Below, one piece after another: positions 1-64,000 of a stretch of 64,000 nucleotides of DNA. The translations under genes and the position numbers were made by a program. The notes beneath the pieces were generated by a model. The model was not told the DNA's origin. It ran no database searches and worked only from the letters and a program-made list of their open reading frames with translations. Origin of the DNA: Candidatus Omnitrophota bacterium (lineage in GTDB: Bacteria > Omnitrophota > Gorgyraeia > Duberdicusellales > 4484-171). The stretch is taken from assembly GCA_016935525.1 (NCBI GenBank), contig JAFGQU010000002.1:34560-98559 (forward strand), given 5' to 3'. Positions within the stretch are counted from its first letter, which is position 1. Each line of letters starts with the position of its first letter.

Positions 1-219
1 AGCCCCGCCAAACAGATGGATGATAAATCCTGGTAACAAACGGGAAAATTGATGGGGGTCCATGCTCTGAAACCCCTCACTCATAAACGGAGCAAGTTTT
101 GTATAATAACTATACCCCGATACCATATAGATAAAACCGGTGTACCCCAACAAGATGACCGTCACGATCACAATAAGTATCGTACCACTCGTTTTAGGCA
201 CACCAGGCATAACTGACAT
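1..219 (-). CDS. hypothetical membrane protein, N-terminal part only (gene runs off the window start)
   Basis: Minus-strand frame open from ATG at 217-219 (GGGGAG-like RBS just upstream) to position 1 without a stop. Translation starts MSVMPGVPKTSGTILIVIVTVILLGYTGF, a hydrophobic helix. Absent from the ORF track because it is truncated. Confidence 0.3.
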   Translation of the reverse strand, partial: MSVMPGVPKTSGTILIVIVTVILLGYTGFIYMVSGYSYYTKLAPFMSEGFQSMDPHQFSRLLPGFIIHLFGGA

Positions 220-329
220 ATCTACTCCCCACGGCTTCTTTTAATGTTATTCTATCAGCTATCATGTAAGAATCAAATACTACAAGAAGAGCCCGGCAAC
301 ACGCTTATGGTAAACAATCTTTCTCTTTT

Positions 330-1763
330 TTATCCTTGCACTTCACAGACATAATGTCTATGGACCTGACGGGCTACTTTTCTGAATTCTTCTAAACGTT
401 GTTTCCGCACCGCCGGCGTACTTTTCTCACTATACCAGCCATCAGGCTCAAACCGGATCCCCCAACGTTCGGGATTCATCCCCAAGGAAGAGCCTTCTTC
501 GATATGACAACCGGTTACCTGCGCAAAACTCTGGATAAACCGGGCATTTCGTTTCATAAAGACGATCGTCTTTTGAAAATCCTGGTCGGTCTCCGTCGGG
601 AATCCGATCAGGAAAAAGGTATTCGCGGAAATACCGGCATCATGAGTATCCCGTATGACTTTCTCTGCTAATCCCACGCTGAACGTCTTACCCATATCCT
701 TTAATATCGATTCCGACCCGCTTTCAATACCATACGCAAGAGAGACGCATCCCGCACGTCTCATTTTTTCCAAGAGACGAAAATCCATCTCTTTCCTCAC
801 AATAGCTTTTGCCGACCACCGCACTTTTAATCTTTTTTGTAAGATCAAATCGCACATATCTTCAACCCGGGAGATATCACCGTTAAAAGTAGAGTCTACA
901 ATCTCAAAATCATTCATCCTGTATCTTGCTGCCAACGTTTTCATGTCGGCAACGACTTTTTCTGCAGACATACACCTATAGGTTTTCCATAAAGGACTGT
1001 CGGCGCAAAAGGCACATCGGTTCACGCACCCCCGACTTGTGACTAAAGGAAGAGTGTCGGTAATGTATTTTTTTAATATAAAATCATCGAACACCGGAAA
1101 AGGGATAGAGTCAAGATCATGTATCAACGGACGAGGCGGCATTGCACATAATTTCTCTGTCGAAGCATATACTATACCGGGTACGTCATGAAAACCTCTG
1201 GTTTTATCTTTACGACGGCATATCTCATAAAGCCCATCCTCGCCTTCTCCATCGATAAGTAAATCAAACACCTCAAATAACTCCCGGTTGAGAGGGGTGG
1301 CCGGACGAACCCCTTCAATAAGGATCTTTTTTATCCGGTTTACCTCGGCGCCGCCGGCGACAAGGGTCATGTGAGGATTTAATCCTTTCAGTTTTTTCGC
1401 CAAAAGCACACTCACGTTCACTGTCGACATATAAAGCGAAAACCCTACTGTAGCCGGATCATCTTGTAAAATCTCATGTGCCCAATCGTCGATATGTTTC
1501 TCTATCACAGGATAGATGTGCCGGGAGAACAAATGCGGAATAATAAAATATTCGGGATAATTTAAATCCCAGAATTTTTTTTGCGGAAATATTTCATATA
1601 ACTCGACATTGAAATCAAAACATTTCACTCCGAGCCCCTGCCCGGCCAAGAAAGCTTTTAGATACGCCAAGTTTGCCGGGGGATGAAGCACGCCCCAAGC
1701 CGGGCACATCACCAGTACCGTTGCAATTTTCTTTTTCTTCCGTCGAAGCCATAATTTCAACAT
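330..1763 (-). CDS. B12-binding domain radical SAM protein (class B rSAM)
   Basis: N-terminal KIATVLVMCPAWGVLHPPANLAYLKAF matches the cobalamin-binding domain opening of class B rSAMs. Radical SAM cluster TSRGCVNRCAFCADS (CX3CX2C) is present. Start moved to MLKLW at 1763 so it does not run into the upstream gene. Confidence 0.8.
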   Translation of the reverse strand: MLKLWLRRKKKKIATVLVMCPAWGVLHPPANLAYLKAFLAGQGLGVKCFDFNVELYEIFPQKKFWDLNYPEYFIIPHLFSRHIYPVIEKHIDDWAHEILQDDPATVGFSLYMSTVNVSVLLAKKLKGLNPHMTLVAGGAEVNRIKKILIEGVRPATPLNRELFEVFDLLIDGEGEDGLYEICRRKDKTRGFHDVPGIVYASTEKLCAMPPRPLIHDLDSIPFPVFDDFILKKYITDTLPLVTSRGCVNRCAFCADSPLWKTYRCMSAEKVVADMKTLAARYRMNDFEIVDSTFNGDISRVEDMCDLILQKRLKVRWSAKAIVRKEMDFRLLEKMRRAGCVSLAYGIESGSESILKDMGKTFSVGLAEKVIRDTHDAGISANTFFLIGFPTETDQDFQKTIVFMKRNARFIQSFAQVTGCHIEEGSSLGMNPERWGIRFEPDGWYSEKSTPAVRKQRLEEFRKVARQVHRHYVCEVQG

Positions 1764-1767
1764 AGAT

Positions 1768-2835
1768 CTACCGAAGCCATCCTTGTCTACCAAGCTCTTC
1801 ATAGAGAGCTTCGGCGACGATTTGATGGCCTAATTCATTAGGATGGCATTTATCTTGCGCGTTTACTTGAAGCCGGACAGGATTATCTACGCGCTTTTGA
1901 TAATAACGATACATAAAAAAATAGGGGAATCTCAATTCTTCAGCTATATCGGCAAGGATGCGGTTATTAGGGAATCCATCGTAAAACAAGAGATCGGGAT
2001 GAATACATATTAACACATTAAATTTATATTGATCCCTCAGGCGGGCGAGTTTTTCCATATTTTCAAGAAGGATAGCCCTCTCCTGAAGAGTAATATCTTT
2101 ATTTTCGTGCCGAAGAGCAAAGATATAAGCCAGAGATATTCTCCGGCGCAGCCGAGGGAAACGGTCCATAAGGACTTGATACAGGTGAGAACGCGAAAGC
2201 GTATTCTTAATAAACCAACTCAAATATGAGTTCCGGGAATTGTAATATCTCTGAAATACTTTCAGTCTCTGTTTTTCTGTAAGAAAACTGTAATTATACC
2301 AATTATGGATACCGGGTAAAGGTTCGGCATCATTACGGTAAAAGTTCAGTATTACGATATCCGGAGAAAATTGTAACGCTTTTGTTCTCAGTGTTTCTAT
2401 CTCGGCTTCTATATTATATCCTCCCACCCCGAAATTCATGACTTCATAGCGATGAGGACCGGCCGAGCTGTTCTTTCCATTTAATAACGCTTCCAACCTA
2501 TCTGAAAATGTCTTTCCTAAACGAACCGACACCCCCTCGGTAATTGAATCACCCAGCATAACGATCCTTACCAGATATTGATCTTTCGTAAGGACAAAAT
2601 CGGTATCTTTAAATCCAAAATTGTTGATCCGGTCCCCATTTTCTATCGCATAAGGGGTCCTTTCATAGACGATCTTGGCGTTTCTCGACAACCGCCAGTG
2701 TGTTCCTGAATAATCGATGATATCCGGAGATAACCCAAAAAGACGAACAACCCCTTCTAAGAAGAGCATCGTAATAAGGATACTCCCCACGCATACTATA
2801 ATATTTTTGTAAAATCCTTTCATTATGGGATTCAC
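1768..2835 (-). CDS. SGNH/GDSL-family hydrolase, N-terminally membrane anchored
   Basis: N-terminal TM helix, then the block VRIVMLGDSITEGV typical of the GDSL/SGNH catalytic Ser motif. Confidence 0.6.
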   Translation of the reverse strand: MNPIMKGFYKNIIVCVGSILITMLFLEGVVRLFGLSPDIIDYSGTHWRLSRNAKIVYERTPYAIENGDRINNFGFKDTDFVLTKDQYLVRIVMLGDSITEGVSVRLGKTFSDRLEALLNGKNSSAGPHRYEVMNFGVGGYNIEAEIETLRTKALQFSPDIVILNFYRNDAEPLPGIHNWYNYSFLTEKQRLKVFQRYYNSRNSYLSWFIKNTLSRSHLYQVLMDRFPRLRRRISLAYIFALRHENKDITLQERAILLENMEKLARLRDQYKFNVLICIHPDLLFYDGFPNNRILADIAEELRFPYFFMYRYYQKRVDNPVRLQVNAQDKCHPNELGHQIVAEALYEELGRQGWLR

Positions 2836-3059
2836 TCTAAAAGACTCATAGTGATCGACGATACCATCGATCTAAGACCGTTATAAAAGCGTACCTCAAT
2901 TATACCTTTATCGTATAAAAATAAAAGAGGCAGACGTTTAACGGCCTGCCTCTTTCTTGCAAAATCTCTCAAACTGACTATTTTTTCTTTGCTTTTTTCG
3001 CTTTGGGGGCTGCTTTTTTAGTTGCTGCCTTTTTTTTCTTAGCCATCCTTACACCTCCT

Positions 3060-3467
3060 TTAAGGTTTAAACCGTCCGTTAAAATCTTCTATTTCGTCTG
3101 ATTCTTCTGGTTCTTCCCGTCCTCCCGGTTCCTCTAATTCTTCGAGTCCGGGCATCGTGAATGGTTCTGTTTCCATTTCAGTATCTTGAGCCATATCTTC
3201 ATCAAATATGTAAAAATAGTCCACGACTTCCTGTCCATTTTCAGTATTTTCAACGATCAGCTCGACCATATCTCCCACTTCCAGATACGCATATTGGATT
3301 AATTCCGGCGTAATAAAAAATCTCTGGCCGTCAACGATCAGGGTATGTTCGGGAAAATCGATACCTTCTACTTTCCCTTTCACTGATTGGGTCTGAGATT
3401 CAGCCCCGACTATAATCGAGAAAGGAATGATGCAGATCAGTAGCATCAAGCAAATCCTGCGGGACAT
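3060..3467 (-). CDS. secreted hypothetical protein with strongly acidic C-terminal tail
   Basis: Likely start MSRRICLMLLICIIPFSIIVGAESQ (signal peptide). C-terminal 50 aa are rich in E/D (EELEEPGGREEPEESDEIEDF). Confidence 0.45.
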   Translation of the reverse strand: MSRRICLMLLICIIPFSIIVGAESQTQSVKGKVEGIDFPEHTLIVDGQRFFITPELIQYAYLEVGDMVELIVENTENGQEVVDYFYIFDEDMAQDTEMETEPFTMPGLEELEEPGGREEPEESDEIEDFNGRFKP

Positions 3468-3480
3468 ATTTCTCTCCTTT

Positions 3481-3672
3481 TTAATATTCGTCTCCTTCGG
3501 AAGCATCCTCTTCAAAATCATCTAAAGAATCAACATCCAACGCAGGCGGGTCTAATTCTATTAATCTCAATACTGAATCGCATTGCATACAATCAACGGT
3601 ATTGCCTATTTCTAAAAATTCGGCGATTTCAATAGGATGGCTGCAAATCGGACATTTCGCCTTCTTTGCCAT
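3481..3672 (-). CDS. LysW-like zinc-ribbon protein with acidic C-terminal tail (amino-group-carrier-like)
   Basis: MAKKAKCPICSHPIEIAEFLEIGNTVDCMQCDSVLRLIELDPPALDVDSLDDFEEDASEGDEY. It has CPxC...CxxC, then L.L...P..L and an acidic tail, the same architecture as Thermus/Sulfolobus LysW. The C-terminus ends in Tyr rather than the EDWGE Glu. Internal ATG at 3670-3672 is preceded by GGAGGAG; the longer track ORF has no RBS. Confidence 0.4.
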   Translation of the reverse strand: MAKKAKCPICSHPIEIAEFLEIGNTVDCMQCDSVLRLIELDPPALDVDSLDDFEEDASEGDEY

Positions 3673-3838
3673 TTTCTCCTCCTTTGGATAATTGTCTTTT
3701 CTCGGTCTTATATCTTCGCGAACATGTACGCACCCTATACCCCAATCAGGCGTTTCATCTATTATTGAGATACTACTTTCTTCACCTCCTGTTTTTCCAG
3801 TTAATATATCTTTCACATTATCCCTATCGATCTGGTAA

Positions 3839-4198
3839 TCATGTACGGTTACAAAGTTTGATTGAGTCGGCATGGACTTCTTTCAAAGTTTCTTTATCTT
3901 TCGCAAAAGCTTTTACCTCTTGAAATTCCGAAGTGAGGAAAGAAAGCACTTTTCCCTGAGGCGAATCTTGATTTTTGTTGAGAGTATAGTAGACAAAGTT
4001 TCCCTCTCTACGGTCAGATACTACCCTTAAGAGTCTTAACCGGGAAAGATGTTTGGAAATAGTGGGTTGGTTAGCGGTAAGCGCCGCACAGATATCTTTT
4101 ACAGTAAGTTCCTGTTCGGTAAGAAGATTAATGATTCTCAGGCGGGTATCATCAGCACAGGCTTTTAATGTTTGCCGTAATGCTCTTAAACTCATCAT
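3839..4198 (-). CDS. ArsR/SmtB family transcriptional regulator
   Basis: Winged-helix block RLRIINLLTEQELTVKDICAALTANQPTISKHLSRLR is typical of ArsR family. Confidence 0.75.
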   Translation of the reverse strand: MMSLRALRQTLKACADDTRLRIINLLTEQELTVKDICAALTANQPTISKHLSRLRLLRVVSDRREGNFVYYTLNKNQDSPQGKVLSFLTSEFQEVKAFAKDKETLKEVHADSIKLCNRT

Positions 4199-4317
4199 TT
4201 TTTAATATATGAATATATTGGCATATACTCATATATAAATATATCAAGCAAAATAAGCCCTGTCAACACATTATTTGTCATTTCTTATAAAAAAGGAACG
4301 ACAACGGAAGGGATCAT

Positions 4318-4617
4318 TCAGTCGCCTTTACGATACATCAACACGACAACCGCGACCATCGTAAACAGGATGAGGTTCATGATATTGAACGCGCGCCAGA
4401 CAAGATCGGTTGAACGAAACGCTTGAGGAGCCATCAACAGGAAACAGATCCATACCCCTAACACCCAATAAATACTTATATCTCGCGACGATTTCCTTTG
4501 TAGAATCCTCACGATAAGCGGTATATTCCATAGCGGTAACACGATCGCTGCGATCAAGGCAATTTTATCGGTAATCATACTCCTCCTATTGTATACTAAA
4601 AATCGCTTTTTACACAC
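4318..4617 (-). CDS. small integral membrane protein, function unknown
   Basis: 99 aa with three hydrophobic helices. Confidence 0.4.
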   Translation of the reverse strand: MCKKRFLVYNRRSMITDKIALIAAIVLPLWNIPLIVRILQRKSSRDISIYWVLGVWICFLLMAPQAFRSTDLVWRAFNIMNLILFTMVAVVVLMYRKGD

Positions 4618-5384
4618 AAATCATCAAGAGCGACTTCAGGATGCCGGTACCGTTTTCTTCCTATCGTACTCTTTTTATATTGAATCGCTTCCTGAGGACA
4701 CCATTGTAAACAGGCAAAACATTGTTCGCATCGATTAAGCCATTTCGGTTTACCGGAGATAAGTTCGATATTCCGTACCGGACAGACTTTCACACAGATA
4801 CCGCAACTATTACATTGCTCATCCGCCCAGAAATTTTTGTCCGCAGAACGGATCTGAGACGAACCAAGTTTATAGATCCCGGAAAAAAGCCAGTTGGTCA
4901 ACCGGGAATTATGTTCGATGGGATGTGATTGCTTTCTACGGATAATACCAACGATATTTTTTATTTTCTTTTTTTCTTTCTCAAAAAGAGCATTCTGTTT
5001 ATCAGCGGGGATAGCTTCATAAAGCGGGGTATAATTCCCCGGCATAGGGATGATGAATCCGGCCGATAATTTTATGCCGCTCCTCTTACATTCCCGGTAG
5101 GTCTGCCCTAACGCGTTCGCCGCCATCCCGCCGCAGGTCGCGATCGCGAAAATATACTTGTCTTCTCCTCCCTTCATTTTTTTGATAAACCGGCTCACGA
5201 TCAGCGGCATGCCGAACATATAGACCGGATAGATAATACCGATACATTCTGAAGTTACATTAATGTCTCGATCGATCGCCCCAGCGATGGCAATAATCTG
5301 AGTATCACCCAGTTCATCCGCAAGATCTCGGGCTACTTTCAAACTATTTCCTGTGCCGGAAAAGTAAAACAATGTCGTTTTCAT
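4596..5384 (-). CDS. flavodoxin-like protein with C-terminal 2x[4Fe-4S] ferredoxin domain
   Basis: MKTTLFYFSGTGNSLKVA is a flavodoxin FMN-loop motif. The C-terminus has two CxxCxxCxxxCP clusters (CNSCGICVKVCP, CEQCFACLQWCP). Start placed at 5384 because a -35/-10 pair sits immediately upstream (see promoter feature); track start 5420 lies inside that -35. Confidence 0.6.
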   Translation of the reverse strand: MKTTLFYFSGTGNSLKVARDLADELGDTQIIAIAGAIDRDINVTSECIGIIYPVYMFGMPLIVSRFIKKMKGGEDKYIFAIATCGGMAANALGQTYRECKRSGIKLSAGFIIPMPGNYTPLYEAIPADKQNALFEKEKKKIKNIVGIIRRKQSHPIEHNSRLTNWLFSGIYKLGSSQIRSADKNFWADEQCNSCGICVKVCPVRNIELISGKPKWLNRCEQCFACLQWCPQEAIQYKKSTIGRKRYRHPEVALDDLCVKSDF

Positions 5385-5391
5385 CGGTAGC

Positions 5392-5420
5392 ATTTTACAA
5401 TATTCGGTACGGCGAGTCAA
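5392..5420 (-). promoter_or_regulatory. putative sigma70-type promoter giving a leaderless or near-leaderless mRNA for the flavodoxin-ferredoxin gene
   Basis: On the minus strand: TTGACT (plus 5415-5420), 17-nt spacer, TAAAAT (plus 5392-5397), then 7 nt to the ATG at 5384. There is no Shine-Dalgarno in between. Confidence 0.35.
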
Positions 5421-5492
5421 TTCGCAAACGGCAAGCTATATTTGTTTTAACGTGTGACCTTGTGACGTGTGTCGTGTAACGTGAAGAAAACA

Positions 5493-5566
5493 TGGCGGCG
5501 AGTGGACTTGAACCACCGACGCAACGGGTATGAGCCGTTTGCTCTACCGGCCTGAGCTACGCCGCC
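5493..5566 (-). tRNA. tRNA-Met (CAT anticodon; elongator-type acceptor stem, could also be the lysidine-modified Ile2 type)
   Basis: Reverse complement GGCGGCGTAGCTCAGGCCGGTAGAGCAAACGGCTCATACCCGTTGCGTCGGTGGTTCAAGTCCACTCGCCGCCA folds as a cloverleaf with anticodon loop CTCATAC and a GTTCAAGTCC T-arm. G1:C72 is paired, so it is not an initiator. CCA is encoded. Confidence 0.8.
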
Positions 5567-5752
5567 GATATTCGTAATGCGAAATGCGTACATTCCCACA
5601 TAAAAATTCTTTTTAAATTATACCACCGATACCTGAAAAATCTATATGATTTTGAGTGCTCTTTTGAAGGAAAATAAGGTTGGCGTTATCCGTAAAAGGC
5701 TAAAAACACCCTGCTTTAATTTTTTAAATTCCTTCTGCGAGTTTTTAATGGC

Positions 5753-6079
5753 TCATCCCTTAAGGATAAGCCATACTAATACCACGATAATCGCAGTAGA
5801 AATGATATAGAAATCGTTAAAGTAGAGCGTTTCACGAATTTTTTCTTTCACGGTAACCGTCGGGGTCCTTAAATTAAACCGCCCCTGGATCTCGCTTTTA
5901 ATCTTTACTATATCTTCGCGTTTAAAACGCAAGAATTCTCCGGCAACACGATAGTGGGGGATCTTATTTTCCTGGCTGAGCTCGATCACGTCTTTTTCAG
6001 AAAGCCCCAGGACCTGCGCCGCTTCGCGTGTAGTCAATAAATTACCGGAAATCTTTTTCAACGATTCTGTTCTACCCAT
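5753..6079 (-). CDS. excisionase/MerR-type HTH (HTH_17) protein with C-terminal transmembrane anchor
   Basis: LLTTREAAQVLGLSEKDVIELSQENKIPHYRVAGEFLRFKREDI is an excisionase-family helix-turn-helix. The C-terminal IISTAIIVVLVWLILKG is hydrophobic. Confidence 0.55.
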   Translation of the reverse strand: MGRTESLKKISGNLLTTREAAQVLGLSEKDVIELSQENKIPHYRVAGEFLRFKREDIVKIKSEIQGRFNLRTPTVTVKEKIRETLYFNDFYIISTAIIVVLVWLILKG

Positions 6080-6549
6080 AGTTCTAGTTCTCTCCTGTCA
6101 AACACCAGTTCGCTGCCTTCTTTTTGTGCGGGAAGTTTTCCACTGTTTGCCCATTCTACGATCTTCTCGGTATCTACAGAAAGGTATTCCGATAATTCCG
6201 AAAGGGTGAGACGTTCAGTGTACATCTTGCATTTCCCGTTCATCACCGCACCTTCCTGTACCGATAACCGGATCGTTTCTATATCGCCGAACACATTTGC
6301 GGTTGAGGTCAAAGAGATCGTCCCGGTTGCCTTGATATTCCCGCGTACTAATCCGGATATCACGACATCTTCTCCTTCGATATCGGCAGTCACTTTTGCA
6401 TCTTCGCCGATAATAAGGTTCCCTTTTGCTTTCAAGTTCCCTTCGAACTTCCCGTTAATACGCAAATTGACCGGTTCGGAAAATACCATTGTCCCTTGCA
6501 TCGCAGCATTTACATCAAGAATTTTCTCATCATCTCTTTTACGTGCCAT
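6058..6549 (-). CDS. bactofilin-domain protein fused to a C-terminal HTH_17 DNA-binding domain
   Basis: Core VVISGLVRGNIKATGTISLTSTANVFGDIETIRLSVQEGAVMNGKCKM matches the bactofilin (DUF583) beta-helix repeats. The C-terminal LTLSELSEYLSVDTEKIVEWANSGKLPAQKEGSELVFDRRELELWV is an excisionase-type HTH. Confidence 0.7.
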   Translation of the reverse strand: MARKRDDEKILDVNAAMQGTMVFSEPVNLRINGKFEGNLKAKGNLIIGEDAKVTADIEGEDVVISGLVRGNIKATGTISLTSTANVFGDIETIRLSVQEGAVMNGKCKMYTERLTLSELSEYLSVDTEKIVEWANSGKLPAQKEGSELVFDRRELELWVEQNR

Positions 6550-6642
6550 TCTATTTCACCCCCTCTCTTAATGAATATTCATCTTCCTACAAAACTATAC
6601 TAAAATCAACCCATTCTTTCTGTCTGGTTAAGATCAAACGGG

Positions 6643-7092
6643 TCATGTATCGGATTTGTCTTTTTGCAGTCTGGGCTCAAAAAAGCTTAAACAGAATAAT
6701 GTCAGAAAAGCAATGAGCGTAGTCACGACCGCCCCCGAAATAAATCCGCAGCCAACGGCTAACCCTATGGCCGCACTCACCCAGATACTGGCGGCAGTAG
6801 TAAGCCCCATGACTCCTGTCCGCGAACGGATGATCGTTCCGGCACCTAAAAATCCTATACCGGTCACGACCCCGGAAGCGATCCTCGCCGGATCAAGGGA
6901 GCCTTCATGTTTAAAAAGCTCATAAATGTAGATAGATACGAGCATGATCAACGCCGAGCCCGTACATACCAAAATATGGGTACGCAATCCGGCATCACGG
7001 CCTTTACGTTCCCGTTCCAGGCCTAAAATGCTGCCTAACACAAAAGCCAGGCCTAACCGGATACACACCACTTTAAATCCAAAATCCATCAA
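6643..7092 (-). CDS. MgtC/SapB family membrane protein
   Basis: RLGLAFVLGSILGLERERKGRDAGLRTHILVCTGSALIM is the hallmark MgtC N-terminal block. Confidence 0.7.
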   Translation of the reverse strand: MMDFGFKVVCIRLGLAFVLGSILGLERERKGRDAGLRTHILVCTGSALIMLVSIYIYELFKHEGSLDPARIASGVVTGIGFLGAGTIIRSRTGVMGLTTAASIWVSAAIGLAVGCGFISGAVVTTLIAFLTLFCLSFFEPRLQKDKSDT

Positions 7093-8081
7093 TTAGTCTC
7101 CACTTCAAGATCTAAAGAACTGGTATTTTTTTTATCATTATACAGATAAAACGCGAGTCCTGCAACCATAGCCGCATTATCGGCAGTATACCGTTTTTGC
7201 GGTACATAGAGCCTTGTTCCGGTCTCTTTTGCTTTCTCATTAAGACAGGACCTTAATCGTAAATTAGCAGTAACTCCTCCTCCGCATATAATCGTTTTTA
7301 TCTTATGGGCGGCGGCGGCGGCAAATACATTCTCGACCAGTGTCGTCACTACACTTTCCTGAAACGAAGACAAGATCTTTATCGTTTCGTCTCTGGTCAA
7401 CCGGTGTGCCTTTTCTAACTCCATTTTTTTATAGATAACTGCCGTTTTTATTCCGCTGAAACTAAAACCCAATCCGATCCGGGGACAACGAAAACGATAA
7501 CTGTCCGCCCATTGAGCTTGATAAAGGGCATCGATATATCCGCCCCCCGGATACCCTAATCCGAACGAACGAGCTATCTTATCATAGACTTCGCCGCAGG
7601 CGTCATCGCGGGTCTCTCCGAGCAATGTGATATCATCAAAATCTTTTACTAAAAAAATGTCGGTATGCCCGCCGGATACTACAAGGCCGATACATGGTAA
7701 AGGGATCTTTTTCGGATAATCGAGAAACGGCGAAAAAAGATGGGCATGAAGGTGATTGACTCCTAAAAAAGGGATCTTACAAGAAACACTCAAAGCCTTG
7801 GCAAAATTCACGCCGATCACCAGTGCCCCCCTTAATCCCGGACGGTACGTAGCGGCAATGACCGATATATCATGTAACCTTACCCGCGCTTTTTTAAGCG
7901 CCTGACAGCATACGCTATCGATGAACTGCAGATGGTTACGGGTAGCGATCTCCGGGATAACCCCTCCATAACGTTTATGATAGTTAAGCGAAGATACGGT
8001 CACAACCGACCGTACCCGCTGGCCGGATACAACTGCGCAGGAAGTCTCATCACAAGAAGTTTCGATACCGAGAGAGTACAT
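7089..8081 (-). CDS. tsaD: tRNA N6-adenosine threonylcarbamoyltransferase TsaD (Kae1/YgjD family)
   Basis: MYSLGIETSCDETSCAVV start, HLHAHLF metal site, 330 aa. Confidence 0.85.
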   Translation of the reverse strand: MYSLGIETSCDETSCAVVSGQRVRSVVTVSSLNYHKRYGGVIPEIATRNHLQFIDSVCCQALKKARVRLHDISVIAATYRPGLRGALVIGVNFAKALSVSCKIPFLGVNHLHAHLFSPFLDYPKKIPLPCIGLVVSGGHTDIFLVKDFDDITLLGETRDDACGEVYDKIARSFGLGYPGGGYIDALYQAQWADSYRFRCPRIGLGFSFSGIKTAVIYKKMELEKAHRLTRDETIKILSSFQESVVTTLVENVFAAAAAHKIKTIICGGGVTANLRLRSCLNEKAKETGTRLYVPQKRYTADNAAMVAGLAFYLYNDKKNTSSLDLEVETN

Positions 8082-8084
8082 TGC

Positions 8085-9326
8085 TTATTGTATTGCGGGA
8101 TGAAGGACCAAAAGCCCTTTTATGAGATCAACGGCACGGACAAGCTGGTAATCTTTTGTATAATCAAATTCTTTTTCTGTCGCTTTATCTTTGATCTTTG
8201 CAAATACATCTTCCTGCTCTTGGCCCGACGGTTCTACTATTTTACTTTCGACGATAATATCCGGTTCAACGCCTTTTTCATGGATACTTTCTCCCGAAGG
8301 AGTGTAATATTTCGCCGTCGTAAACCTTAACGCCGATCCATCGGAAAGAGGCACTACGCTTTGCACGGAAGCTTTTCCAAAACTCTTCTCCCCGACCAGG
8401 ACTGCCCGTTTATTATCTTTAAGGGCGGCAGCGACGATCTCGCTTCCCGATGCGCTCCCCTTATTGATCAACACTACCATCGGCACGTCCAGATATTTAC
8501 GGGCATAAGGGACCGATTTATATACTAATTCTTCTTCTTTACGCGATTTAGTAGAAACGATCACCTCACCGGTCCCCAGGAACCTACTGGCAACATCGAC
8601 TGCCGAAAGAAGTAATCCTCCGGGATTATTCCGTAAATCAAGGATTATCGCCTTCATCTTTTCATCGGCAAGGTTTTTAAGGGCGGTATCCAGGTCACGG
8701 GCAGTTTTTTCCCGAAATTCCGTCAATTTAATATACCCGATTCCTCCGGCGATGAGGACCGATTCCCGGATATCCTTGATTTTAATAATATCACGTACGA
8801 TCGTAATATTTTCAACCCGCCGGTCGGATTCGCGGAATACCGTTACCGTCACTTCTTCACCTGGCTCGCCACGCAATTTTTTCACCGCTTCGTTTAAGGT
8901 GATCCCTTTAGTCACCGCGCCGTCGATTTTAATAATGACATCCCCGGGTTTTAACCCGGCTTTCTCGGCCGGGGTCCCCTCAATGGGCGAAACAATGGTC
9001 AACAGGCCGTCGATCATGGTTATTTCTATGCCTAACCCTCCGAATTTACCTTCGGTTTCCACCAGAAGTTCACGGTAATCTTCCGGTTTTAAAAACTGGC
9101 TATATGAATCCAGAGAGCTTGCCATCCCCGAAAGAGCGCCATAGATCAGGTCTTTGAATTCTTTTTCTTCGACATATTTCTTCTGGATCATCGAAAGGGT
9201 CTCTCCAAAAAGATCAAGCTCCTCATAAGAGGAATCGTTATCGCTACGGTTGAGCGTAAACCCTACCAGGTATGAAGACCCGCAAAGTAAAACGATTAAT
9301 GCGACCAGAACCCATTTCTTTTTCAT
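8085..9326 (-). CDS. ctpA: S41 family C-terminal processing peptidase with PDZ domain
   Basis: Signal/TM N-terminus, PDZ block GLKPGDVIIKIDG, S41 core with SASGSEIVAAALKD. Start set to MKKKWVLV at 9326, 5 nt downstream of a perfect AAGGAGG. Confidence 0.8.
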   Translation of the reverse strand: MKKKWVLVALIVLLCGSSYLVGFTLNRSDNDSSYEELDLFGETLSMIQKKYVEEKEFKDLIYGALSGMASSLDSYSQFLKPEDYRELLVETEGKFGGLGIEITMIDGLLTIVSPIEGTPAEKAGLKPGDVIIKIDGAVTKGITLNEAVKKLRGEPGEEVTVTVFRESDRRVENITIVRDIIKIKDIRESVLIAGGIGYIKLTEFREKTARDLDTALKNLADEKMKAIILDLRNNPGGLLLSAVDVASRFLGTGEVIVSTKSRKEEELVYKSVPYARKYLDVPMVVLINKGSASGSEIVAAALKDNKRAVLVGEKSFGKASVQSVVPLSDGSALRFTTAKYYTPSGESIHEKGVEPDIIVESKIVEPSGQEQEDVFAKIKDKATEKEFDYTKDYQLVRAVDLIKGLLVLHPAIQ

Positions 9327-9341
9327 GAGATCCTCCTTCAT

Positions 9342-10763
9342 TTATTGCTGAATTTTTTTCTCGATCATTTCCCGCACTATCTTAGGATTCGCTTTCCCTT
9401 TTGTTTTTTTCATAACCGATCCGACAAGAAACATGAGCGCTTGAGACTTCCCTTTACGATAATCTTCAACGCTCTTAGGATGTTCCGCGACCGCATCGCT
9501 CACATATCCGTCGAGTTCCGATTCATCGGAAACCTGAATAAGACTTTTCTCTTGTATTATCTTATCGATATCTACGCCTGTGGTCAATGCTTCCGTTAAG
9601 ACTTTCTTTGCGGTAATATTATTTAATGTACCTTCGGAAAAATACCTCACTAATTTCGCAAATTCCCCCGGGCTCATCTTGATCTTGCTGAAACCCTCCG
9701 GAAAAGCATTGGTTATTTCAAGTAAAGGGCCGATGATCCAATTCGCTATCTGTTTAAAATGAGGAAAATGCACACTACTCTGTTCGAAAAAGTCGGCTGA
9801 CCACCTGTGGGAAATAAGCACTTCTACGTCTTTTTCCGATAAACCATATTCATCGATAAATCGTTTCGTCCGCGCCAGCGGTAATTCGGGGACGTATTGT
9901 CTTTGTTCCGTGATCATCGATGCGGTCACGCTGAAACTCACCAAATCCGGCTCGGGAAAATAGCGATAATCGTGCGCCTCTTCTTTCGTGCGCATCGTCA
10001 CGGTTTTGCCTTTGACCTCGTCCCAAAGCCGGGTCTCCTGGCTCAAGGTTTTCCCATCAAGAAGAAGATTACGCTGCCTTTTTTCTTCAAAGACGAGGGC
10101 GTCCTTGACGCCTTTAAAACTATTCATATTTTTAAGTTCGATCTTTGTCCCTAATTGCGTAGCCCCTTCTTCCCGTAAAGAAATATTGGCATCACAACGC
10201 AGGTACCCTTTTTCCATATCGCAACTCGATACTTCTATATATTGAATGATCAGTTTAAGCATCTGGAGATATTCCCAGGCTTCCTGAGGGCTGTTCATAT
10301 CCGGGTAAGAAACGATTTCAAGCAACGGAGTACCGGTCCGATTAAAATCGACCAGGGAACAATCCTCACGATGGATAAGTTTACCGGCGTCTTCTTCAAG
10401 ATGCACCCGGGTAATCCCGATCTTTTTACCGCCGGAAAGTTCGAGGTGCCCGTTTTCCCCAAGCGGCAAGGCATACTGGGAGATCTGATAGTTTTTCGGA
10501 AGATCGGGATAAAAGTAGTTTTTTCGTTCAAAATATATTTTCTCGTTTATCGTACAATGTAATGCCAGGCTTGTCCGTACTGCCAATTCTAACGCTCGCT
10601 TATTAAATACCGGTAATACCCCGGGATACCCGCAACAGACCGGGCAGATGTGAGTGTTCGCCGGAGCATTGAATTCGGTAGGACAAGGGCAAAAAATCTT
10701 CGAATTCGTGTTCGGCTGAACGTGGACTTCAAGACCAATGACAGTTTCGAATGATTTAGCCAT
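9342..10763 (-). CDS. gatB: Asp-tRNA(Asn)/Glu-tRNA(Gln) amidotransferase subunit B
   Basis: [16 protein letters not shown]...NTHICPVCCGYPGVLP is GatB N-terminus. Start moved to 10763, 4 nt after the gatA stop. Confidence 0.9.
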   Translation of the reverse strand: MAKSFETVIGLEVHVQPNTNSKIFCPCPTEFNAPANTHICPVCCGYPGVLPVFNKRALELAVRTSLALHCTINEKIYFERKNYFYPDLPKNYQISQYALPLGENGHLELSGGKKIGITRVHLEEDAGKLIHREDCSLVDFNRTGTPLLEIVSYPDMNSPQEAWEYLQMLKLIIQYIEVSSCDMEKGYLRCDANISLREEGATQLGTKIELKNMNSFKGVKDALVFEEKRQRNLLLDGKTLSQETRLWDEVKGKTVTMRTKEEAHDYRYFPEPDLVSFSVTASMITEQRQYVPELPLARTKRFIDEYGLSEKDVEVLISHRWSADFFEQSSVHFPHFKQIANWIIGPLLEITNAFPEGFSKIKMSPGEFAKLVRYFSEGTLNNITAKKVLTEALTTGVDIDKIIQEKSLIQVSDESELDGYVSDAVAEHPKSVEDYRKGKSQALMFLVGSVMKKTKGKANPKIVREMIEKKIQQ

Positions 10764-12180
10764 GGGTGACCAAAGGGATCCGGGCATGAAAATCAGTAAC
10801 GGTCTGATACGTATACCCCATCCGTATCAAAATCTCTTCATCAAAAGGTCTACCGATAAACTGAGCCCCTATCGGCAGACTGCCTTTAGAAAAACCGCAG
10901 GGGAACGATACCGCCGGAAGCCCCGCAAGATTAGCGGAAATCGTATAAATATCGGAAAGATACATACTGAGCGGGTCTTCGGCCTTCTCGCCTATCTTAA
11001 AGGCGCAGGTAGGAGCAGTAGGAGTCAAAATGACATCCACCTGTTTAAATGCCTCTTCAAAATCACGTTTAATAAGCGTCCTCACTTTTAACGCCCGTAC
11101 ATAATACGCGTCATAATATCCGCTTGACAGGCTATATGTTCCTAGAAAAATACGGCGTTTTGATTCGGGGCCGAACCCTTCCCCGCGGGTTTTTTTATAC
11201 ATATCGAGTAGCTCGGAAGATTTTACCCGCAGGCCGTATTTTACCCCGTCGAATCTCTGAAGATTTGAGCTTGCTTCCGAACATCCTACGATATAATAGG
11301 TAGCAACGGCATATTCGGTATGCGGCAGTGATATATTCGTTATCTGCGCCCCTCTTCCTTTTAATACCGCGGCGACCTCACCGATCGCTTTGGCAATATC
11401 GCTGTTAAGCCCTTGACGAAAATACTCCTGAGGTAATCCGACCTTTAATCCTTCTACATTATCGATCAGACTCTTCGAGAAATCGGCCACGTCTACCTGG
11501 GCGCTCGTAGAATCATACGGATCATGTCCGCAGATAACATTGAGTAGATACGCACAATCGACAAAATTCGTGGTAAGCGGGCCGATCTGATCGAGACTCG
11601 ACCCGAACGCGATCAAGCCATAACGGGAAACCCGGCCGTACGTCGGTTTAAACCCGACCACACCGCAGAACGATGCCGGCTGGCGGATCGATCCCCCGGT
11701 ATCCGAACCTAATGCCCAGGGAATAAGCCGGGCAGCGACTGCCGCCGCCGAGCCTCCGCTGGAACCTCCGGGAACACGGGTGATGTCCCAGGGATTACGG
11801 GTCGGACCATAACAGGAATTCTCGGTCGATGAACCAAACGCAAATTCATCCATATTCATCGTCCCCATGATCAAAAACCCGGCCTGTTTAAGCTTACCGA
11901 TGACGGTGGCGTCATACACCGCCCTGTGCCCGTTCAAAATCCGGGAAGCACAGGTGATCTCTTCATCTTTAATACAAATATTATCTTTTATTCCGATAGG
12001 GATACCCAGGCCGGTATCGGCCGGGGAAAGGTGAGTAAACACTTTTACAAAACTATGGATGTACGGATCAAGATCAGTTATCCGTTTATTGAAAAACCCG
12101 CGGACGTCTTCCTTGGTTATTTGATTCTGGGAAAGTTTTTGGACAATATCAACGGCTTTAAGAGAGGAAAGATCGTTCAT
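10756..12180 (-). CDS. gatA: Glu-tRNA(Gln) amidotransferase subunit A (amidase signature enzyme)
   Basis: Amidase signature [13 protein letters not shown] and [25 protein letters not shown]. Confidence 0.9.
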
Positions 12181-12461
12181 CCGATTACCTTAGGGATTCT
12201 AAAATGGTTGTCGGTGACGGCCGGCGCATTTTTCAGGATATCTTCGGCTCTTTCCGAGTTTTTTGCGATATCTTCCCGGAACACATTTTCGCGCAAAAAC
12301 GGCTCTTTTGTAGGTTCGATCCCTTCGACCGACAGGACGTTTAGTTGATCGATATATTCTAAAATACGAGAAAGTTGAGGCCGCAGGGCTTCTTTTTCCG
12401 GCTCAGTCACCTCAATACGGGCTAGACGAGCGATATATTCGACTATGTGAAGATCGATCAT
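12177..12461 (-). CDS. gatC: Glu-tRNA(Gln) amidotransferase subunit C
   Basis: 94 aa; IEYIARLARIEVTEPE GatC-like start; sits upstream of gatA in a gatCAB operon. Confidence 0.75.
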   Translation of the reverse strand: MIDLHIVEYIARLARIEVTEPEKEALRPQLSRILEYIDQLNVLSVEGIEPTKEPFLRENVFREDIAKNSERAEDILKNAPAVTDNHFRIPKVIG

Positions 12462-12540
12462 AAGAAACTCCTCTTAGACCAGGTATAATTGATCAAGAAC
12501 ACCTATTATAATTCAATAAAAGGCATTTTCAAAGGTAATA

Positions 12541-14073
12541 TTACGAGTGCCGATATTTCCCTTTAAAAAGCGTAAGTTCCAAAAATGCCTGGAGGCGGCG
12601 GGACCGGCTGGGATGTCGTAATTTTTTAAGGGCTTTAGCCTCGATCTGGCGAATACGTTCACGGGTCACTTTAAAAATATTACCCACTTCTTCTAACGTC
12701 TTGGGAGTCCCGTCTTCGAGGCCGAACCGCAGGCTGAGGATCTTTTTTTCGCGATCGGTAAGGCTTTCCATTGCCTGATCAAGCTCTTCGCGTAACATCG
12801 AATAGACCGTGGCGTTTGCCGGTGAAATCGCTTTTTTATCTTCGATAAAATCACCAAAATAGGTATCTCCGTCATCGCCGATAGGAGTATGGATAGAGAT
12901 CGGCTGTTGTGATACCTTGAGAATATCTTTCACTTTGACAATAGGCATCTTTAATTCTTTGGCCAGCTCTTCCGGGGTAGGTTCCCGCCCTTTCTCCTGA
13001 ATAAACAAACGGGAAATACGGATGATCTTATTGATCGTCTCGGTCATATGTACCGGGATACGAATAGTCCGGGCCTGATCGGCGATGGCCCGGGTAATCG
13101 CCTGACGGATCCACCAGGTCGCATAGGTAGAAAATTTATATCCCCGTTTATATTCGAATTTTTCAACGGCCTTGATCAACCCGATATTCCCTTCCTGAAT
13201 AAGGTCAAGAAACGAAAGGCCGCGATTTACATATTTTTTCGCAATACTTACCACCAGACGCAAGTTCGCCTCCACCAGAGACTTTTTTGCCTGATTATAA
13301 TGGGTCTGTTTTTCCAGGATACCTCTCATCCGCTTTTTGGATTCTTCGACATTTGCCGCGATCTTTTTGATCAATTTACCCTGGCTGCGTTTTAATTCCC
13401 GGCGTTTTTTAGGCGACCGGGTCTTTTTGATATGCCGTTCAGCCCGGTCGATTTCCCGGACCATCTGCCGCATCCGGCTGACAATCACTTCGATAAGGCC
13501 TATGGTAAAATTAAATTTCTTCAAAACTGCTTTCTGAGAATCGACACGTTTTATCCGGGAAAGTTTATTGTAAAGACCACGGATCCTTTTTATCTCCCGG
13601 TCCTTATTCTTGATCTCACCCTTTACGAAATCATCCGGATTAAGTTCACCGTCGATCAATTTACGGCTGATATCGATATAGGCCTCTTTCGCGACAAAAG
13701 TGGCATAGATCATCTCCCGTAACGCGTCTTCCCGTTCTTCTATCGCCCGGGCCAGATTGATCTCTTCTTCACGGGAAAGCAAAGGGATCTGTCCCATCTG
13801 TTTTAAATACATCTTCACCGGATCGTCGATCGGCATGCTCTCCTGAGTAACCACGCGTTTTTCTTTCTCTTTTTCCCACTCTTCGACCTCTTTAGTCTCC
13901 AAGATACTTATCTTTTCCTTGTCTAACCGGTCGAAAATAGCGTCCAGTTCTTCGGCATTGATAATATCTTCGGCAAGAAAATGATTGATCTCGTCATACG
14001 TCAGATACCCTTTTTTCTTCCCTAAGTCGATAAGCTGTCCGACGTTACGATTCAATAGTTTTTGTTTCACCAT
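12541..14073 (-). CDS. rpoD: RNA polymerase primary sigma factor (sigma-70)
   Basis: Regions 2-4 recognisable: [54 protein letters not shown]; C-terminal [30 protein letters not shown]. Confidence 0.9.
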
Positions 14074-15814
14074 AATGTTCTACCTCTCCATGCATCTTCT
14101 TTTTCATTAATTCCCTTAGAATTTCTTCGTCCCTTTTTAGTTCGGCTTCGCTGATCTTTTGCGTGAGAAACGCATTGAGCATCTTATGTCTTTTGCCCTT
14201 CAATTTCTCGACACAACTATTCAAAAGTTCCTCGGTAAGCGGCGGGCCTTCTTCAAGAAGAAGCCCCGAGAGGAACCGAGCGATCTCATGGTCATGGATC
14301 GTCCCGGAAATCTGAGCGCTCACGGGAAGATCATTTTTTAAAATATCGGAAAAAATACAGCCGACAGCTTTTTTCGTCAAAGGGTGCGTAAAGTATTCTT
14401 CGTTCAAACTGTCCCGGATAGCGAACGCGGCATCTTTATCGTTCAGCATGAATTTGATTATCATCTTTTCCGTCAAAGGGATCGGGCTTGTGAGCATGCT
14501 TTTTGCGATCTGTTTTTTTCCCCAGGCCGGTTTATGCATCTTACCGAGTTCAAGCAGCAATACTTCTTCTTTAGTCTTAAGTAAAGAAGCTAACCGCTTG
14601 ATATATTCGGACCGCTCGACCTGGCCGGAGATCTTATCTATGGTAAGCAACATCTTTACGGCAAATTCGCTCTTGCCGTTTATAGTCTTAAGGTCATGAG
14701 TCCTCATAAGCGCTTTACTTTTATAATCAAAAAAATCCGTTTTTTGAGAAAGTATTTTCTGAAAACCGTCGGCCCCTTGAGCCCGGACCAGAGAATCCGG
14801 GTCGAACCCTTTAGGCAATTCGACAATTTTTACATTCACGCCATTCTCTAAAAATATATCGAGCGCGCGTAACGCCGCCATCTGCCCGGCATTATCCGAA
14901 TCAAAAACCAACGTGATACTTTGAGTATAGCGCTTGAGAAGACGGATCTGTTCTTCAGTCAACGCCGTACCGAGAGAAGCCACCACGTTTTCTATCCCGG
15001 CCGCATAAGGAGTGATCATATCGAGATACCCTTCGACCACGATCACCTCATCCGCCCGCGTAATCGCTTCCTTGGCATAGGTCAGACCATAGAGATGCTC
15101 GCGTTTACGATAAAGGATATTTTCCAAAGAATTTATATATTTAGGAGCGTGTTCTGTCTCTTTAAGTATTCTCCCTCCGAAGGCGACGATCCTCCCCCGG
15201 GAATCCGCGATCGGAAACATGATCCGGCCACGAAACATATCACTATATCCCTGGTCTCGGCGCGGAGTGATCAAAGACGCTTTCTCAAGCAGCTCCAGAC
15301 TATATCCTTTGTAGCGCATATGCCCGATAAGGGCATCCCCGCCAAAAGGCGCATAGCCTATTTTGAACTTTTTCACTATCTCGGCGTTCAGCCCCCGGCC
15401 GGATAAGTATTTCTGGATATGGGCAGCCTCATTGGCCGAATACAGCATTGAGCAAAAGAATTCGGCCGCTACATCTACTACTTCATAGAGAGAAGTCTTT
15501 ATGTGTTCCTGAGGCGTTTTTTTCTGATAAGGAATATCTATACCCAGACGTTTCGCCAGGATCTCTACGGCTTCGACAAAAGGGACTTTTTCATAGAGCA
15601 TGACAAACTGGATTGCTCCCCCGCCTTCACCGCACCCAAAACAATGAAATATCTGTTTCTGAGCGCTTACGATAAACGAAGGAGTCTTCTCGCCATGGAA
15701 CGGACAGAGAGCTTTGAAATTCCTTCCGGTCTTTTTAAGCGGGATATAATTACCGATAAGTTCGGCAATATCTGTCCGGGACTGTATTTCTTCAATAAAT
15801 CGCTGGGGGATCAT
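14045..15814 (-). CDS. dnaG: DNA primase
   Basis: Zinc-ribbon [13 protein letters not shown]...[10 protein letters not shown] and [16 protein letters not shown]...FDSDNAGQ. Confidence 0.9.
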
Positions 15815-16770
15815 CGTTTCCTTGCAACCCTTGTAAATCCGGAGAACTCATGGATAGTAACCTTATCTTTGCGCAGGAGATGGTCAAGCATCAGATTCAC
15901 TCCGACATTATCGGAAGCGATGTGGGATGCGACCACGACATTTATATTCGCTTTTTTACATCTCTGGTAATGGTCTTCAGATTGATGCATCGCGACGATC
16001 GTATCGACTCCTTGCGCGGAAAGTTTATCATAAATATCCTGAGGCCCTTCGGTTCCTCCGGTAAACTCAAAATGGATCTTAGCCACCCGGGAATTCCTGC
16101 TCCCGATAAAGATCTTAGGAGGATTATTGATCTTAGCTGCATACTGATATTCGGGTATATCGAAAAGGATAGCCAGGACATCGGCGATCGTCTTGGGCTT
16201 TTTCTGTTTCATCGTCGTATTCATGTATTGATACGCAAGGTTATCACATACGGTGTGCATACAGAGAAAATTAATATCCAACAGGCGGGCGATATCTATC
16301 GTACGCTGATGATTTGCCGCCGAGACCCTTCGTTCGACCTGACTACGACGTTCGGCGAGAAGATTTTGGGCTGCCGCGAGGTTCATTCCGGTCTGGGCAA
16401 ACACGTCGATCTGTACGTCCATCGTTTCGTAAAAATTCGCAAACGCGTGCCCCTCGGGATGATGAGCCAGAGCCAGGTCGATCTTAGTCCCGCTTTTTCT
16501 TAAAGAATCTATCAATAACAACTCCGGCCCTTCGATGTCGATCCCTACTATCGCAGATTTGATTTCGGCATTCTGGTCTCCCCAGAGGATCCGGGTATCA
16601 CTATAGGGATTAGTCAGGCTCTCAACATCAAAGAATCTCTTTTCTTTAGGATCCAGCTTATTGAACGCGGCTTTCCTTTCTTTTAAGATATAGTCTATCT
16701 CTTTAAGAGAACGGGGGTCGTTTTCTTTGCCCTTTTTAACCGCTTCGTCATATATTTTTCTTAACTTCAT
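15811..16770 (-). CDS. Nif3-family dinuclear-metal-centre protein (YqfO-like), tentative
   Basis: AIVGIDIEGPELLLIDSLRKSGTKIDLALAHHPEG resembles the Nif3 N-terminal His pair. It sits in the sigA-dnaG neighbourhood as yqfO does in Firmicutes. The C-terminal metal site matches less clearly. Confidence 0.45.
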   Translation of the reverse strand: MKLRKIYDEAVKKGKENDPRSLKEIDYILKERKAAFNKLDPKEKRFFDVESLTNPYSDTRILWGDQNAEIKSAIVGIDIEGPELLLIDSLRKSGTKIDLALAHHPEGHAFANFYETMDVQIDVFAQTGMNLAAAQNLLAERRSQVERRVSAANHQRTIDIARLLDINFLCMHTVCDNLAYQYMNTTMKQKKPKTIADVLAILFDIPEYQYAAKINNPPKIFIGSRNSRVAKIHFEFTGGTEGPQDIYDKLSAQGVDTIVAMHQSEDHYQRCKKANINVVVASHIASDNVGVNLMLDHLLRKDKVTIHEFSGFTRVARKR

Positions 16771-17314
16771 AATATTCTCCTACCTCCTTGTTTATTCTCA
16801 TTTTAGGCATCCGGGCCTGTAGCGCCCTGACAGTACCCAGATATAATTGAGGAGTGATCCTCCCTATATTTTGAACGACGATACTTCCTTTACAAGCACC
16901 GTTATCGCAAAACGCGCCTAACGAAACTAAAAAGCCGATTAAGCTTACCACTATTATTCCCCGCGCAACCGCTACGGGGATACTCAGCCATCGTTCAGCT
17001 TGAGAGACTTCTTCTTTTTTTATAAGCATATGGATAATACGCCGGATGAAATAAAAAAGCACATATGCGAAAAAGAAGATCCCTAAGAAAGAAATCACAT
17101 CGGCACACTCTTTTTTAATCCGGAAGAAATCGATCTGTACATTCCTAAGCAACATCGGATAAAAATGGAATGCAAAAAAAGATGCGACACCTACCGCGAT
17201 TACTTTAAGGATTTCGCACAAAAAACCGTTTTTAACCGCGATGTACAGTATGCGTAAAAGGATAAAAAGAGAGAGAAACTCTAACCACGTGAGATTTTTT
17301 GTGATATTCATCAA
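16748..17314 (-). CDS. CvpA family membrane protein (colicin V production protein-like)
   Basis: Four TM helices; the N-terminal WLEFLSLFILLRILYIAVKNGFLCEILKVIAVGVASFFA aligns in pattern with E. coli CvpA. Confidence 0.5.
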   Translation of the reverse strand: MMNITKNLTWLEFLSLFILLRILYIAVKNGFLCEILKVIAVGVASFFAFHFYPMLLRNVQIDFFRIKKECADVISFLGIFFFAYVLFYFIRRIIHMLIKKEEVSQAERWLSIPVAVARGIIVVSLIGFLVSLGAFCDNGACKGSIVVQNIGRITPQLYLGTVRALQARMPKMRINKEVGEYYEVKKNI

Positions 17315-17625
17315 TGGCGGCCTATTATAAAATTACTTAGTATATAACATATATAACCCTAAATGTCAAGAAAGCGCTTACAGTTTTTCAGCTTGATTTT
17401 TCAAGCGATTTTTGCGGGAAAGTCCATTGAAAAAACAATACCTCGCAATGCCGGCTGTTGTTTGCGACCGGTGCCACGTTCGCGTCACGCCCTTAAAGAT
17501 TATAGGTTACCGTTATCAAAAGGACAAGGCTTTAAAAATCAGCCATTACCTCACACGGAGGCGGCTCCATTATTTTTTTAATACGCGCCGGCGGCGGCCG
17601 GAGTGAGGCTCTCCTTCATAAATAA

Positions 17626-17654
17626 TTGACTTTTCTTAAGATATATGTTAATAC
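17626..17654 (+). promoter_or_regulatory. possible sigma70-like promoter for the GGDEF gene
   Basis: TTGACT (17626-17631), 17-nt spacer, TAATAC (17649-17654). If real, the GGDEF CDS would start at the second ATG (17669, MENQ) rather than at 17645. Confidence 0.25.
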
Positions 17655-18832
17655 AAGTGGTATATCTTATGGAGAACCAGGATAATATCCACAAGCTGGA
17701 ACATGAGCTGGAGAAAGCCAGGTCTCAATTCTACATATTTTATGAGCTTACTCAAGCCATGCGGACGACGTTACGTCTGGAAGAAATTGCCTATATCATC
17801 CTCACCGGTCTTACGGCCCATCACGGATTAGGATTCAACCGGGCGGTCCTCTTTCTGGTTGATGAACGAAAAGAGAATATCAACGGGTTCATGGGAATCG
17901 GCCCCATGGATACTTCCGAAGCAAATCCGATCTGGAAAGCGATTGAAAAAAATAAAATGGACCTCTATTCGCTTATCCAAAACTATCATAGTATCAAAAA
18001 AGACCCGCAAAAGCCGAAATTCATCGAATTCGTCCAGACCTTACAGTTTCCGCTGACGGCCGAATCGGGGATCATGTATGAGACCATTCATGAAGTGGCC
18101 CCTTTACATATCGATATTACGTCTGAAGCCGGCAAGAAATACGCATACGACCCGATAGTGACTAAATTATCCCTTAAAGAATTCGTGATCGCTCCGCTCT
18201 GGTCCAGCGGGAATCCTCTGGGAATAATCCTTGTCGATAATTGTGTCACCCAGAAAAGCATTACCGAAGAAAACCGGAAAATATTAGCGATGTTCATCAA
18301 CCAAGCCGCCGGCGCGATCGAAAACTCAAAGATATTCGAGAACACATTATTTAAGGCTCACACCGATTCACTCACTAATCTCTGGAATTACGGTTATTTT
18401 CAATATAAACTCGATGAAGAACTGATGCGGGCAAAAAATAATGGAGCTAAGATCTCGGTCGTCATGGTCGATATTGACGACTTTAAAAAGTTCAATGATG
18501 CCTACGGCCATCAAAACGGCGATGATGCGTTAAAGTTGTTGGCAAAATTACTTAAAGAAAATGCCCGTAAAATCGATGTGATCGCCCGTTACGGCGGAGA
18601 GGAATTCACTCTCATCCTTCCTCATACCAATAGAGAAGAAGCAGTGATCATTGCCGAACGGATCCGTCAGGCGGTAGAATCCAGCGAGATCTGCAACAGC
18701 CGCCTTACCGTGAGCATCGGGATCGCTTCGTTCGATGAAGACGCCAAAGATAAAGAAGAGCTTATCCGTAAAGCCGATATTGCCCTCTATCGCGCCAAAC
18801 GCGAAGGAAAAAATCGGATAATCCTCGCCTAA
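17645..18832 (+). CDS. GAF-domain diguanylate cyclase (GGDEF)
   Basis: C-terminal GGDEF domain with RYGGEEFTLILP active-site motif and DDFKKFNDAYGHQNGD. N-terminal half is GAF-like. The alternative start is 17669. Confidence 0.8.
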   Translation: MLIQVVYLMENQDNIHKLEHELEKARSQFYIFYELTQAMRTTLRLEEIAYIILTGLTAHHGLGFNRAVLFLVDERKENINGFMGIGPMDTSEANPIWKAIEKNKMDLYSLIQNYHSIKKDPQKPKFIEFVQTLQFPLTAESGIMYETIHEVAPLHIDITSEAGKKYAYDPIVTKLSLKEFVIAPLWSSGNPLGIILVDNCVTQKSITEENRKILAMFINQAAGAIENSKIFENTLFKAHTDSLTNLWNYGYFQYKLDEELMRAKNNGAKISVVMVDIDDFKKFNDAYGHQNGDDALKLLAKLLKENARKIDVIARYGGEEFTLILPHTNREEAVIIAERIRQAVESSEICNSRLTVSIGIASFDEDAKDKEELIRKADIALYRAKREGKNRIILA

Positions 18833-18993
18833 TGCACGTAACGCGACACGCGTACTGCGCACACGAGAATTTAGAAAGAAAAATCCTTCCAATATCCATG
18901 GTTAAATTTGTATCTTGTAGTATTGAATTGAACGCGTTACTCATGACGCATGACGCGTTACGAATAATACCTTCATGTAGATTATGAGGGTAA

Positions 18994-21900
18994 TTAAGAC
19001 TGGACGGGTTCCTGGGCGAACTTGACCGAGACGATTTTGGAAATACCTTTTTCCTGCATAGTAACCCCATAGAGCACATCGGCATTACTCATCGTCTTTT
19101 TATTATGAGTAATTACCACAAACTGAGAACCTTTGGCGAATTCCGATAACAGCTGGTTAAAACGGTCGACATTGGCTTCATCCAAAGGAGCATCGATTTC
19201 GTCAAGAACGCAGAGAGGAGAAGGTTTGATCTGGAATATGGCAAAAATGAGTGAAATAGCAGTCAGAGCTTTTTCTCCTCCGGAGAGTAAAGACACGTTT
19301 TGTAATTTTTTTCCGGGAGGCTGGACCTCGATCTCTACTCCCGATTCCAGGACATTATTTTCATCAAGTAATATCAATTCGGCTCGTCCGCCGCCGAATA
19401 AATAGCGGAAATTCTTTTTGAATTCTTCTCTGATCTTGGTAAACGTATCGATAAAGATCTGCCGGGAGACACGGTTTATTTTCTGGATCGCTTTTTTCAA
19501 TTCTTCGCTGGAATAAATAAGGTCTCCCTTCTGTTTTTCTAAAAATTCATACCGTTGATTCAGTTCCTGGGACTCTTCTATCGCGACCAGGTTCACTTCT
19601 CCCAAAGAATCCAGTTTTTTTCTCCAGGAATCTCTCTTTTCTATAAGTTCTTGTACCACAATATCTTGGGGAATATCTTTTAGGGAAAAATCAATGTGAT
19701 ATACCTGTTTTAGATAGTCGACGATCTTATTTTTTTCAAATTCGGATTCCTGGATTTTCATTTTTACTTCGTACATATCCGCCTGGATTTTCTGAAGGAC
19801 TCCCTCGACACCGTCGATGTCGCTGGCGACTCCTCCGGCGCGAACAAACAATTCCTGTTGACGGACCTTCAACGATTCTTTCTCGGTTTCTAAAGAGGTG
19901 ATCGTCTGTTTTTCCTGGACAATACCGTTTTCTAGTCCTTCTATTTCCTGAGTAAACGAAGAGATCTTATCACGGATATCCCGCGATTCCGTTTCCAATC
20001 TTGTCTGGTTTTCAAGAAAACTTTTTTTATCTTCGGTAAAAATAGCTATCCGCTGAAGGAGAGATTCTTTATTCTCTTTGAGAGACACCAGCTCCGTCTC
20101 GTTTCGGGTAATGCAGATCTCTAACTCCTGGATCTTCTGGCGGCTTTCCACTATGTGCTGTTGGATCGTCTCCATTTCGGTTTTTACCGCAGTCAGGTTC
20201 TCTTCAATCCCTTTTAACTGGGTTTCTTTTGCGGATTGGGCGCCTTGAGCCTGGGTGATCGCCTGGGTATTCTCTTCGATTTCCCGCTCCAAGAGCTCAT
20301 ATTCCTCTTTCACCCGTTCATATTCTCTTTGCAGGTTTTCCCGTTCCTGCACTTTCTGTCCTAACCTTTTATCGAATTCGGAAAGTTCATACGTAGCTTT
20401 TTTCCATTCTTCTTTTAATTGGGCCGTCCGGTCCTCTTCTTTCTGGATAGTCTCGTTCAGATGTAAGATTTCCTGGGCATACCCGTCGATCTTCTCTTTA
20501 AGTTCCTCTTCTTCAAACAGGACTACTTTAGCTTCCACCTGAGCGGAATATTCTGTTCTCCCTTCGTGGGCGATCTCGGAAAACTGCACATCTTTAAACG
20601 AAGCGATAAGTTTGTTTATCTTAGTCGGGGGCTCTTCAAAGATCACCCTTACTTTCTTACTGCTGGAAAAACTTCCGTATTTACTGCGCAAATCCTTTAA
20701 GAAATCATAATAAGACCTTAATTCGATCAACTGTTTTTCTTTTTCCTGGCGTTGTATTTCCAGTTGCCGGTATTTCGCTTCGGAGGCCGAAAGGGCCTCT
20801 TCTAAACTTCGTTTTCTTTCCTGCAGTCCGGAAGCGTTGACATTAAGTTGTGTGAGCTCTTCGGTCACCGCCGCCAGCGATTCTTGACGTTCCTGGAAAA
20901 AAGTGGCAAGTTTTTCTTTATCCAGCAAAAGACGCCGGTTGCGGGCATGGATATTTTTCAGATGGGTCTGGATCTCGACCAATTCGTTATTACAATTGGT
21001 CTTTTCCGATTCGGCATTGAGAATCTCATGTTTTTTTAAATCAAGAGCCCCTTGAGCTTCCTTCACCTGAACGGCTAATGCCTCTTTCTCTTTTTGCGAG
21101 GCAACTGCCTCCTGATTAAGACGTTCTACATCGCCGTCTATAGTGCTCAACAATCTGGTCTCCCGTTCGATCCGTTCATCCTGAAATGTTATCTTTTCTT
21201 TTAATTCGGCAAGCTCTGATCCGATCCCGGAAATCCGGGCATTTCTCTCTTCTATCCGTTGCCGGTTGATCACAATCGTATTCTGGGAAAGCTCTATCTT
21301 GGAATTTAAGGAAAAAATGCGGGAAGTGATCTCCTCCAGCGTATCGCGTAATGTCTGGATCTGCCTACTGAAATCATCTTTCGTCACGCGCAGTCGGGCT
21401 AAGGCCTCTTTCTGTTCATTCTCTCCTGAGGTATGTTTCTCAAGTTCCTGATTGAGTCCGTCTATCCTTTCGGAACAAGTCTTATAGTTAATATTGGCGA
21501 TAGTCTGTTCAATCTCGATCAGAGAGGCTTCAATATCTTTATATTTTTTGGCTTTCGCGACCTGACGGTCTAAATAACGGATCTGACGGTGTACTTCGGC
21601 GATGATATCGTCAAGACGGATGATATTTTCTTCGGTCGACTGAAGTTTTCTTAACGTTTCTTTCTTACGGTCTTTATATTTTACTATCCCTGAGGCTTCG
21701 TCGAATATCAGTCTTTTCTCTTCCGGTTTATAACTTAAGAATATCTCTATTTTCCCCTGTTCGATAAAAGAATAGGTAGATTCTCCTATCCCGGTCCCCA
21801 TAAAGAGTTCCTGGACATCTTTCAGCCGGGCAAGATTTTTGTTAAGGTAATACTCGCTTTCTCCGGAACGATAGAGTTTTCTTGAGACCGATACTTCCTT

Positions 21901-22185
21901 AAAACCGATCGGAAGGTATCCATCTTCATTGGCAAAAGTGAGGGCGACTTCGGCATAATTGAGCGGAGAGAAATGTTCGGTCCCGTTAAAGATGATATCT
22001 TCCATCTTGGTCCCGCGTAAAGATTTAGGGCTTTGTTCGCCTAACGCCCATTTGATCGCATCGAATACGTTACTTTTACCGCATCCGTTAGGCCCGACGA
22101 CAACCGTAATACCCGGCTCGAATTTAAGCGAGACTTTTTCGGGAAAGGATTTAAAACCGAATATTTCTAATGATCTTAAATACAT
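18994..22185 (-). CDS. smc: chromosome segregation protein SMC
   Basis: 1063 aa; Walker A GPNGCGKSN at N-terminus, long coiled coils, C-terminal signature LSGGEKALTAISLIFA and Walker B LCVLDEIDAPLDE. Confidence 0.9.
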   Translation of the reverse strand: MYLRSLEIFGFKSFPEKVSLKFEPGITVVVGPNGCGKSNVFDAIKWALGEQSPKSLRGTKMEDIIFNGTEHFSPLNYAEVALTFANEDGYLPIGFKEVSVSRKLYRSGESEYYLNKNLARLKDVQELFMGTGIGESTYSFIEQGKIEIFLSYKPEEKRLIFDEASGIVKYKDRKKETLRKLQSTEENIIRLDDIIAEVHRQIRYLDRQVAKAKKYKDIEASLIEIEQTIANINYKTCSERIDGLNQELEKHTSGENEQKEALARLRVTKDDFSRQIQTLRDTLEEITSRIFSLNSKIELSQNTIVINRQRIEERNARISGIGSELAELKEKITFQDERIERETRLLSTIDGDVERLNQEAVASQKEKEALAVQVKEAQGALDLKKHEILNAESEKTNCNNELVEIQTHLKNIHARNRRLLLDKEKLATFFQERQESLAAVTEELTQLNVNASGLQERKRSLEEALSASEAKYRQLEIQRQEKEKQLIELRSYYDFLKDLRSKYGSFSSSKKVRVIFEEPPTKINKLIASFKDVQFSEIAHEGRTEYSAQVEAKVVLFEEEELKEKIDGYAQEILHLNETIQKEEDRTAQLKEEWKKATYELSEFDKRLGQKVQERENLQREYERVKEEYELLEREIEENTQAITQAQGAQSAKETQLKGIEENLTAVKTEMETIQQHIVESRQKIQELEICITRNETELVSLKENKESLLQRIAIFTEDKKSFLENQTRLETESRDIRDKISSFTQEIEGLENGIVQEKQTITSLETEKESLKVRQQELFVRAGGVASDIDGVEGVLQKIQADMYEVKMKIQESEFEKNKIVDYLKQVYHIDFSLKDIPQDIVVQELIEKRDSWRKKLDSLGEVNLVAIEESQELNQRYEFLEKQKGDLIYSSEELKKAIQKINRVSRQIFIDTFTKIREEFKKNFRYLFGGGRAELILLDENNVLESGVEIEVQPPGKKLQNVSLLSGGEKALTAISLIFAIFQIKPSPLCVLDEIDAPLDEANVDRFNQLLSEFAKGSQFVVITHNKKTMSNADVLYGVTMQEKGISKIVSVKFAQEPVQS

Positions 22186-23396
22186 TGAGTTGACGTTTTT
22201 GCCTGATTGCTCAATGCTTTTGTTAAAAGCGGGATCACTTTAAATATGTCTCCGACGATCCCGTAATTAGCGACTTTAAAAATCGGGGCTTGAGGATCTT
22301 TATTGATCGCTACGATAACCTTTGCCGACTGCATCCCTACCAGATGCTGGATCTGGCCGGAAATGCCGCAGGCAATATATATTTTCGGCGAAACCGTACG
22401 TCCGGTCTGGCCGACCTGATGAGAATACGGCATCCAACCGGCATCGACCGCGGCCCGCGATGCCCCGATTGCTGCGCCCAGACTATCGGCAAGCGCCTTA
22501 ATCATCTCAAAATTCTCCGGTTTCTGCAGGCCTCTGCCGCCGGAAACAATGATATCGGCCTCGGCAAGGTTCACTTTATACGCTTCTTCTTTGAGGAAAT
22601 CGATGAATCTTATCCGGGAATCAAATAGATCTTCTTCGACTTTTTCCTGAATGAGCTTACCGGTACGGTTCGTATCAAGTTCGCATTCCGGCATCACCTT
22701 ATGACGTACGGTCGCCATTTGCGGCCGGTGATTGGGAGTAATGATCTGCGCCATGATATTGCCTCCGAATGCGGGACGCGTCTGAATAAGCAGATGTTTA
22801 TCTTTATCGATATCCAACCCCGTACAATCGGCAGTCAAACCGGCATAGATCCTTATCGCAATCCGGGAAACCAGAGAACGGCCGGTAGTGGTCGCGCCGG
22901 CAAGGACGATTTCCGGTTTGTATTTCTGGATCAGATGACTGATCACATTGGCATAATTTTCGGCAATATAATGGCCAAGTTTAGGATGGTCGACAAAAAT
23001 CACTTTATCGGCACCTTTGTAAAACAGTTCAGGTATTTTATCTTTAAGAGTATGCCCTAAATACACGCCTACTACCTCGGTATCCAGATCGCTGGCAAGT
23101 TGGCGGGCTTTATTTAACAGTTCGAATGAAACCCCGGCGATCTTTTCGCTTTCTTCTTCAATAAACACCCATACCCCCTGATATCCGCTTACATCGGTGC
23201 GAACGATCTGAGGTTTAAAGATCTCTATCGCGTCAAAGGAACACGCTTCCCGGCAGGCACCGCATAGAGTGCAGGTATTGAGGTCGATCACCGCGATCTT
23301 GTTAGCAAGGGTAATCGCTCCGAAAGGACAGGCTTTTACACAAACGCCACAACCGACGCATTTTTCGTTGATCACTTTTATTCCTTTTTCGCTCAT
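22176..23396 (-). CDS. etfA: electron transfer flavoprotein alpha subunit with N-terminal 2x[4Fe-4S] ferredoxin domain (FixB-type)
   Basis: N-terminal CVGCGVCVKACP and CTLCGACREACS clusters, followed by the ETF-alpha FAD-binding region. Confidence 0.8.
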   Translation of the reverse strand: MSEKGIKVINEKCVGCGVCVKACPFGAITLANKIAVIDLNTCTLCGACREACSFDAIEIFKPQIVRTDVSGYQGVWVFIEEESEKIAGVSFELLNKARQLASDLDTEVVGVYLGHTLKDKIPELFYKGADKVIFVDHPKLGHYIAENYANVISHLIQKYKPEIVLAGATTTGRSLVSRIAIRIYAGLTADCTGLDIDKDKHLLIQTRPAFGGNIMAQIITPNHRPQMATVRHKVMPECELDTNRTGKLIQEKVEEDLFDSRIRFIDFLKEEAYKVNLAEADIIVSGGRGLQKPENFEMIKALADSLGAAIGASRAAVDAGWMPYSHQVGQTGRTVSPKIYIACGISGQIQHLVGMQSAKVIVAINKDPQAPIFKVANYGIVGDIFKVIPLLTKALSNQAKTSTQCI

Positions 23397-24181
23397 AATA
23401 GATGTTTCTTAAGTTCGCCGACTAATTGTTCTACGCATTCTTCCGGTTCGCCTTCAAATACCATACCTTTTTCCCGGGGCGGCGGAGTAAAGATCTTCAC
23501 GACCTGGGTCGGAGACCCTTGAAGCCCTATTTGTCTTTCTTCGACTCCGATATCCCGATAACCCCATACCGGGATCGTCTGTCCTTTTGCTTTCATTTTA
23601 CCACGTAAAGAAGGAAGCCGCGGGTCGTTTATTTCTTTTACCACGGTAATCAATGCCGGCATCTGTATTTCGAGTATCTCGCTGCCTTCTTCCAGTAACC
23701 GTTCCAGCCGGATTTTATTATGCTCCGGATCGAATTCGTCGACTTTACGGACGTAGGTGGCTTGAGGTAGATTTAAATGAGCGGCAATGCCCGGGCCGAC
23801 CTGAGCGGTATCCCCGTCGGATGCCTGTTTCCCGCAGATCACCAGATCGACCTCACCTATTTTTTCTATGGCTTTGGCTAATACCAGACTGGTCGCCCAA
23901 GTATCGCTTCCGGCAAAAGCCCGGTCGCATAAATGGACCGCTTCGTCGATACCGAGAGCAAGGGTCTCTCGCAAAGCCGTCTCGGCCTGAGGCGGGCCCA
24001 TCGTCAATGCTACCGTATGAGCGCCGAACCGTTCTTTAAGAAGGATCGCCTCTTCGATCGCATACATATCAAAAGGGTTGATAATAGAAGCCACCCCTTC
24101 ACGAATGAGCGTATTGGTTTCGGGATTGATCTTGACGTCGGTAGTATCGGGTACTTGTTTAAGGCAGACAACTATTTTCAT
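23393..24181 (-). CDS. etfB: electron transfer flavoprotein beta subunit (FixA-type)
   Basis: MKIVVCLKQVPDTTDVKINPETNTLIREGV is the canonical ETF-beta start; it overlaps etfA by 4 nt. Confidence 0.8.
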   Translation of the reverse strand: MKIVVCLKQVPDTTDVKINPETNTLIREGVASIINPFDMYAIEEAILLKERFGAHTVALTMGPPQAETALRETLALGIDEAVHLCDRAFAGSDTWATSLVLAKAIEKIGEVDLVICGKQASDGDTAQVGPGIAAHLNLPQATYVRKVDEFDPEHNKIRLERLLEEGSEILEIQMPALITVVKEINDPRLPSLRGKMKAKGQTIPVWGYRDIGVEERQIGLQGSPTQVVKIFTPPPREKGMVFEGEPEECVEQLVGELKKHLL

Positions 24182-24274
24182 AACTCTTTTACCATACTAT
24201 ATATTTGAAAAATGTCAATATCTACGGGCAAAAAATACCACATATTGTCTTCGCGAGGCCTCTTAAAATACGGA

Positions 24275-25180
24275 TTAAAAAGATTTTTCGGCGCCCAATT
24301 GGTGCCCGGTAAGCAGGGCATATCCTTGTCGATACTTTTCCTGCGTTTTTTGCACAATATGAGCGGGTAAAGCGGGAGCCGGAGGATTTTTATCCCAATT
24401 CATCGTTTCCAGATAGTCACGTACAAATTGTTTATCAAAACTGACCTGAGATCTTCCCGGCTGATACTCATCCTTTGGCCAGAATCGCGATGAATCGGGA
24501 GTGAGGATCTCATCGATCAAGATGAGCTTGCCGTCGGCCAATCCGAATTCAAATTTGGTATCGGCGATGATGATCCCTTTTGATTGGGCATACCGGGCAG
24601 CTTCGGTATACAGGGTAAGACTTGTCTTTTTTACTTTCTCGAATATCTCTTTTCCGACGATTTGCGCGGCTTGGGTGTGCGAGATATTTTCGTCATGACC
24701 GGATGTCGCTTTAGTCGAAGGAGTAAAGATGGCCTGGGGAAGTTTATCGGATTCCCGGAGCCCTGGTGGTAACGGGATACCGCAAATCGATTGGTTTTTT
24801 TTATACTCTTTAAATCCCGAACCGGCAAGGTATCCCCGGATGACGCATTCGATCGCAAGCGGTTCTACTTTTTTTACGATCATTATCCGGTCAGAGAGCA
24901 TCTCGCGATAAGAAGCGAACCTATCGGGCAGATCATTTACCTCATTGCTTATCAGATGGTTCTCGATTATGTTTTTTGTGAATTCAAACCAGAAAAGAGA
25001 TATCTGGGTAAGCACCATCCCTTTTTGAGGAATGGGCGTGGGCAGGACTACATCAAAACAAGAGATCCGGTCGCTGGCGACGATTAAAAGGTTCTCGCCT
25101 AAATCATACAAATCACGCACTTTACCTCTTTTGGTGACGGGAATATGCTCAAAATTGGTCTGGTATATAGGAGGATTCAT
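24275..25180 (-). CDS. purC: phosphoribosylaminoimidazole-succinocarboxamide synthase (SAICAR synthetase)
   Basis: Long-form PurC: KRGKVRDLYDLGENLLIVASDRISCFDV. Confidence 0.85.
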   Translation of the reverse strand: MNPPIYQTNFEHIPVTKRGKVRDLYDLGENLLIVASDRISCFDVVLPTPIPQKGMVLTQISLFWFEFTKNIIENHLISNEVNDLPDRFASYREMLSDRIMIVKKVEPLAIECVIRGYLAGSGFKEYKKNQSICGIPLPPGLRESDKLPQAIFTPSTKATSGHDENISHTQAAQIVGKEIFEKVKKTSLTLYTEAARYAQSKGIIIADTKFEFGLADGKLILIDEILTPDSSRFWPKDEYQPGRSQVSFDKQFVRDYLETMNWDKNPPAPALPAHIVQKTQEKYRQGYALLTGHQLGAEKSF

Positions 25181-27045
25181 CCTTTAATAAATACGTCGGG
25201 CGCGATGACCTCGCCGAATTGACGTTCGGCTTCATCAAGACGGTCCCGTTGCTCTTGAAGTACGTCAAAAAGCAGAGAAGGGATTTCTATAAGCCCGTGA
25301 TAGATGTTTTTTATCCGTTCAATTTTTGTAACGAGCCGTTGAGTATATAACGTAAACTGTTTGAGATAATCTTCTTTACTATATTCTTTAGCTACTACCT
25401 CACGAAAAAGCCGGTTAAGGTCTTCGTAGCAGGGAATATATCCTATCGGGGTCTTATAGGCCTGCACGTCATTATGGACCCGTAATTCCATCCATTTGAT
25501 CCAGACGTGTTTATCTTCTTTGGCATTAAAAAAGTTGCCTTCCTCGTCACGCAAGAAATAGTTTACGGCAAAGATCCTCGCCGGATCGGTAAGTTTCTTT
25601 TCAAATTCAAGATGCATCTTAATATAGTGGCCGATCGGGATCGCCATGAAATCGAGGTTAGAAAACGGGTCGAATTTACGTTCACCTTCTTTATCCAAAG
25701 TGGCAAATGTCACTTCGGATTCAAGAGAAGCGCCGCAGGTGATCACTCCGTGCGTCCAATCAAAACTCTGAAATACCGGCGGCCAGGTACTGGAATCACG
25801 GCCTCCGTAAATAATGCCTTTTACATTCACCCCTTCGGGATCGTCAATCGCGGGATCGCAATTTTCAAGCACCTTCAGGTTTACCGTGTACCGGGCGTTC
25901 TTATGGGCATAAGGAATCTCTTTTGCCTGAAGATCAGTTTTACCGCACACCCATTCTCCGCTGAAATTCATCCCTTTCTCCGGCATCGGCCCTCCATCAC
26001 CCAGCCAACGCACTTTACCGTCTTTGGTCAACAATACATTACTAAAGATCACCTCCGGAGAATTCAACAATGCATCCCAGATAAGCGGATCGTTCTTCTT
26101 GCTCACATCCTGCAGGATCCCGAACATACCTTCTTCGGTATTGACCGCGTAAAGTCCTCCGTTTTTTTCCCGTAAAAAAGCGATATCGTCCCCGACTATC
26201 GTTTCATCCGGTAACATCGCCGTAGAGGTCTTGCCGCAGGCCGAAGGAAAGGCGCCGGTAAAATACGTTTTACGACCGCCGGGGCCGTTGATGCCGGTCA
26301 CAAACATATGTTCAGCAAGCCAGCCACTTTGCGAAGCTTCCTTGATCGCAAGGCGTAATGAAAGTTTTTTTAATCCCACGGTGTTTCCGGCATACTGGGT
26401 ATTGATACTGTAGACCACATTATCTTTCAATTCAATATAGACCCGGCGCTGCGAAACGTTTTTACTTACCGCACCTTCAAGTTCGCCGGCACTATGGATA
26501 ATAGTAAAAAATTTATCGGGTTTTTCTTTACGGAACGCTTCATAGGCGCTGCGGTAAAGGATCATCTCGGAATGGGCTACATAATACGAATCGGTGACCT
26601 GCAGGGCCAAGCGGGAAAAATCGGAATAGAGCGGGCCCAGGCAGAAAAAACAAACGATCATCTCTTTGCCGGCCATGGAATCCTTTAATAATCCGCGGAT
26701 CTCTTTACGGCCCTCTTCTTTGGGAATATTATTGATATATTTGCTGAAGTATTCTCCCGGAGAAACGAGGTATTTTGTCGCTCCTTTATCTCTGGCCTGA
26801 TCAAAATACCCGTCAAAATGGACCGTATGGCCCGATTTCGCCAGCGGTATTTCTTCGCCTTTTTCTACAGCCTGGGTACGAAGATACTCTCGGTCTCGGG
26901 CGGAATCCGTACAGACAAATATGCTTTTAGGATTGCATAATGAGACATAATCCAAGACTATTTCGATTACCGCCGGATTTACCAGCTGTGCGAACTTTTC
27001 GAAATTACCCGGAATACATTTATTTTTGACGATTTCCATAGTCAC
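25177..27045 (-). CDS. pckG: phosphoenolpyruvate carboxykinase (GTP)
   Basis: 622 aa; kinase-1a loop FPSACGKTSTAM and the other GTP-PEPCK signature blocks. Confidence 0.9.
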   Translation of the reverse strand: MTMEIVKNKCIPGNFEKFAQLVNPAVIEIVLDYVSLCNPKSIFVCTDSARDREYLRTQAVEKGEEIPLAKSGHTVHFDGYFDQARDKGATKYLVSPGEYFSKYINNIPKEEGRKEIRGLLKDSMAGKEMIVCFFCLGPLYSDFSRLALQVTDSYYVAHSEMILYRSAYEAFRKEKPDKFFTIIHSAGELEGAVSKNVSQRRVYIELKDNVVYSINTQYAGNTVGLKKLSLRLAIKEASQSGWLAEHMFVTGINGPGGRKTYFTGAFPSACGKTSTAMLPDETIVGDDIAFLREKNGGLYAVNTEEGMFGILQDVSKKNDPLIWDALLNSPEVIFSNVLLTKDGKVRWLGDGGPMPEKGMNFSGEWVCGKTDLQAKEIPYAHKNARYTVNLKVLENCDPAIDDPEGVNVKGIIYGGRDSSTWPPVFQSFDWTHGVITCGASLESEVTFATLDKEGERKFDPFSNLDFMAIPIGHYIKMHLEFEKKLTDPARIFAVNYFLRDEEGNFFNAKEDKHVWIKWMELRVHNDVQAYKTPIGYIPCYEDLNRLFREVVAKEYSKEDYLKQFTLYTQRLVTKIERIKNIYHGLIEIPSLLFDVLQEQRDRLDEAERQFGEVIAPDVFIKG

Positions 27046-27129
27046 CTCGGCAGTTATTATATTGAAAAATATATGAATTACAAGAAAAAAATATCCCGAT
27101 GCTGTGGTTACTCACCGGGATTAAAAATA

Positions 27130-27213
27130 TGCGAGGGAGGGGATTTGAACCCCTACAGTATCGCTACCGCTAGCCCCTCAAGCTAGTGCGTCTGCCAGTT
27201 CCGCCACCCTCGC
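27130..27213 (-). tRNA. tRNA-Leu (GAG anticodon), long variable arm
   Basis: Reverse complement GCGAGGGTGGCGGAACTGGCAGACGCACTAGCTTGAGGGGCTAGCGGTAGCGATACTGTAGGGGTTCAAATCCCCTCCCTCGCA. Anticodon stem CTAGC/GCTAG, loop TTGAGGG, 14-nt variable arm, T-arm GGGGTTCAAATCCCC. Confidence 0.8.
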
Positions 27214-27332
27214 GTTACGTTCTGAGATTAAATGGTATCCTTATCGAAAGAACAAAACTTCAATGATCAAGACCGAGCTTCTGCGAGAATAACTCTATTC
27301 ACTCTTTTAAAAATCGCCGATGGCGATAGTTA

Positions 27333-27651
27333 TTGCCGCCACCCTCGCATGGGCGATAGTGTTATCACACTTCCGTTCAGACTCGGGAATGTTGTCAGGG
27401 CGATTTGAAGTGGTCAGGCACCTTCACTCATGCCTTACCTCACAAGGTGTATCGCCCTTCATAGGGGCTCTGCCCCTGCTGATGTTTCGCTGTAAGTATA
27501 CCACAGAAGAACATCACGCGAAACCCGTCCCGCTGGCGATAACGCTACGCGGGACTGGTCTACCCCGGAGACTTTCAAAGAAGACAATTAAAAACCTATC
27601 GACTAAAGACCAACGACTATAGACTTTTTCACGTTGCCGCCACCCTCGCAT
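27333..27651. repeat. pair of 18-bp direct repeats (TTGCCGCCACCCTCGCAT) derived from the 5' end of the adjacent tRNA-Leu, bracketing ~300 bp of noncoding DNA
   Basis: Identical 18-mers at 27333-27350 and 27634-27651. 13 of the 18 nt (CCGCCACCCTCGC) equal the first 13 nt of tRNA-Leu (27201-27213). Confidence 0.5.
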
Positions 27652-27809
27652 AGGCAGTCCCCCCTGAAGTCAAATCACAGAAGAGAATTTCATCTAGCCG
27701 CTCATCGCTATCCGCTCTTTGCTGTCTGCGGATTGCTATGCGCTGCGCTAAAAGGATTATATTTTATATCATGCCGGACCGATTTAGACAAGTATAAGTT
27801 TACCTGTCT

Positions 27810-28565
27810 TTATTTTTTACCTTTTCTAGCCCACACCAGGAAATATCTGATTAATTTATATAATTCCTTACCCATCGCCCACGAATCCTTCGTTATGCTT
27901 ACAGTGCTTGAACTATTTCCCGACATAAAGATAGGTAGTTCTTTAATACGCATATCCTGCTGGCGCAGCTTGAGGATCAATTCGAGATCAAATAGAAACC
28001 CGGCGCATAAAAAATCCCCTCCCAGTCGATCAAACACATCTTTTTTCAGGAATTTCGCTCCCCCTTGGGTATCGGAAAATTCCAGTTTAAACAGGACTTT
28101 TACAATATAATTGAATACCCGGCTCAGGCATTTCCGAAAAAATTTCTGTCTTACGTTACCAAAGGAATTCCCCTTCCATTTAGAAAAAATAAGGCAATCA
28201 CAGGAATCATTATCCAATAAAGTAAGTTTATCTTTTATTAAATCCAGAGGAAACGGGGCATCGGCATCTACAAAACCGATAATAGATGTCCGGGCGGCTT
28301 TAAATCCTTCCTGAAGAGCAATCCCTTTCCCTAGCCGCTGTTTAAAATACAGATACGATACCCCGGGATCTTCCCGCGCGATATTTTTGATAATTGAGAG
28401 CGTATCGGACAGAGGGTCATTTACTACCACAATGATCTTTGGTCCTGAGCCAAACGTTGCCCTGATCTTCCTCATTGTATCGCCAATGTGCCTTTCGGCC
28501 CGGAAAGCGGGGATCACTACCGATATACCGCTATCGTATTGTGAACCGTTTTTTGATATTTGCAT
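27810..28565 (-). CDS. family 2 glycosyltransferase (polyprenyl-phosphate sugar transferase-like)
   Basis: ISVVIPAFRAERHIGDTMRKI and a DAD (DxD) motif in FVDADAPFP; 251 aa is the size of DPM1/GtrB-like enzymes. Confidence 0.75.
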   Translation of the reverse strand: MQISKNGSQYDSGISVVIPAFRAERHIGDTMRKIRATFGSGPKIIVVVNDPLSDTLSIIKNIAREDPGVSYLYFKQRLGKGIALQEGFKAARTSIIGFVDADAPFPLDLIKDKLTLLDNDSCDCLIFSKWKGNSFGNVRQKFFRKCLSRVFNYIVKVLFKLEFSDTQGGAKFLKKDVFDRLGGDFLCAGFLFDLELILKLRQQDMRIKELPIFMSGNSSSTVSITKDSWAMGKELYKLIRYFLVWARKGKK

Positions 28566-30033
28566 AAAAAGTTTTTGGTAGATAATAGAAATATTTTCTA
28601 TAGTATCTTCTGCGGGGAATATCCAGACGCTCCCGGGAAAACATCATATAAGGATATTCAATACATGCCGGATTTATCATCGGCAAGAAACGATATAATC
28701 TATGACGCACACACCAACGGAATATTCTCAGGGATAAAAAATGGTATAACACGAACAATAAATGGAACCTCTTTTTTTCTTTTGCCAGTCCCGGATCAAC
28801 CAAGGTGTTCGCATTTTCACAAGGGCACTCCTCCAGTTCTCTTATCTTTTGAGCATTAAGGACATCCTGTTTTTCGGCAATATCGACAATCGAAGTACCA
28901 GGATAATATTTCAACCAAAAGATACATATCCGATCGGGCCGATGTTGCCCGTAAAATTCTGCCATTTCAATCAAATCGCCGGTTGTTTCTCCGGGATATC
29001 CAATAATATTATCAACCACTATCCGCAACCGATAACTACGACATACCTCAATCGCTTTTATAATCTGTTCATTAGTGGTCATCCGCTGGAAAATACGTTG
29101 ACGGACATCAGGATTTACGCTCTGAACCCCCATACATAACTGATAGCATCCCCCTTGTTTCAAAAGCGAAATGGTCTCTTCGTCAATCGTGGAAGGAGAG
29201 CCAAAACAGTAAAAAGGTACGTTTATTTCTTTACGATAGCAAGCCACAAACTCTCTTAACCACGGGGTGTGGTAAGTAAACAGATCATCATTGATCCTTA
29301 ATAATTTAAAACGATATTTCTGTTTAGCGGCCCTTAATTCTTCCATTACGTTATCGACACTGCGTAATCTTATCCGCTTTGGCTCTTTACTGTACACCCG
29401 GTCCAGCACGGAATGGTGACAATAAGAACAACGGTTAAGACAACCCCGGCGAGTAATCAGAGTATAACCATGGTGGTAACCGGGGATTTCACGATAATAC
29501 AACTCTTTGTCCGGAAAAGGAAGGCTATCAAGATCAGCTATGAGTGGACGCACCGGATTAGAAATAATTTGTTTCTCTTTTTTCAACCATACATTGGGTA
29601 TTGAGTAATCAATCTTCCCTGATGCTAAAGATTGAACTAATTCTAGAAATGCGTACTCCCCTTCTCCGACGATAACTGAATCCACACATTCCTGTAAAAT
29701 GACTTTGTCCGGGACAGAAGAAGGATGAATCCCCCCCATGGTGATATGGACCGGTAAAGAAGCCTTTATTTTCTTTGCCAGATCGAGGGCCCAAAGATAA
29801 TTGGCACTCACGACGGAAAAAGCTATCAGTTGAGGTTGAAAATCTTCGATCTGTTTCAATAGTATCCGTTCGGAATTGAACAATCCGCTCAAGAAACCGC
29901 ATTTAAAAAAAGGATCCCGAAAAAGCTGAGGATCGAAGGCAAGACGGGTTTCTACCCCACAATCGAGTAGCATCGCAGAAAGGTATTCAATACCTATATT
30001 TTCAAATCCCGGATATACGAACATTACTTTCAT
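28531..30033 (-). CDS. B12-binding domain radical SAM protein (class B)
   Basis: MKVMFVYPGFENIGIEYLSAML B12-domain start; TRRGCLNRCSYCHHS CX3CX2C. Confidence 0.8.
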   Translation of the reverse strand: MKVMFVYPGFENIGIEYLSAMLLDCGVETRLAFDPQLFRDPFFKCGFLSGLFNSERILLKQIEDFQPQLIAFSVVSANYLWALDLAKKIKASLPVHITMGGIHPSSVPDKVILQECVDSVIVGEGEYAFLELVQSLASGKIDYSIPNVWLKKEKQIISNPVRPLIADLDSLPFPDKELYYREIPGYHHGYTLITRRGCLNRCSYCHHSVLDRVYSKEPKRIRLRSVDNVMEELRAAKQKYRFKLLRINDDLFTYHTPWLREFVACYRKEINVPFYCFGSPSTIDEETISLLKQGGCYQLCMGVQSVNPDVRQRIFQRMTTNEQIIKAIEVCRSYRLRIVVDNIIGYPGETTGDLIEMAEFYGQHRPDRICIFWLKYYPGTSIVDIAEKQDVLNAQKIRELEECPCENANTLVDPGLAKEKKRFHLLFVLYHFLSLRIFRWCVRHRLYRFLPMINPACIEYPYMMFSRERLDIPRRRYYRKYFYYLPKTFYANIKKRFTIR

Positions 30034-30046
30034 CGCTCTTTTTAGC

Positions 30047-31045
30047 TTATAGATATTGCGCTGCGTCGAAAATCGCGCTTAGTTTTCCTGAATAGATAAG
30101 ATTTAACTCTAACGTGGAGGTACACGCACAATAATCACACCCGGCAATCGGCATACTTTCTATGATCTCTTTTAAAGATTTGGATGACTGAAAATACTCC
30201 ACGGGTAAATTCGTTTTCTTTGACATCATCCCCGAACAACAATAGAAACTGCCCACCGGGTCGATACGGAAAAACATTCTACCGGCACAACAAGCCATCG
30301 GTCTATAATGAGGATAGTCACTTAAATACCCGAGACCTGCCTGAGAATTCACTATAGTCCGCCCATACCCTTTCTTTTTCATCTGGATAAGCTGAGAGAT
30401 CGTATCCTTGAAATTCTCCGGCGAAGGAATATATTCTTTTATATCCTTATCTCCGCTGAGCAACATATTTACCGGCTGGAATTTCACTGTAATCCCTAAA
30501 CTATAGGCAAGTTCTACCAGATACCCCGCATACTCTAGATTTTTTCTGGTCAAAGTCGTATTCAAAGAAACACGAATACCATATTTTCGGGCTACCTTTA
30601 CCGCTCCGATAACCTCATCATAATGCCCTTCTCTATTGCGCAGTATGTCATTGATCGAAGCCGGCCCATCGAGACTTATTTTTACAAGGTCTACTTTCTT
30701 CAGCCAATCTAATCTTTCCGCGAATAATATGCCGTTAGTAAGAATCCCCAATGTGATATTTTTATTTTTACAATGCTCAATAATCACACCTAAATCTTCA
30801 CGTAAGAGCGGTTCTCCGCCGCCGAAATGGATATGCCTTAGGCCTAAAGCTGCCAGATCGTCAATAATATAAAGGATATCTTCAGTCGATAACTGCGCGG
30901 ACCAATGATGCATCACATCGCAATAGAGACAAGAACAATTACATTGATGGGTGATATCCCACCCTATGAATAAAGGGACTCTTTTTTTCAACAATTTTAC
31001 CCGCAGCAGGTTTTGTACATAAGGAAATATTTTTTTTATTCTCAT
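30047..31045 (-). CDS. radical SAM protein with C-terminal Cys-rich SPASM/twitch-like domain
   Basis: WDITHQCNCSCLYCDV (CX3CX2C), FGGGEPLLRED; C-terminal CCAGRMF...YCCSG...AGCDYCACTS. Start reset to MRIKKIFP at 31045 forming an ATGA stop/start overlap with the upstream gene. Confidence 0.8.
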   Translation of the reverse strand: MRIKKIFPYVQNLLRVKLLKKRVPLFIGWDITHQCNCSCLYCDVMHHWSAQLSTEDILYIIDDLAALGLRHIHFGGGEPLLREDLGVIIEHCKNKNITLGILTNGILFAERLDWLKKVDLVKISLDGPASINDILRNREGHYDEVIGAVKVARKYGIRVSLNTTLTRKNLEYAGYLVELAYSLGITVKFQPVNMLLSGDKDIKEYIPSPENFKDTISQLIQMKKKGYGRTIVNSQAGLGYLSDYPHYRPMACCAGRMFFRIDPVGSFYCCSGMMSKKTNLPVEYFQSSKSLKEIIESMPIAGCDYCACTSTLELNLIYSGKLSAIFDAAQYL

Positions 31046-32037
31046 ACTACTTTCCTTAATACCATCCTCCCGGTATTCCAAATCGCTTCCGGATGCAATC
31101 CGTATAAGAGGCTCATTTCCACCCGCTGCGCACACCAGCAGGAAGAACAATGGCCAGCAACAAGTCGTTGAAATGCTTCAGCCACCCCATTATCGACAAT
31201 ATTTATCCTGGTTTTCTGGTTCCGGTTGCACACACATACATCTCCCGAACTCTGCACGCGACAGGAAAAATAGTCCGCCCTACAGCGCAAGGGATAAGGT
31301 CCCGGCCAATGGGCAAAATGGCGTAAACATGCCGATGAATTGGTAATATATATATTTTTTTTCTTAAGAATAAGCAATTTTTTTATCGCCGCGCTATATT
31401 CTTCAAAAGAAGGAAGTAAAGGATTGTCTTGATGAGCACAATACAGTAAAGATGTAGTAAGCGGCTGAAAGGTTATTGTTGCTTGATACGACTGTGCTGT
31501 CGTTAACAAAAAATCGATTTGATCCAAGTTTAAGCGGGTCAAGGTCGCCGCGAAATTCAAAGGGATATTATGCCGCCGGGCACATTCAGCGGCTTCTAAA
31601 ACCTTATCGTAAGACCCTTCCTGCCGGATCGTATCATGAACCGACCGATTTCCCTCTATACTAAGACTTAACAGATCTACTTTTTGCAAAGAATCGATCT
31701 TTTTTTTCACATCCCATCCGTTCGAACTCACCGAAACATATATGCCTTTCTTTTTACAGTACGCGATGATCTTTCCAAGATCATCGCGCAGGAGCGGTTC
31801 GCCGCCGGTAAAAGAAATAAACCGGGTCCCTAATTGAAAGAAATCTACGATTTTTTCGATAACAACATCGGTAGATAACTCTTTCTGAGGGGTTTCCCAG
31901 ACTCCACAATATACACAACGCAGATTACAACGGGAGGTCAGGGCCCAACTTACCAAAAGGGGGATCTTTTTCCCGCAAAACTTGACTTTACTCAAAGTGA
32001 TCAGCAATTTCAATATGTCATTGTATTTCATTTTCAC
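31042..32037 (-). CDS. radical SAM/SPASM-like protein
   Basis: LTSRCNLRCVYCGVW, FTGGEPLLRDD; C-terminal CRADYFSCRV...CVCN...GHCSSCWCAQ. Confidence 0.8.
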   Translation of the reverse strand: MKMKYNDILKLLITLSKVKFCGKKIPLLVSWALTSRCNLRCVYCGVWETPQKELSTDVVIEKIVDFFQLGTRFISFTGGEPLLRDDLGKIIAYCKKKGIYVSVSSNGWDVKKKIDSLQKVDLLSLSIEGNRSVHDTIRQEGSYDKVLEAAECARRHNIPLNFAATLTRLNLDQIDFLLTTAQSYQATITFQPLTTSLLYCAHQDNPLLPSFEEYSAAIKKLLILKKKNIYITNSSACLRHFAHWPGPYPLRCRADYFSCRVQSSGDVCVCNRNQKTRINIVDNGVAEAFQRLVAGHCSSCWCAQRVEMSLLYGLHPEAIWNTGRMVLRKVV

Positions 32038-32113
32038 TATAATTCACCATTGACCGGATGTGGTATATATTATTCCGAAAATCAAACCGGGATCTGCATA
32101 TTGGATCTTTGAA

Positions 32114-34006
32114 TTAGATCTTTATGTTATACCTCTCCGCCCAAAGATAAAAACAAAGTAACCCGAAAATCTTCCAACTATGGTCTTCCTGCCGGAGACG
32201 ATGCTGACGCAACAAAATTTCAATGTACTTACGCTGAAATACCTGCCCGGTTAATTTAGATGAAAAGAAAACTTCTTCTGCTGTCTTGCCCCAATCATTA
32301 CGGATCCATAAAGATAACGGGGTAGTAAACCCCCGCTTAGGCCTGTGGATAATCTTATGAGGTATTTTCCCCGCCATTATTCTCTTAAAAATATATTTCG
32401 TAGTAAACCGATGCAATTTCATCTCTAAGGGCAGATGTGCGCAAAAGGCGACAAGCCGATGGTCCAAAAAAGGCACACGACTCATTAATGAGAACGCCGA
32501 AGTCATGCTGTCTAACCGTTTGAGCATTGAAAGCAGCAGGATTTTTTGATCGGCATAAAGGACTTTCTCGAGGATAGAGGCATCTTCTCTTTTCCTATAA
32601 TAAAAGTCATAGAGAGAAAAAGGATCATAATTTCCCATTCTCTCGGTTATCGCGGGACAGCATAACTGTTCTCTTTCAAAACCAGAAAACACTTCCCGCC
32701 AGAAAAAATGGGCGCGACCTAAAGGATACTGCGTTCCTTGTAAGAATCTCTTTAATTTAAACCTCATTCCCCAAGGATTATCCCCAAGAAGACACCGAAT
32801 ATCCAAAATCTTATGTACATATTGTAAGCCGGCTGGGGATAAAAAACGGCTCAACATGCACAGCAATTTATCCGCTACATAGGTATCATATCCGGCAAGA
32901 ATCTCATCAGCGCCGGTTCCGACAAAAAGGATCTTAACCGATTGGCTTGCGAATTGGGATATAAAATAGGTGGGGATAATACTGGGGTCTGCGATCAGAT
33001 CGCTATTATGTTTCATGAGCGTTTGAAGCGTATGGATATCTACATCTGCCGAAGAGATAACGATTTCATGGTGATCGGTTTTTAATTGACGGGAAAACCA
33101 TTGAGCATACCTTCGGTTATCATCAAATTTTTTCTCTCTAAAGCCTAAAGAAAAGGTGGAAAGCGGCCTTGAATCTTGATCAAGGAAATAGCTTATCGCC
33201 GAAGAATCGATCCCTCCGCTTAATAAAACCCCCTGTTGGGGCACTCCAATAGTCCTTTTATGGACAGCATCTTCTAAAAGGCATTCAAATCGTTCTTCGT
33301 ACTGTTTCTTTTGGGTGTACTCTTTTTTTTCGTTTTCCAGAATATCCCAGTATTGCACTTTACGCATCTCTTCTGGAGAAAACGACACATATGTCCCCGG
33401 TTCAAGCTGATGGATACCTTTAAATAACGTCAACGGGCCCGGCACATAATTAAGAGAAAGATATTGGGCGAATGCCGTATAATCTAACTCTCGCGGTATC
33501 TGTTGGTTGCATAACAATGCGCTGATTTCTGAAGCGAAAAAGAGTGATTGATGACGACGATAATAATAAAGAGGTTTCACTCCCAAATGGTCACGCGCCA
33601 TGTATAACACATTTTTAAATTTATCGAAAAGGCAAAAAGAAAATATACCGTTAAAACGGCCCACACATCCTTCCCCCCATTCTTTATAACTGTTTAATAT
33701 CACCTCTGTATCTGAATCCGATTCGAATGCATATCCTTTACGTTGTAATATTTCTCTGATTTCTCGATAATTATATAGTTCTCCGTTATATACCAGGATG
33801 GTCTTTTCGGCCCGATCACACATTGGCTGTTGGCCTCCGGAAGAACCGATAGTAACCAGCCGAGAATGTACGGCAGCGAACGAATTGGTAGAGAAAATAC
33901 CAATTTCATCTGTCCCCCGATGGGCTATGGCCTGAGACATTTCTCGCACCTGAAATGTTGTGGCTGGAGATCGCTCAAAATCGATATACCCGGCAAATCC
34001 ACACAT
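32114..34006 (-). CDS. asnB: asparagine synthetase B-like glutamine amidotransferase
   Basis: Ntn start MCGFAGYIDFE, PP-loop LLSGGIDSSAISYFL, 630 aa. Confidence 0.8.
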   Translation of the reverse strand: MCGFAGYIDFERSPATTFQVREMSQAIAHRGTDEIGIFSTNSFAAVHSRLVTIGSSGGQQPMCDRAEKTILVYNGELYNYREIREILQRKGYAFESDSDTEVILNSYKEWGEGCVGRFNGIFSFCLFDKFKNVLYMARDHLGVKPLYYYRRHQSLFFASEISALLCNQQIPRELDYTAFAQYLSLNYVPGPLTLFKGIHQLEPGTYVSFSPEEMRKVQYWDILENEKKEYTQKKQYEERFECLLEDAVHKRTIGVPQQGVLLSGGIDSSAISYFLDQDSRPLSTFSLGFREKKFDDNRRYAQWFSRQLKTDHHEIVISSADVDIHTLQTLMKHNSDLIADPSIIPTYFISQFASQSVKILFVGTGADEILAGYDTYVADKLLCMLSRFLSPAGLQYVHKILDIRCLLGDNPWGMRFKLKRFLQGTQYPLGRAHFFWREVFSGFEREQLCCPAITERMGNYDPFSLYDFYYRKREDASILEKVLYADQKILLLSMLKRLDSMTSAFSLMSRVPFLDHRLVAFCAHLPLEMKLHRFTTKYIFKRIMAGKIPHKIIHRPKRGFTTPLSLWIRNDWGKTAEEVFFSSKLTGQVFQRKYIEILLRQHRLRQEDHSWKIFGLLCFYLWAERYNIKI

Positions 34007-34277
34007 AATTATTTTTTAATGTGCATATGAGAAATCACTGAGGAAGGGCTTTCCCGGTAAAAAAAGGCAATATAACGGCATTCAAGAAAAAAACCTTGAC
34101 GGTTAATAAAAAAATCCACACATCCTCCCGTTTCAACAAAAACCATATGCCATCATAGTATCAATGAGATGAAATTGGAATGTGCCTATTGATTGATTTA
34201 AACCGGTATGAGCAGAAACCAACAAAATTCGTGAGGTACTATTTTCCTTATATCATCCGGTATATGTTCCTAAAAGA

Positions 34278-36005
34278 TTAATTGTCGTTGGGATTATTAT
34301 GGATTTTCTTCTCTTTAATTTCTCTCAAGAGGTCGGCGTAACCTTTATCAATTCCCTCTAATGTGTTAATAACGCCTGGCAAGCGATTCAGATATTCATC
34401 AGAAGTGCTGTGAGCGTATATGATTCCCAATAAAAAATACCCATCAGGGTGAGTGGGGGCGATCTTAATCGCTTCTTGATAGGATTTTACCGCAGGTTCG
34501 GTCTCTCCCACACGCGCATATATATTCCCTAATCCGATATGCCCAGCGATGTTTGAATGGTCTAACGCGACCGCTTTCTGGAAATACTCTTTGGCTTTCG
34601 TAAAATCTTCCCGGCCGAAATAGAATTCACCGATCCGGGTGTACACGCCGGCATCTTCATATCCTAATGACGCTGCTTTTTCAAAATGTTCAAGGGCAGA
34701 TTCTAACTGGCCTTCGGTCAAATAGACATGGCCCAAATTCATATGGGTAGCCGCATTCTCTTGATCGAACTGAATGCTTTTTTGATAGTATTTTTTTGCT
34801 TCGGGAAGGTCGTTTTTCTGCTGATACAGATCGCCCAGACTCCGATAGAGTCCCGCGTTATTTTGATCCTGCGTGAGCCCCTGACGATAATATTCTTCGC
34901 ATTTCTCGATATTTCCGGTCCGCTTATAAAGATTCCCTAAAATACTATACAGATTAGGATCTTTGGGATTGAGCGGTAACGCTTTTTCAAAATATCCAAT
35001 AGCCTTCTCCCATGCTTCTTTTTGGACATAGATATCCCCCAGCTCAAAATAAGCGGTATAATTATCCCCGGCTACGTCGAGCGCCCTCTGGAAAGAAGCT
35101 ATAGCCTCTTGGAAATTGCCTTTGCGCTTGTAGAGCTCCCCCAAACGGGTAGGGATGTCCTCCCGGGATACATTCAACTCCTGCGCTTTTTTAAAATATT
35201 GTATTGCTGTTTCTGTATTGTGTAACTTATCGTATATGTCTCCCAGAACGAAAAGGATCTCCTCACTATCTCCCTGAATCTTATAAGCTTTATGAAAAAA
35301 ATCGGCGGCTTTTTCAAATTCACCGCTCTGTTTATATAAATTGCCGATATGAAAATAAATATCCGCATTCTCCCGGTCAAGTGAAAGTAAATGTTCATAA
35401 TAGACAATTGCATTTTTGATATCACCTTTTTGCAGATAAAAATCTCCTAAAATATAATAGGTACGCGGATAGGTTGGGTCTATTTGAAGAGATTTTTCGT
35501 AAAAGTATATCGCCCGGTCAAGATCGTTCCGATCCCGGTACTCATCTCCTACTTCCTGGAACAGATTTCTTACTTCATCATATCTACCGGAATCATGAGG
35601 ATCATCTAATAAACTGATCCCTTGAGAGTAGTACTCGAGAGCTTTCTCTTTTTCCTTAAGCTCATAATACATATCGGCAATATGTATGTAAAGATGCGGG
35701 TTATTCTGTTCGAGTTGCAGTATCTTTCGCCCGTAATCAAGAGCTTTGCGATATTCCTTTTGAGCCCGGTATGCTTCCATCAAAGAATAATACGCCGGAA
35801 TATAATCATCCTCTAGCTTAAGCGCCTCATTATAATATTTTATCGCTCCCGGAAAATCGCCCTGCTTAAACGCGGCTTCTCCCAACACGACCAGCTCTCG
35901 ATGTGTGTTCTGAACAACCACATACGGTTTTTTCTCCGGCTCGCACCCCGCGATAATAATGAATAACACAAAGGCTAACGTTATTCTCGTTACAAACGGG
36001 ACCAT
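34278..36005 (-). CDS. TPR-repeat lipoprotein
   Basis: Signal peptide plus lipobox LFIIIAGC; about 15 tandem 34-aa TPR units (AxxYYxxAL...P pattern throughout). Confidence 0.7.
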   Translation of the reverse strand: MVPFVTRITLAFVLFIIIAGCEPEKKPYVVVQNTHRELVVLGEAAFKQGDFPGAIKYYNEALKLEDDYIPAYYSLMEAYRAQKEYRKALDYGRKILQLEQNNPHLYIHIADMYYELKEKEKALEYYSQGISLLDDPHDSGRYDEVRNLFQEVGDEYRDRNDLDRAIYFYEKSLQIDPTYPRTYYILGDFYLQKGDIKNAIVYYEHLLSLDRENADIYFHIGNLYKQSGEFEKAADFFHKAYKIQGDSEEILFVLGDIYDKLHNTETAIQYFKKAQELNVSREDIPTRLGELYKRKGNFQEAIASFQRALDVAGDNYTAYFELGDIYVQKEAWEKAIGYFEKALPLNPKDPNLYSILGNLYKRTGNIEKCEEYYRQGLTQDQNNAGLYRSLGDLYQQKNDLPEAKKYYQKSIQFDQENAATHMNLGHVYLTEGQLESALEHFEKAASLGYEDAGVYTRIGEFYFGREDFTKAKEYFQKAVALDHSNIAGHIGLGNIYARVGETEPAVKSYQEAIKIAPTHPDGYFLLGIIYAHSTSDEYLNRLPGVINTLEGIDKGYADLLREIKEKKIHNNPNDN

Positions 36006-36069
36006 TGATCTCTTCTTTTTTGGCCTATAGTTTTATCTTCTTTTCTATGTTCGGTCATTGCGCTCATTT

Positions 36070-37419
36070 TTATCGGCTGCTATTTTTCTGAAGGATACGT
36101 ACCTGACCCAAATACCTCTCTAAATCGGCCGGCGACAATTCACCGGTGCCGGCCACAGCCCTGATATTCCCATTATACTGCGACCAATCCCTTGTCTTCA
36201 ACAGATTGTTTTGTTTAAGATCATTATAAAGCTCGGTCCCCGGAAAAGGAGTAGCTAAGGAAAATTGAACTGAATCCGGATCAACCTGCCTGAGAAAACA
36301 GAGAGATTCCTGTATGGTATGGGGGGTTTCCCCGGGGAGCCCCAGACAAAATGTAAGATGCACCCGAATACCTATTTTTTTTGTTTCTTTTACGATCTTC
36401 CGGCATCGTTCTATATCCATATTTTTCTTACAGCGCCTTAATATCTCAATATTGGCAGATTCAATGCCGTATTTTATTGCATACATCCCCGCCTCCCGCA
36501 TCTCACGTAGGAGCTCCTGATCCATAAGATCGGCCCGGGCCATCGCGGCCCAGGGAATATGTATCCCGCGTTTCTTTATCTCGTTACAAATTTCCACTAC
36601 ATACGGCTTATTCACGTTAAACGTGTCGTCATCAAAATATACCGCCTTAAAATCATAGGTTCGGATAAGCCACTCCAACTCATCGATAACCAATCGCGGA
36701 TCCCTGCGGCGATGGACATGTTCCTGATACATGACCTGGGGCCAAAGACAAAAAGTACAGCGAAACGGGCACCCGCGGCTCGCAAGCATTTGCACGTGAG
36801 GTTCGGGCAGCCCGCAAAAACCATCATTATAATTATAAAGAGGGACATCTTCTCTTTCCGGCCAGGGTAATCTATCCAGATCTTTTAAAGTCGGCCCCGG
36901 CCGGTTGATCCGTATTTCTCGGCCCTGGCGATACGCGACCCCTTCGGTATATTGAATATCTCTTTTTTGTTCTAACGCGTCGGCTAACCCGGCAGCCGCA
37001 AGTTCGTACTCCCCCATAAGAACATAATCAATAACCGGGTGGGTCGTGAGAATATCCCGGGCATATACCGTAGCGTGCGGGCCGACACACACACAAATCG
37101 TGTCAAGGCGCTCTTTAATCCTTAACGCAATACCGATATCATGTTCAAAACTGGGAGTCGACGTCTCGGCAATAATCATCTGAGGCTTATACCTCACAAC
37201 CCTTTCCAGAAAAGACTCCTCATCAAGGCTTTCGGCGATCGCATCGATCATTTTTACCTGATATCCGTTCCGTTTCAAATAAGAAGCCGTATAAGCGAGA
37301 AAAAAAGGAAAAGGGAGGTATGTTGCCGGGCCTTGCGCGGTGAACGGCCAGCGGGATCCCGCTCTTACTCCGCATTGACCCTCAACACACCAGGGGAAAT
37401 TTGCTATAAGGATCCTCAT
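36070..37419 (-). CDS. B12-binding domain radical SAM protein (class B)
   Basis: MRILIANFPW... B12-like N-terminus; ASRGCPFRCTFCLWP CX3CX2C. Confidence 0.8.
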   Translation of the reverse strand: MRILIANFPWCVEGQCGVRAGSRWPFTAQGPATYLPFPFFLAYTASYLKRNGYQVKMIDAIAESLDEESFLERVVRYKPQMIIAETSTPSFEHDIGIALRIKERLDTICVCVGPHATVYARDILTTHPVIDYVLMGEYELAAAGLADALEQKRDIQYTEGVAYRQGREIRINRPGPTLKDLDRLPWPEREDVPLYNYNDGFCGLPEPHVQMLASRGCPFRCTFCLWPQVMYQEHVHRRRDPRLVIDELEWLIRTYDFKAVYFDDDTFNVNKPYVVEICNEIKKRGIHIPWAAMARADLMDQELLREMREAGMYAIKYGIESANIEILRRCKKNMDIERCRKIVKETKKIGIRVHLTFCLGLPGETPHTIQESLCFLRQVDPDSVQFSLATPFPGTELYNDLKQNNLLKTRDWSQYNGNIRAVAGTGELSPADLERYLGQVRILQKNSSR

Positions 37420-37889
37420 CTTTTCAGATCAAGTTCTTTCTCGATATTTTCCAAAAACTTCGTAAGTTCATAAAAATTCTGATTCATATCTTTTACGTCG
37501 CAGGCCAATCTTTCAATAATCTGCTGTTTCTCCTGTGATGTGCATTCTATTGTATTCAAATGTCGATGTATCCGCTGAACGTATTCCTCGTAAGGATCAA
37601 ATTTACGGCTTACATCTTCAACCGCATCACGGATTCTTTCCAGAACGAGCTGATTTCTACGGATATCCTCTAAGATCGATAGGTTGTTATTCACCAAAAA
37701 GAAAAGAAATTCTCCTATATTTACGAATAATTTTAAGACCAACGCGCTTATAACACTGCCTCCGATACAAAGTACTGGAATCCACCACGATCTATAAAAA
37801 TACCAGTAACTCATAGAACCTACTATTCCAATACCTAATAATATCCACGCACAGACAGTAACCGCTCTTCCCGTAGGGGTTTTTTTCAT
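37416..37889 (-). CDS. small membrane protein with cytoplasmic coiled-coil tail
   Basis: Two N-terminal TM helices, then a charged helical region (EDIRRNQLVLERIRDAVEDVSRKF...). Confidence 0.4.
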   Translation of the reverse strand: MKKTPTGRAVTVCAWILLGIGIVGSMSYWYFYRSWWIPVLCIGGSVISALVLKLFVNIGEFLFFLVNNNLSILEDIRRNQLVLERIRDAVEDVSRKFDPYEEYVQRIHRHLNTIECTSQEKQQIIERLACDVKDMNQNFYELTKFLENIEKELDLKR

Positions 37890-37890
37890 A

Positions 37891-39216
37891 TCATACCTCC
37901 TTTTTGGTCTTCACGACTTGGTTCTGAGATGCTTTTATCAGATTAACCATTTCCGGCAGATAGCTTTCGAGTCGGGACAACCAATCCTGCCAAGAAATGA
38001 ACATACTCCCAAAAAGACCCTTTTCAATCCGGTCATGGTCTTTTTTAAAAAAATCACTCCATTCTTTTTGAAGCACATAGAGCGATAACAATTTATCTTC
38101 AATAAGCAGGATGTCTCCTCCTTTACCGGTAAAAATGCTTTCGGTGATATGGGCTATCAGTACTTTCAAAAAATCGGAATCCGAGAATGTATCTTTCAGT
38201 ACATCCCCGATAAGCAGTAAAAATACAAACACATTTTGAAGCACCCGGCGCCGGGGCACCACAAGGGTCCTGAGCGACTTTCTTGTATCATCAAAATGAT
38301 AAAAGAAAGTAAGATCTAACAAAATCAGGTATAGCACCGGCAAAGAAAGGGTATGATCGATACGTAAAAAGACCTGTTTATCATATCGTATAAAAAGGTA
38401 ATCTTTGAGAGAAAGGATAAAAGGAAGAATCAAGTCGATATAAAGCAGATCTATTCTTTTGTTACGAAAATCTTCTTGTAGGAACCGGGCTCCCAGGCCA
38501 AGGTTTTCCTCCATCTTCACCGAAGGGTCTTTCTCATAGAAACCCTGTTCTTTATGAAAATCGTAATTCCAGCTCCAGAAAGAATGAAAGAGAGAAGATA
38601 TGGTATCTTTTTTTAAATGAAAAACACGGGCCGCCGGCTCGTACATCAATAGATGGTCTTTCTGTTTTAATCTCCGGGATATATCTACATCTTCATAATT
38701 ATTGCGGTAGCGCTCGTCATAGAAACCTACCGAATATAATGCTTTTTTTCTAAACACATTGTTGGAACCGAACAGAAACGGGACCGAATCATCTTTTTGT
38801 TCTCCCCACTCCTGTTTCATATGGACTGCCCGCCACCGGTCCACGGGATCATGAGCATACGATTCCAGCAACCGTCCGCCGACACCGGCTATTTTCTCAG
38901 AAGAAAAATTCTCCATGAGCCGGCTCAGCCAATCACGCTCCGGTATGCAGTCGGCATCTAACGACGCGATATATTCTCCCCGAAGATTCTGTAAAGCGGT
39001 ATTGCGGGAGGCAACCAGGCCTTTATTAGAAGGATGTTGAATAAGGGTCACCGGGAATTTTCTCACGATATCGGCAGTGCGGTCGGTAGAACCGTCATCA
39101 ACCACTACTATTTCCTCTATGGGATGGTCCTGGACCATGATTGCCTGGAGGCAGCCGGCAATATATTCTTCAGCATTGAAACAGGGAATATACACGGATA
39201 CTTTCATATGAGCCAT
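37891..39216 (-). CDS. family 2 glycosyltransferase with ~200-aa hydrophobic C-terminal extension
   Basis: VSVYIPCFNAEEYIAGCLQAIMVQDHPIEEIVVVDDGSTDRT GT2 N-terminus and a DAD (DxD) motif in SLDADCIPE. The C-terminal third has several hydrophobic helices. Confidence 0.7.
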   Translation of the reverse strand: MAHMKVSVYIPCFNAEEYIAGCLQAIMVQDHPIEEIVVVDDGSTDRTADIVRKFPVTLIQHPSNKGLVASRNTALQNLRGEYIASLDADCIPERDWLSRLMENFSSEKIAGVGGRLLESYAHDPVDRWRAVHMKQEWGEQKDDSVPFLFGSNNVFRKKALYSVGFYDERYRNNYEDVDISRRLKQKDHLLMYEPAARVFHLKKDTISSLFHSFWSWNYDFHKEQGFYEKDPSVKMEENLGLGARFLQEDFRNKRIDLLYIDLILPFILSLKDYLFIRYDKQVFLRIDHTLSLPVLYLILLDLTFFYHFDDTRKSLRTLVVPRRRVLQNVFVFLLLIGDVLKDTFSDSDFLKVLIAHITESIFTGKGGDILLIEDKLLSLYVLQKEWSDFFKKDHDRIEKGLFGSMFISWQDWLSRLESYLPEMVNLIKASQNQVVKTKKEV

Positions 39217-39264
39217 GCCCGTCCTATATCATTTCGGTCAAAAACAAAAAGAGAATACAGCGAT

Positions 39265-40488
39265 CTATTGCAATAGTTTCAACTCACGCTGAAGAGAATC
39301 TCTCGCTCGAGCGATTTCCGATAACGTCCGGGCAAGCCCATCGTCAACTGTGATGTCCGTTTTTCGCCCGGATATTTTCTTCTTTAAAAACATTTCTATT
39401 TTCTTTACAAAATCACTGAATGTACCCTGATACGAAGAATAAAATTTCCAACGACGCCGCCAGCGGGTTACGGCTTTATTCAAGGTTTCTTTTAATCTCC
39501 GGTTTTTCATGGCTTCTATCTTCTTGGTCAACATCCTTTTTACAGAATCGCCTCCGAAGACTTCGTCATAACAACTCATCATACATCCTCGACAGCCTCT
39601 TTGCCTGAGACTCTCACGCATAGCATTATGACGCTCCGAATTCCACATATCGAGTAGCCGTTCTTCTTTTACGTTACCGATGGTTTTATCAGGTTGAGCT
39701 AATACCCAGCAGAGATACACATCCCCGCCCGGAGCGATAGGACAGGACTGCCAGGGAGCCATGCACATGGAACGATGCCGAAAAGAATCTCCTGACAAAT
39801 AACCGGGGATCTTTTCTAAATAAGAAACCGGATTCGTAGAGATCCCTTGGGTATCGCAAGCATGGATTACTTTCCCTATTATTTTTTGCAGTTGGGGAAC
39901 TTCTTTATGAGTAATAAAAAAGTCATTATTCCTTGTTTTATCATGTAGAAAAAGGCTGTTGAACGGCTGAAATTTAATCGTTGTCGAATCGTATTTGCGC
40001 GCATAAGAAACTATTTCGGGAAGATATTTATAGTTGTATCGTGAGACCATCGTCGCGATAGTAGTCTCAATTTTATAATGCTGTAGATAAGCCAGGGCCG
40101 ATGTCACTTTGGAAAAACTTCCGGTGCCGCGTAAATACTCATGCACTTTATCGTTACCTTCCAGAGATACATTTACCACGTCGATACCGGATTCATAAAG
40201 AGCACGGGCTCTCTTCTCGTCAAGGAGAAGGCCATTGGTAGTCACGCAAGCGTTCATATGGTTCTGTTTTACATAGGAGATCAATTCAAACAGATCATCT
40301 CTCAAAAACGGTTCGCCGCCGCTGAATACCACAGTCGAAGCACCAAGTATATAGGCATCTTTGATCACCTGTTTCCAGCAGGATGAAGGAAGTTCCGTAT
40401 CGGCGTCATCGGGGATATCACACATACGGCAATTGCCGTTACAACGATGGGTAAGAGATATGATCACTTCTTTCAAGGTATTCTTCAT
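39265..40488 (-). CDS. radical SAM/SPASM-like protein
   Basis: LTHRCNGNCRMCDIP, FSGGEPFLRDD; C-terminal CMAPWQSCPI...CWVL...CRGCMMSCYD. Confidence 0.8.
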   Translation of the reverse strand: MKNTLKEVIISLTHRCNGNCRMCDIPDDADTELPSSCWKQVIKDAYILGASTVVFSGGEPFLRDDLFELISYVKQNHMNACVTTNGLLLDEKRARALYESGIDVVNVSLEGNDKVHEYLRGTGSFSKVTSALAYLQHYKIETTIATMVSRYNYKYLPEIVSYARKYDSTTIKFQPFNSLFLHDKTRNNDFFITHKEVPQLQKIIGKVIHACDTQGISTNPVSYLEKIPGYLSGDSFRHRSMCMAPWQSCPIAPGGDVYLCWVLAQPDKTIGNVKEERLLDMWNSERHNAMRESLRQRGCRGCMMSCYDEVFGGDSVKRMLTKKIEAMKNRRLKETLNKAVTRWRRRWKFYSSYQGTFSDFVKKIEMFLKKKISGRKTDITVDDGLARTLSEIARARDSLQRELKLLQ

Positions 40489-41657
40489 GGCTGTTTCAGT
40501 TTCTCCTCGTATTCGTTCAGCATACTCAACGCTTCCCTGAGAACCGTTTTTTTATCATTGTGCGCATCGTGGCGCAATTGATCAAGAAACTCTTTTATAA
40601 TACCGGACAGGGAATCGGCATCGGGATGAGCCCAACAGGTCTGTAAACAAGGCTTTGCGCAGGTTTTCATCAAAATCCGCGCTTCATACGCGTCTTCGCT
40701 GCGTAAACAACTACTAAGGCTCATCTTATGTATATTACCGAATGAATCTCCGCAACTTCTTACTTCTCCGTCCGGCCCGATATTAATGAATACGAAAGGG
40801 TTGCATTTCCATTGTTCCCGTTTTAGATTCCCCTCAAAATAGTTAAGCCACAAATAGGGATCGTGCAAAAACGCTACTAACCCGTTTTTCTTCTGATATT
40901 CAATAATCTTGTCGATCTGCGTTTTCAATATCTCCAGCTTAGCTTTGGTTATCCAGAACGGAGCATCACTTAATGTGTTCTGCATATTTTCCTGGACTAC
41001 AATCACCGGATGATAGACAAGGCATTCAACCCCTACCTCCCGTACCAGCGCTATCATCTCATACAGTTCGGTGACATTCTCGTTCATGATCGTCGTCCAT
41101 ACCGATATCTGCGGGCCATGACCTGACCTTCTTTTGGCCTGGACAAGGTTGCGCAGAGCATTTACCGCTTTATCAAAACTGCCTTTCGCACGTATCGCGT
41201 CATGAGTCTCAGGAGAAACTCCGTCTAAAGATACCGCGATATTATGTAACCCGCAAGACATTATCTTTACCGCGAGTTCTTGATCTATAAGCGCGCCGTT
41301 AGATACCGATTCGATATGAATATTCTTTCGAATACCATACGCGATGATATCGAATATATCTTTACGCAAGAAAGGTTCTCCGCCGGTTAATACGACCTCA
41401 CTTTTTGCGCGCCATTGGGCGATTTCATCAAAGACGTGCTTGACTCTTTCCGTAGTAAGTTCATAGTTTTGTAAAATCTTTACCACCCCGCACATCTTAC
41501 AACGATACGTACATCTATGACTTAAGCTCACATATACCCAATGAGGTTCTATGTAGGGATAGCCCGTTTTTTCGGAAAAATGATAGGCTAGATCCCGTTC
41601 AAACTTTTTAAGGTAACCTATATTCTGGCAAAGCACGTCTTTTCTATCCATGATCAT
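40485..41657 (-). CDS. radical SAM/SPASM-like protein
   Basis: LSHRCTYRCKMCGV, LTGGEPFLRKD; C-terminal WKCNPFVFINIGPDGEVRSCG...CAKPCLQTCW. Start MIMDRKD at 41657 gives an ATGA overlap with the methyltransferase stop. Confidence 0.8.
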   Translation of the reverse strand: MIMDRKDVLCQNIGYLKKFERDLAYHFSEKTGYPYIEPHWVYVSLSHRCTYRCKMCGVVKILQNYELTTERVKHVFDEIAQWRAKSEVVLTGGEPFLRKDIFDIIAYGIRKNIHIESVSNGALIDQELAVKIMSCGLHNIAVSLDGVSPETHDAIRAKGSFDKAVNALRNLVQAKRRSGHGPQISVWTTIMNENVTELYEMIALVREVGVECLVYHPVIVVQENMQNTLSDAPFWITKAKLEILKTQIDKIIEYQKKNGLVAFLHDPYLWLNYFEGNLKREQWKCNPFVFINIGPDGEVRSCGDSFGNIHKMSLSSCLRSEDAYEARILMKTCAKPCLQTCWAHPDADSLSGIIKEFLDQLRHDAHNDKKTVLREALSMLNEYEEKLKQP

Positions 41658-42484
41658 CGCCGGGCACACAAGGTAATGGCCTGCCCTTCCTTTCTTTGCT
41701 CGCGTCCAATAATATCGATGTTGCTGAATCCGGCATCATTGATCAATCGCACCAGATCGTCTTCACATAACCAAAACACTTTCCCCTTTACAGCGTTTAC
41801 CTTTATCCGGCTGTCTTCCCAGGCATATGTTCCACGGTATCTATTATTTTGATATTCTATGTGTACGAGCCTTTTGGGCGCGGCGGAAGAAGGGATACAG
41901 TGTGTCCAGACAAATATATTTCGGCTGATTTTTCCAAGATGATACATTATCTTTACCGGATCGGGAAGATGATACAGTATCCCTACCGCCAGACAAAGAT
42001 CGAATATCTGATCTATCTGAGGGACTACTTCATTTAAATCACCAAGAAGGAAAGTGCATCGTTTACTTCTCAAAGCGTTTTTTGCAACAAGGCATTTCAA
42101 GAAATTTTCTTCTCTCCCCTCGATGGAGATTATTTCCCCGGCTCCGGCGCCTTCCAGCATCATCGCGTGAGCCCCTTCCAGACTGCCTAATTCCAGCACA
42201 CGTAATCCTCTTATATCAATCTTTTCTAAAAGCACTTTTATTCTCGGTTCGACTTCTATATCCGAAGGGGCCGATTCTCTCAAAATAAAAGGGTCCTGAG
42301 AATACCGGCAATGCCAATGAGAAAACAGAGAAAATCCGTAATGATCTTTTGCGGCAATCCTGCCGAACGGCTTTCTCTTGGACCGGGCCCGGACCGTATT
42401 CATAGTTCGATTAAAGATGTTGTTCCATAATCCGCGATAATTCATCGATCTTCCTGGTTTGGGTTTTTGTGCATTTTTCAACAA
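41654..42484 (-). CDS. class I SAM-dependent methyltransferase
   Basis: Motif I VLELGSLEGAHAMML, then an acidic post-I residue and motif II-like ILYHLPDP. The true start may be an internal Met (about 42403-42445) because the track ORF overlaps the upstream gene by 74 nt. Confidence 0.55.
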   Translation of the reverse strand: MLKNAQKPKPGRSMNYRGLWNNIFNRTMNTVRARSKRKPFGRIAAKDHYGFSLFSHWHCRYSQDPFILRESAPSDIEVEPRIKVLLEKIDIRGLRVLELGSLEGAHAMMLEGAGAGEIISIEGREENFLKCLVAKNALRSKRCTFLLGDLNEVVPQIDQIFDLCLAVGILYHLPDPVKIMYHLGKISRNIFVWTHCIPSSAAPKRLVHIEYQNNRYRGTYAWEDSRIKVNAVKGKVFWLCEDDLVRLINDAGFSNIDIIGREQRKEGQAITLCARR

Positions 42485-42755
42485 TATCGGAAAATACCAA
42501 CAGATCTTTTTCCATTCTGAGGTTCATCTGCCTCAGCTGCCTAAGCTCAAAAAACATACGGAGCGCAAGAAAGGTTATATTACAGTTTAAAAACAAAGTC
42601 GCAAGCAAAGTCATACCCAGGATAAAAATACCCCGGTCAAAAACAAAATATTCCCGGTGGTCAATCCATAAGAACCCTATCCCCAATACTACCCCGCTCA
42701 TAATGATGATCTGGGGGGCAAGAAGCAATGCGGCAATTTTTATTCGTCGGCTCAT
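42411..42755 (-). CDS. small membrane protein with cytoplasmic coiled-coil tail (same architecture as 37416-37889)
   Basis: Three hydrophobic helices, then RQLRQMNLRMEKDLLVFSDIVEKCTKTQTRKIDELSRIMEQHL. Confidence 0.4.
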   Translation of the reverse strand: MSRRIKIAALLLAPQIIIMSGVVLGIGFLWIDHREYFVFDRGIFILGMTLLATLFLNCNITFLALRMFFELRQLRQMNLRMEKDLLVFSDIVEKCTKTQTRKIDELSRIMEQHL

Positions 42756-42765
42756 GTTCTCCTCC

Positions 42766-44163
42766 TTAATTAAGATTTTCTAAATCAGCAAAAGGGATGT
42801 TCACTTGTGCGGCAAGCTCCCTCTTTATGAATCTTATCTTTTCGATCCTCTCGCCAAAGTCGTGAGATTCGGATCCGGCATACCATTGACGCATCCGGTC
42901 GCGACCGGTCTCGATAATACCAAATCCCTTTTTGCGGGCGCCGAGGACCGAAGCCGGTAAAAGCACCAAAGGATGCACAAAGATATTGTGAATATTGCGC
43001 CGGTTCCTCTTAAGAAAATCTACAGTATACCGTATATCTTCCCAGGTCTCCCGGGGAAACCCGACAATGATATTTACGCTCACCTGAATGCCGGCGGCAT
43101 GGGTATCGCGAATAACTTTCCGGGCTTCCGTAAGCGAAAACCGTTTTCCCATAGACTGTAAGACCTTCTCGCTCCCGCTTTCCAGCCCCAGACTTACTGA
43201 CCGTAAACCCGCCTGATACGCCTTTTTCAGAAAAGGATAATCCATCTCCCGGCGGATCATCATCTGCCCGCCCCAGGAGACCGGCGGACGGCTCCGGATA
43301 AGTAATGCGATCAACTTACCGAGCATGATGACATCACCGTTGATCAACGAATCATTAAAATGGAAATAGGTCACGTGCGGATTTTTTTCTAATTGATACA
43401 CGATCTCTTCATATACATTCTCGGCGGTTCGCCGGCGGTACTTTCCCCAAAGGACCGATTCCTCACAAAAAAGACAACGGTTAATACATCCCCGGCTGGT
43501 TGATATAGGAAGCCCGGCTAAATCATAATGAGACAGGTCGAAGTCGGAGAAATCAGCAAACGGCAAGAAATCGAGCGGGACCGGAGAAGGGATATCAGGT
43601 TTTCCAACGAAAACGCTGTTGCTGTCTTTGTAGAGAAACCCGGAACAGGAAAAAGACCGGTTTTCTTCTATACTGTGAAACAATTCCCTTAACGCGATTT
43701 CTCCCTCGCCCAGACATACGGCGTCGACATAGTCAGCCCTGCACAATTCCTGAGCAAGTTCACGATGGAAACAAGAAAACCCGCCGAACACGATCTTTAT
43801 CTGAGGGTCCCTTTTTTTTATCATCGCCGCGACCGCTTCGCTATACCAACGTGAAGAATCGTAGATACTAAACCCAACCGCTTGATAACATTCCCCCATC
43901 AGTTCATCAACGAGTTGGTCTACATAGTATCGGTGACTTTCAATCGCCCGGTTGACAGATTCTCTCTCATACCAGTCGAGAGATTCTTCTTTTGAACATG
44001 AAGGAGCTCTTCGTTTAAACGACATATATCTCTGTATACGCACATTAAAATCATAACAACGGACCTGATGTCCATCCTGTTTCAAACAGGACGAAAGCAG
44101 GGCGAGATTATAAGGAGGCACCAATGTGCTCCATTGCGGACATTGAATTAATGCTACTTTCAT
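42766..44163 (-). CDS. B12-binding domain radical SAM protein (class B)
   Basis: MKVALIQCPQWSTLVPPYNLALLSSCLKQDG; TSRGCINRCLFCEES. Confidence 0.8.
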   Translation of the reverse strand: MKVALIQCPQWSTLVPPYNLALLSSCLKQDGHQVRCYDFNVRIQRYMSFKRRAPSCSKEESLDWYERESVNRAIESHRYYVDQLVDELMGECYQAVGFSIYDSSRWYSEAVAAMIKKRDPQIKIVFGGFSCFHRELAQELCRADYVDAVCLGEGEIALRELFHSIEENRSFSCSGFLYKDSNSVFVGKPDIPSPVPLDFLPFADFSDFDLSHYDLAGLPISTSRGCINRCLFCEESVLWGKYRRRTAENVYEEIVYQLEKNPHVTYFHFNDSLINGDVIMLGKLIALLIRSRPPVSWGGQMMIRREMDYPFLKKAYQAGLRSVSLGLESGSEKVLQSMGKRFSLTEARKVIRDTHAAGIQVSVNIIVGFPRETWEDIRYTVDFLKRNRRNIHNIFVHPLVLLPASVLGARKKGFGIIETGRDRMRQWYAGSESHDFGERIEKIRFIKRELAAQVNIPFADLENLN

Positions 44164-44202
44164 CGGGTCAAAGCCTCTTTCTCATCGTTCCCTCTCCCGT
44201 GT

Positions 44203-45327
44203 TTAATGAAAAAACCCGAATAATCTTTTCTTTTGGAAAAAATCCTCTATTTCCATAAAAGCTTCCCGATAAGAACACCACTGCAGACAAGGAGTCGCAC
44301 AGTTTCTGATCATATCCCGATAATCTCCCGCCACGGATGAATACCAAAGATCGCTCAGTGTAGACCGTTTTATATCGCCAAACGCCGCATCTTGATTTTT
44401 CTGACTGACGCAAAAGTAGAGTTTACCTTCCTGAACTACCTGGACTCGGTTGAAACCGGCGTAACAGGGAAAACTATCTGAGAGAGGGCCACCGTTAAAA
44501 TATTTTTTTATCAATTCCAAATACCTTGTGCTGTTGGCAATAAAGTTAAACTGTGCCGGGCTCTGTTTTTTGTATTCTATCAATGAGTCTATTCCCTTAT
44601 TAAGAAGGACAAGCCGCTCAGAGGGAACGAATCCGGGATACTGCTCGACTCGCTCGGTCTGATCGACATTCCTGGCGACGACCGGCTGGAAAAGGATACG
44701 TTCACATTCGATATCTCGGCACAGTCTGACTATTTCCAGAAGCTCTTCGATATTTTCGTCCATAATCGTGCATACCGCGACCACTTTAGGAAACCTCCGT
44801 TTTTCCTGTCTCTTGATCTGGTGTAAAGAACGTATATTCGATATGATTTTATCAAAAACTTTTTCTCCGCGGATCCGGCTGAATGTCATATCCGTCGCCG
44901 CATCGATGGATATGCTCAACCAATCGACCCCGTGTTTTAGACAGTTGAGTATGCGCGCCGGATCAAGTAACACGCCATTGGTCACTATCACGGTGGCTAA
45001 CTGAAGTCGTTTTGCCTGTTCGGTGAAATCAAATATGTCTTTGTGCAGAAACGGTTCCCCCCCTATAAAAAGGACAGTCCCGACGCCCAGCTCCTTAGTT
45101 TCGCGTATAATCTTATGTACAGTAGCCGAATCGATCTCAACCTGACGCCCGGCTTGTTTAAGAAATCCTTTTTGTTCACTCATCCCGCACATTTTACATT
45201 TCAGGTTGCAATCAAACGTAAAATTAATTTGCACCATATCGGGAGCAACCAGAGGATAATTGAGCTTACGGGAAAGCCAAAACAGGGAATTTTTCCTTAA
45301 CAAATCGAATACGCTCAAAATATTCAT
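44203..45327 (-). CDS. radical SAM/SPASM-like protein
   Basis: RKLNYPLVAPDMVQINFTFDCNLKCKMCGMS, FIGGEPFLHKD; C-terminal CYAGFNRVQV...CATPCLQWCSY. ATGA overlap with upstream gene. Confidence 0.8.
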   Translation of the reverse strand: MNILSVFDLLRKNSLFWLSRKLNYPLVAPDMVQINFTFDCNLKCKMCGMSEQKGFLKQAGRQVEIDSATVHKIIRETKELGVGTVLFIGGEPFLHKDIFDFTEQAKRLQLATVIVTNGVLLDPARILNCLKHGVDWLSISIDAATDMTFSRIRGEKVFDKIISNIRSLHQIKRQEKRRFPKVVAVCTIMDENIEELLEIVRLCRDIECERILFQPVVARNVDQTERVEQYPGFVPSERLVLLNKGIDSLIEYKKQSPAQFNFIANSTRYLELIKKYFNGGPLSDSFPCYAGFNRVQVVQEGKLYFCVSQKNQDAAFGDIKRSTLSDLWYSSVAGDYRDMIRNCATPCLQWCSYREAFMEIEDFFQKKRLFGFFH

Positions 45328-46586
45328 CGTATACAGATCCTGCAAGGATTCTTTTGAGGCTCCCCCGGTTTTTTTAAAAGACGAAGTTGATGACGGTAAA
45401 ACTTAAAATACGGCTTGCCTTTTTTTGCCAATAAAGCGGAATACTCTTCGATTTTTGAGTAAAGCTTATCACGGATACTCTCAACCTCTCGAGTCTGCGG
45501 GAGCGCATCTAATTTCTTCAAAAATATTTTTATTTCCTGTAAGATATCTTCGGGAAAATACACACAATCCTGGAGGCAATGCCGCCGGCAATGCCTTACC
45601 AGTTCCCGCATTGCCGTCGCGTTTTCCGAAACCCAGTTGTTCTGCAAAGATTCTTCCTTGAGATCGCCATACCGCCCGCGGCAACTCCATAACTGTCCAT
45701 TACAATCAATAACGATCCTTTTAATCCCTTCATAACACTTGAAATTGCGGTCTATTTTTTCTCCCCTAAAATAAGCCGGAATCGATTCCAAAATGGCCCG
45801 GTCGGTAGCGATATAAATATCCTGAAGTTCTTCCTTCAGAGAAACGACCTTTTTTAAAATACGTTCCAGTTTCCGGACTTGCTTATCTGTAGGCCATAAC
45901 GGATTCGATTTCATCTCGTACATCTTAGTATTACTGAACAATACCGGCTGAAACACGATCATATGACATTTCTTTTGCCGGGCAAAATCAATCATAGGGA
46001 TAATATCATCGATATTCGTATCCATAATAGTGAAATTTATACCTAACAGAGGAAATTGCGCGTGTTTTTTATTTTTATAATAATTTATTCTGTCGATACT
46101 ATGAGCGGCTTTTTCAAAAGTGCCCGGCCCTCTGATTTCATCATTTCTTGGGCCCAATCCGTCGATGGAAACCGTCATATGGTTCAACTTACGTTCGATA
46201 AGGCCCTGGATGATCTCGTCATTAAGCAATGTCCCGTTAGTAATAATGCTCAACCATTGAATGCCGCGGGAAAGCGCGAACCCTACGATATCAAGTATGT
46301 CTTTATGGAGAAACGGCTCTCCGCCGGAAAGGATTAAATGGTTAATACCCATATTTTTTATCTGCAGAATAATATCTTTTATTTTCAAAGAGCTCAGTAC
46401 TTCGGCATCTTCGGCAAAGCCTTGCGGAATATCACACATCCGGCACCGTAAGTTACACGCACTGGTAATAGAGAAATATACATGTTCCGGAGGGATGAGC
46501 GGATAAGAAAGCTTCCGGCTCACAAAGAAACTCAATTTTCTTTCGATATCATTATATTCCTGAGCTAACTCTGGATTAAGAACCAT
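45324..46586 (-). CDS. radical SAM/SPASM-like protein
   Basis: RKLSYPLIPPEHVYFSITSACNLRCRMCDIP, LSGGEPFLHKD; C-terminal CYEGIKRIVI...CRRHCLQDCVY. Confidence 0.8.
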   Translation of the reverse strand: MVLNPELAQEYNDIERKLSFFVSRKLSYPLIPPEHVYFSITSACNLRCRMCDIPQGFAEDAEVLSSLKIKDIILQIKNMGINHLILSGGEPFLHKDILDIVGFALSRGIQWLSIITNGTLLNDEIIQGLIERKLNHMTVSIDGLGPRNDEIRGPGTFEKAAHSIDRINYYKNKKHAQFPLLGINFTIMDTNIDDIIPMIDFARQKKCHMIVFQPVLFSNTKMYEMKSNPLWPTDKQVRKLERILKKVVSLKEELQDIYIATDRAILESIPAYFRGEKIDRNFKCYEGIKRIVIDCNGQLWSCRGRYGDLKEESLQNNWVSENATAMRELVRHCRRHCLQDCVYFPEDILQEIKIFLKKLDALPQTREVESIRDKLYSKIEEYSALLAKKGKPYFKFYRHQLRLLKKPGEPQKNPCRICIR

Positions 46587-47646
46587 GAGATTTTACGATT
46601 TTTTTAAAATGACGATTGATAATACTCGATACACTCTGGGCCGATTCCAACGAGTAACAACTTTGCAGGCATGGATTTTTACAGGTTTTCGCCTGTATCC
46701 TTAGCCGGCGGGCCTGGGAAGATTCCCATCCTTTTTTAAGCGATATCTCGTCTAAATTGCCGCATATCCCGTGACAGGAATAGATGAGCGGCTGTTTTTT
46801 CGAATAACAGATAAATACGGTTTTTAATCCACCAAAACATCTCCACTGATTCTGGGTAAGTGTTCCGCGATAATAATCGACCATCAATTCCAAACGCGGT
46901 TCTTCGTATATACGGACATGGCGAGGACTGAATCTTCTTATCTTTTTGATCTCTTCGGCTAATCGCACAATGCTTCCCTGATCCAGCCAGAAATCCGAGG
47001 CTTTGTTATCCATAAAATTAGCGTTATCCTTTACTAACGGTTGAAAATTTATGGTATCCACTTTTAACTCATCAGCCAATTGTACCATATCCCCCAATTG
47101 ATGTACGTTTTTGTTCATGACCGTACACGCGATACCGATAGAAAAAGAACGGTTTTTTGATCTTTCGGCATTTAAAAGAGTGATCGCATCGAGTACTTTT
47201 TCAAAAACCCCCTCCCCCCGAAAGTAATCATTCATATCGCTCAACCCGTCTAATGAAAAATGGAAATGGTTTATTCCCGAATTCGCCACCTTATTGACGG
47301 TTTCTCTATTGATACCCGTTCCGTTAGTAGTGACGATAGAAAACATCTGATTATCACCGATGTACTTGAGTATCCGGTATATATCCTCACGCAAAAACGG
47401 TTCCCCCCCGGTAAGGAGTATTTCTTTGATCCCGTATCGCTTTGCCTCATCGATCACATGAAAAATCTGTTCGGTAGAGAGTTCTTCTTCCTTATCCAGA
47501 TGATGGGCGATACTGCACATTTTACAGTTCAGGTTACAGCGATAGGTAACTGATAGCTGCAATACCTGCGGTTTAGAAAAAGGATACGCCAATAACCTCG
47601 ATATCCAAAACAAAAAATCCCGAAAAAAAGCATCCATATTCCGCAC
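46576..47646 (-). CDS. radical SAM/SPASM-like protein
   Basis: RLLAYPFSKPQVLQLSVTYRCNLNCKMCSIA, LTGGEPFLRED; C-terminal WRCFGGLKTVFICYS...CKNPCLQSCYS. Confidence 0.8.
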   Translation of the reverse strand: MRNMDAFFRDFLFWISRLLAYPFSKPQVLQLSVTYRCNLNCKMCSIAHHLDKEEELSTEQIFHVIDEAKRYGIKEILLTGGEPFLREDIYRILKYIGDNQMFSIVTTNGTGINRETVNKVANSGINHFHFSLDGLSDMNDYFRGEGVFEKVLDAITLLNAERSKNRSFSIGIACTVMNKNVHQLGDMVQLADELKVDTINFQPLVKDNANFMDNKASDFWLDQGSIVRLAEEIKKIRRFSPRHVRIYEEPRLELMVDYYRGTLTQNQWRCFGGLKTVFICYSKKQPLIYSCHGICGNLDEISLKKGWESSQARRLRIQAKTCKNPCLQSCYSLESAQSVSSIINRHFKKIVKSHGS

Positions 47647-47654
47647 GTTATATC

Positions 47655-48689
47655 CTATTCTTCATAATTACAATTAAGTAAAAAATGGCACACGTCTTTA
47701 CAAGACGCTATTTCCCGGCGACGCTCCTGCGCGCTCGTTGAGAGATACAGTTCCCGGAAATCTTGCCGGACATTACCGATGGGTAGTTTATAGGGGCATA
47801 ACGCGATATCTCCGGCAGGAAATATAAAAATACCGAAATCAACCGCGTTACACGGCCCTTTTCTCTCTACGAACCCTTGAGGGTCTTTGAAGTATTTTTT
47901 ATACAAGGCCAATTGCGAAACGGGATTACAGATCTTATGGAATTTTTTCATTTTCAATTCGATAAGCTTATCCAGTACCGAATAGACCTGTTCGATATTT
48001 TGCGGCCAGATGGAACGAGCGGTCTTTTTCAAATACCACTGGTCGTTATGATTCTCGTTAAACGGTTGGGTCACCGCCTGAAAATTAATAAACTTTATAC
48101 TACTATGTTCTTGCGCCCACCGGGCCAAAGAGAGGATATCTTCGAGATTGCTTTCCATGATCGTCGCGGAAATACTGATATCGACTTCGGGAGCGACATA
48201 ATCAAGGCACTCGATAGCTTCAAACACACTTGATAAAGCACCGGTTTTACCGCGCAGATAGTCATGGGTACCGCTTTTAAGACTGTCTAAAGAAAGCATG
48301 ATCGAGTTCACTTTCGCGTCTTTTATTTTCAAAGCTATTTCCGTATCGATAAGATACCCGTTGGAATTCAATACCAATCGAAACCCAAGGCCGCGGATTA
48401 TTTTGATAAGGGGAAACAGATTTTCGTGAGTCAGCGGTTCCCCTCCGCCGATAGAAATATCGATCGGTTCGTGAATATATTCTTTAAAAGAAGAAAAAAA
48501 ACGCTCCCAATCATCAAGCGGCACCTTTGAGACACGCTGGGGTGTCTGCCAAAACTTACACATTTTACATCTCATAAAACAGTTATCGGTAAGATGCACA
48601 TAGCACATCTGCGGGTCTCTAAAATCAACTTTCCCGCAAGAACGGTTTTCCGCGGAAAAATTATCTTTTTTTTCTTGAGGTATTATCAT
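47655..48689 (-). CDS. radical SAM/SPASM-like protein
   Basis: HLTDNCFMRCKMCKFW, IGGGEPLTHEN; C-terminal CNAVDFGIFIF...CKDVCHFLLNCNY. Confidence 0.75.
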   Translation of the reverse strand: MIIPQEKKDNFSAENRSCGKVDFRDPQMCYVHLTDNCFMRCKMCKFWQTPQRVSKVPLDDWERFFSSFKEYIHEPIDISIGGGEPLTHENLFPLIKIIRGLGFRLVLNSNGYLIDTEIALKIKDAKVNSIMLSLDSLKSGTHDYLRGKTGALSSVFEAIECLDYVAPEVDISISATIMESNLEDILSLARWAQEHSSIKFINFQAVTQPFNENHNDQWYLKKTARSIWPQNIEQVYSVLDKLIELKMKKFHKICNPVSQLALYKKYFKDPQGFVERKGPCNAVDFGIFIFPAGDIALCPYKLPIGNVRQDFRELYLSTSAQERRREIASCKDVCHFLLNCNYEE

Positions 48690-48724
48690 ATCGACCTTTT
48701 ACCGGTCTCTTTTGGCAATGTTCT

Positions 48725-49726
48725 TTAAAAATAATGACAAAATTGTAAACAGGGATTTTTACATTTTTGGGCTTTCCTTCTCATCTGTCCGGCTTTAGAA
48801 GAATACCAGGCCTGACGTATACCCATCCGATACACATCGCCGCAACTATCCTGGCAAAAAAACACACAAGAACTCATCCGTCCATTACGTTTTTCTCCGG
48901 CAGTAATGATCATGCTTTTATACCCGGCAGCGCATTTCTTGTGAATGCTTTTAAGCGAATAGTAATCCTCAAGGAGGCCGGCGTCGGGATTCCAGTCAAT
49001 ACGAAGATTTTGATACTCATGAGTTAATATCATTTTAAAGTCGTCTTTAAGTCGCATCACGTCATCTTCCTGGGGCCACAAATCGCTTGCCTGAACGCCT
49101 TTAGGAGAATTCTGAGGATCGGTATTGCGCACCAGATACGGTATAAAATTCATCACGTTTACCCCTAACCTGTCGGCAGTGTTCGTCATTTCATACAACT
49201 GCCCGCAGTTGTTACGATAGATCACTGTGCCTACTCCGATCGATTTTACCGGATTAAGCTTCCGCAATAAGACGATGTTCTGCAGCAGACGATCATAGGC
49301 CCCCGCCCCTCTTAGTCGATCATGAGCATCTTTGTTCCCGTCAAAAGAGAAATGCACGTGATCGATAGAGGAAGCAGCGATTCTTTCAATCATCTCCCGG
49401 TTATAATACCCGTTCGTCGTCACCGAAACATCCATATTTCGCTTTTTGATATAGTCGGATATCTCGAATATCTCTTTTACCAAAAACGGTTCTCCGCCGC
49501 TTAATACCACCTGAGAGATCTTCATCTGGCAAGCTTGATCGATAATATCAAATATCTTCGCTACATCCACCGCGCCGCGGGGAGCATCTACCGGCTGTTT
49601 GATGCTGCAGATGCCACACTGTAGATTACATTGGTTGGTAAGCGAAAGAATCATCATCTGCGGCGGCAAAAGCGGCCTCCCCAGATACCGTGACAACCCG
49701 TACACCATCTTTTGAAAAAAAGTCAT
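48725..49726 (-). CDS. radical SAM/SPASM-like protein
   Basis: RYLGRPLLPPQMMILSLTNQCNLQCGICSIK, LSGGEPFLVKE; C-terminal CKNPCLQFCHYF. Confidence 0.8.
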   Translation of the reverse strand: MTFFQKMVYGLSRYLGRPLLPPQMMILSLTNQCNLQCGICSIKQPVDAPRGAVDVAKIFDIIDQACQMKISQVVLSGGEPFLVKEIFEISDYIKKRNMDVSVTTNGYYNREMIERIAASSIDHVHFSFDGNKDAHDRLRGAGAYDRLLQNIVLLRKLNPVKSIGVGTVIYRNNCGQLYEMTNTADRLGVNVMNFIPYLVRNTDPQNSPKGVQASDLWPQEDDVMRLKDDFKMILTHEYQNLRIDWNPDAGLLEDYYSLKSIHKKCAAGYKSMIITAGEKRNGRMSSCVFFCQDSCGDVYRMGIRQAWYSSKAGQMRRKAQKCKNPCLQFCHYF

Positions 49727-49728
49727 AG

Positions 49729-50889
49729 TTACTCCCGGTCCCGTTCTAACAAATATTGATTAAACTCATACGTCTCGCTGCGTAAAGGGCCACAGCATTC
49801 ATGACAGGCCTGGTGAATAAATTGTTTTTGCGATACTTTTTCTCTTAACTTGTTCATCTGGTCGCCCTGCCAGGCTTTTTGGTAAGAATCCCCTATTTTA
49901 CATAATTTGTCTTTGATCAGTGTGCAGGGAGAAAGGTACCCGTCTTCGGAAATCACCAGAGTTTTCCATACATGTATACAATAGAACGGCAGTTGAAGGA
50001 TCCCCTCTTTTTCCTCTCTCCCCGCATTTCTCTCCGGTTTCTTTCCATAATGAGCGAGAAAAAAATTGATATTATGTTTGATCCTCGTCTCATCCGCCTT
50101 TTGCCGCAACAACGAGACGCATTCCCGGGATTCCTCTTCGGTCAGCATCAGCTGTTCGGCGCGAGAATGGACGTTCATCAAAGGCATCAACTGGATCTCT
50201 TCTACTTTTTTTTCAATACAATAATCGATAAGCTCAAGGATCCGACGATAATTTTTCTTATGGACCACCGGGCAACAGATAATGTAAGGAGCCGTTTTAT
50301 CCGATGCCGTTTTTATATCGGCGAATTTCGTTAACGCATTGTCTATTTTCCGGAAATTACCCGGAACCCCCCGTATTTCATCATGGATTTCTCCGGAAGA
50401 AGAATCCAGGCTGATCCTCAACAGATCCCAACGTATATCGTGTAACGCGCCGATAAACGCCTCATCGAGCAGTAACCCGTTCGTAATAAGTATTCCTCTC
50501 ATATTACATTTTTTTATCTCCCTTAAGATCCCGATAATATTTTTATATAATAACGGTTCTCCGCCCCGCCCGCCGATATTCCATACTTCGGTCCCGTTAC
50601 GAGAAGATTCCCGCACAATACCCACAATGCGTTCATAAGGGACTGCCGGTTCAAACTGACGTTGCGAATCGGAATCGTATCCTCCGCAATATTGGCAACG
50701 GGAATTACATATATACGCAGGGAACCATTCGATCATGTATGGACTCTCTAATGAAGAGAATATCGAAGAATAGAGCCGGCCGTAAAGATCTCCGGAAGCG
50801 ACCGGCTCCTTTTGACTATGCCGATACAATATTTTATCGGCGATCTTGCGCAAAAATCCGGATTTTTTAGTACCTGTTTTTTGGTTCAT
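49729..50889 (-). CDS. radical SAM/SPASM-like protein
   Basis: YICNSRCQYCGG, GGRGGEPLLYKN; C-terminal CIHVWKTLV...CTLIKDKLCKIG...CHECCGP. Confidence 0.75.
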   Translation of the reverse strand: MNQKTGTKKSGFLRKIADKILYRHSQKEPVASGDLYGRLYSSIFSSLESPYMIEWFPAYICNSRCQYCGGYDSDSQRQFEPAVPYERIVGIVRESSRNGTEVWNIGGRGGEPLLYKNIIGILREIKKCNMRGILITNGLLLDEAFIGALHDIRWDLLRISLDSSSGEIHDEIRGVPGNFRKIDNALTKFADIKTASDKTAPYIICCPVVHKKNYRRILELIDYCIEKKVEEIQLMPLMNVHSRAEQLMLTEEESRECVSLLRQKADETRIKHNINFFLAHYGKKPERNAGREEKEGILQLPFYCIHVWKTLVISEDGYLSPCTLIKDKLCKIGDSYQKAWQGDQMNKLREKVSQKQFIHQACHECCGPLRSETYEFNQYLLERDRE

Positions 50890-51857
50890 ATTACGTCATA
50901 TATTTCCCGATAGGAATGTTTACTCAATAACACATGCATGCAATTCGAGCATATTTCTCGATAACGCGAGCGCATCTCGACATATTTTTGATTATTCCAG
51001 ATATCCTCAAATGAAGATTGAGTGATATTCCCCATCAGGTCGTTATTCATACAACATCCTAACACGTCGCCGTTGGGGAAAAGATAAAGATTCTTCCACA
51101 ATACCGGGCAATGCCAATCGGCCACTTTTTGTAACGTATTCACGACAGTAAGTGCGGGATGCATCTTTCGGAAGCGTTCCAAAGCGTCTAAAAAATCGAC
51201 GAACTCTCCGTAAGAAGGAAGGTATTCGTCTCTTAATTCTTCTTTGAGAAAAAGGACTTTTGTGTAAATCAGGTTTTTGCAGTGATACTTTGCCCCGACT
51301 TCAAACAGTCGCAATGAATCATCCAGGTTTTTTTTAGTCACTACCGCCGAAAGGTTCAGGTTGAATCCGTAGACATTCTTATATTCCCTCAATCTCTCCA
51401 GAGTCGGAACGATCTTTGAAAAAGGGTACCCCCTGGTCAACTCATTGGTCTTGGGCCCGTCTACGGATATGGTAATGCTCCGGGTACACGGCAACAGTTT
51501 AAATAATATCTTTTCATCGATATCTATCCCGTTGGTGGTAAGAAAAAATTCTATACCCAGAGGAGCCAGTATTTCAATCAATTCTCCCAGATAGGGATAA
51601 AGAAAAGGCTCTCCGGTCACGCTGAATTCCACATACTTTGCCCGGGTAAACAGAAAAATATTATTTTTTATCAATTCCAACGGCATGGTCCCATACTGAA
51701 AACTTTTTTTATTAAGGCCGTGTATTTCACAATACACGCAACGGGCGTTACAATTGTTATTGGTCTGAAGATTGATGATCGTGGGGTAAGACCGCAGGAC
51801 TGTTTTATGTTCACAATATTCCTGCTGATTGAGCTGGGCATTCACTCTACGATCCAT
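50886..51857 (-). CDS. radical SAM/SPASM-like protein
   Basis: TNNNCNARCVYCEI, VTGEPFLYPY; C-terminal WHCPVLWKNLYLFPNGDVLGCCMN...CSNCMHV. Confidence 0.75.
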   Translation of the reverse strand: MDRRVNAQLNQQEYCEHKTVLRSYPTIINLQTNNNCNARCVYCEIHGLNKKSFQYGTMPLELIKNNIFLFTRAKYVEFSVTGEPFLYPYLGELIEILAPLGIEFFLTTNGIDIDEKILFKLLPCTRSITISVDGPKTNELTRGYPFSKIVPTLERLREYKNVYGFNLNLSAVVTKKNLDDSLRLFEVGAKYHCKNLIYTKVLFLKEELRDEYLPSYGEFVDFLDALERFRKMHPALTVVNTLQKVADWHCPVLWKNLYLFPNGDVLGCCMNNDLMGNITQSSFEDIWNNQKYVEMRSRYREICSNCMHVLLSKHSYREIYDVI

Positions 51858-52818
51858 AATTTTCCTGATTGATATGGAGCCCCTGCAAACAAGGTTCCTT
51901 GCAGGTCTTTATTCGTTCCAGTTCGGCCTGATATTCTTCGGAATAGAAAATCTCCTTAAAATCATATGCGTACAGCGGCATCGGGACCTCTTTCCCGCAC
52001 AGATACGGTAATCCTTCACAGGTGATGTTCAGCGATTCGTATCCGGTAAGACATCGCCCGTTTTTTTCTAACACATTGGCGAAATAGTGCATATACGACC
52101 TGATTAAAGGTGCCGGACGGGTACTTATATATTCATGAGCTACCAGATAATCGATGATCTCTTTTAACTTTGCTTTCTCTTTTTCGGTAAGCCGGAATTT
52201 TTCCCGCACATAACATAATTCATTGTTGGGGATTACCGGCTGGACATCAAATCGCACCCCTTTAAATCTCTCAAACTCTTTAAGAAAATCCACAAAATGA
52301 GAAAAATTCTCCGGCATCAATATTGAACTTACCGTCAGGCTCGCGATCTTCTCGGCAAGAAAATATTCTTTATACACCCGCTCAAAATTGTGTACCGTCT
52401 TCTTAAACGTCCCGCCCCCTCTTATAAAATCATGGTCATATTGAAGGCCATCGATAGAAAAGATTATTCCTATTTTTTTCAATTCGTGTTCGTCAAATTG
52501 ATCCAAAAAAACTCCATCAAATAAAGTCCCGTTAGAAATGACATTGACGGTATTTATGTCGCATGCGCAGGTAAATTTCATAATGTGTCCAAGGTCGTCT
52601 CTTAAAAGCGGCTCTCCGCCGCCGAAGGTAATCCGCTGAATAGCACAGTTTCTTTCGAGATTTCCGATAATCTTGATCCACTCCTGGGAAGAGAGTTCCG
52701 ATTCCGCGCCATATTTCCCTTTACCGGTGGTACACATCAGGCATTGCAGGTTACAACGGTTGGTGATCGCGATATAAAATTCGCATATATTAAAATGTTT
52801 ATCTCTCATCTGGCTCAT
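51847..52818 (-). CDS. radical SAM/SPASM-like protein
   Basis: ITNRCNLQCLMCTT, FGGGEPLLRDD; C-terminal CLTGYESLNITCEGLPYLCGK...CKEPCLQG. Confidence 0.75.
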   Translation of the reverse strand: MSQMRDKHFNICEFYIAITNRCNLQCLMCTTGKGKYGAESELSSQEWIKIIGNLERNCAIQRITFGGGEPLLRDDLGHIMKFTCACDINTVNVISNGTLFDGVFLDQFDEHELKKIGIIFSIDGLQYDHDFIRGGGTFKKTVHNFERVYKEYFLAEKIASLTVSSILMPENFSHFVDFLKEFERFKGVRFDVQPVIPNNELCYVREKFRLTEKEKAKLKEIIDYLVAHEYISTRPAPLIRSYMHYFANVLEKNGRCLTGYESLNITCEGLPYLCGKEVPMPLYAYDFKEIFYSEEYQAELERIKTCKEPCLQGLHINQENYGS

Positions 52819-53863
52819 GACATCCTGCTTTTTTTTCTACACCATCACCTTCAAGATAATATTCCAATTCCTGATTCAACTGTTTTATCGGGCTGCAACA
52901 GGACTCATAACAATAAGGATATTCTCTTAAAAATTCGTATTCGCTTAAGATCCGGCCGTAGATCTTTTCTAAGTCGTCCCGGATGACGTTAAATTTTGTC
53001 TTTAAGGGGTCGCCGTTGCATTTAAGCACCTGCCCATCACAGTTGATTAAAAGTTTATACAGATGAAAATAACATATCTTCTTCAAGGGGCTGTGCTGGA
53101 CTGGTCGATGGGAATCCCTGCCGTCGGGGGCCTTTTCGATCCACTCTAACCGGTTAAACGTGACTTTGGTCTCGATTTCTGACAGTAGTGCGCGGAAAGA
53201 CTGCATCTCTTCATCATGAAGACTGAGCGCATCATACTGTTCATTCATCCTGACCAGTTTCAATAATGTAACATTCTTGGCGTTATATGAATCGACGATC
53301 CGAAAATAGTCTTTGACGTACGCATAATTCAATTTATTCACCACCATATTGAAATTGAGATGTACCCGCGGATTTTGTTCTGCCGAATAGCGCAGAAATC
53401 TATGAATCGCTTCCAAGTACTTTTGCTTACCCGGCATCGGCCGCAATTGATATTGGATATCGTCGGAGAAAGAATCGATCGAAACGATGATAATGTCCCA
53501 TCCGATCTCCTTTAAAAATTTCGCGAAATCTTCATCAAGCCGACTCCCGTTGGTCAAAAGCGTGCCAAAAAAACCTCTCTTTTTAATCTCGCCCATAAGG
53601 AATCTCAGGTTTTTAAATACCGTAGGCTCCCCGATCAAAGAAGTCAGCGAGATTTCTTTTACGCCTAAGGCCTGCGCCGAATCAAGAAGACGCAACAGGG
53701 TATCTTTTGACAACAGGTCTTTCGGTTTAGCGCTTATTTTCCCTGAACAATAAAGACAATCCAGATTACAAGAACTGCTTAATGCCAAGTCTAAGCAATA
53801 AGGCCCTTTAGGAGAACAGGTCAGATTATGTTGTACGCGGGCGAGAAAAGCTTGAGAGATCAT
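52799..53863 (-). CDS. radical SAM/SPASM-like protein
   Basis: LSSSCNLDCLYCSGK; C-terminal ICYFHLYKLLINCDGQVLKCNG...CYESCCSP. Confidence 0.7.
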   Translation of the reverse strand: MISQAFLARVQHNLTCSPKGPYCLDLALSSSCNLDCLYCSGKISAKPKDLLSKDTLLRLLDSAQALGVKEISLTSLIGEPTVFKNLRFLMGEIKKRGFFGTLLTNGSRLDEDFAKFLKEIGWDIIIVSIDSFSDDIQYQLRPMPGKQKYLEAIHRFLRYSAEQNPRVHLNFNMVVNKLNYAYVKDYFRIVDSYNAKNVTLLKLVRMNEQYDALSLHDEEMQSFRALLSEIETKVTFNRLEWIEKAPDGRDSHRPVQHSPLKKICYFHLYKLLINCDGQVLKCNGDPLKTKFNVIRDDLEKIYGRILSEYEFLREYPYCYESCCSPIKQLNQELEYYLEGDGVEKKAGCHEPDER

Positions 53864-53865
53864 TT

Positions 53866-56298
53866 TTAAATATTTTTATACATATAACAATCCTGAAAAC
53901 AGCGCACCTTACACTTTTTCGCTTTATCACGAAACGTACGGGCCTCCGGAGAATACCATATCTGTTTTAACGGACGGCTACTGATATTGCCTAACGTACT
54001 GCTGCATAGCCACACATCTCCATTCGCAGTGATGGATAATCGGTTATATCCGGCAAAACATTTCCAATTCACATACTTTTTAGAAAGCAGATAGTTGAGG
54101 TACGCCTGAGGATAAAAAAAGACGCAATTATGAAAACGGCAATAGCCTTCGATTTTCCCGATCTGATCAAATAATATTCCGGGATGTTCGATGTCGGCAA
54201 GCGGACTGTTGATGCCGGCGATCACGTTAGTATTATCATCGACTACGTTTAAAAGCTGGAATTTAGAATAAGGATACAACTGGTGCAGATATCTCACCAG
54301 TTGGTAAAGATCCTGATAATTATATCTCGTGATCAGGATATTAAAACATACTTCAAAACGGACACCTTTGTGCTGCACAAAGTCATATAGTTTTCTTAAA
54401 TTCTCGGTGACGCGGGCGAACGCCCCCGCTCCTCTTATCTCATCATGGGCCGAGGGAAACCCGTCCAGAGAGATATTCAACAGATCGAAAGAGACTGTTT
54501 CGGCAAGAAACCGGTCAAGAAGCATACCGTTAGAACTGAGGTGGAATGAACGACGGTCGTTTTTTACGGTCTCAGCGATCCGGGAAAAATCGGGATGCAG
54601 TAACGGCTCTCCTCCGGTAAGCTGAATGATCTTGTGCGGGTTTTTGAACTCATCGATTTGCTCCAGCAGATCGGTAAACATCGAAAAATCAAGATGCCCC
54701 ACGCATTTATTGGCTTGGCACATCGGACAACGGAGATTACAATGGTCAGTTATTTCGATCATAAAATACTGAGGCTCAACAAAAGGATGCCCGATAAGAC
54801 GGGAAAAAATAAATTTCATTTTTGCCGGATCGATCCTCTGTTTCACTTTTTTCCAACGGTTATAGTAAGATAAGCTCCTCAGAAAAATATTTTTTCCGTT
54901 TCTCTTTGGCGGAGAAAAAAAAGAAGCGAATTTGGCCAAAGAATTCAATAAGCCATAGTGTTTTTTACCGGCATTCTCAATATAGGTCTCAAGCAGGCGC
55001 AGATCCGATTCAAGATAATCTTTTTCCCTCGCGCTCAATCCTCCGATCCGTAGATTCTGCTCAAGAGACCTGATGAAATCATCGATATGCTCTTCGATCA
55101 AATGGTATCCGGCTACAAGGATCGGCCGCAACGGCAACTGGGGATACCGATGGATATATTCTTCCAGAAAATGCAGTTCCCGCATGAGTAAAAAAAAGTT
55201 ATTGTGTTCCATGAGCCGCTGATGGATCTCACTTAATGTATCTGCCGAAGGACGTATAGAACAGAATTGCACGCAATTTGCCTTGCAATTTTTTATGGTC
55301 TCCCGGAAAGACCGGGCCGCGAGGCCAGACCAAACTTCAAAGAGCGAATCTTTTTCGGCTAAACCGAAATGCTGGTCTTTTTCTTTATTGGGCCCATTAC
55401 ACACAAAACAGATCTTCTCTCCTACCGCCAGAGCCCGGCAAAAACCGGCATAACATTTATCAACATAAATCTCGCTGGAAAAATATGTATAGATCTTTTC
55501 GTGAGGGACTTCGATATGGACCCAGGTATGGAAGTTACGCTCTTTTATCTTATCAAGCGTATCTTTAAGCAAAGGCAACCGCTCAGGCGGGATCCAAAAC
55601 CTATCTTCACGACGCCCTTTTAAATCGCTGTTACACACATAGGGTTGAATATGGATACCACAGACATTATACTTTTCACAGAAATCGATCATCTCATACA
55701 TGGTATCCAGGGTCTGGTCCATCAACACCGAACAGGTATCGACCAGAGGATATTTGGTGTTACGGCGTTGTTTTTCAACGTTGATATATTCGAGAGCGTC
55801 AATAATTTTTTCAAACACCCCTGCTCCTCGCAAAGAATCATGAATCTCCTTCTTCGGAGAATCAATGGATATCCCTAATGTCTCCAGCCCCGAATCAAAT
55901 AATCTATTGATTGTTTTATGATCCAGCAGAGTACCGTTGGTATTCACATGCGTACGCACATGAGGGTAGTAGTCGCGGACATATTTTATGAGACTAAAAA
56001 TGTCCGGCCGCAGCAGCGCTTCGCCTCCGGTGAAATACACTTCTTTAAGATTCCCTAAACGATACGCATCGTCAATGAGTTTTTTCACATAAAAAGTATC
56101 TATCTCTTTTTCTTTCACTCGCCAGACACCGCACATCGCACACTGCAAATTACATCTTGTGGTGAGGATCAACTGCAGCATATGCGGGCCGATCAGGGGA
56201 ATATTGAGGGCGAGAGAAAAATTATAGAGATAATCTTCTTTTATCGAATCGAAAAATACAAGTTGCTCGTTGATATTATCCAGACAATAATGAAACAT
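53866..56298 (-). CDS. tandem double radical SAM/SPASM-like protein (two complete rSAM modules in one 810-aa polypeptide)
   Basis: Module 1 has LTTRCNLQCAMCGVW (aa 46-60), FTGGEALLRPD and CKANCVQFCSI. A ~140-aa helical linker follows. Module 2 has ITDHCNLRCPMCQAN (aa 516-530), LTGGEPLLHPD and CKVRCFQDCYM. There is no in-frame stop between them. Confidence 0.8.
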   Translation of the reverse strand: MFHYCLDNINEQLVFFDSIKEDYLYNFSLALNIPLIGPHMLQLILTTRCNLQCAMCGVWRVKEKEIDTFYVKKLIDDAYRLGNLKEVYFTGGEALLRPDIFSLIKYVRDYYPHVRTHVNTNGTLLDHKTINRLFDSGLETLGISIDSPKKEIHDSLRGAGVFEKIIDALEYINVEKQRRNTKYPLVDTCSVLMDQTLDTMYEMIDFCEKYNVCGIHIQPYVCNSDLKGRREDRFWIPPERLPLLKDTLDKIKERNFHTWVHIEVPHEKIYTYFSSEIYVDKCYAGFCRALAVGEKICFVCNGPNKEKDQHFGLAEKDSLFEVWSGLAARSFRETIKNCKANCVQFCSIRPSADTLSEIHQRLMEHNNFFLLMRELHFLEEYIHRYPQLPLRPILVAGYHLIEEHIDDFIRSLEQNLRIGGLSAREKDYLESDLRLLETYIENAGKKHYGLLNSLAKFASFFSPPKRNGKNIFLRSLSYYNRWKKVKQRIDPAKMKFIFSRLIGHPFVEPQYFMIEITDHCNLRCPMCQANKCVGHLDFSMFTDLLEQIDEFKNPHKIIQLTGGEPLLHPDFSRIAETVKNDRRSFHLSSNGMLLDRFLAETVSFDLLNISLDGFPSAHDEIRGAGAFARVTENLRKLYDFVQHKGVRFEVCFNILITRYNYQDLYQLVRYLHQLYPYSKFQLLNVVDDNTNVIAGINSPLADIEHPGILFDQIGKIEGYCRFHNCVFFYPQAYLNYLLSKKYVNWKCFAGYNRLSITANGDVWLCSSTLGNISSRPLKQIWYSPEARTFRDKAKKCKVRCFQDCYMYKNI

Positions 56299-56348
56299 AT
56301 TTGTATATCTAAAAAATTTTCTTCACCCTCGGGCTCTTTAGGCTTACG

Positions 56349-58295
56349 TTACACGATACATTCTACCTTTATTTCTCCCGAGGTTTTCCGAGGATCACAA
56401 AAACAAGGTAAAAGACAAGGCCAGGGACACCGGGCAGCCTGGTTGTAAGCATGTATCCTGGCTGCCCCGTCAAGTATATCTCTTAACGACTGCTTTTTTA
56501 TATCGCCATAAAAAGAGAAACAAGTCGCACTTTTACCTTCATTCGCAATAAGCATCGTCTTTTGAGCCGACTTACAGCGGACATCGGTACCGCGCAGCTG
56601 ACGACGATAATATTTTTTCATTAAAAGCAGGTTCTCTTCCGAATTGCAAATGAAATCTTTATAGCGCTTTTTCGTTTGGATCAGCAGATCAACGGTTTTA
56701 TCCAGTAACGGCAGTTGATCCGGAGTGACCCAGAACGGAGACTGCCTCCGGTCAGCCATTCTCAAATTATTCGGCAGAAGCGCTTGAAATTGCAACGAAT
56801 TTACCTTTAATTCATAGAGAAAAGGGATTAACTGCGGCAATTCTTTTAGATTTGCTCCGCAGATAATACTGATTACATTAAACCGGACCTGGGCGCGGCG
56901 GCTTTTAAGCGCTGCCAGCAAACGCAGACTTTCTACCGTATGTTCCCAGGCGCAAGGCGAGTTCCGCATATAATTATGGATTCGGGGAGTAATCGAGTCG
57001 AGAGAGATTATTAAAGATATCGTCTCGTCGGTCAGATAGGGTTCTAAACGAGAAAACATTTCTTTTACGGCCAGACCATTACTTAATACGCCTATCTTTT
57101 TCAGGCCGAGGTGTCGGGCATGATCGAATATTTCCGGAATATCTTTCCTCAAAAGAGGTTCTCCACCGGAAAGGGTAATTTCTTTAATCCCGAGCCGGCG
57201 CGCTTCACGTAAGACTTTTTTTACATACCTCAACTCCAAGTCAGACTCCTCTTTGGCGGTTTTCCAGATGTCACATATCCGACAGGAAAGGTTACAACGA
57301 TGAGTGATGTCCAATATCAAGAGTTGCGGCGGCGGCAGCAGTTGTGGTGTAATTGTCTTATTTTTCTTTACTCTCAGGTACTCGGCAATATTACCCAGTA
57401 TATATACCGCCTTATGGATGCTCAGGCAGATGTACATCGACAGTTTTTTATTGATATTTTTGATCTGTTCTTTACAAATAAGTTTTCTTGCCAATATATA
57501 CACAAAACGGGGAATTTTAAGGATATTGAACGCGGTAGCCCGCCAAAAAGAAAATGTTCCCGGATCAAGCTCTTTCAATAAAGGATGGTCACGGTGGAGA
57601 TATTGGACCAAAAAGTTTCCGCGACCATAGATATAGGCTTGTCGAATAAAACTAAAAAAAGTCTCATCCCGGTCATGGACCACAATAATATCCTGATCCC
57701 AGAGAAACCTCTTACCATTTTTAAAAAGACGCCAGAAAAATTCCAGGTCTTCCCCTCCGGGAAAAGGAAAATGTTCATTAAACCGGGCCTGCTCAAATAC
57801 CTCTTTTTTAAAAGAGACATTGCAGGTGGGGAAGAATATCGCTTGCATTCCTTGACCTATTTTCACTTCAATACTGCACGTACTTAAAAACTGCCCCACC
57901 ATTACATAGCTTCTCTGCTGCGCGGGCAGAGTATCGCCTCCGATGGCCGCAATACCGGGATTATTTCCGTGGGCGGTGACCATTTTTCCTGCCCAATCCC
58001 GCCGGCAGATACAATCATCATCAACAAACCCGATAAGTCGTCCCCGGGCTTGATGTATGCCGAGATTTCTTGCTGCCGCCGGGCCCCGGTGATGTTGCGA
58101 GAAATAGCGCACCTGCGTAAATTCTTTAGCAAAATCCGAAATCAGTTGTTCGACCCGACAGTCGGAGGCATCATCAACAACGATAATCTCAAAATGTTCC
58201 TGAGGATAGTCCTGACCAAGCAAAGCATTAATACAATTTTTGAGCTTTTCTATCCGTTTATATGTGGGGACAATGATCGAAATGATGATATTCAT
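56349..58295 (-). CDS. family 2 glycosyltransferase fused to a C-terminal radical SAM/SPASM-like domain
   Basis: N-terminal IISIIVPTYKRIEKLKNCINALLGQDYPQEHFEIIVVDDASD and FVDDDC (GT2 DxD). A hydrophobic linker follows. The C-terminus has ITHRCNLSCRICDIW, LSGGEPLLRKD and RCPWPCLLPCFC. Start set at MNIIIS (58295), which has AAGGAG 6 nt upstream. Confidence 0.8.
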   Translation of the reverse strand: MNIIISIIVPTYKRIEKLKNCINALLGQDYPQEHFEIIVVDDASDCRVEQLISDFAKEFTQVRYFSQHHRGPAAARNLGIHQARGRLIGFVDDDCICRRDWAGKMVTAHGNNPGIAAIGGDTLPAQQRSYVMVGQFLSTCSIEVKIGQGMQAIFFPTCNVSFKKEVFEQARFNEHFPFPGGEDLEFFWRLFKNGKRFLWDQDIIVVHDRDETFFSFIRQAYIYGRGNFLVQYLHRDHPLLKELDPGTFSFWRATAFNILKIPRFVYILARKLICKEQIKNINKKLSMYICLSIHKAVYILGNIAEYLRVKKNKTITPQLLPPPQLLILDITHRCNLSCRICDIWKTAKEESDLELRYVKKVLREARRLGIKEITLSGGEPLLRKDIPEIFDHARHLGLKKIGVLSNGLAVKEMFSRLEPYLTDETISLIISLDSITPRIHNYMRNSPCAWEHTVESLRLLAALKSRRAQVRFNVISIICGANLKELPQLIPFLYELKVNSLQFQALLPNNLRMADRRQSPFWVTPDQLPLLDKTVDLLIQTKKRYKDFICNSEENLLLMKKYYRRQLRGTDVRCKSAQKTMLIANEGKSATCFSFYGDIKKQSLRDILDGAARIHAYNQAARCPWPCLLPCFCDPRKTSGEIKVECIV

Positions 58296-58387
58296 TGTTG
58301 TCTCCTTACACAGCAAACAGCTGAAAACACCTGTCTTCGCAGAATAAAAAAATAAGGGATTTTTCGTCTCTTTTAAAGAATCCGTTA

Positions 58388-58416
58388 ATTATACCACCCC
58401 TTAAAAGAAGTAACAA
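58388..58416 (-). promoter_or_regulatory. putative sigma70-like promoter (extended -10) in the only sizeable gap of the cluster
   Basis: On the minus strand: TTGTTA (plus 58411-58416), 17-nt spacer, TGgTATAAT (plus -10 at 58388-58393). It lies 93 nt upstream of the GT2-rSAM start. Confidence 0.3.
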
Positions 58417-58493
58417 CTCAAGGACCTTTTAGTCTTTTTATTGCCTTTTCCCTCAATACCTTTTGCCTCAAGGGACTTCCGTTTCTGGATACA

Positions 58494-61223
58494 TCATTCA
58501 TCAATGACAATATTCCCTTCACAAAGGAGGTATTGCCCGAGCTCATTGAATTTCTGCCCTTCTTCATTAAACCGCAAAATCCTTCCACGATGATAAAGAT
58601 CGGAATTTACTATACAAAACTTTCCCAAAGAAGACGTGAGGGACGAAGAAACCTTTATCGGAGGGAAGTGCTGCCGCCGGGGGCCGTTGACACGAGTAAC
58701 CCCTGATTGAAGATGGTCATATTCTCTGTTGTCTACACAAGCGATGATATCCCATTCATCATCGATTTCTCCACGAAAATCGGGAAAAATCCCCATCCGT
58801 GTGCCGAGATCCCATGTATCATATTCTTCTGAAAGCATAAGATTAGCCTGGATCCGGTCAAAAGCCACCGGCTTATCGATAAAAAGATATATTTGAAAAA
58901 TAATATTATTACTGTTTTCCAATCTCAAACGCCACAATTGCCGCAAAGGTAAAGGCGACCAGTCACCTTCACACATAAGACCTTCAGAGTCCTTTTTTAA
59001 GGTCCAGCGGGCATACGCACAAGAATCGTACCATCTTCCCTGTAATCGCAATGAAGAATAAAATCCTAACTTTTTTGTTAATTTCTGCCCCTGCCAATAG
59101 ATCTGACCCGCGCCTCCTTCAAATATGAACTTCAGGTCTTGCTGCTGTAACGTCCCCGAAGGACCAGTTTCCGACGGAGGAGTATGGCCCGGGAAACAGA
59201 CCGATACGTTAAAATCCTGTTCTTGTTCAACCGATGATGCGCACACGGATTCACCCATGCGATAGAAATTTATCACCCGTTTTTTCCGATAGCGATCACC
59301 GTTAAAGATCTTCGCAAAAGTATCTTTCCCGGCTACGTTCTCCAAATGGACAGGCAGGTATTCTTTTTGCCGGCTATAAAGTCCTATCGACCCTTGAGAA
59401 ATACACCGCTGAAGCACATCTACTTCAAAATCACAAAATTCCTCAGGGAACGCTTTCCTCCCGTAATCAGTCTGGAATTGTTGATAGGTATCGGAAAAAT
59501 AGAATCGTAAATCCTGTTCCTGAATGCGTATCTGACGAGGATTTTCTGTTTTTACCTTCAAGGAAAACGAATCCTTACCGGTCAATTCGATACGCCAGCG
59601 CTGGCGTATCGATAGATCCGGCCAATCACCGATAGCGATAATCCTTCCCTGAGCATCTTTTTCTACTTTCCAAAAAGCACGGGATGAATAATATTCTCTT
59701 GTTTCTACAGTCAGAAAAGAGTTTATTTTACCTACCATGATTTTCTGAAAAGAATTTATAAAGATCGAACATTCCCCCTGGGTAAATACTATCTGCATAT
59801 CCTGATTGTTGAGGATCGAATGTTCATAGGTATTTTTAAGATATGCGTCTGCCTTATCTTTTCCGACGATGATTTTTCCTGAAAAAAACAGCGCCCTTTG
59901 AGCCTGAGTATGCGAATAGTTATGGATATGCGCCAGTTTATATTGGGCTACCCGGCAGCGCAGAGAATAGTCGGTATTATAGATCTGGCTGGTCGCTACC
60001 GGGGTAGCATCATTTTGCGTAACAAGACAAGCCGGGACGGGATTATCGCCTGGCGATGATCCCGGATATACCGCGATGCATTGATGTTCCGAATGCCAGT
60101 TCAATAACGGACGCCAGTTTTTATCTTCAAGGGAAATATCAGGAAACTTTTTACCGTCAAAAGGGGTCCGCCAGCACACATATTCTTCGCTCAACATTAC
60201 ATTAAAATATCCTTCATCCAGATCGATAGTCTGGGCGCTTTCTATTTCAATATCGATATGGATCGCCTCATCCCGGTCAATCCATATATTCCAGACCTGG
60301 GTCAGATCCAACCGCAGCAATTCTCCGCCGGCAATGATTCTTTCGTCATCCTGGCTTACAATATGCCAGTCCCCCTGGGTGGAAGCCGACCATGTATCCT
60401 GCTGATGCATGACCGTATAAACCCCTTCATGAGGAGTAAGTAATGTCTCCCGGTGATATATAAAAAGTTTCCCGTTATTGAAAATAATCTTTACATCTCC
60501 CTTCTCGAAGACGGCGATACCTTGTTTTTCTCCGATCATCTTAGAATAAAGCGGAATGATCTTCTTTCTCGATCCGTCGGCGACTAACCTTCCGTTCTTA
60601 AGAAAAATCACCCGGTCACAAAGCTTAGAAAGTATACTCATGTCATGGGTTACAAAAAACATGGTTTTCCCGGACTCTTTGAGCTCGATGATCTTCTTTA
60701 TGCATTTCCTTTGAAAATATTCGTCGCCCACCGAAAGGGTATCATCGATAAGTACGATCTCCGCCGGAATATGTACCGCCAGAGAAAAAGCCAAGCGGAC
60801 GAACATCCCTTGAGAATAAGATCTAATCGGCGCATCGATGAACCGCCCTAAATCGGCAAAGGCGACAATGACATCATAAAGTCTGCCGATTTTTTCCTGT
60901 GATAAACCGTACAAACCGGCAATAGTAAGGATATTCTGATGTCCGGTCATCTCGGTTTCAAATCCCGCGCCAAATTCCAATAGCCCGGTCACTTTCCCGG
61001 TTACGTATATAGTACCCCTATCGGGGACCAACATGCCGGCAATGACTTTCAAAAGCGTCGATTTCCCTGAGCCGTTCTCACCGATCACCCCGACGGTCTC
61101 TCCGGGAATGACCGAGAAACTAATATCCCGCAATGCCCAAAAGTTTTCCCAGATGATTTTGGACCCCTTAATAAACTTCACCTTATACATTTCCCAGATA
61201 TTATTCGCGCGGATTATTTCCAT
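58494..61223 (-). CDS. ABC transporter ATP-binding protein of the Wzt/TagH polysaccharide-exporter type with ~650-aa repeated C-terminal extension
   Basis: Walker A GENGSGKST, signature YSQGMFVRLAFS, Walker B EIVLIDDTLSVGDE. The start is reset to MEIIRANN (61223), just after the permease stop. The C-terminal region holds three copies plus a truncated fourth of a ~125-aa module; each copy has GDW...L...W and two copies end in MLSEEY..W. Confidence 0.75.
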   Translation of the reverse strand: MEIIRANNIWEMYKVKFIKGSKIIWENFWALRDISFSVIPGETVGVIGENGSGKSTLLKVIAGMLVPDRGTIYVTGKVTGLLEFGAGFETEMTGHQNILTIAGLYGLSQEKIGRLYDVIVAFADLGRFIDAPIRSYSQGMFVRLAFSLAVHIPAEIVLIDDTLSVGDEYFQRKCIKKIIELKESGKTMFFVTHDMSILSKLCDRVIFLKNGRLVADGSRKKIIPLYSKMIGEKQGIAVFEKGDVKIIFNNGKLFIYHRETLLTPHEGVYTVMHQQDTWSASTQGDWHIVSQDDERIIAGGELLRLDLTQVWNIWIDRDEAIHIDIEIESAQTIDLDEGYFNVMLSEEYVCWRTPFDGKKFPDISLEDKNWRPLLNWHSEHQCIAVYPGSSPGDNPVPACLVTQNDATPVATSQIYNTDYSLRCRVAQYKLAHIHNYSHTQAQRALFFSGKIIVGKDKADAYLKNTYEHSILNNQDMQIVFTQGECSIFINSFQKIMVGKINSFLTVETREYYSSRAFWKVEKDAQGRIIAIGDWPDLSIRQRWRIELTGKDSFSLKVKTENPRQIRIQEQDLRFYFSDTYQQFQTDYGRKAFPEEFCDFEVDVLQRCISQGSIGLYSRQKEYLPVHLENVAGKDTFAKIFNGDRYRKKRVINFYRMGESVCASSVEQEQDFNVSVCFPGHTPPSETGPSGTLQQQDLKFIFEGGAGQIYWQGQKLTKKLGFYSSLRLQGRWYDSCAYARWTLKKDSEGLMCEGDWSPLPLRQLWRLRLENSNNIIFQIYLFIDKPVAFDRIQANLMLSEEYDTWDLGTRMGIFPDFRGEIDDEWDIIACVDNREYDHLQSGVTRVNGPRRQHFPPIKVSSSLTSSLGKFCIVNSDLYHRGRILRFNEEGQKFNELGQYLLCEGNIVIDE

Positions 61224-61230
61224 TCTATTC

Positions 61231-62013
61231 TTATAGTTCTTTGAGAAAATATTTCTTTCTGGAAAGAAAAAAAAGATACCCCGCTCCGAATGTGACCAGC
61301 CCCAGGAAAATCGCAACACCCCACAGATGAGCACCGGGAAATTGTCCGAACAAAAGGATATCGCGATATATACGGATATAAAAAACCATGGCATTACAAT
61401 TATACATCCATCGAACTGGATCGGGGACCATATCGATCGAATAGAATATCGGCGTGATCCAAAACCAGAATAACAATATTGTCCCCAAAAGGTGAGAAAG
61501 GTCTCTCACAAACACGTTCACGCAGGCGACCACAAGGCCAAGTCCGGCTACGAAAAACAGATGGGCCAGAAGGACCAACGGCAACCCGAGTAAAGTTTTG
61601 GTTACCTGTATATTAAACAGACAGAATATCGGGATAATAAAAATAAGCCCAAAGACAAAATTGATGAAATTCGCACATACTACCGAAAGCGGGATAAATT
61701 CCACGGGAAGATTATACTGACGTAAAAGCTGCGCTTTTTGGATTATTGATACTGAAGATTCCGATAACGATACTGAGAAGAAAAACCAGGGGAGCAAACC
61801 GGCTAATGAAAACAAAGAAAAATTCTCAATATTTACTTTTATGATCTTGGTAAAGATAAACGTCACGGTCGCCATGATCAGCAAAGGAGTGACTACCGAC
61901 CACCATACCCCTAACAGCGAACCGATATACTTGGTCTTCAGTTCTTTTTTTATCAGACTCCACAAAATATGTCTCTGCGAGATCAATACGTTCATACCTA
62001 CCGGAGTGGTCAT
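61231..62013 (-). CDS. ABC-2 type transporter permease (Wzm/TagG-like)
   Basis: 260 aa and six predicted TM helices. The N-terminal cytoplasmic KKELKTKYIGSLLGVWWSVVTPL block is typical of ABC-2 permeases. It overlaps the upstream gene by 4 nt and precedes the ATPase. Confidence 0.7.
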   Translation of the reverse strand: MTTPVGMNVLISQRHILWSLIKKELKTKYIGSLLGVWWSVVTPLLIMATVTFIFTKIIKVNIENFSLFSLAGLLPWFFFSVSLSESSVSIIQKAQLLRQYNLPVEFIPLSVVCANFINFVFGLIFIIPIFCLFNIQVTKTLLGLPLVLLAHLFFVAGLGLVVACVNVFVRDLSHLLGTILLFWFWITPIFYSIDMVPDPVRWMYNCNAMVFYIRIYRDILLFGQFPGAHLWGVAIFLGLVTFGAGYLFFLSRKKYFLKEL

Positions 62014-63353
62014 CGATGCGCCAATAAAGCTGCCGTACGTTCGGCTTCCAAAATCACATCTTCCATCGACATATATTGCCAGCCGCCAAAACGCCCCACC
62101 GGGAAGATATGGTAGGCATGTAAGTATTTCAAAATATTACTCCTGGCGGTTTTCCACTCGAAATCATAAAGAGGATACGCAAAGGGTATATCGTTTACAT
62201 GGATTGTCTCGATCGCGTGCGGCGAAGAGATGATCTTCGCTTTCATTAAATCGTCTATCGCCTGCTTTTCTATTTTCTTATCCAGAGGCTTCCCTTTAGA
62301 ATATGAGACTTCCACATAGAGCGATCTCTTTCCCGGAGGGACCAAAGAAGGAGAAAACCGGTCAAAACATCCCACTCGAAAGAAAGAATGCGCGTGTTCC
62401 GGAAAATACATCCAATGATGATCAAAATTGACCGGTTGAGCAAGCCCTAAATTTATATTATATATCGAAGTCCACCTTAATTTTTTAAAGTCATCACGGA
62501 CCGTATCGGGTAACCCGGCGATTACGTTCGCCAAAAGGGGCAACGGCATAGTAGAAACCAGCCGGTCATACTGCTGGGAGGACCCGTGAGAAAACCAGAT
62601 ACGTCTTGTGACCGGATCGATTCTCACGACTTCATGTTCGGTATGCATAGATTGATTACCGCGGGTAAAAGACTTGATCAACTGCTCAATCCCTCCGGAA
62701 GAAGGGTACCAGAAAAAAGAATGGTAACCTAACCTTCTTTTTTCTTCTCTTTGAATCCGGGCCCGGACTTGCCTGAGGGTAGGTACGACGATAAAATCAT
62801 TCACCCACTCACAGGAAAGTTCTTCTAAAGAAACCGTCCAGAATTTTTCATTATAAGGTTTCATGAAGTATTCGGTGATCGCCCGGCCGAAATGACAATG
62901 ACTCCATTGAGCAAAATTCTCCGGATGATCGCTCGGTATTCTCTTTTTTGCTTGAATAAAGCCTTCAAGACACGCAGCACGTACCTGTGGCGGCAACCCA
63001 TGGAGATTTGCCTGAAAAGGATAACGGATATGTGTATTGAATATAGAGACCGAAGCATCGCGTCGATGGCGGGTCAGATCCTTCCCCATAAGAGAATGAA
63101 GTAACGTGAATACTTCCGGACGTCTAAAATGCAGTAAATGGCCGCAATAATCAAACGTATACCCGTTGATATGCGTGGAACGACAAAGCCCGCCTATATT
63201 TTTTTCTTTTTCATATACTGGCGCGGTAATACCGGATCCTCTCAAGAAAAAGGCAGTCGCAATCCCGGAGAGACCCGCGCCAATAATGATGATTTTTCCA
63301 CCCGGAAGGGAATCCTGGGCGCGATGGATTAAGGAATGCGTCTCTGTGGACAT
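62010..63353 (-). CDS. FAD-dependent oxidoreductase of the UDP-galactopyranose mutase / amine-oxidase fold (Glf-like)
   Basis: KIIIIGAGLSGIATAFFL Rossmann GxGxxG, EKEKNIGGLCRS and GHLLHF blocks resemble UDP-galactopyranose mutase; 447 aa. Confidence 0.5.
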   Translation of the reverse strand: MSTETHSLIHRAQDSLPGGKIIIIGAGLSGIATAFFLRGSGITAPVYEKEKNIGGLCRSTHINGYTFDYCGHLLHFRRPEVFTLLHSLMGKDLTRHRRDASVSIFNTHIRYPFQANLHGLPPQVRAACLEGFIQAKKRIPSDHPENFAQWSHCHFGRAITEYFMKPYNEKFWTVSLEELSCEWVNDFIVVPTLRQVRARIQREEKRRLGYHSFFWYPSSGGIEQLIKSFTRGNQSMHTEHEVVRIDPVTRRIWFSHGSSQQYDRLVSTMPLPLLANVIAGLPDTVRDDFKKLRWTSIYNINLGLAQPVNFDHHWMYFPEHAHSFFRVGCFDRFSPSLVPPGKRSLYVEVSYSKGKPLDKKIEKQAIDDLMKAKIISSPHAIETIHVNDIPFAYPLYDFEWKTARSNILKYLHAYHIFPVGRFGGWQYMSMEDVILEAERTAALLAHR

Positions 63354-63563
63354 CTTTCAATTATAGCAAATTTCTTATGTTTTTTCTAAAAAACTTCCGG
63401 TACCGATTATTGCCGTTTTTTATACATTTCTCCTTGCGAATTCATTTTTGGGTATTCGTCGGGGACAGAAGAGAAAGAATTATTTCTGTTTCCTCTTGTG
63501 CGATAAGGACCTAAGAATAAAATCTTTAAGGGGCGTATCGGGAAGCTCTTCCCTGACCTTTTA

Positions 63564-63950
63564 TTATTCGTGAGAAAAAAGGATATACTGCGGCTTTTCC
63601 CAATAGATTCTCAAGTTAATATCGGTGATATCCGAATTCCCCACCTGAATCGGAGGGCATTGGGGAGGACCTGACTCCTGACGGGATGCGCAGAATGTAC
63701 ATGCTCCCAGCCCGGCCGGGACTTCCATTCTGAAAGGAGCTCTTTCTTGAAAGTCTTTAAGAAAAATCTTTTGAATCTTGCGGGGTTCAGCCCCTTCGCA
63801 GACGAGACTGAGATATACCGGGCCTTGATAAAACTCGCTGGCGTCCCATATGACCCCCGAAAGCGTCACGGTCTTTTCCCCCTGATGATCAGCCATATAG
63901 TAGCTATCGGGTTTTAGTGCTATATCCAAGGTAGTATCTTTATTCTGCAC
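63564..63950 (-). CDS. hypothetical protein (GTG start in the track; the frame stays open to the window end, so it may be 5'-truncated)
   Basis: No recognisable motif. The codon at 63948-63950 is GTG. The minus-strand frame has no stop between 63951 and 64000. Confidence 0.3.
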   Translation of the reverse strand: MQNKDTTLDIALKPDSYYMADHQGEKTVTLSGVIWDASEFYQGPVYLSLVCEGAEPRKIQKIFLKDFQERAPFRMEVPAGLGACTFCASRQESGPPQCPPIQVGNSDITDINLRIYWEKPQYILFSHE

Positions 63951-64000
63951 CTCAAATTCTTTTATATTAAAACATTGATCTGGCCCCTGGGTAAACGTGC

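Follow-up and report, generated by a model that had tools for sequence, protein, structure and literature searches.

To our knowledge, no known glycan pathway contains more than one or two radical SAM (rSAM) enzymes. The nearest solved relatives of three core rSAM proteins described here act on sugars, BlsE for g18 and g19 and AprD4 for g22; this likeness is remote (E 1e-11 to 1e-22) and spans mainly the common rSAM core. The locus studied here lies in a 64,000 nucleotide stretch of DNA (the window) from a MAG of an uncultivated Candidatus Omnitrophota bacterium and encodes 19 rSAM domains among glycosyltransferases and a Wzm/Wzt exporter. As the earlier note on this DNA had suspected, no published description of such a locus was found, and it points to a heavily radical-modified surface glycan of a kind not known before.

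Extent and gene content of the locus

ORF calling over 27810–63353 (~36 kb) revealed 28 long ORFs, every one on the minus strand, as the earlier note had it; each plus-strand ORF of ≥100 aa in this region was nested within a longer minus-strand ORF with Pfam hits. Within the last 30 kb, two gaps are longer than 100 bp, at 34007–34277 (271 bp) and 58317–58493 (177 bp), where one had been reported. The features are as follows.

63564–64000, minus: C-terminal part of a 214-aa protein without a family match, the last gene of the upstream extension
62010–63353, minus: g01, FAD flavoenzyme related to eukaryote-type UDP-galactopyranose mutase (UGM) (PF01593, PF13450)
61231–62013, minus: g02, Wzm-type ABC-2 permease (PF01061, 66 bits; multiple TM segments)
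58494–61223, minus: g03, Wzt/TagH-like ABC ATPase, 909 aa
56349–58316, minus: g04, GT2 and rSAM domains with a C-terminal Cys cluster, 655 aa (PF00535, 100 bits; PF04055, 79 bits)
53866–56298, minus: g05, two rSAM domains and SPASM, 810 aa (PF04055 in two stretches; PF13186, 51.6 bits; CX3CX2C at residues 49 and 520)
52799–53863, minus: g06, rSAM, accessory set (PF04055, 72 bits; CNLDCLYC)
51847–52818, minus: g07, rSAM, accessory set (PF04055, 67 bits; CNLQCLMC; GGEP)
50886–51857, minus: g08, rSAM/SPASM, accessory set (PF04055, 62 bits; PF13186, 51.4 bits)
49729–50889, minus: g09, rSAM/SPASM (PF04055, 66 bits; PF13186, 25.9 bits)
48725–49726, minus: g10, rSAM (PF04055, 74 bits)
47655–48689, minus: g11, rSAM (PF04055, 65 bits)
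46576–47646, minus: g12, rSAM, semi-conserved, 21 loci (PF04055, 93 bits)
45324–46586, minus: g13, rSAM, semi-conserved, 14 loci (PF04055, 88 bits)
44203–45345, minus: g14, rSAM/SPASM, core, 32 loci (PF04055, 82 bits; PF13186, 28 bits)
42766–44163, minus: g15, B12-binding (class B) rSAM (PF02310, 47.8 bits; PF04055, 69 bits)
42411–42755, minus: g16, small membrane protein, 114 aa (by hydropathy ~2 TM segments and a helical tail)
41654–42484, minus: g17, class-I SAM methyltransferase (weak Methyltransf_31/11/25 and CmoB-like matches)
40485–41669, minus: g18, rSAM (PF04055, 86 bits)
39265–40488, minus: g19, rSAM/SPASM, core, 25 loci (PF04055, 90 bits; PF13186, 48 bits)
37891–39216, minus: g20, membrane-anchored GT2, core, 25 loci (PF00535, 119 bits; TM-like segments at residues 258–308)
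37416–37889, minus: g21, small membrane protein with a coiled-coil tail, 157 aa
36070–37419, minus: g22, B12-binding rSAM, core, HpnJ/BchE/AprD4-like (PF02310, 46.7 bits; PF04055, 72 bits)
34278–36005, minus: g23, TPR lipoprotein, PrsT-like (13 TPR repeats; IIAGC lipobox)
32114–34006, minus: g24, glutamine-dependent AsnB-type amidotransferase (PF00733, 238 bits, and GATase_7)
31042–32037, minus: g25, rSAM, PTO1314-like, distal module (PF04055, 96 bits)
30047–31150, minus: g26, rSAM, distal module (PF04055, 93 bits)
28531–30033, minus: g27, B12-binding rSAM, distal module (PF02310, 55 bits; PF04055, 80 bits)
27810–28565, minus: g28, small GT2 resembling polyprenyl-phosphate-sugar synthases, the last gene of the block (PF00535, 72 bits; weak PpgS/AglJ-type matches)
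27130–27213, minus: tRNA-Leu(GAG), marking the downstream boundary

Beyond the tRNA lie the housekeeping genes PEPCK, PurC and SMC. The exporter that had been placed at the upstream end is present, but the locus runs on past 63353 and past the end of the window. Contig L161, an independent Logan assembly of the same genome, encodes there, on the same strand as g01, a 930-aa GDSL/SGNH protein, a U32-family protein, a 336-aa membrane protein and a 700-aa GH44-like lipoprotein, which belongs to the system. This contig matched the locus with 0 mismatches over 15,507 nt, and the rSAM paralogues share pairwise identities of only 20–35%; mis-assembly, which the earlier note had raised, is therefore excluded. 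Since the layout is also kept in dozens of genomes, the locus is not a product of chance or artefact.

Radical SAM enzymes, glycosyltransferases and exporter

Counting PF04055 matches above the gathering score together with CX3CX2C gave 19 rSAM domains in 18 proteins, every one of the 18 with HMM support, rather than the 20 domains proposed earlier. The figure of 16 SPASM/twitch-like, non-B12 domains stood, whereas the B12-binding class comprised three proteins with PF02310 (g15, g22 and g27) and not four. Of the 19 domains, 13 carry a GGEP motif. Pfam SPASM (PF13186) scored above gathering in five proteins and slightly under it in three; the others show the same C-terminal Cys pattern, C..C..CX3CX3C, and the canonical CX2CX5CX3C motif was found in none of the rSAM proteins of the locus. 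None of these enzymes reached any curated family cut-off, and homology therefore does not allow a chemistry to be assigned to them.

Among the rSAM proteins, g18 is the best conserved (33 loci, median 56% identity) and is always paired with g19; the nearest PDB entry to g18 was BlsE (cytosylglucuronate decarboxylase; 5.5e-12). For g19 the nearest entries were BlsE (1.2e-11), PqqE, anSME and the auxiliary-cluster region of BtrN, and for g14, usually found directly after the GT2-rSAM fusion in relatives, they were SuiB (1e-7) and BlsE (2e-6). Among the B12-binding proteins, g22 scored 261 bits against the HpnJ family (cut-off 578) and matched AprD4 at 3.8e-22, and the top NCBIfam match of g15 was a RiPP C-methyltransferase subfamily (127 bits, cut-off 282). 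The closest paralogue of g10 is g12 (35% identity), and g25 and g26 share 33% identity.

The three GT2 glycosyltransferases reported earlier, including the one with an rSAM fusion, were recovered by their PF00535 matches. The fusion protein, g04, serves as the signature of the system and physically couples glycosyl transfer and radical chemistry. It carries CNLSCRIC at residue 341 and GGEP at 384, and others call its start at 58295 (648 aa). Structure comparison of its AF2 model (pLDDT 87.9) revealed the GT2 half to resemble TarP, TarS, RmlT, BcsA and hyaluronan synthase, enzymes that make or decorate polymers.

The Glf-like flavoenzyme and the Wzm/Wzt exporter of the earlier note were likewise present. 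Alignment of g01 with Trypanosoma cruzi UGM (PDB 4dsg) covered residues 18–428 (E=5.7e-45), making it a full-length homologue; the GH flavin loop and the W/Y/R/Y/Y positions aligned, but R176 did not. It scored under every NCBIfam cut-off and is a putative sugar-nucleotide pyranose/furanose mutase. The top NCBIfam match of g02 was the galactan exporter Wzm/RfbD, under cut-off, and that of g03 was the teichoic-acid exporter TagH. As the Wzt gene really begins at 61223, the 164 nt that it seemed to share with wzm are an artefact of ORF calling. The protein, g03, lacks PF14524, the canonical carbohydrate-binding domain of Wzt; its ~600-aa C-terminal extension is predicted to form three galactose-mutarotase-like beta-supersandwich domains, the best structural matches of which were nearly all carbohydrate-active enzymes.

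The amidotransferase, methyltransferase and TPR lipoprotein named previously were also found. TIGR01536 was passed by g24 (421 bits, cut-off 267), which scored 427 against 817 for the EPS-locus amidotransferase TIGR03108, and g23 scored 240 bits against PEP_TPR_lipo (cut-off 312). No family profile matched g16.

Conservation in related loci

A search of other genomes, as the earlier note had advised, revealed a conserved core order of UGM-like flavoenzyme, Wzm, ~905-aa Wzt, GT2-rSAM fusion, variable rSAM set, GT2, small membrane protein, B12-rSAM and GT2. At least 57 species-level genomes have this order, as do many metagenome contigs. The number of rSAM domains varies by species around this constant export and glycosyltransferase core, a pattern also known from the tailoring genes of O-antigen loci; some relatives encode rSAM fusion proteins of 3–4 domains, and archaeal-labelled contigs carry 11–16 rSAM genes in tandem. 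Homologues of g04 formed at least 120 clusters at 90% identity (45–57% identity to g04), all with the fusion, and in a metagenome scan with g22, tblastn confirmed 217 of the first 600 pattern matches as relatives. Among the loci fetched with g04, g01 has homologues in 31. Seven related loci encode a homologue of g17, and g21, with the conserved C-terminal motif CD.KD...LD(L/F)KK, is kept between GT2 and B12-rSAM in at least 10. Loci of a second architecture (L106, L112 and L150) carry relatives of g11 in tandem, up to 8 copies in a row, the distal module was found again in L069, and g08 had no best-hit counterpart among the related loci fetched.

Directly upstream in related loci, a GT4 gene and a PF00953 (WecA/TarO-type) gene overlap the flavoenzyme gene and are translationally coupled, and epimerases and a Wzy_C/O-antigen-ligase-like gene lie nearby. 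Neither in the window nor in the adjoining 7 kb upstream was an initiating transferase, WaaL or any nucleotide-sugar synthesis gene besides the mutase found.

Glycan or peptide substrate and a proposed pathway

The block is, in our judgement, somewhat likelier than otherwise to make up most of a cell-surface glycopolymer pathway that depends on an ABC transporter of the Wzm/Wzt type, in which a lipid-linked glycan is tailored by rSAM enzymes in an anaerobic bacterium. The UGM match of g01, the upstream GT4 and PF00953 genes of relatives, the fold of the Wzt extension, the polymer-type GT2 half of g04, the TagH match of g03, the sugar-acting nearest solved relatives of g18, g19 and g22, the species-to-species variation in rSAM number and the GH44-like and TPR lipoproteins all argue for a glycan. 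The lack of PF14524 in Wzt, of an initiating transferase and of WaaL, the remoteness of the BlsE and AprD4 matches and the want of a known glycan pathway with so many rSAM enzymes weigh against it. A ribosomal peptide as substrate would make the locus a RiPP pathway, and the rSAM half of g04 is indeed closest in fold to the RiPP maturases SuiB and SkfB. Against this, the gaps and overlaps of the locus contained no short ORF that was leader-like, Cys-rich or conserved, in agreement with the earlier reading, and a PqqD/RRE domain or peptidase was found in 0 of the 28 proteins. Gene context, together with the fusion, suggests that the substrate of the rSAM enzymes is the glycan itself or a lipid-linked or nucleotide precursor of it, which accords with the radical tailoring of an exported glycan or glycolipid first put forward.

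For such a glycan pathway, we infer the following rSAM substrate, chemistry and order of steps. At the cytoplasmic face, a sugar chain would be begun on polyprenyl phosphate, a step for which relatives have the PF00953 enzyme; no gene for it was found in the sequence seen for this genome. It would be extended by GT2 and GT4 transferases, one building block probably being a furanose from the UGM-like flavoenzyme. Up to 19 rSAM domains would then rewrite the chain, or the precursors of it, in the cytoplasm: the three B12-dependent enzymes probably C-methylate, or rearrange or dehydrate (HpnJ/AprD4-like), and the 16 with auxiliary clusters probably perform oxidation, decarboxylation, epimerisation, deoxygenation or C-C/C-O coupling (BlsE/BtrN/anSME-like). 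The methyltransferase and the AsnB amidotransferase may add further decoration. The finished chain would then be recognised by the three galactose-mutarotase-like, putatively sugar-binding domains of the Wzt ATPase and exported through Wzm/Wzt, after which the TPR and GH44-like lipoproteins would handle it in the periplasm.

Gene content and boundaries of the locus

Analysis of the region between 27810 bp and 63353 bp revealed 28 long ORFs (g01 to g28, numbered from the upstream end), all on the minus strand, with few plus-strand ORFs of at least 100 amino acids nested within them. The genes abutted or overlapped, and two gaps exceeded 100 bp (34007–34277, 271 bp, and 58317–58493, 177 bp), where the earlier note had counted a single one in the last 30 kb. 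The Pfam profile PF04055 was above its gathering score in 19 domains of 18 proteins (62–156 bits, cut-off 29.5), which identifies all 18 as radical SAM (rSAM) proteins. A motif scan found 19 CX3CX2C motifs; motifs outnumbered proteins because the 810-amino-acid protein encoded at 53866–56298 (g05) has two complete rSAM domains. Thirteen of the 19 domains had GGEP after this motif. Pfam and the motif scan agreed with the earlier note on 16 non-B12 domains but found three B12-binding ones rather than four, which lowers its total from 20 to 19. PF02310 exceeded its cut-off of 32.1 bits in g15 (47.8), g22 (46.7) and g27 (55.1); these three are class B rSAM proteins by domain content and are predicted to be cobalamin-dependent. 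None of the rSAM proteins of the locus reached a curated NCBIfam cut-off.

Features of the window and its upstream extension
330–1802: B12-binding rSAM gene (490 amino acids), overlapping a GDSL/SGNH hydrolase gene (1768–2835); 25 kb from the locus
17645–18832, plus strand: GGDEF diguanylate cyclase gene, among the very few plus-strand genes of the window
27130–27213, minus strand: tRNA-Leu(GAG), at the downstream edge of the locus, between it and the PEPCK gene
27810–28565, minus strand: GT2 glycosyltransferase gene (g28)
28531–30033, minus strand: B12-rSAM gene g27 (PF02310 and rSAM core)
36070–37419, minus strand: B12-rSAM gene g22 (PF02310 and rSAM core)
37891–39216, minus strand: GT2 gene (g20)
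42766–44163, minus strand: B12-rSAM gene g15 (PF02310 and rSAM core)
56349–58316, minus strand: GT2-rSAM fusion gene (g04)
63564–64000, same strand as g01: C-terminus of a 214-amino-acid protein (from L161, the Logan assembly of the same genome)
L161 2530–3759, about 3.5 kb past the window's end at 64000, same strand: Peptidase_U32-family gene, matching the N-terminal part of the profile only (47 bits)

Profile searches also recovered the other genes that had been listed from the sequence: three GT2 genes, one of them in the rSAM fusion, a class-I methyltransferase (g17), an AsnB amidotransferase above the TIGR01536 cut-off (g24), a TPR protein with an IIAGC lipobox (g23), an amine-oxidase-fold flavoenzyme (g01), and an exporter consisting of an ABC-2 permease (g02) and an ABC ATPase (g03). 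The products of g16 (114 amino acids) and g21 (157 amino acids) had no family match. The two genes (42411–42755 and 37416–37889, respectively) were alike in build, encoding approximately two TM segments followed by a helical tail. Genes similar to g21 were kept between GT2 and B12-rSAM genes in at least 10 loci and shared the C-terminal motif CD.KD...LD(L/F)KK.

The auxiliary-cluster profile PF13186 scored above 21.5 bits in g05, g08, g09, g14 and g19 and just under this in g11, g13 and g18; Pfam did not detect it in g04, g06, g07, g10, g12, g25 or g26. C-terminal cysteine clusters were present in all non-B12 rSAM proteins, and nearly all 16 domains ended in C..C..CX3CX3C. The canonical SPASM motif CX2CX5CX3C was absent from all locus proteins in a regular-expression search, so 'SPASM' is used loosely here; judged from their cysteine patterns, 'SPASM/twitch-like' would be a fair label for the 16 non-B12 domains. 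The cysteine spacing common to these regions was unusual, C-x(10-20)-C-x(~30)-CX3CX3C (window 28531–56298), and the fusion protein g04 had an invariant C-terminus, CxxPCLLPCFC.

Pairwise identity between the rSAM paralogues was only 20–35%, which excludes collapsed or chimeric repeats. An alignment of the window with L161, an independent Logan assembly of run SRR13394437, showed 0 mismatches over 15,507 nt, and the paralogue identity of at most 35% together with this identical assembly ruled out a mis-assembled locus. The g03 product was identical to P0121, an NCBI entry from a Candidatus Omnitrophica MAG, where it is encoded on a 171.7-kb contig. As L161 placed the start of g03 at 61223 (909 amino acids), the overlap of 164 nt between the ORFs as first listed was an ORF-calling artefact. 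L161 also revealed that the locus does not end at 63353, as had been thought, and extends further upstream, beyond the end of the window. Upstream of g01 and on the same strand it encoded a 930-amino-acid GDSL/SGNH protein, a U32-family protein and a 336-amino-acid polytopic membrane protein, as well as a 700-amino-acid GH44-like lipoprotein and the 214-amino-acid protein.

The remainder of the window was housekeeping (TsaD, GatA/B, RpoD, DnaG, SMC, PurC and PEPCK), and an Rfam search over the window found nothing besides two tRNAs. The gene pair at 330–2835 may have been split off from this system, because GDSL(+TPR) proteins occur within homologous loci and upstream in L161. Promoter and terminator scans gave no enrichment over shuffled sequences and therefore only two intergenic candidates were noted. 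Near-identical 22-nt direct repeats at 27333–27354 and 27634–27655 copied the 5′ end of tRNA-Leu (68% identity to 27198–27219); the repeats may have been left behind by a partial duplication of the tRNA or by integration at the edge of the locus.

Conservation and variation among related loci

Searches with g04 found at least 120 homologous 90%-identity clusters (45–57% identity), all of which were the same GT2-rSAM fusion; where a source was named it was mostly Omnitrophica or Omnitrophota. At the 50%-identity level only approximately five representative clusters covered the full length of g04, showing that it belongs to a tight family. The GTDB species representatives contained 57 loci with the full fusion. 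Most were labelled Omnitrophota, some carried automated 'Planctomycetales' labels, and a few were labelled Paceibacterota, Nanoarchaeota or Woesearchaeota.

ORFs were called in the fetched loci and named after the window protein that each matched best, which revealed a core order of GT4, a WecA-like PF00953 gene, the UGM-like flavoenzyme, a TPR protein (in some loci), Wzm, Wzt of approximately 905 amino acids, the GT2-rSAM fusion, a variable rSAM set, the g18-g19 pair, GT2, a small membrane protein, B12-rSAM and GT2. The distal module g25–g28 recurred alone in one locus, L069. In the 39 loci that spanned 20 kb or more and had both Wzm and Wzt, of each of which approximately 21 kb was captured, the median number of rSAM motifs was 7 (range 2–12), and the window, with its 19 rSAM domains, is at the rich end among its relatives. 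O-antigen tailoring genes have diversified in a similar way to these rSAM sets, which vary between species while the core stays constant.

A second scan, seeded with g22, found at least 80 metagenome loci, some in the same order and others with a second architecture of flavoenzyme, Wzm, Wzt and a 730–1200-amino-acid B12-rSAM fusion followed by an rSAM array or giants. The tail of the latter consisted of up to eight tandem g11-like rSAM genes or of giant rSAM proteins with 3–4 motifs, the largest of 1806 amino acids. One 1413-amino-acid protein (L113, 6852–11090) had three rSAM and three SPASM domains by Pfam. The occurrence in relatives of several rSAM domains in a single protein suggests cooperation among the window's individual rSAM enzymes. 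Single proteins of 1,180–1,806 amino acids with three or four CX3CX2C motifs were encoded in L113, L115, L126, L137 and L152/L153.

Look-alike loci were also present on contigs labelled archaeal. L067 (164 kb) encoded Wzm, a 465-amino-acid Wzt, GT2 and 11 consecutive rSAM genes, and L072 (147 kb, labelled Aenigmatarchaeota) encoded GT2 and at least 16 rSAM genes within 22 kb. tRNA scans of archaeal-labelled contigs, run as a check on their origin, found zero tRNAs, so that the archaeal assignment is putative. Three loci labelled Nanoarchaeota or Woesearchaeota (L044, L047 and L057) encoded the GT2-rSAM fusion at 37–40% identity.

Two families of conserved short ORFs were found in second-architecture loci (L114, L119, L125, L127, L130, L132, L143; L102, L104, L106, L109) and were absent from the window. 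One, of 37–46 amino acids, had a TM helix and the C-terminal motif ...(F/L)FPG(A/S/N/G); the other, of 45–52 amino acids, was basic and aromatic with the motif ..GG(L/F)FYA..RG..Y..WR. These ORFs may encode small membrane proteins or peptide substrates, or may reflect gene starts called wrongly. A further small membrane ORF, ..WW(L/M).P(I/M)...QSS...PFIYxLF, was present in L027, L060, L095 and L136; it may be DUF5989-like, a family known from carbamoyltransferase-associated polysaccharide loci.

Evidence for a probable exported glycan and alternative substrates

Several independent lines point to a carbohydrate substrate. The flavoenzyme g01 aligned along almost its full length with the UDP-galactopyranose mutases (UGM) of T. 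cruzi (4dsg, residues 18–428, E=5.7e-45) and Aspergillus (~1e-36). Its GGH aligned with CGH, so that the flavin-loop His was kept. Conservation extended to W, Y, R, Y, GRFG and Y, but Phe occupied the position of TcUGM R176; presumably the aligned W/Y/R/Y/GRFG/Y positions, the flavin-loop His and the flap R176 are UGM active-site residues. Against the bacterial Glf model TIGR00031, g01 scored only 49 bits (cut-off 304). It would best be called a UGM-like mutase of uncertain specificity.

The exporter genes encoding Wzm (PF01061) and Wzt (PF00005) were adjacent and 7 nt apart, and their best NCBIfam matches were the Wzm/RfbD, Wzt/RfbE and TagH equivalogs, all under cut-off. The best family match of g03 was the teichoic-acid exporter TagH (185 bits, under cut-off), followed by the galactan exporter Wzt. 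Pfam did not match the PF14524 jelly-roll in Wzt, and sequence searches of its C-terminus against Pfam and the PDB gave no match. Structure prediction followed by a fold search revealed three galactose-mutarotase-like supersandwich domains in place of PF14524. Although a different domain from PF14524, these modelled domains are functionally analogous candidates for carbohydrate binding.

In the model of g04 (pLDDT 87.9) the GT2 half was closest to BcsA, hyaluronan synthase, TarP, TarS and RmlT, enzymes of a type that makes or decorates polymers at the cytoplasmic face before export, and the rSAM half was closest at fold level to SuiB and SkfB. In relatives, GT4 and PF00953 (polyprenyl-phosphate sugar-phosphate transferase) genes were immediately upstream, with the PF00953 gene overlapping the flavoenzyme gene. 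The P0083 locus had a Wzy_C (O-antigen-ligase-like) gene besides PF00953, L046 likewise had PF00953 directly upstream of the flavoenzyme, and one related locus contained two epimerase/dehydratase genes with GT2 and Wzy_C. Neither a WecA/PF00953 initiator nor a ligase or acceptor step was found in the window or the 7 kb upstream. By their sequence matches, the GH44-like and PrsT-like TPR lipoproteins and the EPS-type AsnB would complete a typical envelope-polysaccharide set. The nearest solved relative of g18 and g19, the two most conserved rSAM proteins, was BlsE, and g19 also matched anSME and the auxiliary-cluster region of BtrN; for g22 the nearest solved relative was AprD4 and the best family model HpnJ. 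BlsE (a sugar decarboxylase), anSME, BtrN, AprD4 and HpnJ all act on sugars. These matches are remote and may serve as leads only.

With these parts observed, we consider it fairly probable that the locus makes a Wzm/Wzt-exported glycan tailored by its rSAM enzymes. The glycan would be started on polyprenyl phosphate by an initiator encoded outside the 43 kb seen for this genome, and its chain would be extended by GT2 and GT4 enzymes using a furanose donor that the UGM-like enzyme supplies. Before leaving the cytoplasm, this chain, or the precursors from which it is built, would be modified by the rSAM set. C-methylation, rearrangement or dehydration would fall to the B12-dependent enzymes and oxidation, decarboxylation, epimerisation, deoxygenation or coupling to those with auxiliary clusters, with the methyltransferase and AsnB contributing further decoration. 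Wzt, through its three sugar-binding-fold domains, would select the finished chain for export by Wzm/Wzt, and processing beyond the cytoplasmic membrane would be left to the TPR and GH44-like lipoproteins. Among U32 proteins are O2-independent hydroxylases (UbiU/V, TrhP, RlhA), and on that account the U32-family gene upstream of g01 would fit an anaerobic tailoring pathway.

A different substrate would be a peptide or surface protein encoded elsewhere, which the rSAM/SPASM enzymes would cross-link, epimerise or methylate, the GT2s glycosylate and the ABC-2 transporter export. SPASM/twitch rSAMs are mostly known as peptide maturases, and many of the top NCBIfam matches, all sub-threshold, were to RiPP maturases (WgkB, StsB, ScmE/F). 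In addition, g15 best matched a RiPP C-methyltransferase subfamily, the proximity of the g04 rSAM half to SuiB and SkfB is of the same kind, and lasso-peptide cyclases were among the AsnB homologues. The hallmarks of such a pathway were nevertheless missing. Translation of all ORFs of at least 20 amino acids in gaps and overlaps found no leader-like, Cys-rich or repetitive ORF, and when 1,054 small ORFs of this locus and of every fetched relative were clustered, none of the conserved families had a member in the window, which bears out the earlier note in finding no precursor at this locus. The only conserved small proteins here were the membrane proteins g16 and g21, which are unlike RiPP precursors; conserved ORFs of 37–52 amino acids occurred in some second-architecture loci, and a precursor could possibly be encoded elsewhere in the genome. 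No PqqD/RRE (PF05402), leader peptidase, other peptidase or PCAT domain was found among the 28 proteins, and as CX3CX2C lay only 16–70 residues from the N-termini there is no room for a fused RRE. The transporter is of the Wzm/Wzt type with sugar-binding-fold domains, and RiPP pathways have no use for UGM-like, WecA-like, GT4 or GH44-like genes. We therefore regard a peptide substrate as quite unlikely.

A lipid or glycolipid, the latter also allowed for in the earlier note, is unlikely as well. Here the rSAMs would methylate, cyclise or cross-link a membrane lipid or polyprenoid, GT2 would add a head group and ABC-2 would flip or export the product, as modelled on hopanoid (HpnJ/HpnR/HpnP), candidate ladderane and GDGT (Tes/Grs/Hbs) enzymes. 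The top score of g22 was to HpnJ (261 bits), all three B12-rSAMs matched the 'lipid biosynthesis B12/rSAM' ('ladderane') model TIGR04072 (89–116 bits) and several rSAMs matched Tes weakly, but all of these are far under the curated cut-offs; for the hopanoid models the scores were 261 against 578 bits (HpnJ), 110 against 650 (HpnR) and at most 70 against 225 (HpnH). HpnJ, moreover, acts on the sugar moiety of the hopanoid and is thus itself sugar-acting. Profile searches found no shc or hpn genes in the locus, and neither it nor its relatives contained lipid, isoprenoid, squalene or fatty-acid genes. Both the UGM-like enzyme and the domains of Wzt speak for carbohydrate and against lipid. In favour of the lipid reading, lipid rSAMs (Mss/Hbs) have been reported elsewhere in some Omnitrophota (10.1101/2023.10.20.563219; PMC11868695). 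A chance juxtaposition of several adjacent operons, in which a glycosylated cofactor or metabolite pathway (mycofactocin-, tetrapyrrole- or nucleoside-like) lies beside an unrelated export operon, was contradicted by the fusion of one rSAM to GT2 and by the fact that, both in Omnitrophota and on archaeal-labelled contigs, rSAM genes always accompany the Wzm-Wzt-GT2 core. The genes also overlap or abut, although candidate internal promoters, the two gaps of more than 100 bp and the separate occurrence of g25–g28 in L069 would be expected of adjacent operons. Both larger GT2s were best or second-best against MftF (128–133 bits, cut-off 280), and many rSAMs scored best against tungsten-cofactor maturase, NirJ or AhbD models. 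The rSAMs scored at most 109 bits against MftC (cut-off 265), however, and MftA/B/D/E and tetrapyrrole genes were missing, making a cofactor pathway very improbable. The reading as a radical-tailored, exported glycan, proposed in the earlier note, was supported by every test run.

Comparison with known systems and significance

The export and assembly frame is of a known Wzm/Wzt kind (O-polysaccharide, capsule, teichoic-acid-like). Pathways such as E. coli O9a, Klebsiella O12 and mycobacterial galactan export share with it an ABC-2 permease, a C-terminally extended ATPase and cytoplasmic assembly by GT2/GT4, and a WecA-type initiator and O-antigen-ligase-like gene were found in related loci. 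A UGM-type mutase likewise occurs with galactofuranose-containing glycans. The known pathways differ in having the PF14524 jelly-roll where this Wzt has three galactose-mutarotase-like domains, and in the usual methyl, phosphate, acetyl or amino-sugar tailoring in place of 19 rSAM domains; no nucleotide-sugar dehydratase or aminotransferase genes were found in the locus. There was also a likeness to wall teichoic acid (TarO/TarA, TarS/TarP, TarGH/TagGH), as g03 was nearest to TagH and the GT2 half of g04 to TarP, TarS and RmlT, enzymes whose lipid-linked substrate polymer is decorated while still in the cytoplasm and then exported by an ABC transporter. Relatives of the locus have a PF00953 initiator. 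In contrast to wall teichoic acid, the polyol-phosphate polymerase (TagF/TarL) and CDP-glycerol/ribitol genes were absent, and those systems have no counterpart to the rSAM array. Omnitrophota are a Gram-negative-type lineage.

The nearest relatives of g18, g19 and g22 were among the sugar-acting rSAMs (BlsE, BtrN, AprD4, DesII, HpnJ, GenK/GenD1), remotely and all under curated cut-offs. These are single enzymes of aminoglycoside, nucleoside or hopanoid pathways, whereas here an array is encoded in a polymer-export locus. Multi-rSAM RiPP clusters (polytheonamide Poy, the SCM cassette, GeoRSP, sactipeptide/ranthipeptide) likewise have adjacent rSAM/SPASM and B12-rSAM enzymes, and weak HMM matches to ScmE/F, the GeoRSP rSAM, WgkB and StsB were found; they differ from this locus in their precursor, RRE and protease, and the transporter and flanks here are glycan-type. 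Groundwater Elusimicrobia reportedly encode rSAM-rich nitrogenase-paralogue loci with a NifH/NifD-like centre and a predicted role in tetrapyrrole modification. These loci similarly gather a large rSAM suite in one locus of an uncultivated groundwater phylum, but the present locus has no NifH/NifD-like genes, and a GT/Wzm/Wzt core is not known from those of Elusimicrobia.

We know of no described glycan pathway with more than one or two rSAM enzymes, and to our knowledge nearly all described sugar-acting rSAMs occur singly, in pathways to antibiotics or cofactors. No description of the locus, the GT2-rSAM fusion or the triple-domain Wzt was found in open-access literature and bioRxiv, in keeping with the first impression that this is not a described system. 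In a preprint on complete Omnitrophota genomes, radical SAM appears only as one Pfam domain in the sugar-metabolism module of a giant-protein catalogue. More tentatively, and with slightly more doubt than confidence, we propose that these loci define a new class of radical-tailored surface glycopolymer in Omnitrophota and apparently in some DPANN archaea, with a structure set mainly by radical chemistry. Up to approximately 20 rSAM domains, as arrays or fusions, would work on a lipid-linked sugar chain as a tailoring line under anaerobic conditions, introducing C-methylation, deoxygenation, epimerisation or C-C/ether cross-links, and the triple-domain Wzt would read the product.

If this is true, export loci with 4 to 19 or more rSAMs would represent a large unexplored carbohydrate radical chemistry and a new type of cell-envelope polymer, and the species-varying rSAM complement would amount to a hypervariable 'radical glycan code' on ultra-small, host-dependent cells. 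The locus is large, conserved and undescribed; it is a hallmark of Omnitrophota and could serve as a genomic marker for the phylum. Omnitrophota are nano-sized, host-dependent or predatory anaerobes, and their surface chemistry probably mediates contact with hosts and phages. The locus may also bear on how host-dependent prokaryotes of ultra-small size use their surfaces. The look-alike loci labelled archaeal prompt one to ask whether genes have passed between ultra-small bacteria and archaea. The fusion g04, the g18/g19 pair and the triple-domain Wzt offer entry points for enzymology. Exopolysaccharide production is often under c-di-GMP control, and a GGDEF diguanylate cyclase is encoded in the same window.

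Follow-up and report, generated by a model that had tools for sequence, protein, structure and literature searches.

A conserved Omnitrophota gene cluster dense in radical SAM genes, three of them with B12-type domains, that may tailor a cell-surface glycan

Most of the class B radical SAM (rSAM) enzymes characterized so far are methylases (PMC9204698; PMC12931638), and in OxsB, TsrM and TokK cobalamin is contacted through an xSx motif on beta3 and through GG and GE motifs (PMC9204698). Lipids are modified by rSAMs of both the B12 type (GrsA/B, Hgm, HpnP/R/J) and the SPASM type (Hbs), and the substrate of Cds is a lipid-linked hexose (bioRxiv 10.1101/2023.10.20.563219). Among the members of the phylum Omnitrophota, cobalamin biosynthesis is not universal (PMC10066038).

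Here we describe a cluster of ca. 35 kb (27810-63353) from the metagenome-assembled genome (MAG) of an uncultured bacterium, Candidatus Omnitrophota, located in a window of 64,000 nucleotides (the whole stretch of DNA analyzed). All the features of the window given below with their coordinates are on the minus strand. The cluster has 29 closely packed genes, with overlaps or small gaps between neighbors; 18 are rSAM genes with a total of 19 rSAM domains, and the CxxxCxxC motif is intact in all 19. The remaining content includes the subunits of a Wzm/Wzt ABC-2 exporter, family 2 glycosyltransferases (GT2s), an EPS-type amidotransferase and a methyltransferase. Its first gene codes for an FAD amine-oxidase/PRK07208-type oxidoreductase (62010-63353; PF01593 67.6 bits, PRK07208 186 bits) and its last for a 251-aa GT2 (27810-28565; PF00535 72 bits), while a tRNA-Leu(GAG) gene (27130-27213) marks its 3' boundary. 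By coordinate arithmetic, a contig of an independent Logan assembly ends at ca. 27179 of the window. The system is conserved and uncharacterized, and sugars are probably altered in it by radical chemistry prior to export. Domain architecture, motif integrity, fold predictions, orthology, synteny and fused proteins make it somewhat probable that four genes with B12-type domains, three of them in the cluster, encode functional rSAMs of class B architecture, and that these act in the cytoplasm to tailor a cell-surface glycan, as parts of a system conserved in Omnitrophota.

An earlier note on this DNA had counted four such genes in the locus plus a fifth outside. The genes do exist, yet they number three plus one: N-terminal-domain HMMs, searched against all six-frame ORFs of at least 60 aa, matched exactly four, with the next best at E>0.6. 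They are B12b (28531-30033, 500 aa), B12c (36070-37419, 449 aa) and B12d (42766-44163, 465 aa) in the locus and B12a (330-1802, 490 aa) beyond it. The ORFs are on the minus strand at the positions that had been reported, although the gene caller of the source contig starts the last one at 1802 and not at 1763. Pfam detected Radical_SAM and B12-binding domains in the four proteins, with PF02310 scores of 55.1 (B12b), 46.7 (B12c) and 47.8 bits (B12d), all above the gathering threshold of 32.1 bits, and of 30.5 bits, slightly under it, in B12a (PF04055 80.3 bits in B12b and 68.5 in B12a). All four have a Rossmann B12-type domain at the N terminus followed by an rSAM barrel, and all retain the cobalamin motifs xSx, GG and GE and an intact CxxxCxxC, as the class B assignment of the earlier note had anticipated; judging from sequence, they may bind cobalamin. 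The patterns proposed to define the group turned out to be a loose consensus, with partial fits and none common to the four. Thus, (K/R)(I/V)xL(I/V) matches only B12d (KVALI) and PPxxLAYL only B12a (PPANLAYL), this site reading PPYNLALL in B12d and FPFFLAYT in B12c, with nothing comparable in B12b; (S/R)RGCxxxCxFC matches three of the copies, B12b reading RRGCLNRCSYC. The Cys motif is CLNRCSYC at residue 198 of B12b and CVNRCAFC at residue 259 of B12a. Pairwise identity among the four is only 23 to 33%, none reached the cutoff of any named NCBIfam family, and each type was found again within such clusters elsewhere. They belong to subfamilies of ancient divergence. Their apparently regular intervals are incidental, since related loci have their B12 genes side by side or at other distances.

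B12c is part of a core module of fixed order (rSAM, rSAM-SPASM, GT2, small transmembrane [TM] protein, B12c) that is present in five related loci (L001, L002, L012, L013 and L014). The rSAM pair, rS3sp (39265-40488, SPASM) and rS4sp (40485-41669), with PF04055 scores of 90 and 86 bits and SPASM scores of 48 and 19.9 bits, has orthologs at 41 to 61% identity across loci, and among solved structures it comes closest, by weak matches of 47 and 49 bits, to BlsE (cytosylglucuronate decarboxylase), an rSAM that modifies a sugar. The 441-aa GT2 (37891-39216; PF00535 119 bits) has its top NCBIfam match, below cutoff, in MftF (133 bits); orthologs at 40 to 44% identity are found upstream of B12c in four of the loci, and in L013 the core GT2 is fused to an rSAM-SPASM domain in an 880-aa protein. 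The small conserved protein (37416-37889) has two TM segments, a coiled coil and a C-terminal motif, NCDxKDMNQ...IE..LDL, and a positional ortholog in L001, L002, L012 and L014; Pfam gave only subthreshold matches to it and NCBIfam none. The B12c family itself, related to HpnJ, BchE and AprD4, is uncharacterized and strongly conserved (more than 120 database clusters at 50 to 56% identity), and its orthologs adjoin GT2 and/or Wzm/Wzt genes in all 24 metagenome loci of at least 15 kb.

On one side of the module are a class I SAM methyltransferase (41654-42484; Methyltransf_11 22.7 bits, over threshold), with orthologs at 39 to 40% identity in L001 and L014, a 114-aa protein with two predicted TM segments (42411-42755), weakly conserved with respect to its positional counterparts, and B12d. 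A protein identical to B12d is found in an Omnitrophica MAG at NCBI, and relatives are fused with a second rSAM in P0074 and L006. On the other side is a TPR lipoprotein (34278-36005, 575 aa) with 13 TPR repeats and a lipobox-like N terminus (...FIIIAGC); TPR-B12-rSAM fusions occur in other genomes. It is followed by a glutamine-hydrolyzing AsnB-type amidotransferase (32114-34006; PF00733 237 bits plus GATase_7) that exceeds the TIGR01536 cutoff (421 bits) and whose top match, under cutoff, is the XrtA/PEP-CTERM EPS amidotransferase (427 bits). Two rSAM genes, rS1 (30047-31150) and rS2 (31042-32037), with PF04055 scores of 93 and 96 bits, mutual identity of 32 to 33% and intact CxxxCxxC, separate it from B12b; in L012, a B12b ortholog (55% identity) adjoins the rS1 ortholog.

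The largest block is formed by nine tandem twitch/SPASM-type rSAM genes, rS5 to rS13 (44203-53863), all with PF04055, intact CxxxCxxC and mutual identity of 20 to 35%; rS5, rS6, rS7 and rS9 also have a C-terminal CxxxCxxxC triad. They are followed by an 810-aa double rSAM-SPASM protein with two CxxxCxxC motifs (53866-56298) and by a GT2-rSAM fusion, called at 648 aa (56349-58295; PF00535 99.9 and PF04055 79.2 bits), with orthologs at 51 to 53% identity in L001, L002, L004 and L005. GT2 domains occur in four proteins of the window, three stand-alone and this one. The Wzt/TagH-type ABC ATPase (58494-61223, called at 909 aa; PF00005; TagH 185 and Wzt 147 bits, both below cutoff) has an extension of ca. 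650 aa, without Pfam match and seemingly repeated internally, and lies beside a Wzm-type ABC-2 permease (61231-62013; PF01061 66 bits; six TM-like segments). Orthologous arrays recur in other Omnitrophota. L004 contains, at 40 to 60% identity, the order AmOx, TPR, Wzm, Wzt, rS5, GT2rS, B12d, rS14, rS13, rS12, rS10, rS9, rS7, rS6, rS4, rS3, so that seven of the nine array genes have orthologs there (41 to 59% identity), six of them (rS13, rS12, rS10, rS9, rS7 and rS6) in conserved order; the AmOx-Wzm-Wzt synteny is found in L004, L013 and many metagenome loci. Fusions of GT with rSAM and of B12-rSAM with SPASM-rSAM also recur, among them a 2163-aa Gygaella protein (GT2, GT2, GT4/GT1 and rSAM-SPASM) and a 900-aa B12-rSAM/rSAM-SPASM protein in another genome. 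The latter kind, joining both types in single proteins, supports the earlier proposal that B12-rSAMs and SPASM paralogs serve one pathway.

We infer a glycan as the substrate class, and the steps might be ordered as follows. A lipid-linked glycan would be assembled by the GT2s on the inner side of the membrane; some 19 rSAM domains (16 twitch/SPASM-type and 3 B12-type) would take H atoms from unactivated sugar carbons; the AsnB-type amidotransferase and the class I methyltransferase could add more decorations; and the finished polymer would be exported by Wzm/Wzt, to be attached, in related loci, by a WaaL/Wzy_C-type or PMT_2/TPR enzyme. Such a scheme agrees with an ABC transporter pathway, the route in which assembly of the whole glycan ends before it leaves the cytoplasm, the compartment that offers SAM, reductant and Fe-S enzymes. 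Against this reading count the lack, within the window, of an initiating phosphoglycosyltransferase, a sugar-nucleotide biosynthesis gene and WaaL, and the lack of characterized members in these families, the NCBIfam matches, other than that of AsnB to TIGR01536, being all below cutoff. A small glycoconjugate instead of a polymer is possible, because the top-scoring family of the GT2s, though below cutoff, is MftF, whose acceptor is a small cofactor.

This resemblance to MftF would also suit a RiPP cluster, whose ribosomal precursor peptide (proteusin- or ranthipeptide-like) would be the target of the SPASM and B12 rSAMs and would be glycosylated by the GT2s, and the NCBIfam matches are mostly to RiPP maturases (PqqE, MftC, sactipeptide, ranthipeptide, TIGR03975, ApyD), all below cutoff, as is the AsnB match to the lasso cyclase (261 bits). 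However, the AsnB glutaminase domain is complete and the asparagine-synthase model was passed; no SPASM-type protein can house an N-terminal RRE/PqqD, their Cys motifs starting at residues 16 to 70 (not counting those located internally in the GT2-rSAM fusion or belonging to the second domain of the double 810-aa protein); PqqD, a protease and an ABC exporter of the peptide type are all missing, the transporter being ABC-2 Wzm/Wzt; the intergenic gaps hold no plausible precursor ORF, and across at least 80 loci no conserved small one was found beside the core module. With rSAM domains fused to multi-GT proteins, and related loci encoding Wzy_C, PMT_2 and polysaccharide deacetylase, besides sulfatase-fold proteins and CysD/N, a RiPP product appears very improbable. 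It is only a little less improbable that the target is a membrane lipid or glycolipid (hopanoid side chain, GDGT/brGDGT or ladderane-like) undergoing ring formation, bridging or methylation. Both rSAM types are known among lipid modifiers, as described above, B12c is HpnJ-like, B12b matches a ladderane lipid family, and there are weak Tes and GDGT-MAS matches; a GT2 followed by B12c also recalls the hpnI-hpnJ order. Yet all these lipid-family scores are well under cutoff, the locus is devoid of squalene-hopene cyclase, hpnH/G/K, tes/mss and fatty-acid or isoprenoid genes, and Wzm/Wzt, several GTs, Wzy_C and the EPS-type AsnB are consistently associated across loci.

Within the glycan-tailoring scheme, the earlier note had assigned C-methylation and a cobalamin requirement to all the B12 copies. 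That the four are C-methyltransferases acting on unactivated carbons of one product, with an obligate need for cobalamin, would agree with the activity of most characterized class B rSAMs and with the PF02310 matches and GG/GE motifs in every copy, but as a general statement it seems unlikely. B12a and B12d have their top family in TIGR03975, RiPP C-methyltransferases (161 and 127 bits; cutoff 282), and the B12d model (pLDDT 90.1) has as top folds TsrM, OxsB, CysS, MgmA and TokK, whose structures are cobalamin bound; for these two, methylation and cobalamin use are plausible. For B12c both are doubtful, because it is most closely related to two enzymes that are not methylases, HpnJ (261 bits; cutoff 578) and BchE (202 bits), and to the cobalamin-free diol dehydratase AprD4 (82 bits by sequence), the closest fold to its model (pLDDT 88.7; TM 0.81, versus 0.64 to 0.75 for methylases and OxsB). 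B12b gave mixed matches, all below cutoff (HpnJ 112, MJ_1487 91 and ladderane-B12 89 bits). The cutoffs of HpnP/HpnR, PhpK, KedN5, TsrM and RiPP C-methyltransferase families were reached by none of the four, and the cobalamin riboswitch and cob/btu genes suggested as a check were absent from ca. 95 kb of sequence. By analogy with HpnJ and AprD4, whose substrates are aminosugars, B12c more likely rearranges, contracts or deoxygenates an (amino)sugar supplied by the neighboring GT2, and cobalamin may be dispensable for it.

B12a and B12d are plausibly the best candidates for cobalamin-dependent C-methyltransferases. They are paralogs (33% identity across 468 aa; the N-terminal-domain HMM of the B12d family matches B12a at E=7e-62). 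The expectation that tailoring genes would continue past the window start was not borne out, as downstream of position 330 there are a 171-aa hypothetical protein, a cupin, CNNM transporters, a PIN protein and QueA. The partner of B12a is a GDSL/SGNH hydrolase (1768-2835; PF13472 46 bits) with an N-terminal TM/signal segment (TM-like at residues 7 to 37), and in other genomes this pair, outside the locus here, sits within the cluster: the L005 cluster includes a B12a ortholog at 54% identity, and that of L013 is headed by a GDSL-B12 pair (B12 protein of 484 aa).

Radical SAM (rSAM) and B12-binding domains were found together by Pfam in four open reading frames (ORFs) of the window, all on the minus strand: B12a (330 to 1802), B12b (28531 to 30033), B12c (36070 to 37419) and B12d (42766 to 44163). 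They scored 68 to 80 bits against PF04055 and 30.5, 55.1, 46.7 and 47.8 bits, respectively, against PF02310, which places B12a just under the gathering score of that family (32.1 bits) and the three genes located inside the locus over it. B12a matched the hidden Markov model (HMM) of the N-terminal domain of the B12d family with an E value of 7e-62. When HMMs made from the N-terminal domains of two of the B12 families were searched against every six-frame ORF of at least 60 amino acids, they matched exactly these four genes (next best E > 0.6), with no fifth B12 gene in the window. The count in the earlier note, four genes plus a fifth outside the locus, must therefore be corrected to three inside and one outside, and the sequence patterns by which it recognized them are a loose consensus, each fitting exactly one to three of the four proteins. 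Chance is irrelevant to the identification because it is based on HMM evidence. The class-B architecture that had been proposed was confirmed by the B12 HMMs and by the CxxxCxxC motif, intact in all four (CVNRCAFC, CLNRCSYC, CPFRCTFC and CINRCLFC in B12a to B12d). The proteins are 23 to 33% identical to each other, B12a and B12d forming a pair at 33% and B12b and B12c each standing apart, and they are new, uncharacterized subfamilies of a known superfamily. A Candidatus Omnitrophica MAG encodes proteins with exactly the sequences of B12d and B12c (100% identity) on a contig of 171,716 bp.

Nearly all genes of the window lie on the minus strand, and the 29 genes from 63353 down to 27810 form a compact block on a single strand, in which most junctions overlap or have gaps of less than 80 bp. 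By Pfam and NCBIfam annotation, transcription order begins with an FAD oxidoreductase of the PRK07208 type (AmOx), a Wzm ABC-2 permease and a Wzt/TagH-like ATPase extended at its C terminus by about 650 amino acids, followed by a fusion of a family 2 glycosyltransferase (GT2) with an rSAM, a double rSAM-SPASM protein and nine tandem rSAMs (rS5 to rS13). Downstream from them are B12d, a small protein with two transmembrane (TM) helices, a class I methyltransferase, two rSAMs (rS4sp, 40485 to 41669; rS3sp, 39265 to 40488), a 441-amino-acid GT2 (37891 to 39216), a conserved 2-TM/coiled-coil protein (37416 to 37889) and B12c. The block then continues with a TPR lipoprotein, an AsnB-type amidotransferase closest to the EPS/PEP-CTERM type and two more rSAMs, and it ends with B12b and a GT2. 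The block has 19 rSAM domains, spread over 18 genes and all with intact cluster motifs, and the non-B12 paralogs are only 20 to 35% identical to each other, so their duplications must be ancient. The components of Wzm/Wzt-type export are found in one operon (PF01061, PF00005 and GT2 domains in four proteins, one of them the rSAM fusion), the best NCBIfam matches of the ATPase being TagH and Wzt, both under cutoff. Neither an initiating phosphoglycosyltransferase nor a ligase (WaaL) was found in the window, and a scan for promoters and terminators gave about as many matches in shuffled sequence as in the window.

Housekeeping genes (gatAB, tsaD, rpoD, dnaG, smc, etfAB, purC and pckG) occupy the stretch between 4.5 and 27 kb. 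A tRNA-Leu(GAG) gene (27130 to 27213, minus strand) immediately adjoins the 35-kb cluster at its 3' end, and in a Logan assembly made independently from the same sample the sequence breaks near this gene, at about 27179 by coordinate arithmetic. This point could be an island boundary or a strain-variable junction; the GC content of the cluster is no different from that of its flanks. Upstream of the cluster are a 214-amino-acid hypothetical protein, a GH44, U32 peptidases and a 930-amino-acid GDSL protein. The earlier note had hinted at further tailoring genes past the window start, but the source contig carries there a 171-amino-acid hypothetical protein, a cupin, CNNM transporters, a PIN protein and QueA. 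Among the housekeeping genes, the EtfA homolog (22176 to 24181, minus strand) has an N-terminal 2x[4Fe-4S] ferredoxin domain (FixB/bifurcating type) and adjoins EtfB. It is a possible low-potential electron source, but purC, pckG and the tRNA gene lie between it and the cluster.

The cobalamin contacts described in OxsB, TsrM and TokK are xSx on β3, GG, and GE on α5, without a histidine ligand (PMC9204698). At the sequence level, the aligned positions read GFSLYMS, GG and GEGE in B12a, AFSVVSA, GG and GEGE in B12b, and GFSIYDS, GG and GEGE in B12d; B12c reads ETSTPS with the variants GPH and GEYE, and TokK reads GGPH...GEGE. All four proteins thus carry the contact motifs or variants of them. 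The AlphaFold model of B12d (pLDDT 90.1) matched cobalamin-bound TsrM, OxsB, CysS, MgmA and TokK (E values of 1e-16 to 3e-21, TM scores of 0.64 to 0.71), and that of B12c matched the same set, yet its best match was the cobalamin-free AprD4. Thus, the B12 HMM matches and the binding residues, on which the earlier note had made the class-B assignment depend, are both there, as judged from the contact motifs and from the match of the B12d model to cobalamin-bound structures. Rfam at the gathering threshold detected only two tRNAs and no cobalamin riboswitch in the window, and no cob or btu gene was found there or in about 30 kb of extra flank. Cobalamin biosynthesis in Omnitrophota has been described as "present but not universal" (PMC10066038).

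To evaluate the family affinity of the B12 genes, we used NCBIfam HMM scores as a proxy for a tree. No equivalog or subfamily cutoff was reached by any of the four, nor by any other rSAM of the locus. The best family for B12a (161 bits) and B12d (127 bits) was the RiPP C-methyltransferase TIGR03975 (cutoff of 282), while the PhpK, HpnR, KedN5 and TsrM families were far under cutoff for all four genes. ApyD was also among their best-scoring families, and among the class-B C-methyltransferases (TokK, CysS, MgmA and the GenK/Fom3 type; TIGR03975, PoyC-like) TsrM, CysS, MgmA and TokK superpose on the B12d model with TM scores of 0.64 to 0.69, its B12 GG and GEGE motifs aligning with TokK. However, scores are under the cutoffs, identity is only 14 to 19%, B12a and B12d (465 to 490 amino acids) are without the long substrate domains found at the C terminus of TokK and CysS (645 to 681 amino acids), and the peptide or carrier-protein substrate context of those enzymes is absent here. 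Methylation by B12a and B12d is a reasonable guess from their best TIGR03975 scores, and they are the likeliest cobalamin-dependent C-methyltransferases among the B12 genes. B12b gave mixed scores (HpnJ, 112 bits at the top; MJ_1487, 91; ladderane lipid family, 89).

B12c had a different affinity, with best NCBIfam scores for HpnJ (261.5 bits, cutoff of 577.6) and BchE (202 bits, cutoff of 481). HpnJ carries out the hopanoid cyclitol-ether ring contraction, remodeling a glucosamine added by a GT2 (HpnI), and BchE is the anaerobic Mg-protoporphyrin cyclase. The order HpnI and then HpnJ parallels the conserved order GT2, small TM protein and B12c, but the B12c scores are less than half of the cutoffs, the context here is Wzm/Wzt with many other rSAMs, and neither shc or hpn genes nor bacteriochlorophyll genes are present in the window. 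The best solved relative by sequence was AprD4 (82 bits), the radical SAM 1,2-diol dehydratase of apramycin biosynthesis, which has a glycosidically bound aminosugar ring as its substrate. The two share an N-terminal Rossmann domain followed by the rSAM barrel, and the B12c model (pLDDT 88.7) superposed over its full length on AprD4 (PDB 6fd2) with TM scores of 0.81/0.80 and an rmsd of 3.9 Å, against 0.64 to 0.75 for the cobalamin enzymes. Despite this, identity is only 20%, the score against the AprD4 family NF033070 is 93 bits (cutoff of 500), no aminoglycoside pathway was found here, and B12c, unlike AprD4, is over the PF02310 threshold and has the TokK-like GPH and GEYE. HpnJ and BchE are class-B enzymes that are not methylases (PMC9204698), and AprD4, a diol dehydratase with an aminoglycoside sugar as substrate, does not bind cobalamin (PMC12931638). 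The proposal that all four genes are C-methyltransferases with a cobalamin requirement is therefore plausible for B12a and B12d and doubtful for B12c, which is the main gene weakening it, and a B12 domain should not be equated with "methyltransferase plus cobalamin requirement".

Comparison with related contigs pointed to a glycan context. In another Omnitrophota locus (L004), the order was AmOx, TPR, Wzm, Wzt, rS5, GT2-rSAM fusion, B12d, rS14, rS13, rS12, rS10, rS9, rS7, rS6, rS4 and rS3 (rS denoting non-B12 rSAM genes), at 40 to 60% identity to their window counterparts except for the TPR protein (25%). The core module of rS4, rS3-SPASM, a GT2 of about 440 amino acids, the small TM protein and B12c recurs in L001, L002, L012 and L014, and in L013 its GT2 is fused to an rSAM-SPASM. 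The B12c family itself is very conserved (more than 120 database clusters at 50 to 56% identity, about 452 amino acids), and a metagenome scan recovered 488 relatives. In all 24 retrieved metagenome loci of at least 15 kb, the B12c ortholog adjoins GT2 genes and/or Wzm/Wzt, with medians of four further rSAMs and two B12-type rSAMs. B12b orthologs adjoin those of rS1/rS2 and GT2_a in L012 and L019, and orthologs of the GDSL-B12a pair are inside such clusters in L005 and L013. Gene fusions give a similar picture. Candidatus Gygaella obscura (L006, JAVCCR010000014, 1146 to 13309) encodes giant proteins of 2163 (GT2, GT2, GT4/GT1 and rSAM-SPASM), 900 (B12-rSAM and rSAM-SPASM) and 981 amino acids (TPR and B12-rSAM); the entire tailoring line seems to be combined here in a small number of polypeptides. 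Furthermore, B12d-related proteins of 799 to 812 amino acids in other genomes have a second rSAM domain. Other surface-glycan genes of related loci encode Wzy_C (ligase/polymerase type), PMT_2-TPR, polysaccharide deacetylase, sulfatase-fold enzymes and CysD/N, and Wzy_C genes adjoin the orthologous clusters in L002 and L014. On this sequence evidence, synteny and gene fusion link at least four uncharacterized class-B subfamilies with glycosyltransferases and with a Wzm/Wzt exporter.

The best-supported explanation is that a lipid-linked glycan built by GT2 enzymes would be radically tailored in the cytoplasm and then exported by Wzm/Wzt, with the B12-type enzymes providing three or four of the many tailoring steps. 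Radical SAM enzymes depend on SAM and on a low-potential reductant, and their Fe-S clusters have to be protected; they therefore must act before export, which would fit an ABC-transporter pathway whose glycan is finished in the cytoplasm. Because of its fixed adjacency to the GT2 and small TM genes and its HpnJ and AprD4 affinities, B12c probably remodels the sugar placed by the adjacent GT2 (contraction, rearrangement or deoxygenation) rather than methylating it. A maturation cluster in which the rSAMs modify a ribosomal precursor peptide (RiPP) is unlikely and was rejected because RRE domains, a gene for the precursor and a peptide exporter are all missing: the Cys motif of the single-domain proteins starts at residue 16 to 70 and leaves no N-terminal room for an RRE, the intergenic gaps held no candidate precursor ORF, no PqqD match was obtained, the exporter is of the ABC-2 type, and AsnB retains its full glutaminase domain. 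The same enzyme classes are employed in rSAM chemistry on lipids (bioRxiv 10.1101/2023.10.20.563219), so that a membrane lipid or glycolipid might be tailored instead of a polysaccharide, but this seems improbable to us given that no lipid-pathway gene is present and that the glycan associations are consistent across loci.

Of the known systems, the glycan pathway outlined here most resembles the Wzm/Wzt O-antigen and TagGH teichoic acid pathways, with an ABC-2 permease, an ATPase with a long C-terminal extension, GT2s and, in related loci, Wzy_C/WaaL-type genes. It differs in that no initiating transferase or chain terminator was identified in the window and the Wzt extension has no recognized carbohydrate-binding module, and we know of no ABC-dependent O-antigen or teichoic acid pathway with so many rSAM enzymes. 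The nearest solved relative of rS3sp and rS4sp was the cytosylglucuronate decarboxylase BlsE (47 to 49 bits), and BtrN matched the auxiliary-cluster region of rS3sp; both are twitch/SPASM rSAMs acting on sugar rings, although the likeness is weak and confined to the rSAM core, and the C-terminal CxxxCxxxC triad found here is a variant.

More speculatively, and with the odds somewhat against it, this could be a glycan counterpart of RiPP maturation, an undescribed mode of polysaccharide biosynthesis in which a simple GT2 glycan would be edited in the cytoplasm by 10 to 20 dedicated rSAMs before export. Such edits might include C-methylation, ring contraction to carbasugars, deoxygenation, epimerization and C-C or ether cross-links, giving a surface polymer with a chemistry unknown in any cultured bacterium, and the 450-amino-acid B12c family would be a new class of sugar-ring-remodeling enzymes. 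If true, these clusters would be a large and tractable source of new radical carbohydrate chemistry and an O2-free route to carbasugar, deoxy or C-methyl sugar polymers, and they would hint at what makes the cell surface of Omnitrophota unusual. This phylum is uncultured and ecologically widespread, and its bacteria are ultra-small and possibly host-dependent. Class-B rSAMs carry out some of the hardest reactions in biology and only a handful have been characterized, none of them, to our knowledge, from a polysaccharide export pathway; nor do we know of a characterized precedent for an rSAM-dense cluster with an ABC-exported glycan. No earlier description of such a system in Omnitrophota was found in the literature searched, although its coverage was limited and this is no proof of absence. 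The class-B subfamilies recur across the phylum, that of B12c with hundreds of metagenomic sequences.

Several individual proteins and loci deserve mention. The extension of the Wzt/TagH-like ATPase (58494 to 61223, minus strand) has no Pfam match, but three repeated modules could be distinguished by eye, each with W-R/N-I/L-x-L/I (..QVWNIWIDRD.., ..RQRWRIELTG.. and ..RQLWRLRLEN..), which may be tandem glycan-binding modules. The longest ORF of this gene overlaps wzm by 164 nt, and the gene caller places the start at 61223 (909 amino acids). The small proteins always found between the 440-amino-acid GT2 and B12c (37416 to 37889, minus strand, in the window; L001:14232-14852, L002:15670-16389, L012:9624-10004 and L014:9483-10001) have no significant Pfam or NCBIfam match. 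Each has two TM helices at the N terminus, a coiled coil whose length varies and, at the C terminus, the invariant motif NCDxxDxNQ...F..IE..LD, and they may be a membrane scaffold for the core module. The TPR protein (34278 to 36005, minus strand) begins with a lipoprotein-like signal (MVPFVTRITLAFVLFIIIAGC), and such repeats occur in other loci as fusions with PMT_2 glycosyltransferases or with B12-rSAMs.

One contig labeled Patescibacteria (L012, ERZ23498930 scaffold_10, 985 to 19110) carries six B12-domain rSAM and seven other rSAM genes in 21 kb around the core module; its B12c protein is 54% identical to that of Omnitrophota, and the label may be a binning or annotation error. In L013 (ERZ27253378 k141_748423, 13136 to 20971), two sulfatase/phosphodiesterase-fold genes and CysD/CysN-like sulfate-activation genes are located beside AmOx and Wzm, so some versions of the glycan may be sulfated or phospho-substituted. 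In seven non-B12 rSAMs noted with the set at 44203 to 58295 (minus strand), the protein closes with a CxxxCxxxC triad that has two or three spaced Cys ahead of it (rS4sp, rS5, rS6, rS7, rS9, the double rSAM protein and the GT2-rSAM fusion); the canonical SPASM pattern is CxxCx5Cx3C, and about half of these proteins have no Pfam SPASM match. Finally, the gene at 6058 to 6549 (minus strand) combines a bactofilin domain and a C-terminal HTH_17 (excisionase-type) DNA-binding domain in one protein, an unusual combination.

Follow-up and report, generated by a model that had tools for sequence, protein, structure and literature searches.

Radical SAM paralogs with a distinctive cysteine tail in a Wzm/Wzt-type gene cluster of Candidatus Omnitrophota

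Several described systems bear on the radical SAM enzymes considered here. One is BtrN (PDB 4M7S/4M7T), the 2-deoxy-scyllo-inosamine dehydrogenase and founding "twitch" radical SAM protein. BtrN has a carbohydrate-like substrate, and Goldman et al. are said to have found in 2013 that it holds one auxiliary [4Fe-4S] cluster, with two hairpin cysteines and a downstream CX2C as ligands. SPASM proteins such as anSME (PF13186/TIGR04085) follow a seven-cysteine motif, CX9-15GX4C-gap-CX2CX5CX3C-gap-C, and RiPP maturation is the task that SPASM/twitch radical SAMs most often perform. A further relative, the cytosylglucuronate decarboxylase BlsE (PDB 7VOB), acts on a sugar nucleoside. For the neighboring genes, the relevant system is the Wzm/Wzt O-antigen pathway, represented by WzmWzt of Aquifex aeolicus (PDB 8DKU/7K2T/6M96).

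The window, meaning the whole stretch of 64,000 nt that was analysed, comes from Candidatus Omnitrophota (GCA_016935525.1, contig JAFGQU010000002.1, 34,560-98,559 of the forward strand). It contains 15 radical SAM paralogs with 16 radical SAM domains, every gene being on the minus strand (Table 1; proteins are named by the first coordinate of their gene). The array extends from 30047, where the last paralog stops, to 58295, the ATG of a GT2::rSAM fusion, and these limits agree with an earlier, sequence-only reading of the same DNA. Throughout the cluster a single strand is used and intergenic gaps are at most 271 nt. Identity among the paralogs is 15-37%, the closest pair in the window being the 48725 and 46576 proteins (37%); the two PTO1314-like proteins are 34% identical, and the halves of the 810-aa protein 25% (E = 2e-20). 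The paralogs would thus be old, separate lineages without recent duplication. No member of the family has been characterised. An NCBI protein from a "Candidatus Omnitrophica" MAG is 100% identical to the 46576 protein, which has more than 600 homologs.

Table 1. Features of the radical SAM array and its neighbors, with window coordinates.
Feature	Coordinates	Strand	Motifs and their positions	Basis
GT2, distal end of cluster	27810-28565	-		Pfam
B12-binding radical SAM, distal end of cluster	28531-30033	-		Pfam
Class B, PTO1314-like	30047-31150	-	tail CDYCAC	Pfam, NCBIfam
Class B, PTO1314-like, 331 aa	31042-32037	-	tail CSSCWC	TIGR03961 109 bits (cut-off 306)
AsnB-like amidotransferase	32114-34006			
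B12 radical SAM	36070-37419			Pfam
GT2	37891-39216			Pfam
Class B, 407 aa, core member	39265-40488	-	tail CRGCMMSC (CX2CX3C)	Pfam SPASM 48 bits
Class A, 394 aa, core member	40485-41669	-	N-block YPYIEP; tail CAKPCLQTC 40635-40661	Pfam
B12 radical SAM	42766-44163			Pfam
Class A, 380 aa	44203-45345	-	N-block YPLVAP; tail CATPCLQWC 44275-44301	Pfam Radical_SAM, SPASM 28 bits
Class A, 420 aa, core member	45324-46586	-	N-block YPLIPP; tail CRRHCLQDC 45564-45590	Pfam
Class A, 356 aa	46576-47646	-	N-block YPFSKP 47569-47586; CX3CX2C 47515-47538; GGEP 47398-47409; tail CKNPCLQSC 46657-46683	Pfam Radical_SAM 93 bits
Class B, 344 aa	47655-48689	-	tail CKDVCHFLLNC (CX3CX5C)	Pfam, alignment
Class A, 333 aa	48725-49726	-	N-block RPLLPP 49661-49678; tail CKNPCLQFC 48737-48763	Pfam
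Class B, 386 aa	49729-50889	-	tail CHECC	Pfam SPASM 25.9 bits
Class B, 323 aa	50886-51857	-	tail CSNC (CX2C)	Pfam SPASM 51.4 bits
Paralog without N-block, 323 aa	51847-52818	-	partial tail CKEPCLQG 51877-51903, last Cys missing	Pfam
Class B, 354 aa	52799-53863	-	tail CYESCC	Pfam
Tandem fusion of two class-A modules, 810 aa	53866-56298	-	N-blocks IPLIGP, HPFVEP; tails CKANCVQFC 55261-55287, CKVRCFQDC 53887-53913	two Radical_SAM stretches; SPASM 51.6 bits
GT2 + radical SAM/twitch-like module fusion	56349-58316, likely start 58295	-	tail CPWPCLLPC(FCD) 56403-56429	Pfam Glycos_transf_2 100 bits, Radical_SAM 79 bits
Wzt-type O-antigen/teichoic-acid exporter ATPase	58494-61223	-		NCBIfam TagH/Wzt
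ABC-2 permease, Wzm-like	61231-62013	-		Pfam ABC2_membrane; NCBIfam Wzm/RfbD, KpsM sub-threshold

Four sequence motifs had been proposed as signatures shared by most of the paralogs, with their positional equivalence set as a test. Aligned with MAFFT, the 16 domains do show them in identical columns, and the seven tail examples originally given were all located, along with an eighth, CKVRCFQDC, in the second module of the 810-aa protein. As literal patterns, the motifs fit poorly. The N-terminal block matches 0/16 domains as first written and 7/16 when relaxed to [YRHI]P[LFY]..P, while the GGEP loop rises from 6/16 (GGEP[FL]L[HR][KE]D) to 11/16 (GGEP[FL]L..[DE]). The mid motif W.C.......I.P.G.V..C is matched exactly by the 40485 protein only (WKCNPFVFINIGPDGEVRSC), but in its relaxed form, the hairpin C-x8-22-G-x4-C, it is present in 14/16. 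The tail CK.PCLQ.C[YH] fits 2/16 literally and 7/16 as C-x3-C-[LVF]-Q-x-C, beyond which lie the variant of the GT2 fusion and the partial tail that lacks its last cysteine. All 16 domains share CX3CX2C, GE, NG, S.D, R, both hairpin cysteines and the middle tail cysteine; 11/16 have the first tail cysteine and 13/16 the last. The N-block and tail are found together in exactly 7/16 domains, and another 7/16 have no specific tail, so that a single family signature covers the array only in part: it is the generic motifs that most paralogs share, and the specific pair belongs to about half of the domains.

The distinction between generic and specific motifs was drawn with 112 unrelated radical SAM ORFs as controls. 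Most of them contain CN(L)xCxxC, GGEP(F/L)L..D, (T/S)NG and the C...G....C hairpin (91/112 for CN[LIVM]xCxxC and 89/112 for the hairpin), and TGGEP[FL]LRxD alone yields at least 600 matching stretches from many phyla. In contrast, the (Y/R/H/I)P...P N-block and the tail C-x3-C-(L/V/F)-Q-x-C are each found in 0/112 controls, and the tail pattern has no match in the non-radical-SAM ORFs of the window and 83 loci, ~835,000 residues in total; it does not arise by chance. The idea that all four blocks are family-specific is consequently not supported. The tail also finds relatives, as had been predicted. Among the homologs listed for the 46576 protein, 120/120 have it, and 117/118 of those for the GT2::rSAM fusion carry it as C-x-W-P-C-L-L-P-C-F-C-D. 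A C-terminal profile searched against 1.84 billion proteins retrieved 2,510 representatives at E <= 1e-3, and 133 of its best 150 matches keep C-x3-C-x3-C or C-x3-C-[LMIVF]-Q. Within PCLQ, the "P" and "Q" vary, orthologs of the 46576 type mostly having L for P and those of the GT2 fusion LLP, and C-x3-C-x3-C is the robust core of the signature. No paralog scores above the cut-off of any NCBIfam model. Together, the N-block and tail mark a distinct, uncharacterised subfamily.

With regard to fold class, a profile of the C-terminal domain built from 30 sequences and compared with PDB sequences gave the BtrN twitch domain as its only significant match to a solved structure (E = 2.7e-5). Both hairpin cysteines align with BtrN chain positions 169 and 187, and the first tail cysteine aligns with a C-terminal cysteine of SkfB and SuiB, these latter matches being marginal. 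This bears out the suggestion that the tail sits where twitch/SPASM proteins have their auxiliary-cluster cysteines, and it probably holds an extra iron-sulfur cluster. BtrN and the paralogs have in common a hairpin-helix-Cys-motif topology, but BtrN is ~250 aa long, lacks the N-terminal YP...P helix block and has its CX2C some 9 residues past the aligned helix, whereas the paralogs place C-x3-C-x3-C straight after it. The AlphaFold2 model of the 46576 protein (pLDDT 95.3) shows strands at 276-282, 285-290 and 293-297, followed by helices and the Cys tail. Its top Foldseek neighbor is BlsE (7vob; E = 1.4e-14, TM 0.70/0.76, 347 aligned columns), followed by SkfB, SuiB, DesII, CteB, PqqE and anSME, although identity to BlsE is 18% and TIGR04466, whose cut-off is 400 bits, scores ~38-42. 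The commonest top NCBIfam match is TIGR04317, the tungsten cofactor oxidoreductase radical SAM maturase, with alignments extending through the C-terminal domain (in the 44203 protein, for example, residues 38-362 pair with model positions 6-318). The cut-off is nevertheless 380 bits and single domains score 62-130, the 44203 protein highest, and no tungsten-enzyme neighbors occur in the cluster.

The original label of "SPASM" is too strong. The paralogs resemble anSME in their radical SAM core and CX9-15GX4C hairpin (Foldseek TM ~0.6), but none of the 16 domains has CX2CX5CX3C, and the final distal cysteine is usually missing. Downstream of the hairpin, controls mostly have CX2CX5CX2-3C-gap-C, and SPASM proteins from 78 other loci follow the canonical pattern, as opposed to CX3CX3C at the family loci. 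Some members could still be genuine SPASM enzymes with two clusters, the second bound by non-canonical ligands, which would make "twitch" wrong for at least some orthogroups. Outside CX3CX2C, minimal domains conserve 5 cysteines, the GT2-fusion orthogroup 6 and the 46576 orthogroup 7 (94 orthologs; C-x9-C-x10-C-x3-C ... C-x3-C-x3-C), so a single auxiliary cluster is not certain for every member, and 5/16 domains reach the Pfam SPASM gathering score. That model, however, also matches twitch-type hairpins; only three non-triad cysteines are invariant in 16/16 domains, within a shared pattern of five positions; the downstream eighth cysteine is usually absent; and the best sequence match is one-cluster BtrN. 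We regard a second cluster as rather unlikely. It is extremely improbable that the motifs are relics of shared descent with no function other than that of the generic fold of radical SAM proteins. Although four of the six elements are generic, the tail cysteines and N-block survive divergence to 15-37% identity and are kept in hundreds of orthologs at 45-60%, and the cysteine spacing stays fixed while the residues between differ by orthogroup.

Unlike BtrN, which belongs to an aminoglycoside cluster, the paralogs adjoin genes of a Wzm/Wzt glycan cluster. The nucleotide-binding domain of the ATPase is 41-42% identical to that of A. aeolicus WzmWzt, and the match covers full-length Wzt, including part of its beta-rich C-terminal region. 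Here, a ~650-aa extension of three beta-rich repeats (internal repeats E = 1e-9 to 1e-15) stands in place of one carbohydrate-binding domain; in the AF2 model (pLDDT 85), WzmWzt is again the top Foldseek match (E = 1e-22). A core subset of the paralogs has orthologs that are 40-62% identical, with gene order kept in loci L001, L003 and L004, and these lie in a conserved cluster together with Wzm/Wzt and GT2 genes, the GT2::radical-SAM fusion and genes for B12 radical SAM proteins. In these three loci, orthologs of the 45324 protein (45-52% identical) adjoin that of the 46576 protein, and those of the 39265 protein are 43-54% identical; the 40485 protein has orthologs (47-62%) there and in L005. 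GT2::rSAM fusions occur in the window, L001, L003, L005 and L084, one being GT2::rSAM::rSAM. The fusion has 214 homolog clusters, the 120 listed being 45-57% identical over nearly full length, with the named ones among them almost all from Omnitrophica/Omnitrophota; named homologs overall are nearly all from Omnitrophota. Related loci also carry WecA-like, WaaL-like Wzy_C, sugar epimerase/dehydratase and GT1/GT2 genes. We know of no O-antigen cluster that has 19 radical SAM domains, as this cluster does.

The explanation we favor, with reasonable though far from complete confidence, is that all 16 domains belong to the MoaA/PqqE/SPASM-twitch branch of radical SAM enzymes and use twitch-like auxiliary clusters in tailoring an ABC-exported glycan. 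Each has a CX3CX2C cluster, a partial TIM barrel and the GGE motif that binds SAM, and at least one auxiliary Fe-S cluster would be ligated by the two cysteines flanking the C-terminal beta-hairpin and those of the tail. In class A, about half of the set, a C-x2-(P)-C-(L/M/I/V)-(Q/L)-x-C tail replaces the usual CX2C or CX2CX5CX3C, and an N-terminal helix ends in (Y)P...P directly ahead of the first barrel strand. Each enzyme would abstract a hydrogen atom from a sugar in a glycan that is nascent or linked to undecaprenyl, and would then catalyse a distinct tailoring reaction (oxidation, epimerisation, dehydration, C-C or C-methyl chemistry). The auxiliary cluster would accept electrons or anchor the substrate, as it does in BtrN and anSME, and the finished polymer would leave via Wzm/Wzt. 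The core set is inherited across Omnitrophota with the GT2::radical-SAM fusion, GT2s, B12 radical SAMs and exporter. That the substrate is a glycan is suggested by the neighboring genes and fusions.

Other substrates can be envisaged. Tetraether lipid synthesis provides a precedent in Tes, Mss, Grs and Hbs, and a lipid (membrane-spanning or ether lipid, or polyprenyl carrier) would fit weak matches to Tes (NF045702), structural likeness to GDGT-MAS (7tol), the resemblance of the B12 radical SAM at 36070 to HpnJ and the "ladderane" lipid radical SAM, and a class-A N-terminal helix that could anchor in the membrane. The substrate site of HpnJ, however, is a sugar moiety. Hbs/Mss homologs are present in Omnitrophota (10.1101/2023.10.20.563219), but the paralogs lack the 7-8 C-terminal cysteines and COG4001 extension of Hbs-type enzymes, lipid-synthesis genes are absent from the cluster, and the GT2 fusions, WecA-like and WaaL-like genes and Wzm/Wzt point to a glycan; a lipid substrate is accordingly quite improbable. 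We consider it very improbable that the paralogs are RiPP maturases whose substrate is a ribosomal peptide from the cluster or its vicinity, even though there are sub-threshold NCBIfam matches to WgkB, StsB, PqqE, mycofactocin maturase (MftC) and ScmE/F, SkfB, SuiB and CteB are structural neighbors, and the AsnB-like amidotransferase shows sub-threshold resemblance to lasso-peptide cyclases. That protein is best matched by EPS-type amidotransferase and asparagine synthase, the latter above cut-off. Pfam detects no PqqD/RRE domain in any paralog, and only 15-60 residues precede CX3CX2C; the cluster has no peptidase or peptide-type ABC exporter, its transporter being Wzm/Wzt-type, and its largest gap (33950-34330) has no convincing precursor ORF. 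Radical SAM modules are, moreover, fused to GT2 in more than 200 homolog clusters.

A minor point concerns the 30047 gene, whose true start is probably the ATG at 31045; with a start at M36, its 109-nt overlap with the upstream ORF disappears.

Between 27.8 and 63.4 kb of the window every gene lies on the minus strand, with intergenic gaps of -74 to +271 nt, and 15 ORFs at 30047-58316 encode 16 radical SAM domains, in agreement with the coordinates and the number of sequences reported in the sequence-only reading. Scattered among these paralogs, each named here by its lower window coordinate, are three B12-binding radical SAM proteins, two further GT2 glycosyltransferases, an AsnB-like amidotransferase, a TPR protein, and a SAM methyltransferase; upstream of them are a Wzt-like ATPase, an ABC-2 permease, and a flavin amine-oxidase-like protein. 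Housekeeping genes, including those for PEPCK, SAICAR synthetase, EtfAB, SMC, DnaG, RpoD, and GatAB, occupy the region below 27 kb, and with such genes flanking the cluster there is no indication of a phage or plasmid origin. The array also contains two small ORFs with hydrophobic N-terminal segments, neither of which matched a Pfam family above threshold; the longer one has a counterpart, 28% identical, in the equivalent position of a related locus (L004) in another genome.

Positions of the principal features in the window and of glycosyltransferase-radical SAM (GT2::rSAM) fusions in related loci
Feature	Locus	Positions	Strand	Detail
EtfB and EtfA	window	22176-24181	(-)	
Distal paralog	window	30047-31150	(-)	
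Distal paralog	window	31042-32037	(-)	
Small ORF	window	37416-37889	(-)	157 aa
Small ORF	window	42411-42755	(-)	114 aa
Two complete radical SAM modules	window	53866-56298	(-)	810 aa
GT2 glycosyltransferase fused to one radical SAM module	window	56349-58316	(-)	likely start 58295 (fusion 56349-58295)
Wzt-type exporter ATPase	window	58494-61394	(-)	likely start 61223 (M58)
GT2::rSAM fusion	L001	8094-10001		
GT2::rSAM fusion	L003	51-1940		
GT2::rSAM fusion	L084	10001-12892		
GT2::rSAM fusion	L084	20045-22687		

The 16 domains are all members of the radical SAM superfamily, each carrying CX3CX2C and G/T/I-GE-P/A and scoring 62-156 bits with PF04055 (threshold 29.5). The first half of a SPASM domain, the CX9-15GX4C hairpin, is matched as a regular expression in 14 of the 16, and both hairpin Cys columns are invariant throughout. 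The second half, CX2CX5CX3C followed by a distal Cys, was found in 0/16 in the window and 0/27 in the ortholog loci. PF13186 reaches its gathering threshold of 21.5 in five domains (39265, 44203, 49729, 50886, and the C-terminal half of 53866), falls just under it in 40485, 45324, and 47655, and has no match in the others. The SPASM label originally applied to these proteins goes too far: because the second half of the motif is missing from all 16, the domains are better described as twitch-like. They possess the Cys-flanked beta-hairpin, the helix, and the short Cys motif of a truncated, BtrN-type SPASM domain, together with similarity to a solved twitch domain. No NCBIfam model reached its cut-off; the most frequent best match was TIGR04317 (W_rSAM_matur), for which the best single domain scored 130 bits against a cut-off of 380. 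The two distal paralogs (30047 and 31042) are 34% identical to each other, end in CX2CXC tails, and resemble the PTO1314 family (TIGR03961, sub-threshold); their annotated ORFs share 109 nt, and ATG 31045 is the probable start of the downstream gene. The paralogs are twitch/SPASM radical SAM proteins in a new form, and the literature searches brought up no description of the cluster or of its motif. An Omnitrophota giant-protein preprint reports the co-occurrence of radical SAM with sugar-metabolism domains and nothing further on the topic, and the Hbs paper (10.1101/2023.10.20.563219) concerns a different SPASM enzyme with 7-8 Cys.

Four motifs had been put forward as family-specific signatures, namely an N-terminal block, a GGEP loop, a mid-domain motif, and a PCLQ-type tail. 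Taken literally, these patterns occur in only 0, 6, 1, and 2 of the 16 domains, respectively, and relaxed versions of the N-terminal block, the GGEP loop, the hairpin, and the tail occur in 7, 11, 14, and 7 (plus two partial). Their equivalence in position is nevertheless borne out by a MAFFT alignment, which places all four blocks in the same columns. Residues common to all 16 domains are the CX3CX2C triad, GE, NG, S.D, an Arg, both hairpin Cys, and the middle tail Cys; the first tail Cys is present in 11 and the last in 13. Pairwise identities of 15-37% are at odds with a recent tandem duplication and point to old lineages in which the conserved residues are under selection. The two modules of 53866 are 25% identical and are joined by a helical linker of ~120 aa, and related proteins from metagenomes possess up to three modules, or a GT2 domain and two modules (P0191, P0385).

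The specificity of these motifs was assessed against 112 control radical SAM ORFs from 78 loci, the genome scan having yielded 80 loci with only two true relatives. CN[LIVM]xCxxC and the hairpin (C-x8-22-G-x4-C) proved generic, occurring in 91 and 89 of the 112 controls, and the GGEP loop is likewise generic, since at least 600 stretches fit TGGEP[FL]LRxD, spread over Desulfobacterota, Archaea, Chloroflexota, Cyanobacteria, and further groups. In contrast, neither the [YF]P...P N-terminal block nor the tail C-x3-C-[LMIVF]-Q-x-C occurs in any of the 112, and the tail pattern is also absent from ~835,000 residues of non-radical-SAM ORFs. After the hairpin, most controls possess the canonical CX2CX5CX2-3C-gap-C of SPASM domains, whereas family loci possess CX3CX3C. 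The observation of shared signatures is partly confirmed, family specificity being confined to the N-terminal block and the tail. These two features occur together in exactly seven domains, designated class A (40485, 44203, 45324, 46576, 48725, and both halves of 53866). The tail of the GT2 fusion, CPWPCLLPCFCD, is a sister form, and that of 51847, CKEPCLQG, is without the final Cys; CX2C-type tails characterise the other seven domains, which constitute class B.

In BtrN and anSME, auxiliary cluster I is reportedly bound by the hairpin Cys and a downstream Cys motif, and CX2CX5CX3C plus a distal Cys are said to serve auxiliary cluster II (Goldman et al. 2013; Grell et al. 2015). When a 30-sequence profile of the C-terminal domain was searched against the PDB, the twitch domain of BtrN was the sole significant match (E = 2.7e-5); a search with full-length sequence gave alignments confined to the radical SAM core. 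Mapping onto BtrN, as the sequence-only reading had recommended, aligned the two hairpin Cys with chain positions 169 and 187. In the marginal matches to SkfB and SuiB, a C-terminal Cys of each fell on the first tail Cys. In an AF2 model of the 46576 protein (pLDDT 95.3), residues 2-19 form an N-terminal helix that precedes the YP...P loop and the barrel; three strands (276-297) and then helices follow, and the Cys tail comes last. Foldseek ranked BlsE first for this model (TM 0.70/0.76), followed by SkfB, SuiB, DesII, CteB, PqqE, and anSME. The sequence-only interpretation, in which the tail contributes the final auxiliary-cluster Cys and defines a subfamily, is partly supported. Each domain contains 5-8 Cys and the shared pattern comprises five positions, so the six conserved Cys of the GT2-fusion orthogroup and the seven of the 46576 orthogroup would be in keeping with a site for two auxiliary clusters in some orthogroups; with CX2CX5CX3C missing from every domain, such an arrangement seems unlikely. 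Beyond the tail, 40485-type proteins possess a helical stretch in which an L..LE.YE..L-like motif recurs (as LNEYEEKLK in the window protein; also in hits such as P0131, P0140, P0158, and P0173); this stretch may be a docking helix.

Relatives of the family are numerous. An NCBI 'Candidatus Omnitrophica' MAG encodes a protein identical to the 46576 protein. Homologs of the latter number more than 600, and the best 120 are 48-61% identical; all 120 retain C-x3-C-[LMI]-Q-x-C, usually with L in place of the window protein's P. The GT2::rSAM fusion, a conserved hallmark, has 214 homolog clusters, and the 120 listed show 45-57% identity across almost their entire length. Among the matches listed, almost all named homologs are from Omnitrophica/Omnitrophota, and C-x-W-P-C-L-L-P-C-F-C-D is present in 117 of the 118 examined. 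A profile of the C-terminal halves of nine tail-bearing domains, searched against 1.84 billion representative proteins in line with an earlier suggestion, retrieved 2,510 matches at E <= 1e-3, 379 at <= 1e-10, and 25 at <= 1e-30. In the best 150 of these, the strict tail occurs in 65, C-x3-C-[LMIVF]-Q only in 5, and another C-x3-C-x3-C in 63; 17 possess neither tail pattern, several of which seem to be fragments or bear long C-terminal extensions. The extended version of the tail differs by orthogroup. It follows that C-x3-C-x3-C is the transferable signature, and that P frequently precedes its second Cys; this form does retrieve relatives, as had been anticipated for PCLQ.C, but its P is not universal.

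The cluster itself also recurs. L001/L002, L003, L004, L005, L084, and one more ortholog locus share the architecture of the window, with a WecA-like transferase, an amine-oxidase-like protein, an ABC-2 permease, an ABC ATPase of ~905 aa, and GT2::rSAM in common, as well as B12 radical SAMs, GT2s, and several genes of the radical SAM/SPASM-like type. In some of them there is also a Wzy_C (WaaL-like) gene, or there are GDSL-TPR proteins or sugar epimerase/dehydratases, and L084 encodes a GT2::rSAM::rSAM protein alongside a second GT2::rSAM. The WecA-like initiating transferase and the WaaL-like gene turned up only in the related loci; in the window they would fall beyond 63.4 kb. Orthologs in the same order, 40-62% identical by blastp, exist for 39265, 40485, 45324, 46576, 56349, the B12 enzyme 36070, the GT2 37891, Wzt, Wzm, and the oxidase. 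The best blastp matches of the remaining paralogs in these loci are only 23-35% identical, and by this measure they look like variable accessories. A few of the loci bear the labels of other lineages, ultra-small or unrelated ones (L005, Nanoarchaeota MAG; L001/L002, 'Patescibacteria group' MAG; L004, 'Planctomycetia' MAG); errors in binning or labelling, or else lateral transfer, could be responsible.

With an ABC-2 permease, a C-terminally extended Wzt-type ATPase, and glycosyltransferases in one operon-like array, the window possesses the genes of an ABC-transporter-dependent (Wzm/Wzt) glycan cluster. In its long form the ATPase ORF shares 164 nt with the permease gene, which makes M58 the likely start. 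Its AF2 model (pLDDT 85) best matched the full-length Aquifex WzmWzt O-antigen transporter, to which the nucleotide-binding domain is 41-42% identical. A typical Wzt has one carbohydrate-binding domain, whereas this ATPase, conserved at ~905 aa across Omnitrophota, bears a beta-rich C-terminal extension of ~650 aa with three internal repeats of ~220 aa each (pairwise E = 1e-9 to 1e-15).

The best-supported reading is that the paralogs are an array of radical SAM enzymes with auxiliary clusters, which would tailor a glycan assembled on a lipid carrier, with the class-A tail supplying putative auxiliary-cluster ligands and Wzm/Wzt exporting the tailored product. The battery in the window amounts to 16 twitch-like and three B12-dependent radical SAM domains, some of them fused directly to glycosyltransferases. 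Radical SAM proteins of this kind might instead be RiPP maturases acting on a peptide; however, the paralogs have short N-termini and no Pfam match to PqqD/RRE, the gap at 33950-34330 holds no precursor-like ORF, and the exporter is of the Wzm/Wzt rather than the peptide type. With an RRE domain, a precursor gene, and a peptide exporter all lacking, a peptide substrate is disfavoured and very improbable. A lipid substrate also has a low probability. A broader version of the glycan-tailoring reading, in which such a battery modifies a surface glycan or lipoglycan of Omnitrophota and class A is a new glycan-modifying functional clade with a non-canonical auxiliary-cluster site, is conceivable and is put forward tentatively, the odds being somewhat against it.

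If true, this would be a polysaccharide counterpart of the radical tailoring seen in RiPPs. To our knowledge, glycan pathways rarely use radical SAM chemistry, and an assembly line with ~19 such domains would thus imply unseen sugar modifications. The combination of C-x3-C-x3-C after the hairpin, no CX2CX5CX3C, and an N-terminal (Y)P...P block provides a sequence key that sets an uncharacterised clade (~2,500 representatives at 50% identity) apart from the very large SPASM/twitch pool. The recurrence of this clade in a cluster whose named homologs are almost entirely from Omnitrophota, an uncultivated phylum, may signify a new type of pathway, and its importance would be greater still if a surface glycan is truly subject to radical tailoring by this cluster throughout a phylum. 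How auxiliary clusters tune radical SAM reactivity is a question on which a variant ligand set would bear, and the GT2::rSAM fusions offer a direct handle for in vitro work. Finally, 4 kb downstream of the cluster are EtfB and an EtfA whose N-terminal domain is a 2x[4Fe-4S] ferredoxin, a pair that could conceivably feed low-potential electrons to the many radical SAM enzymes.
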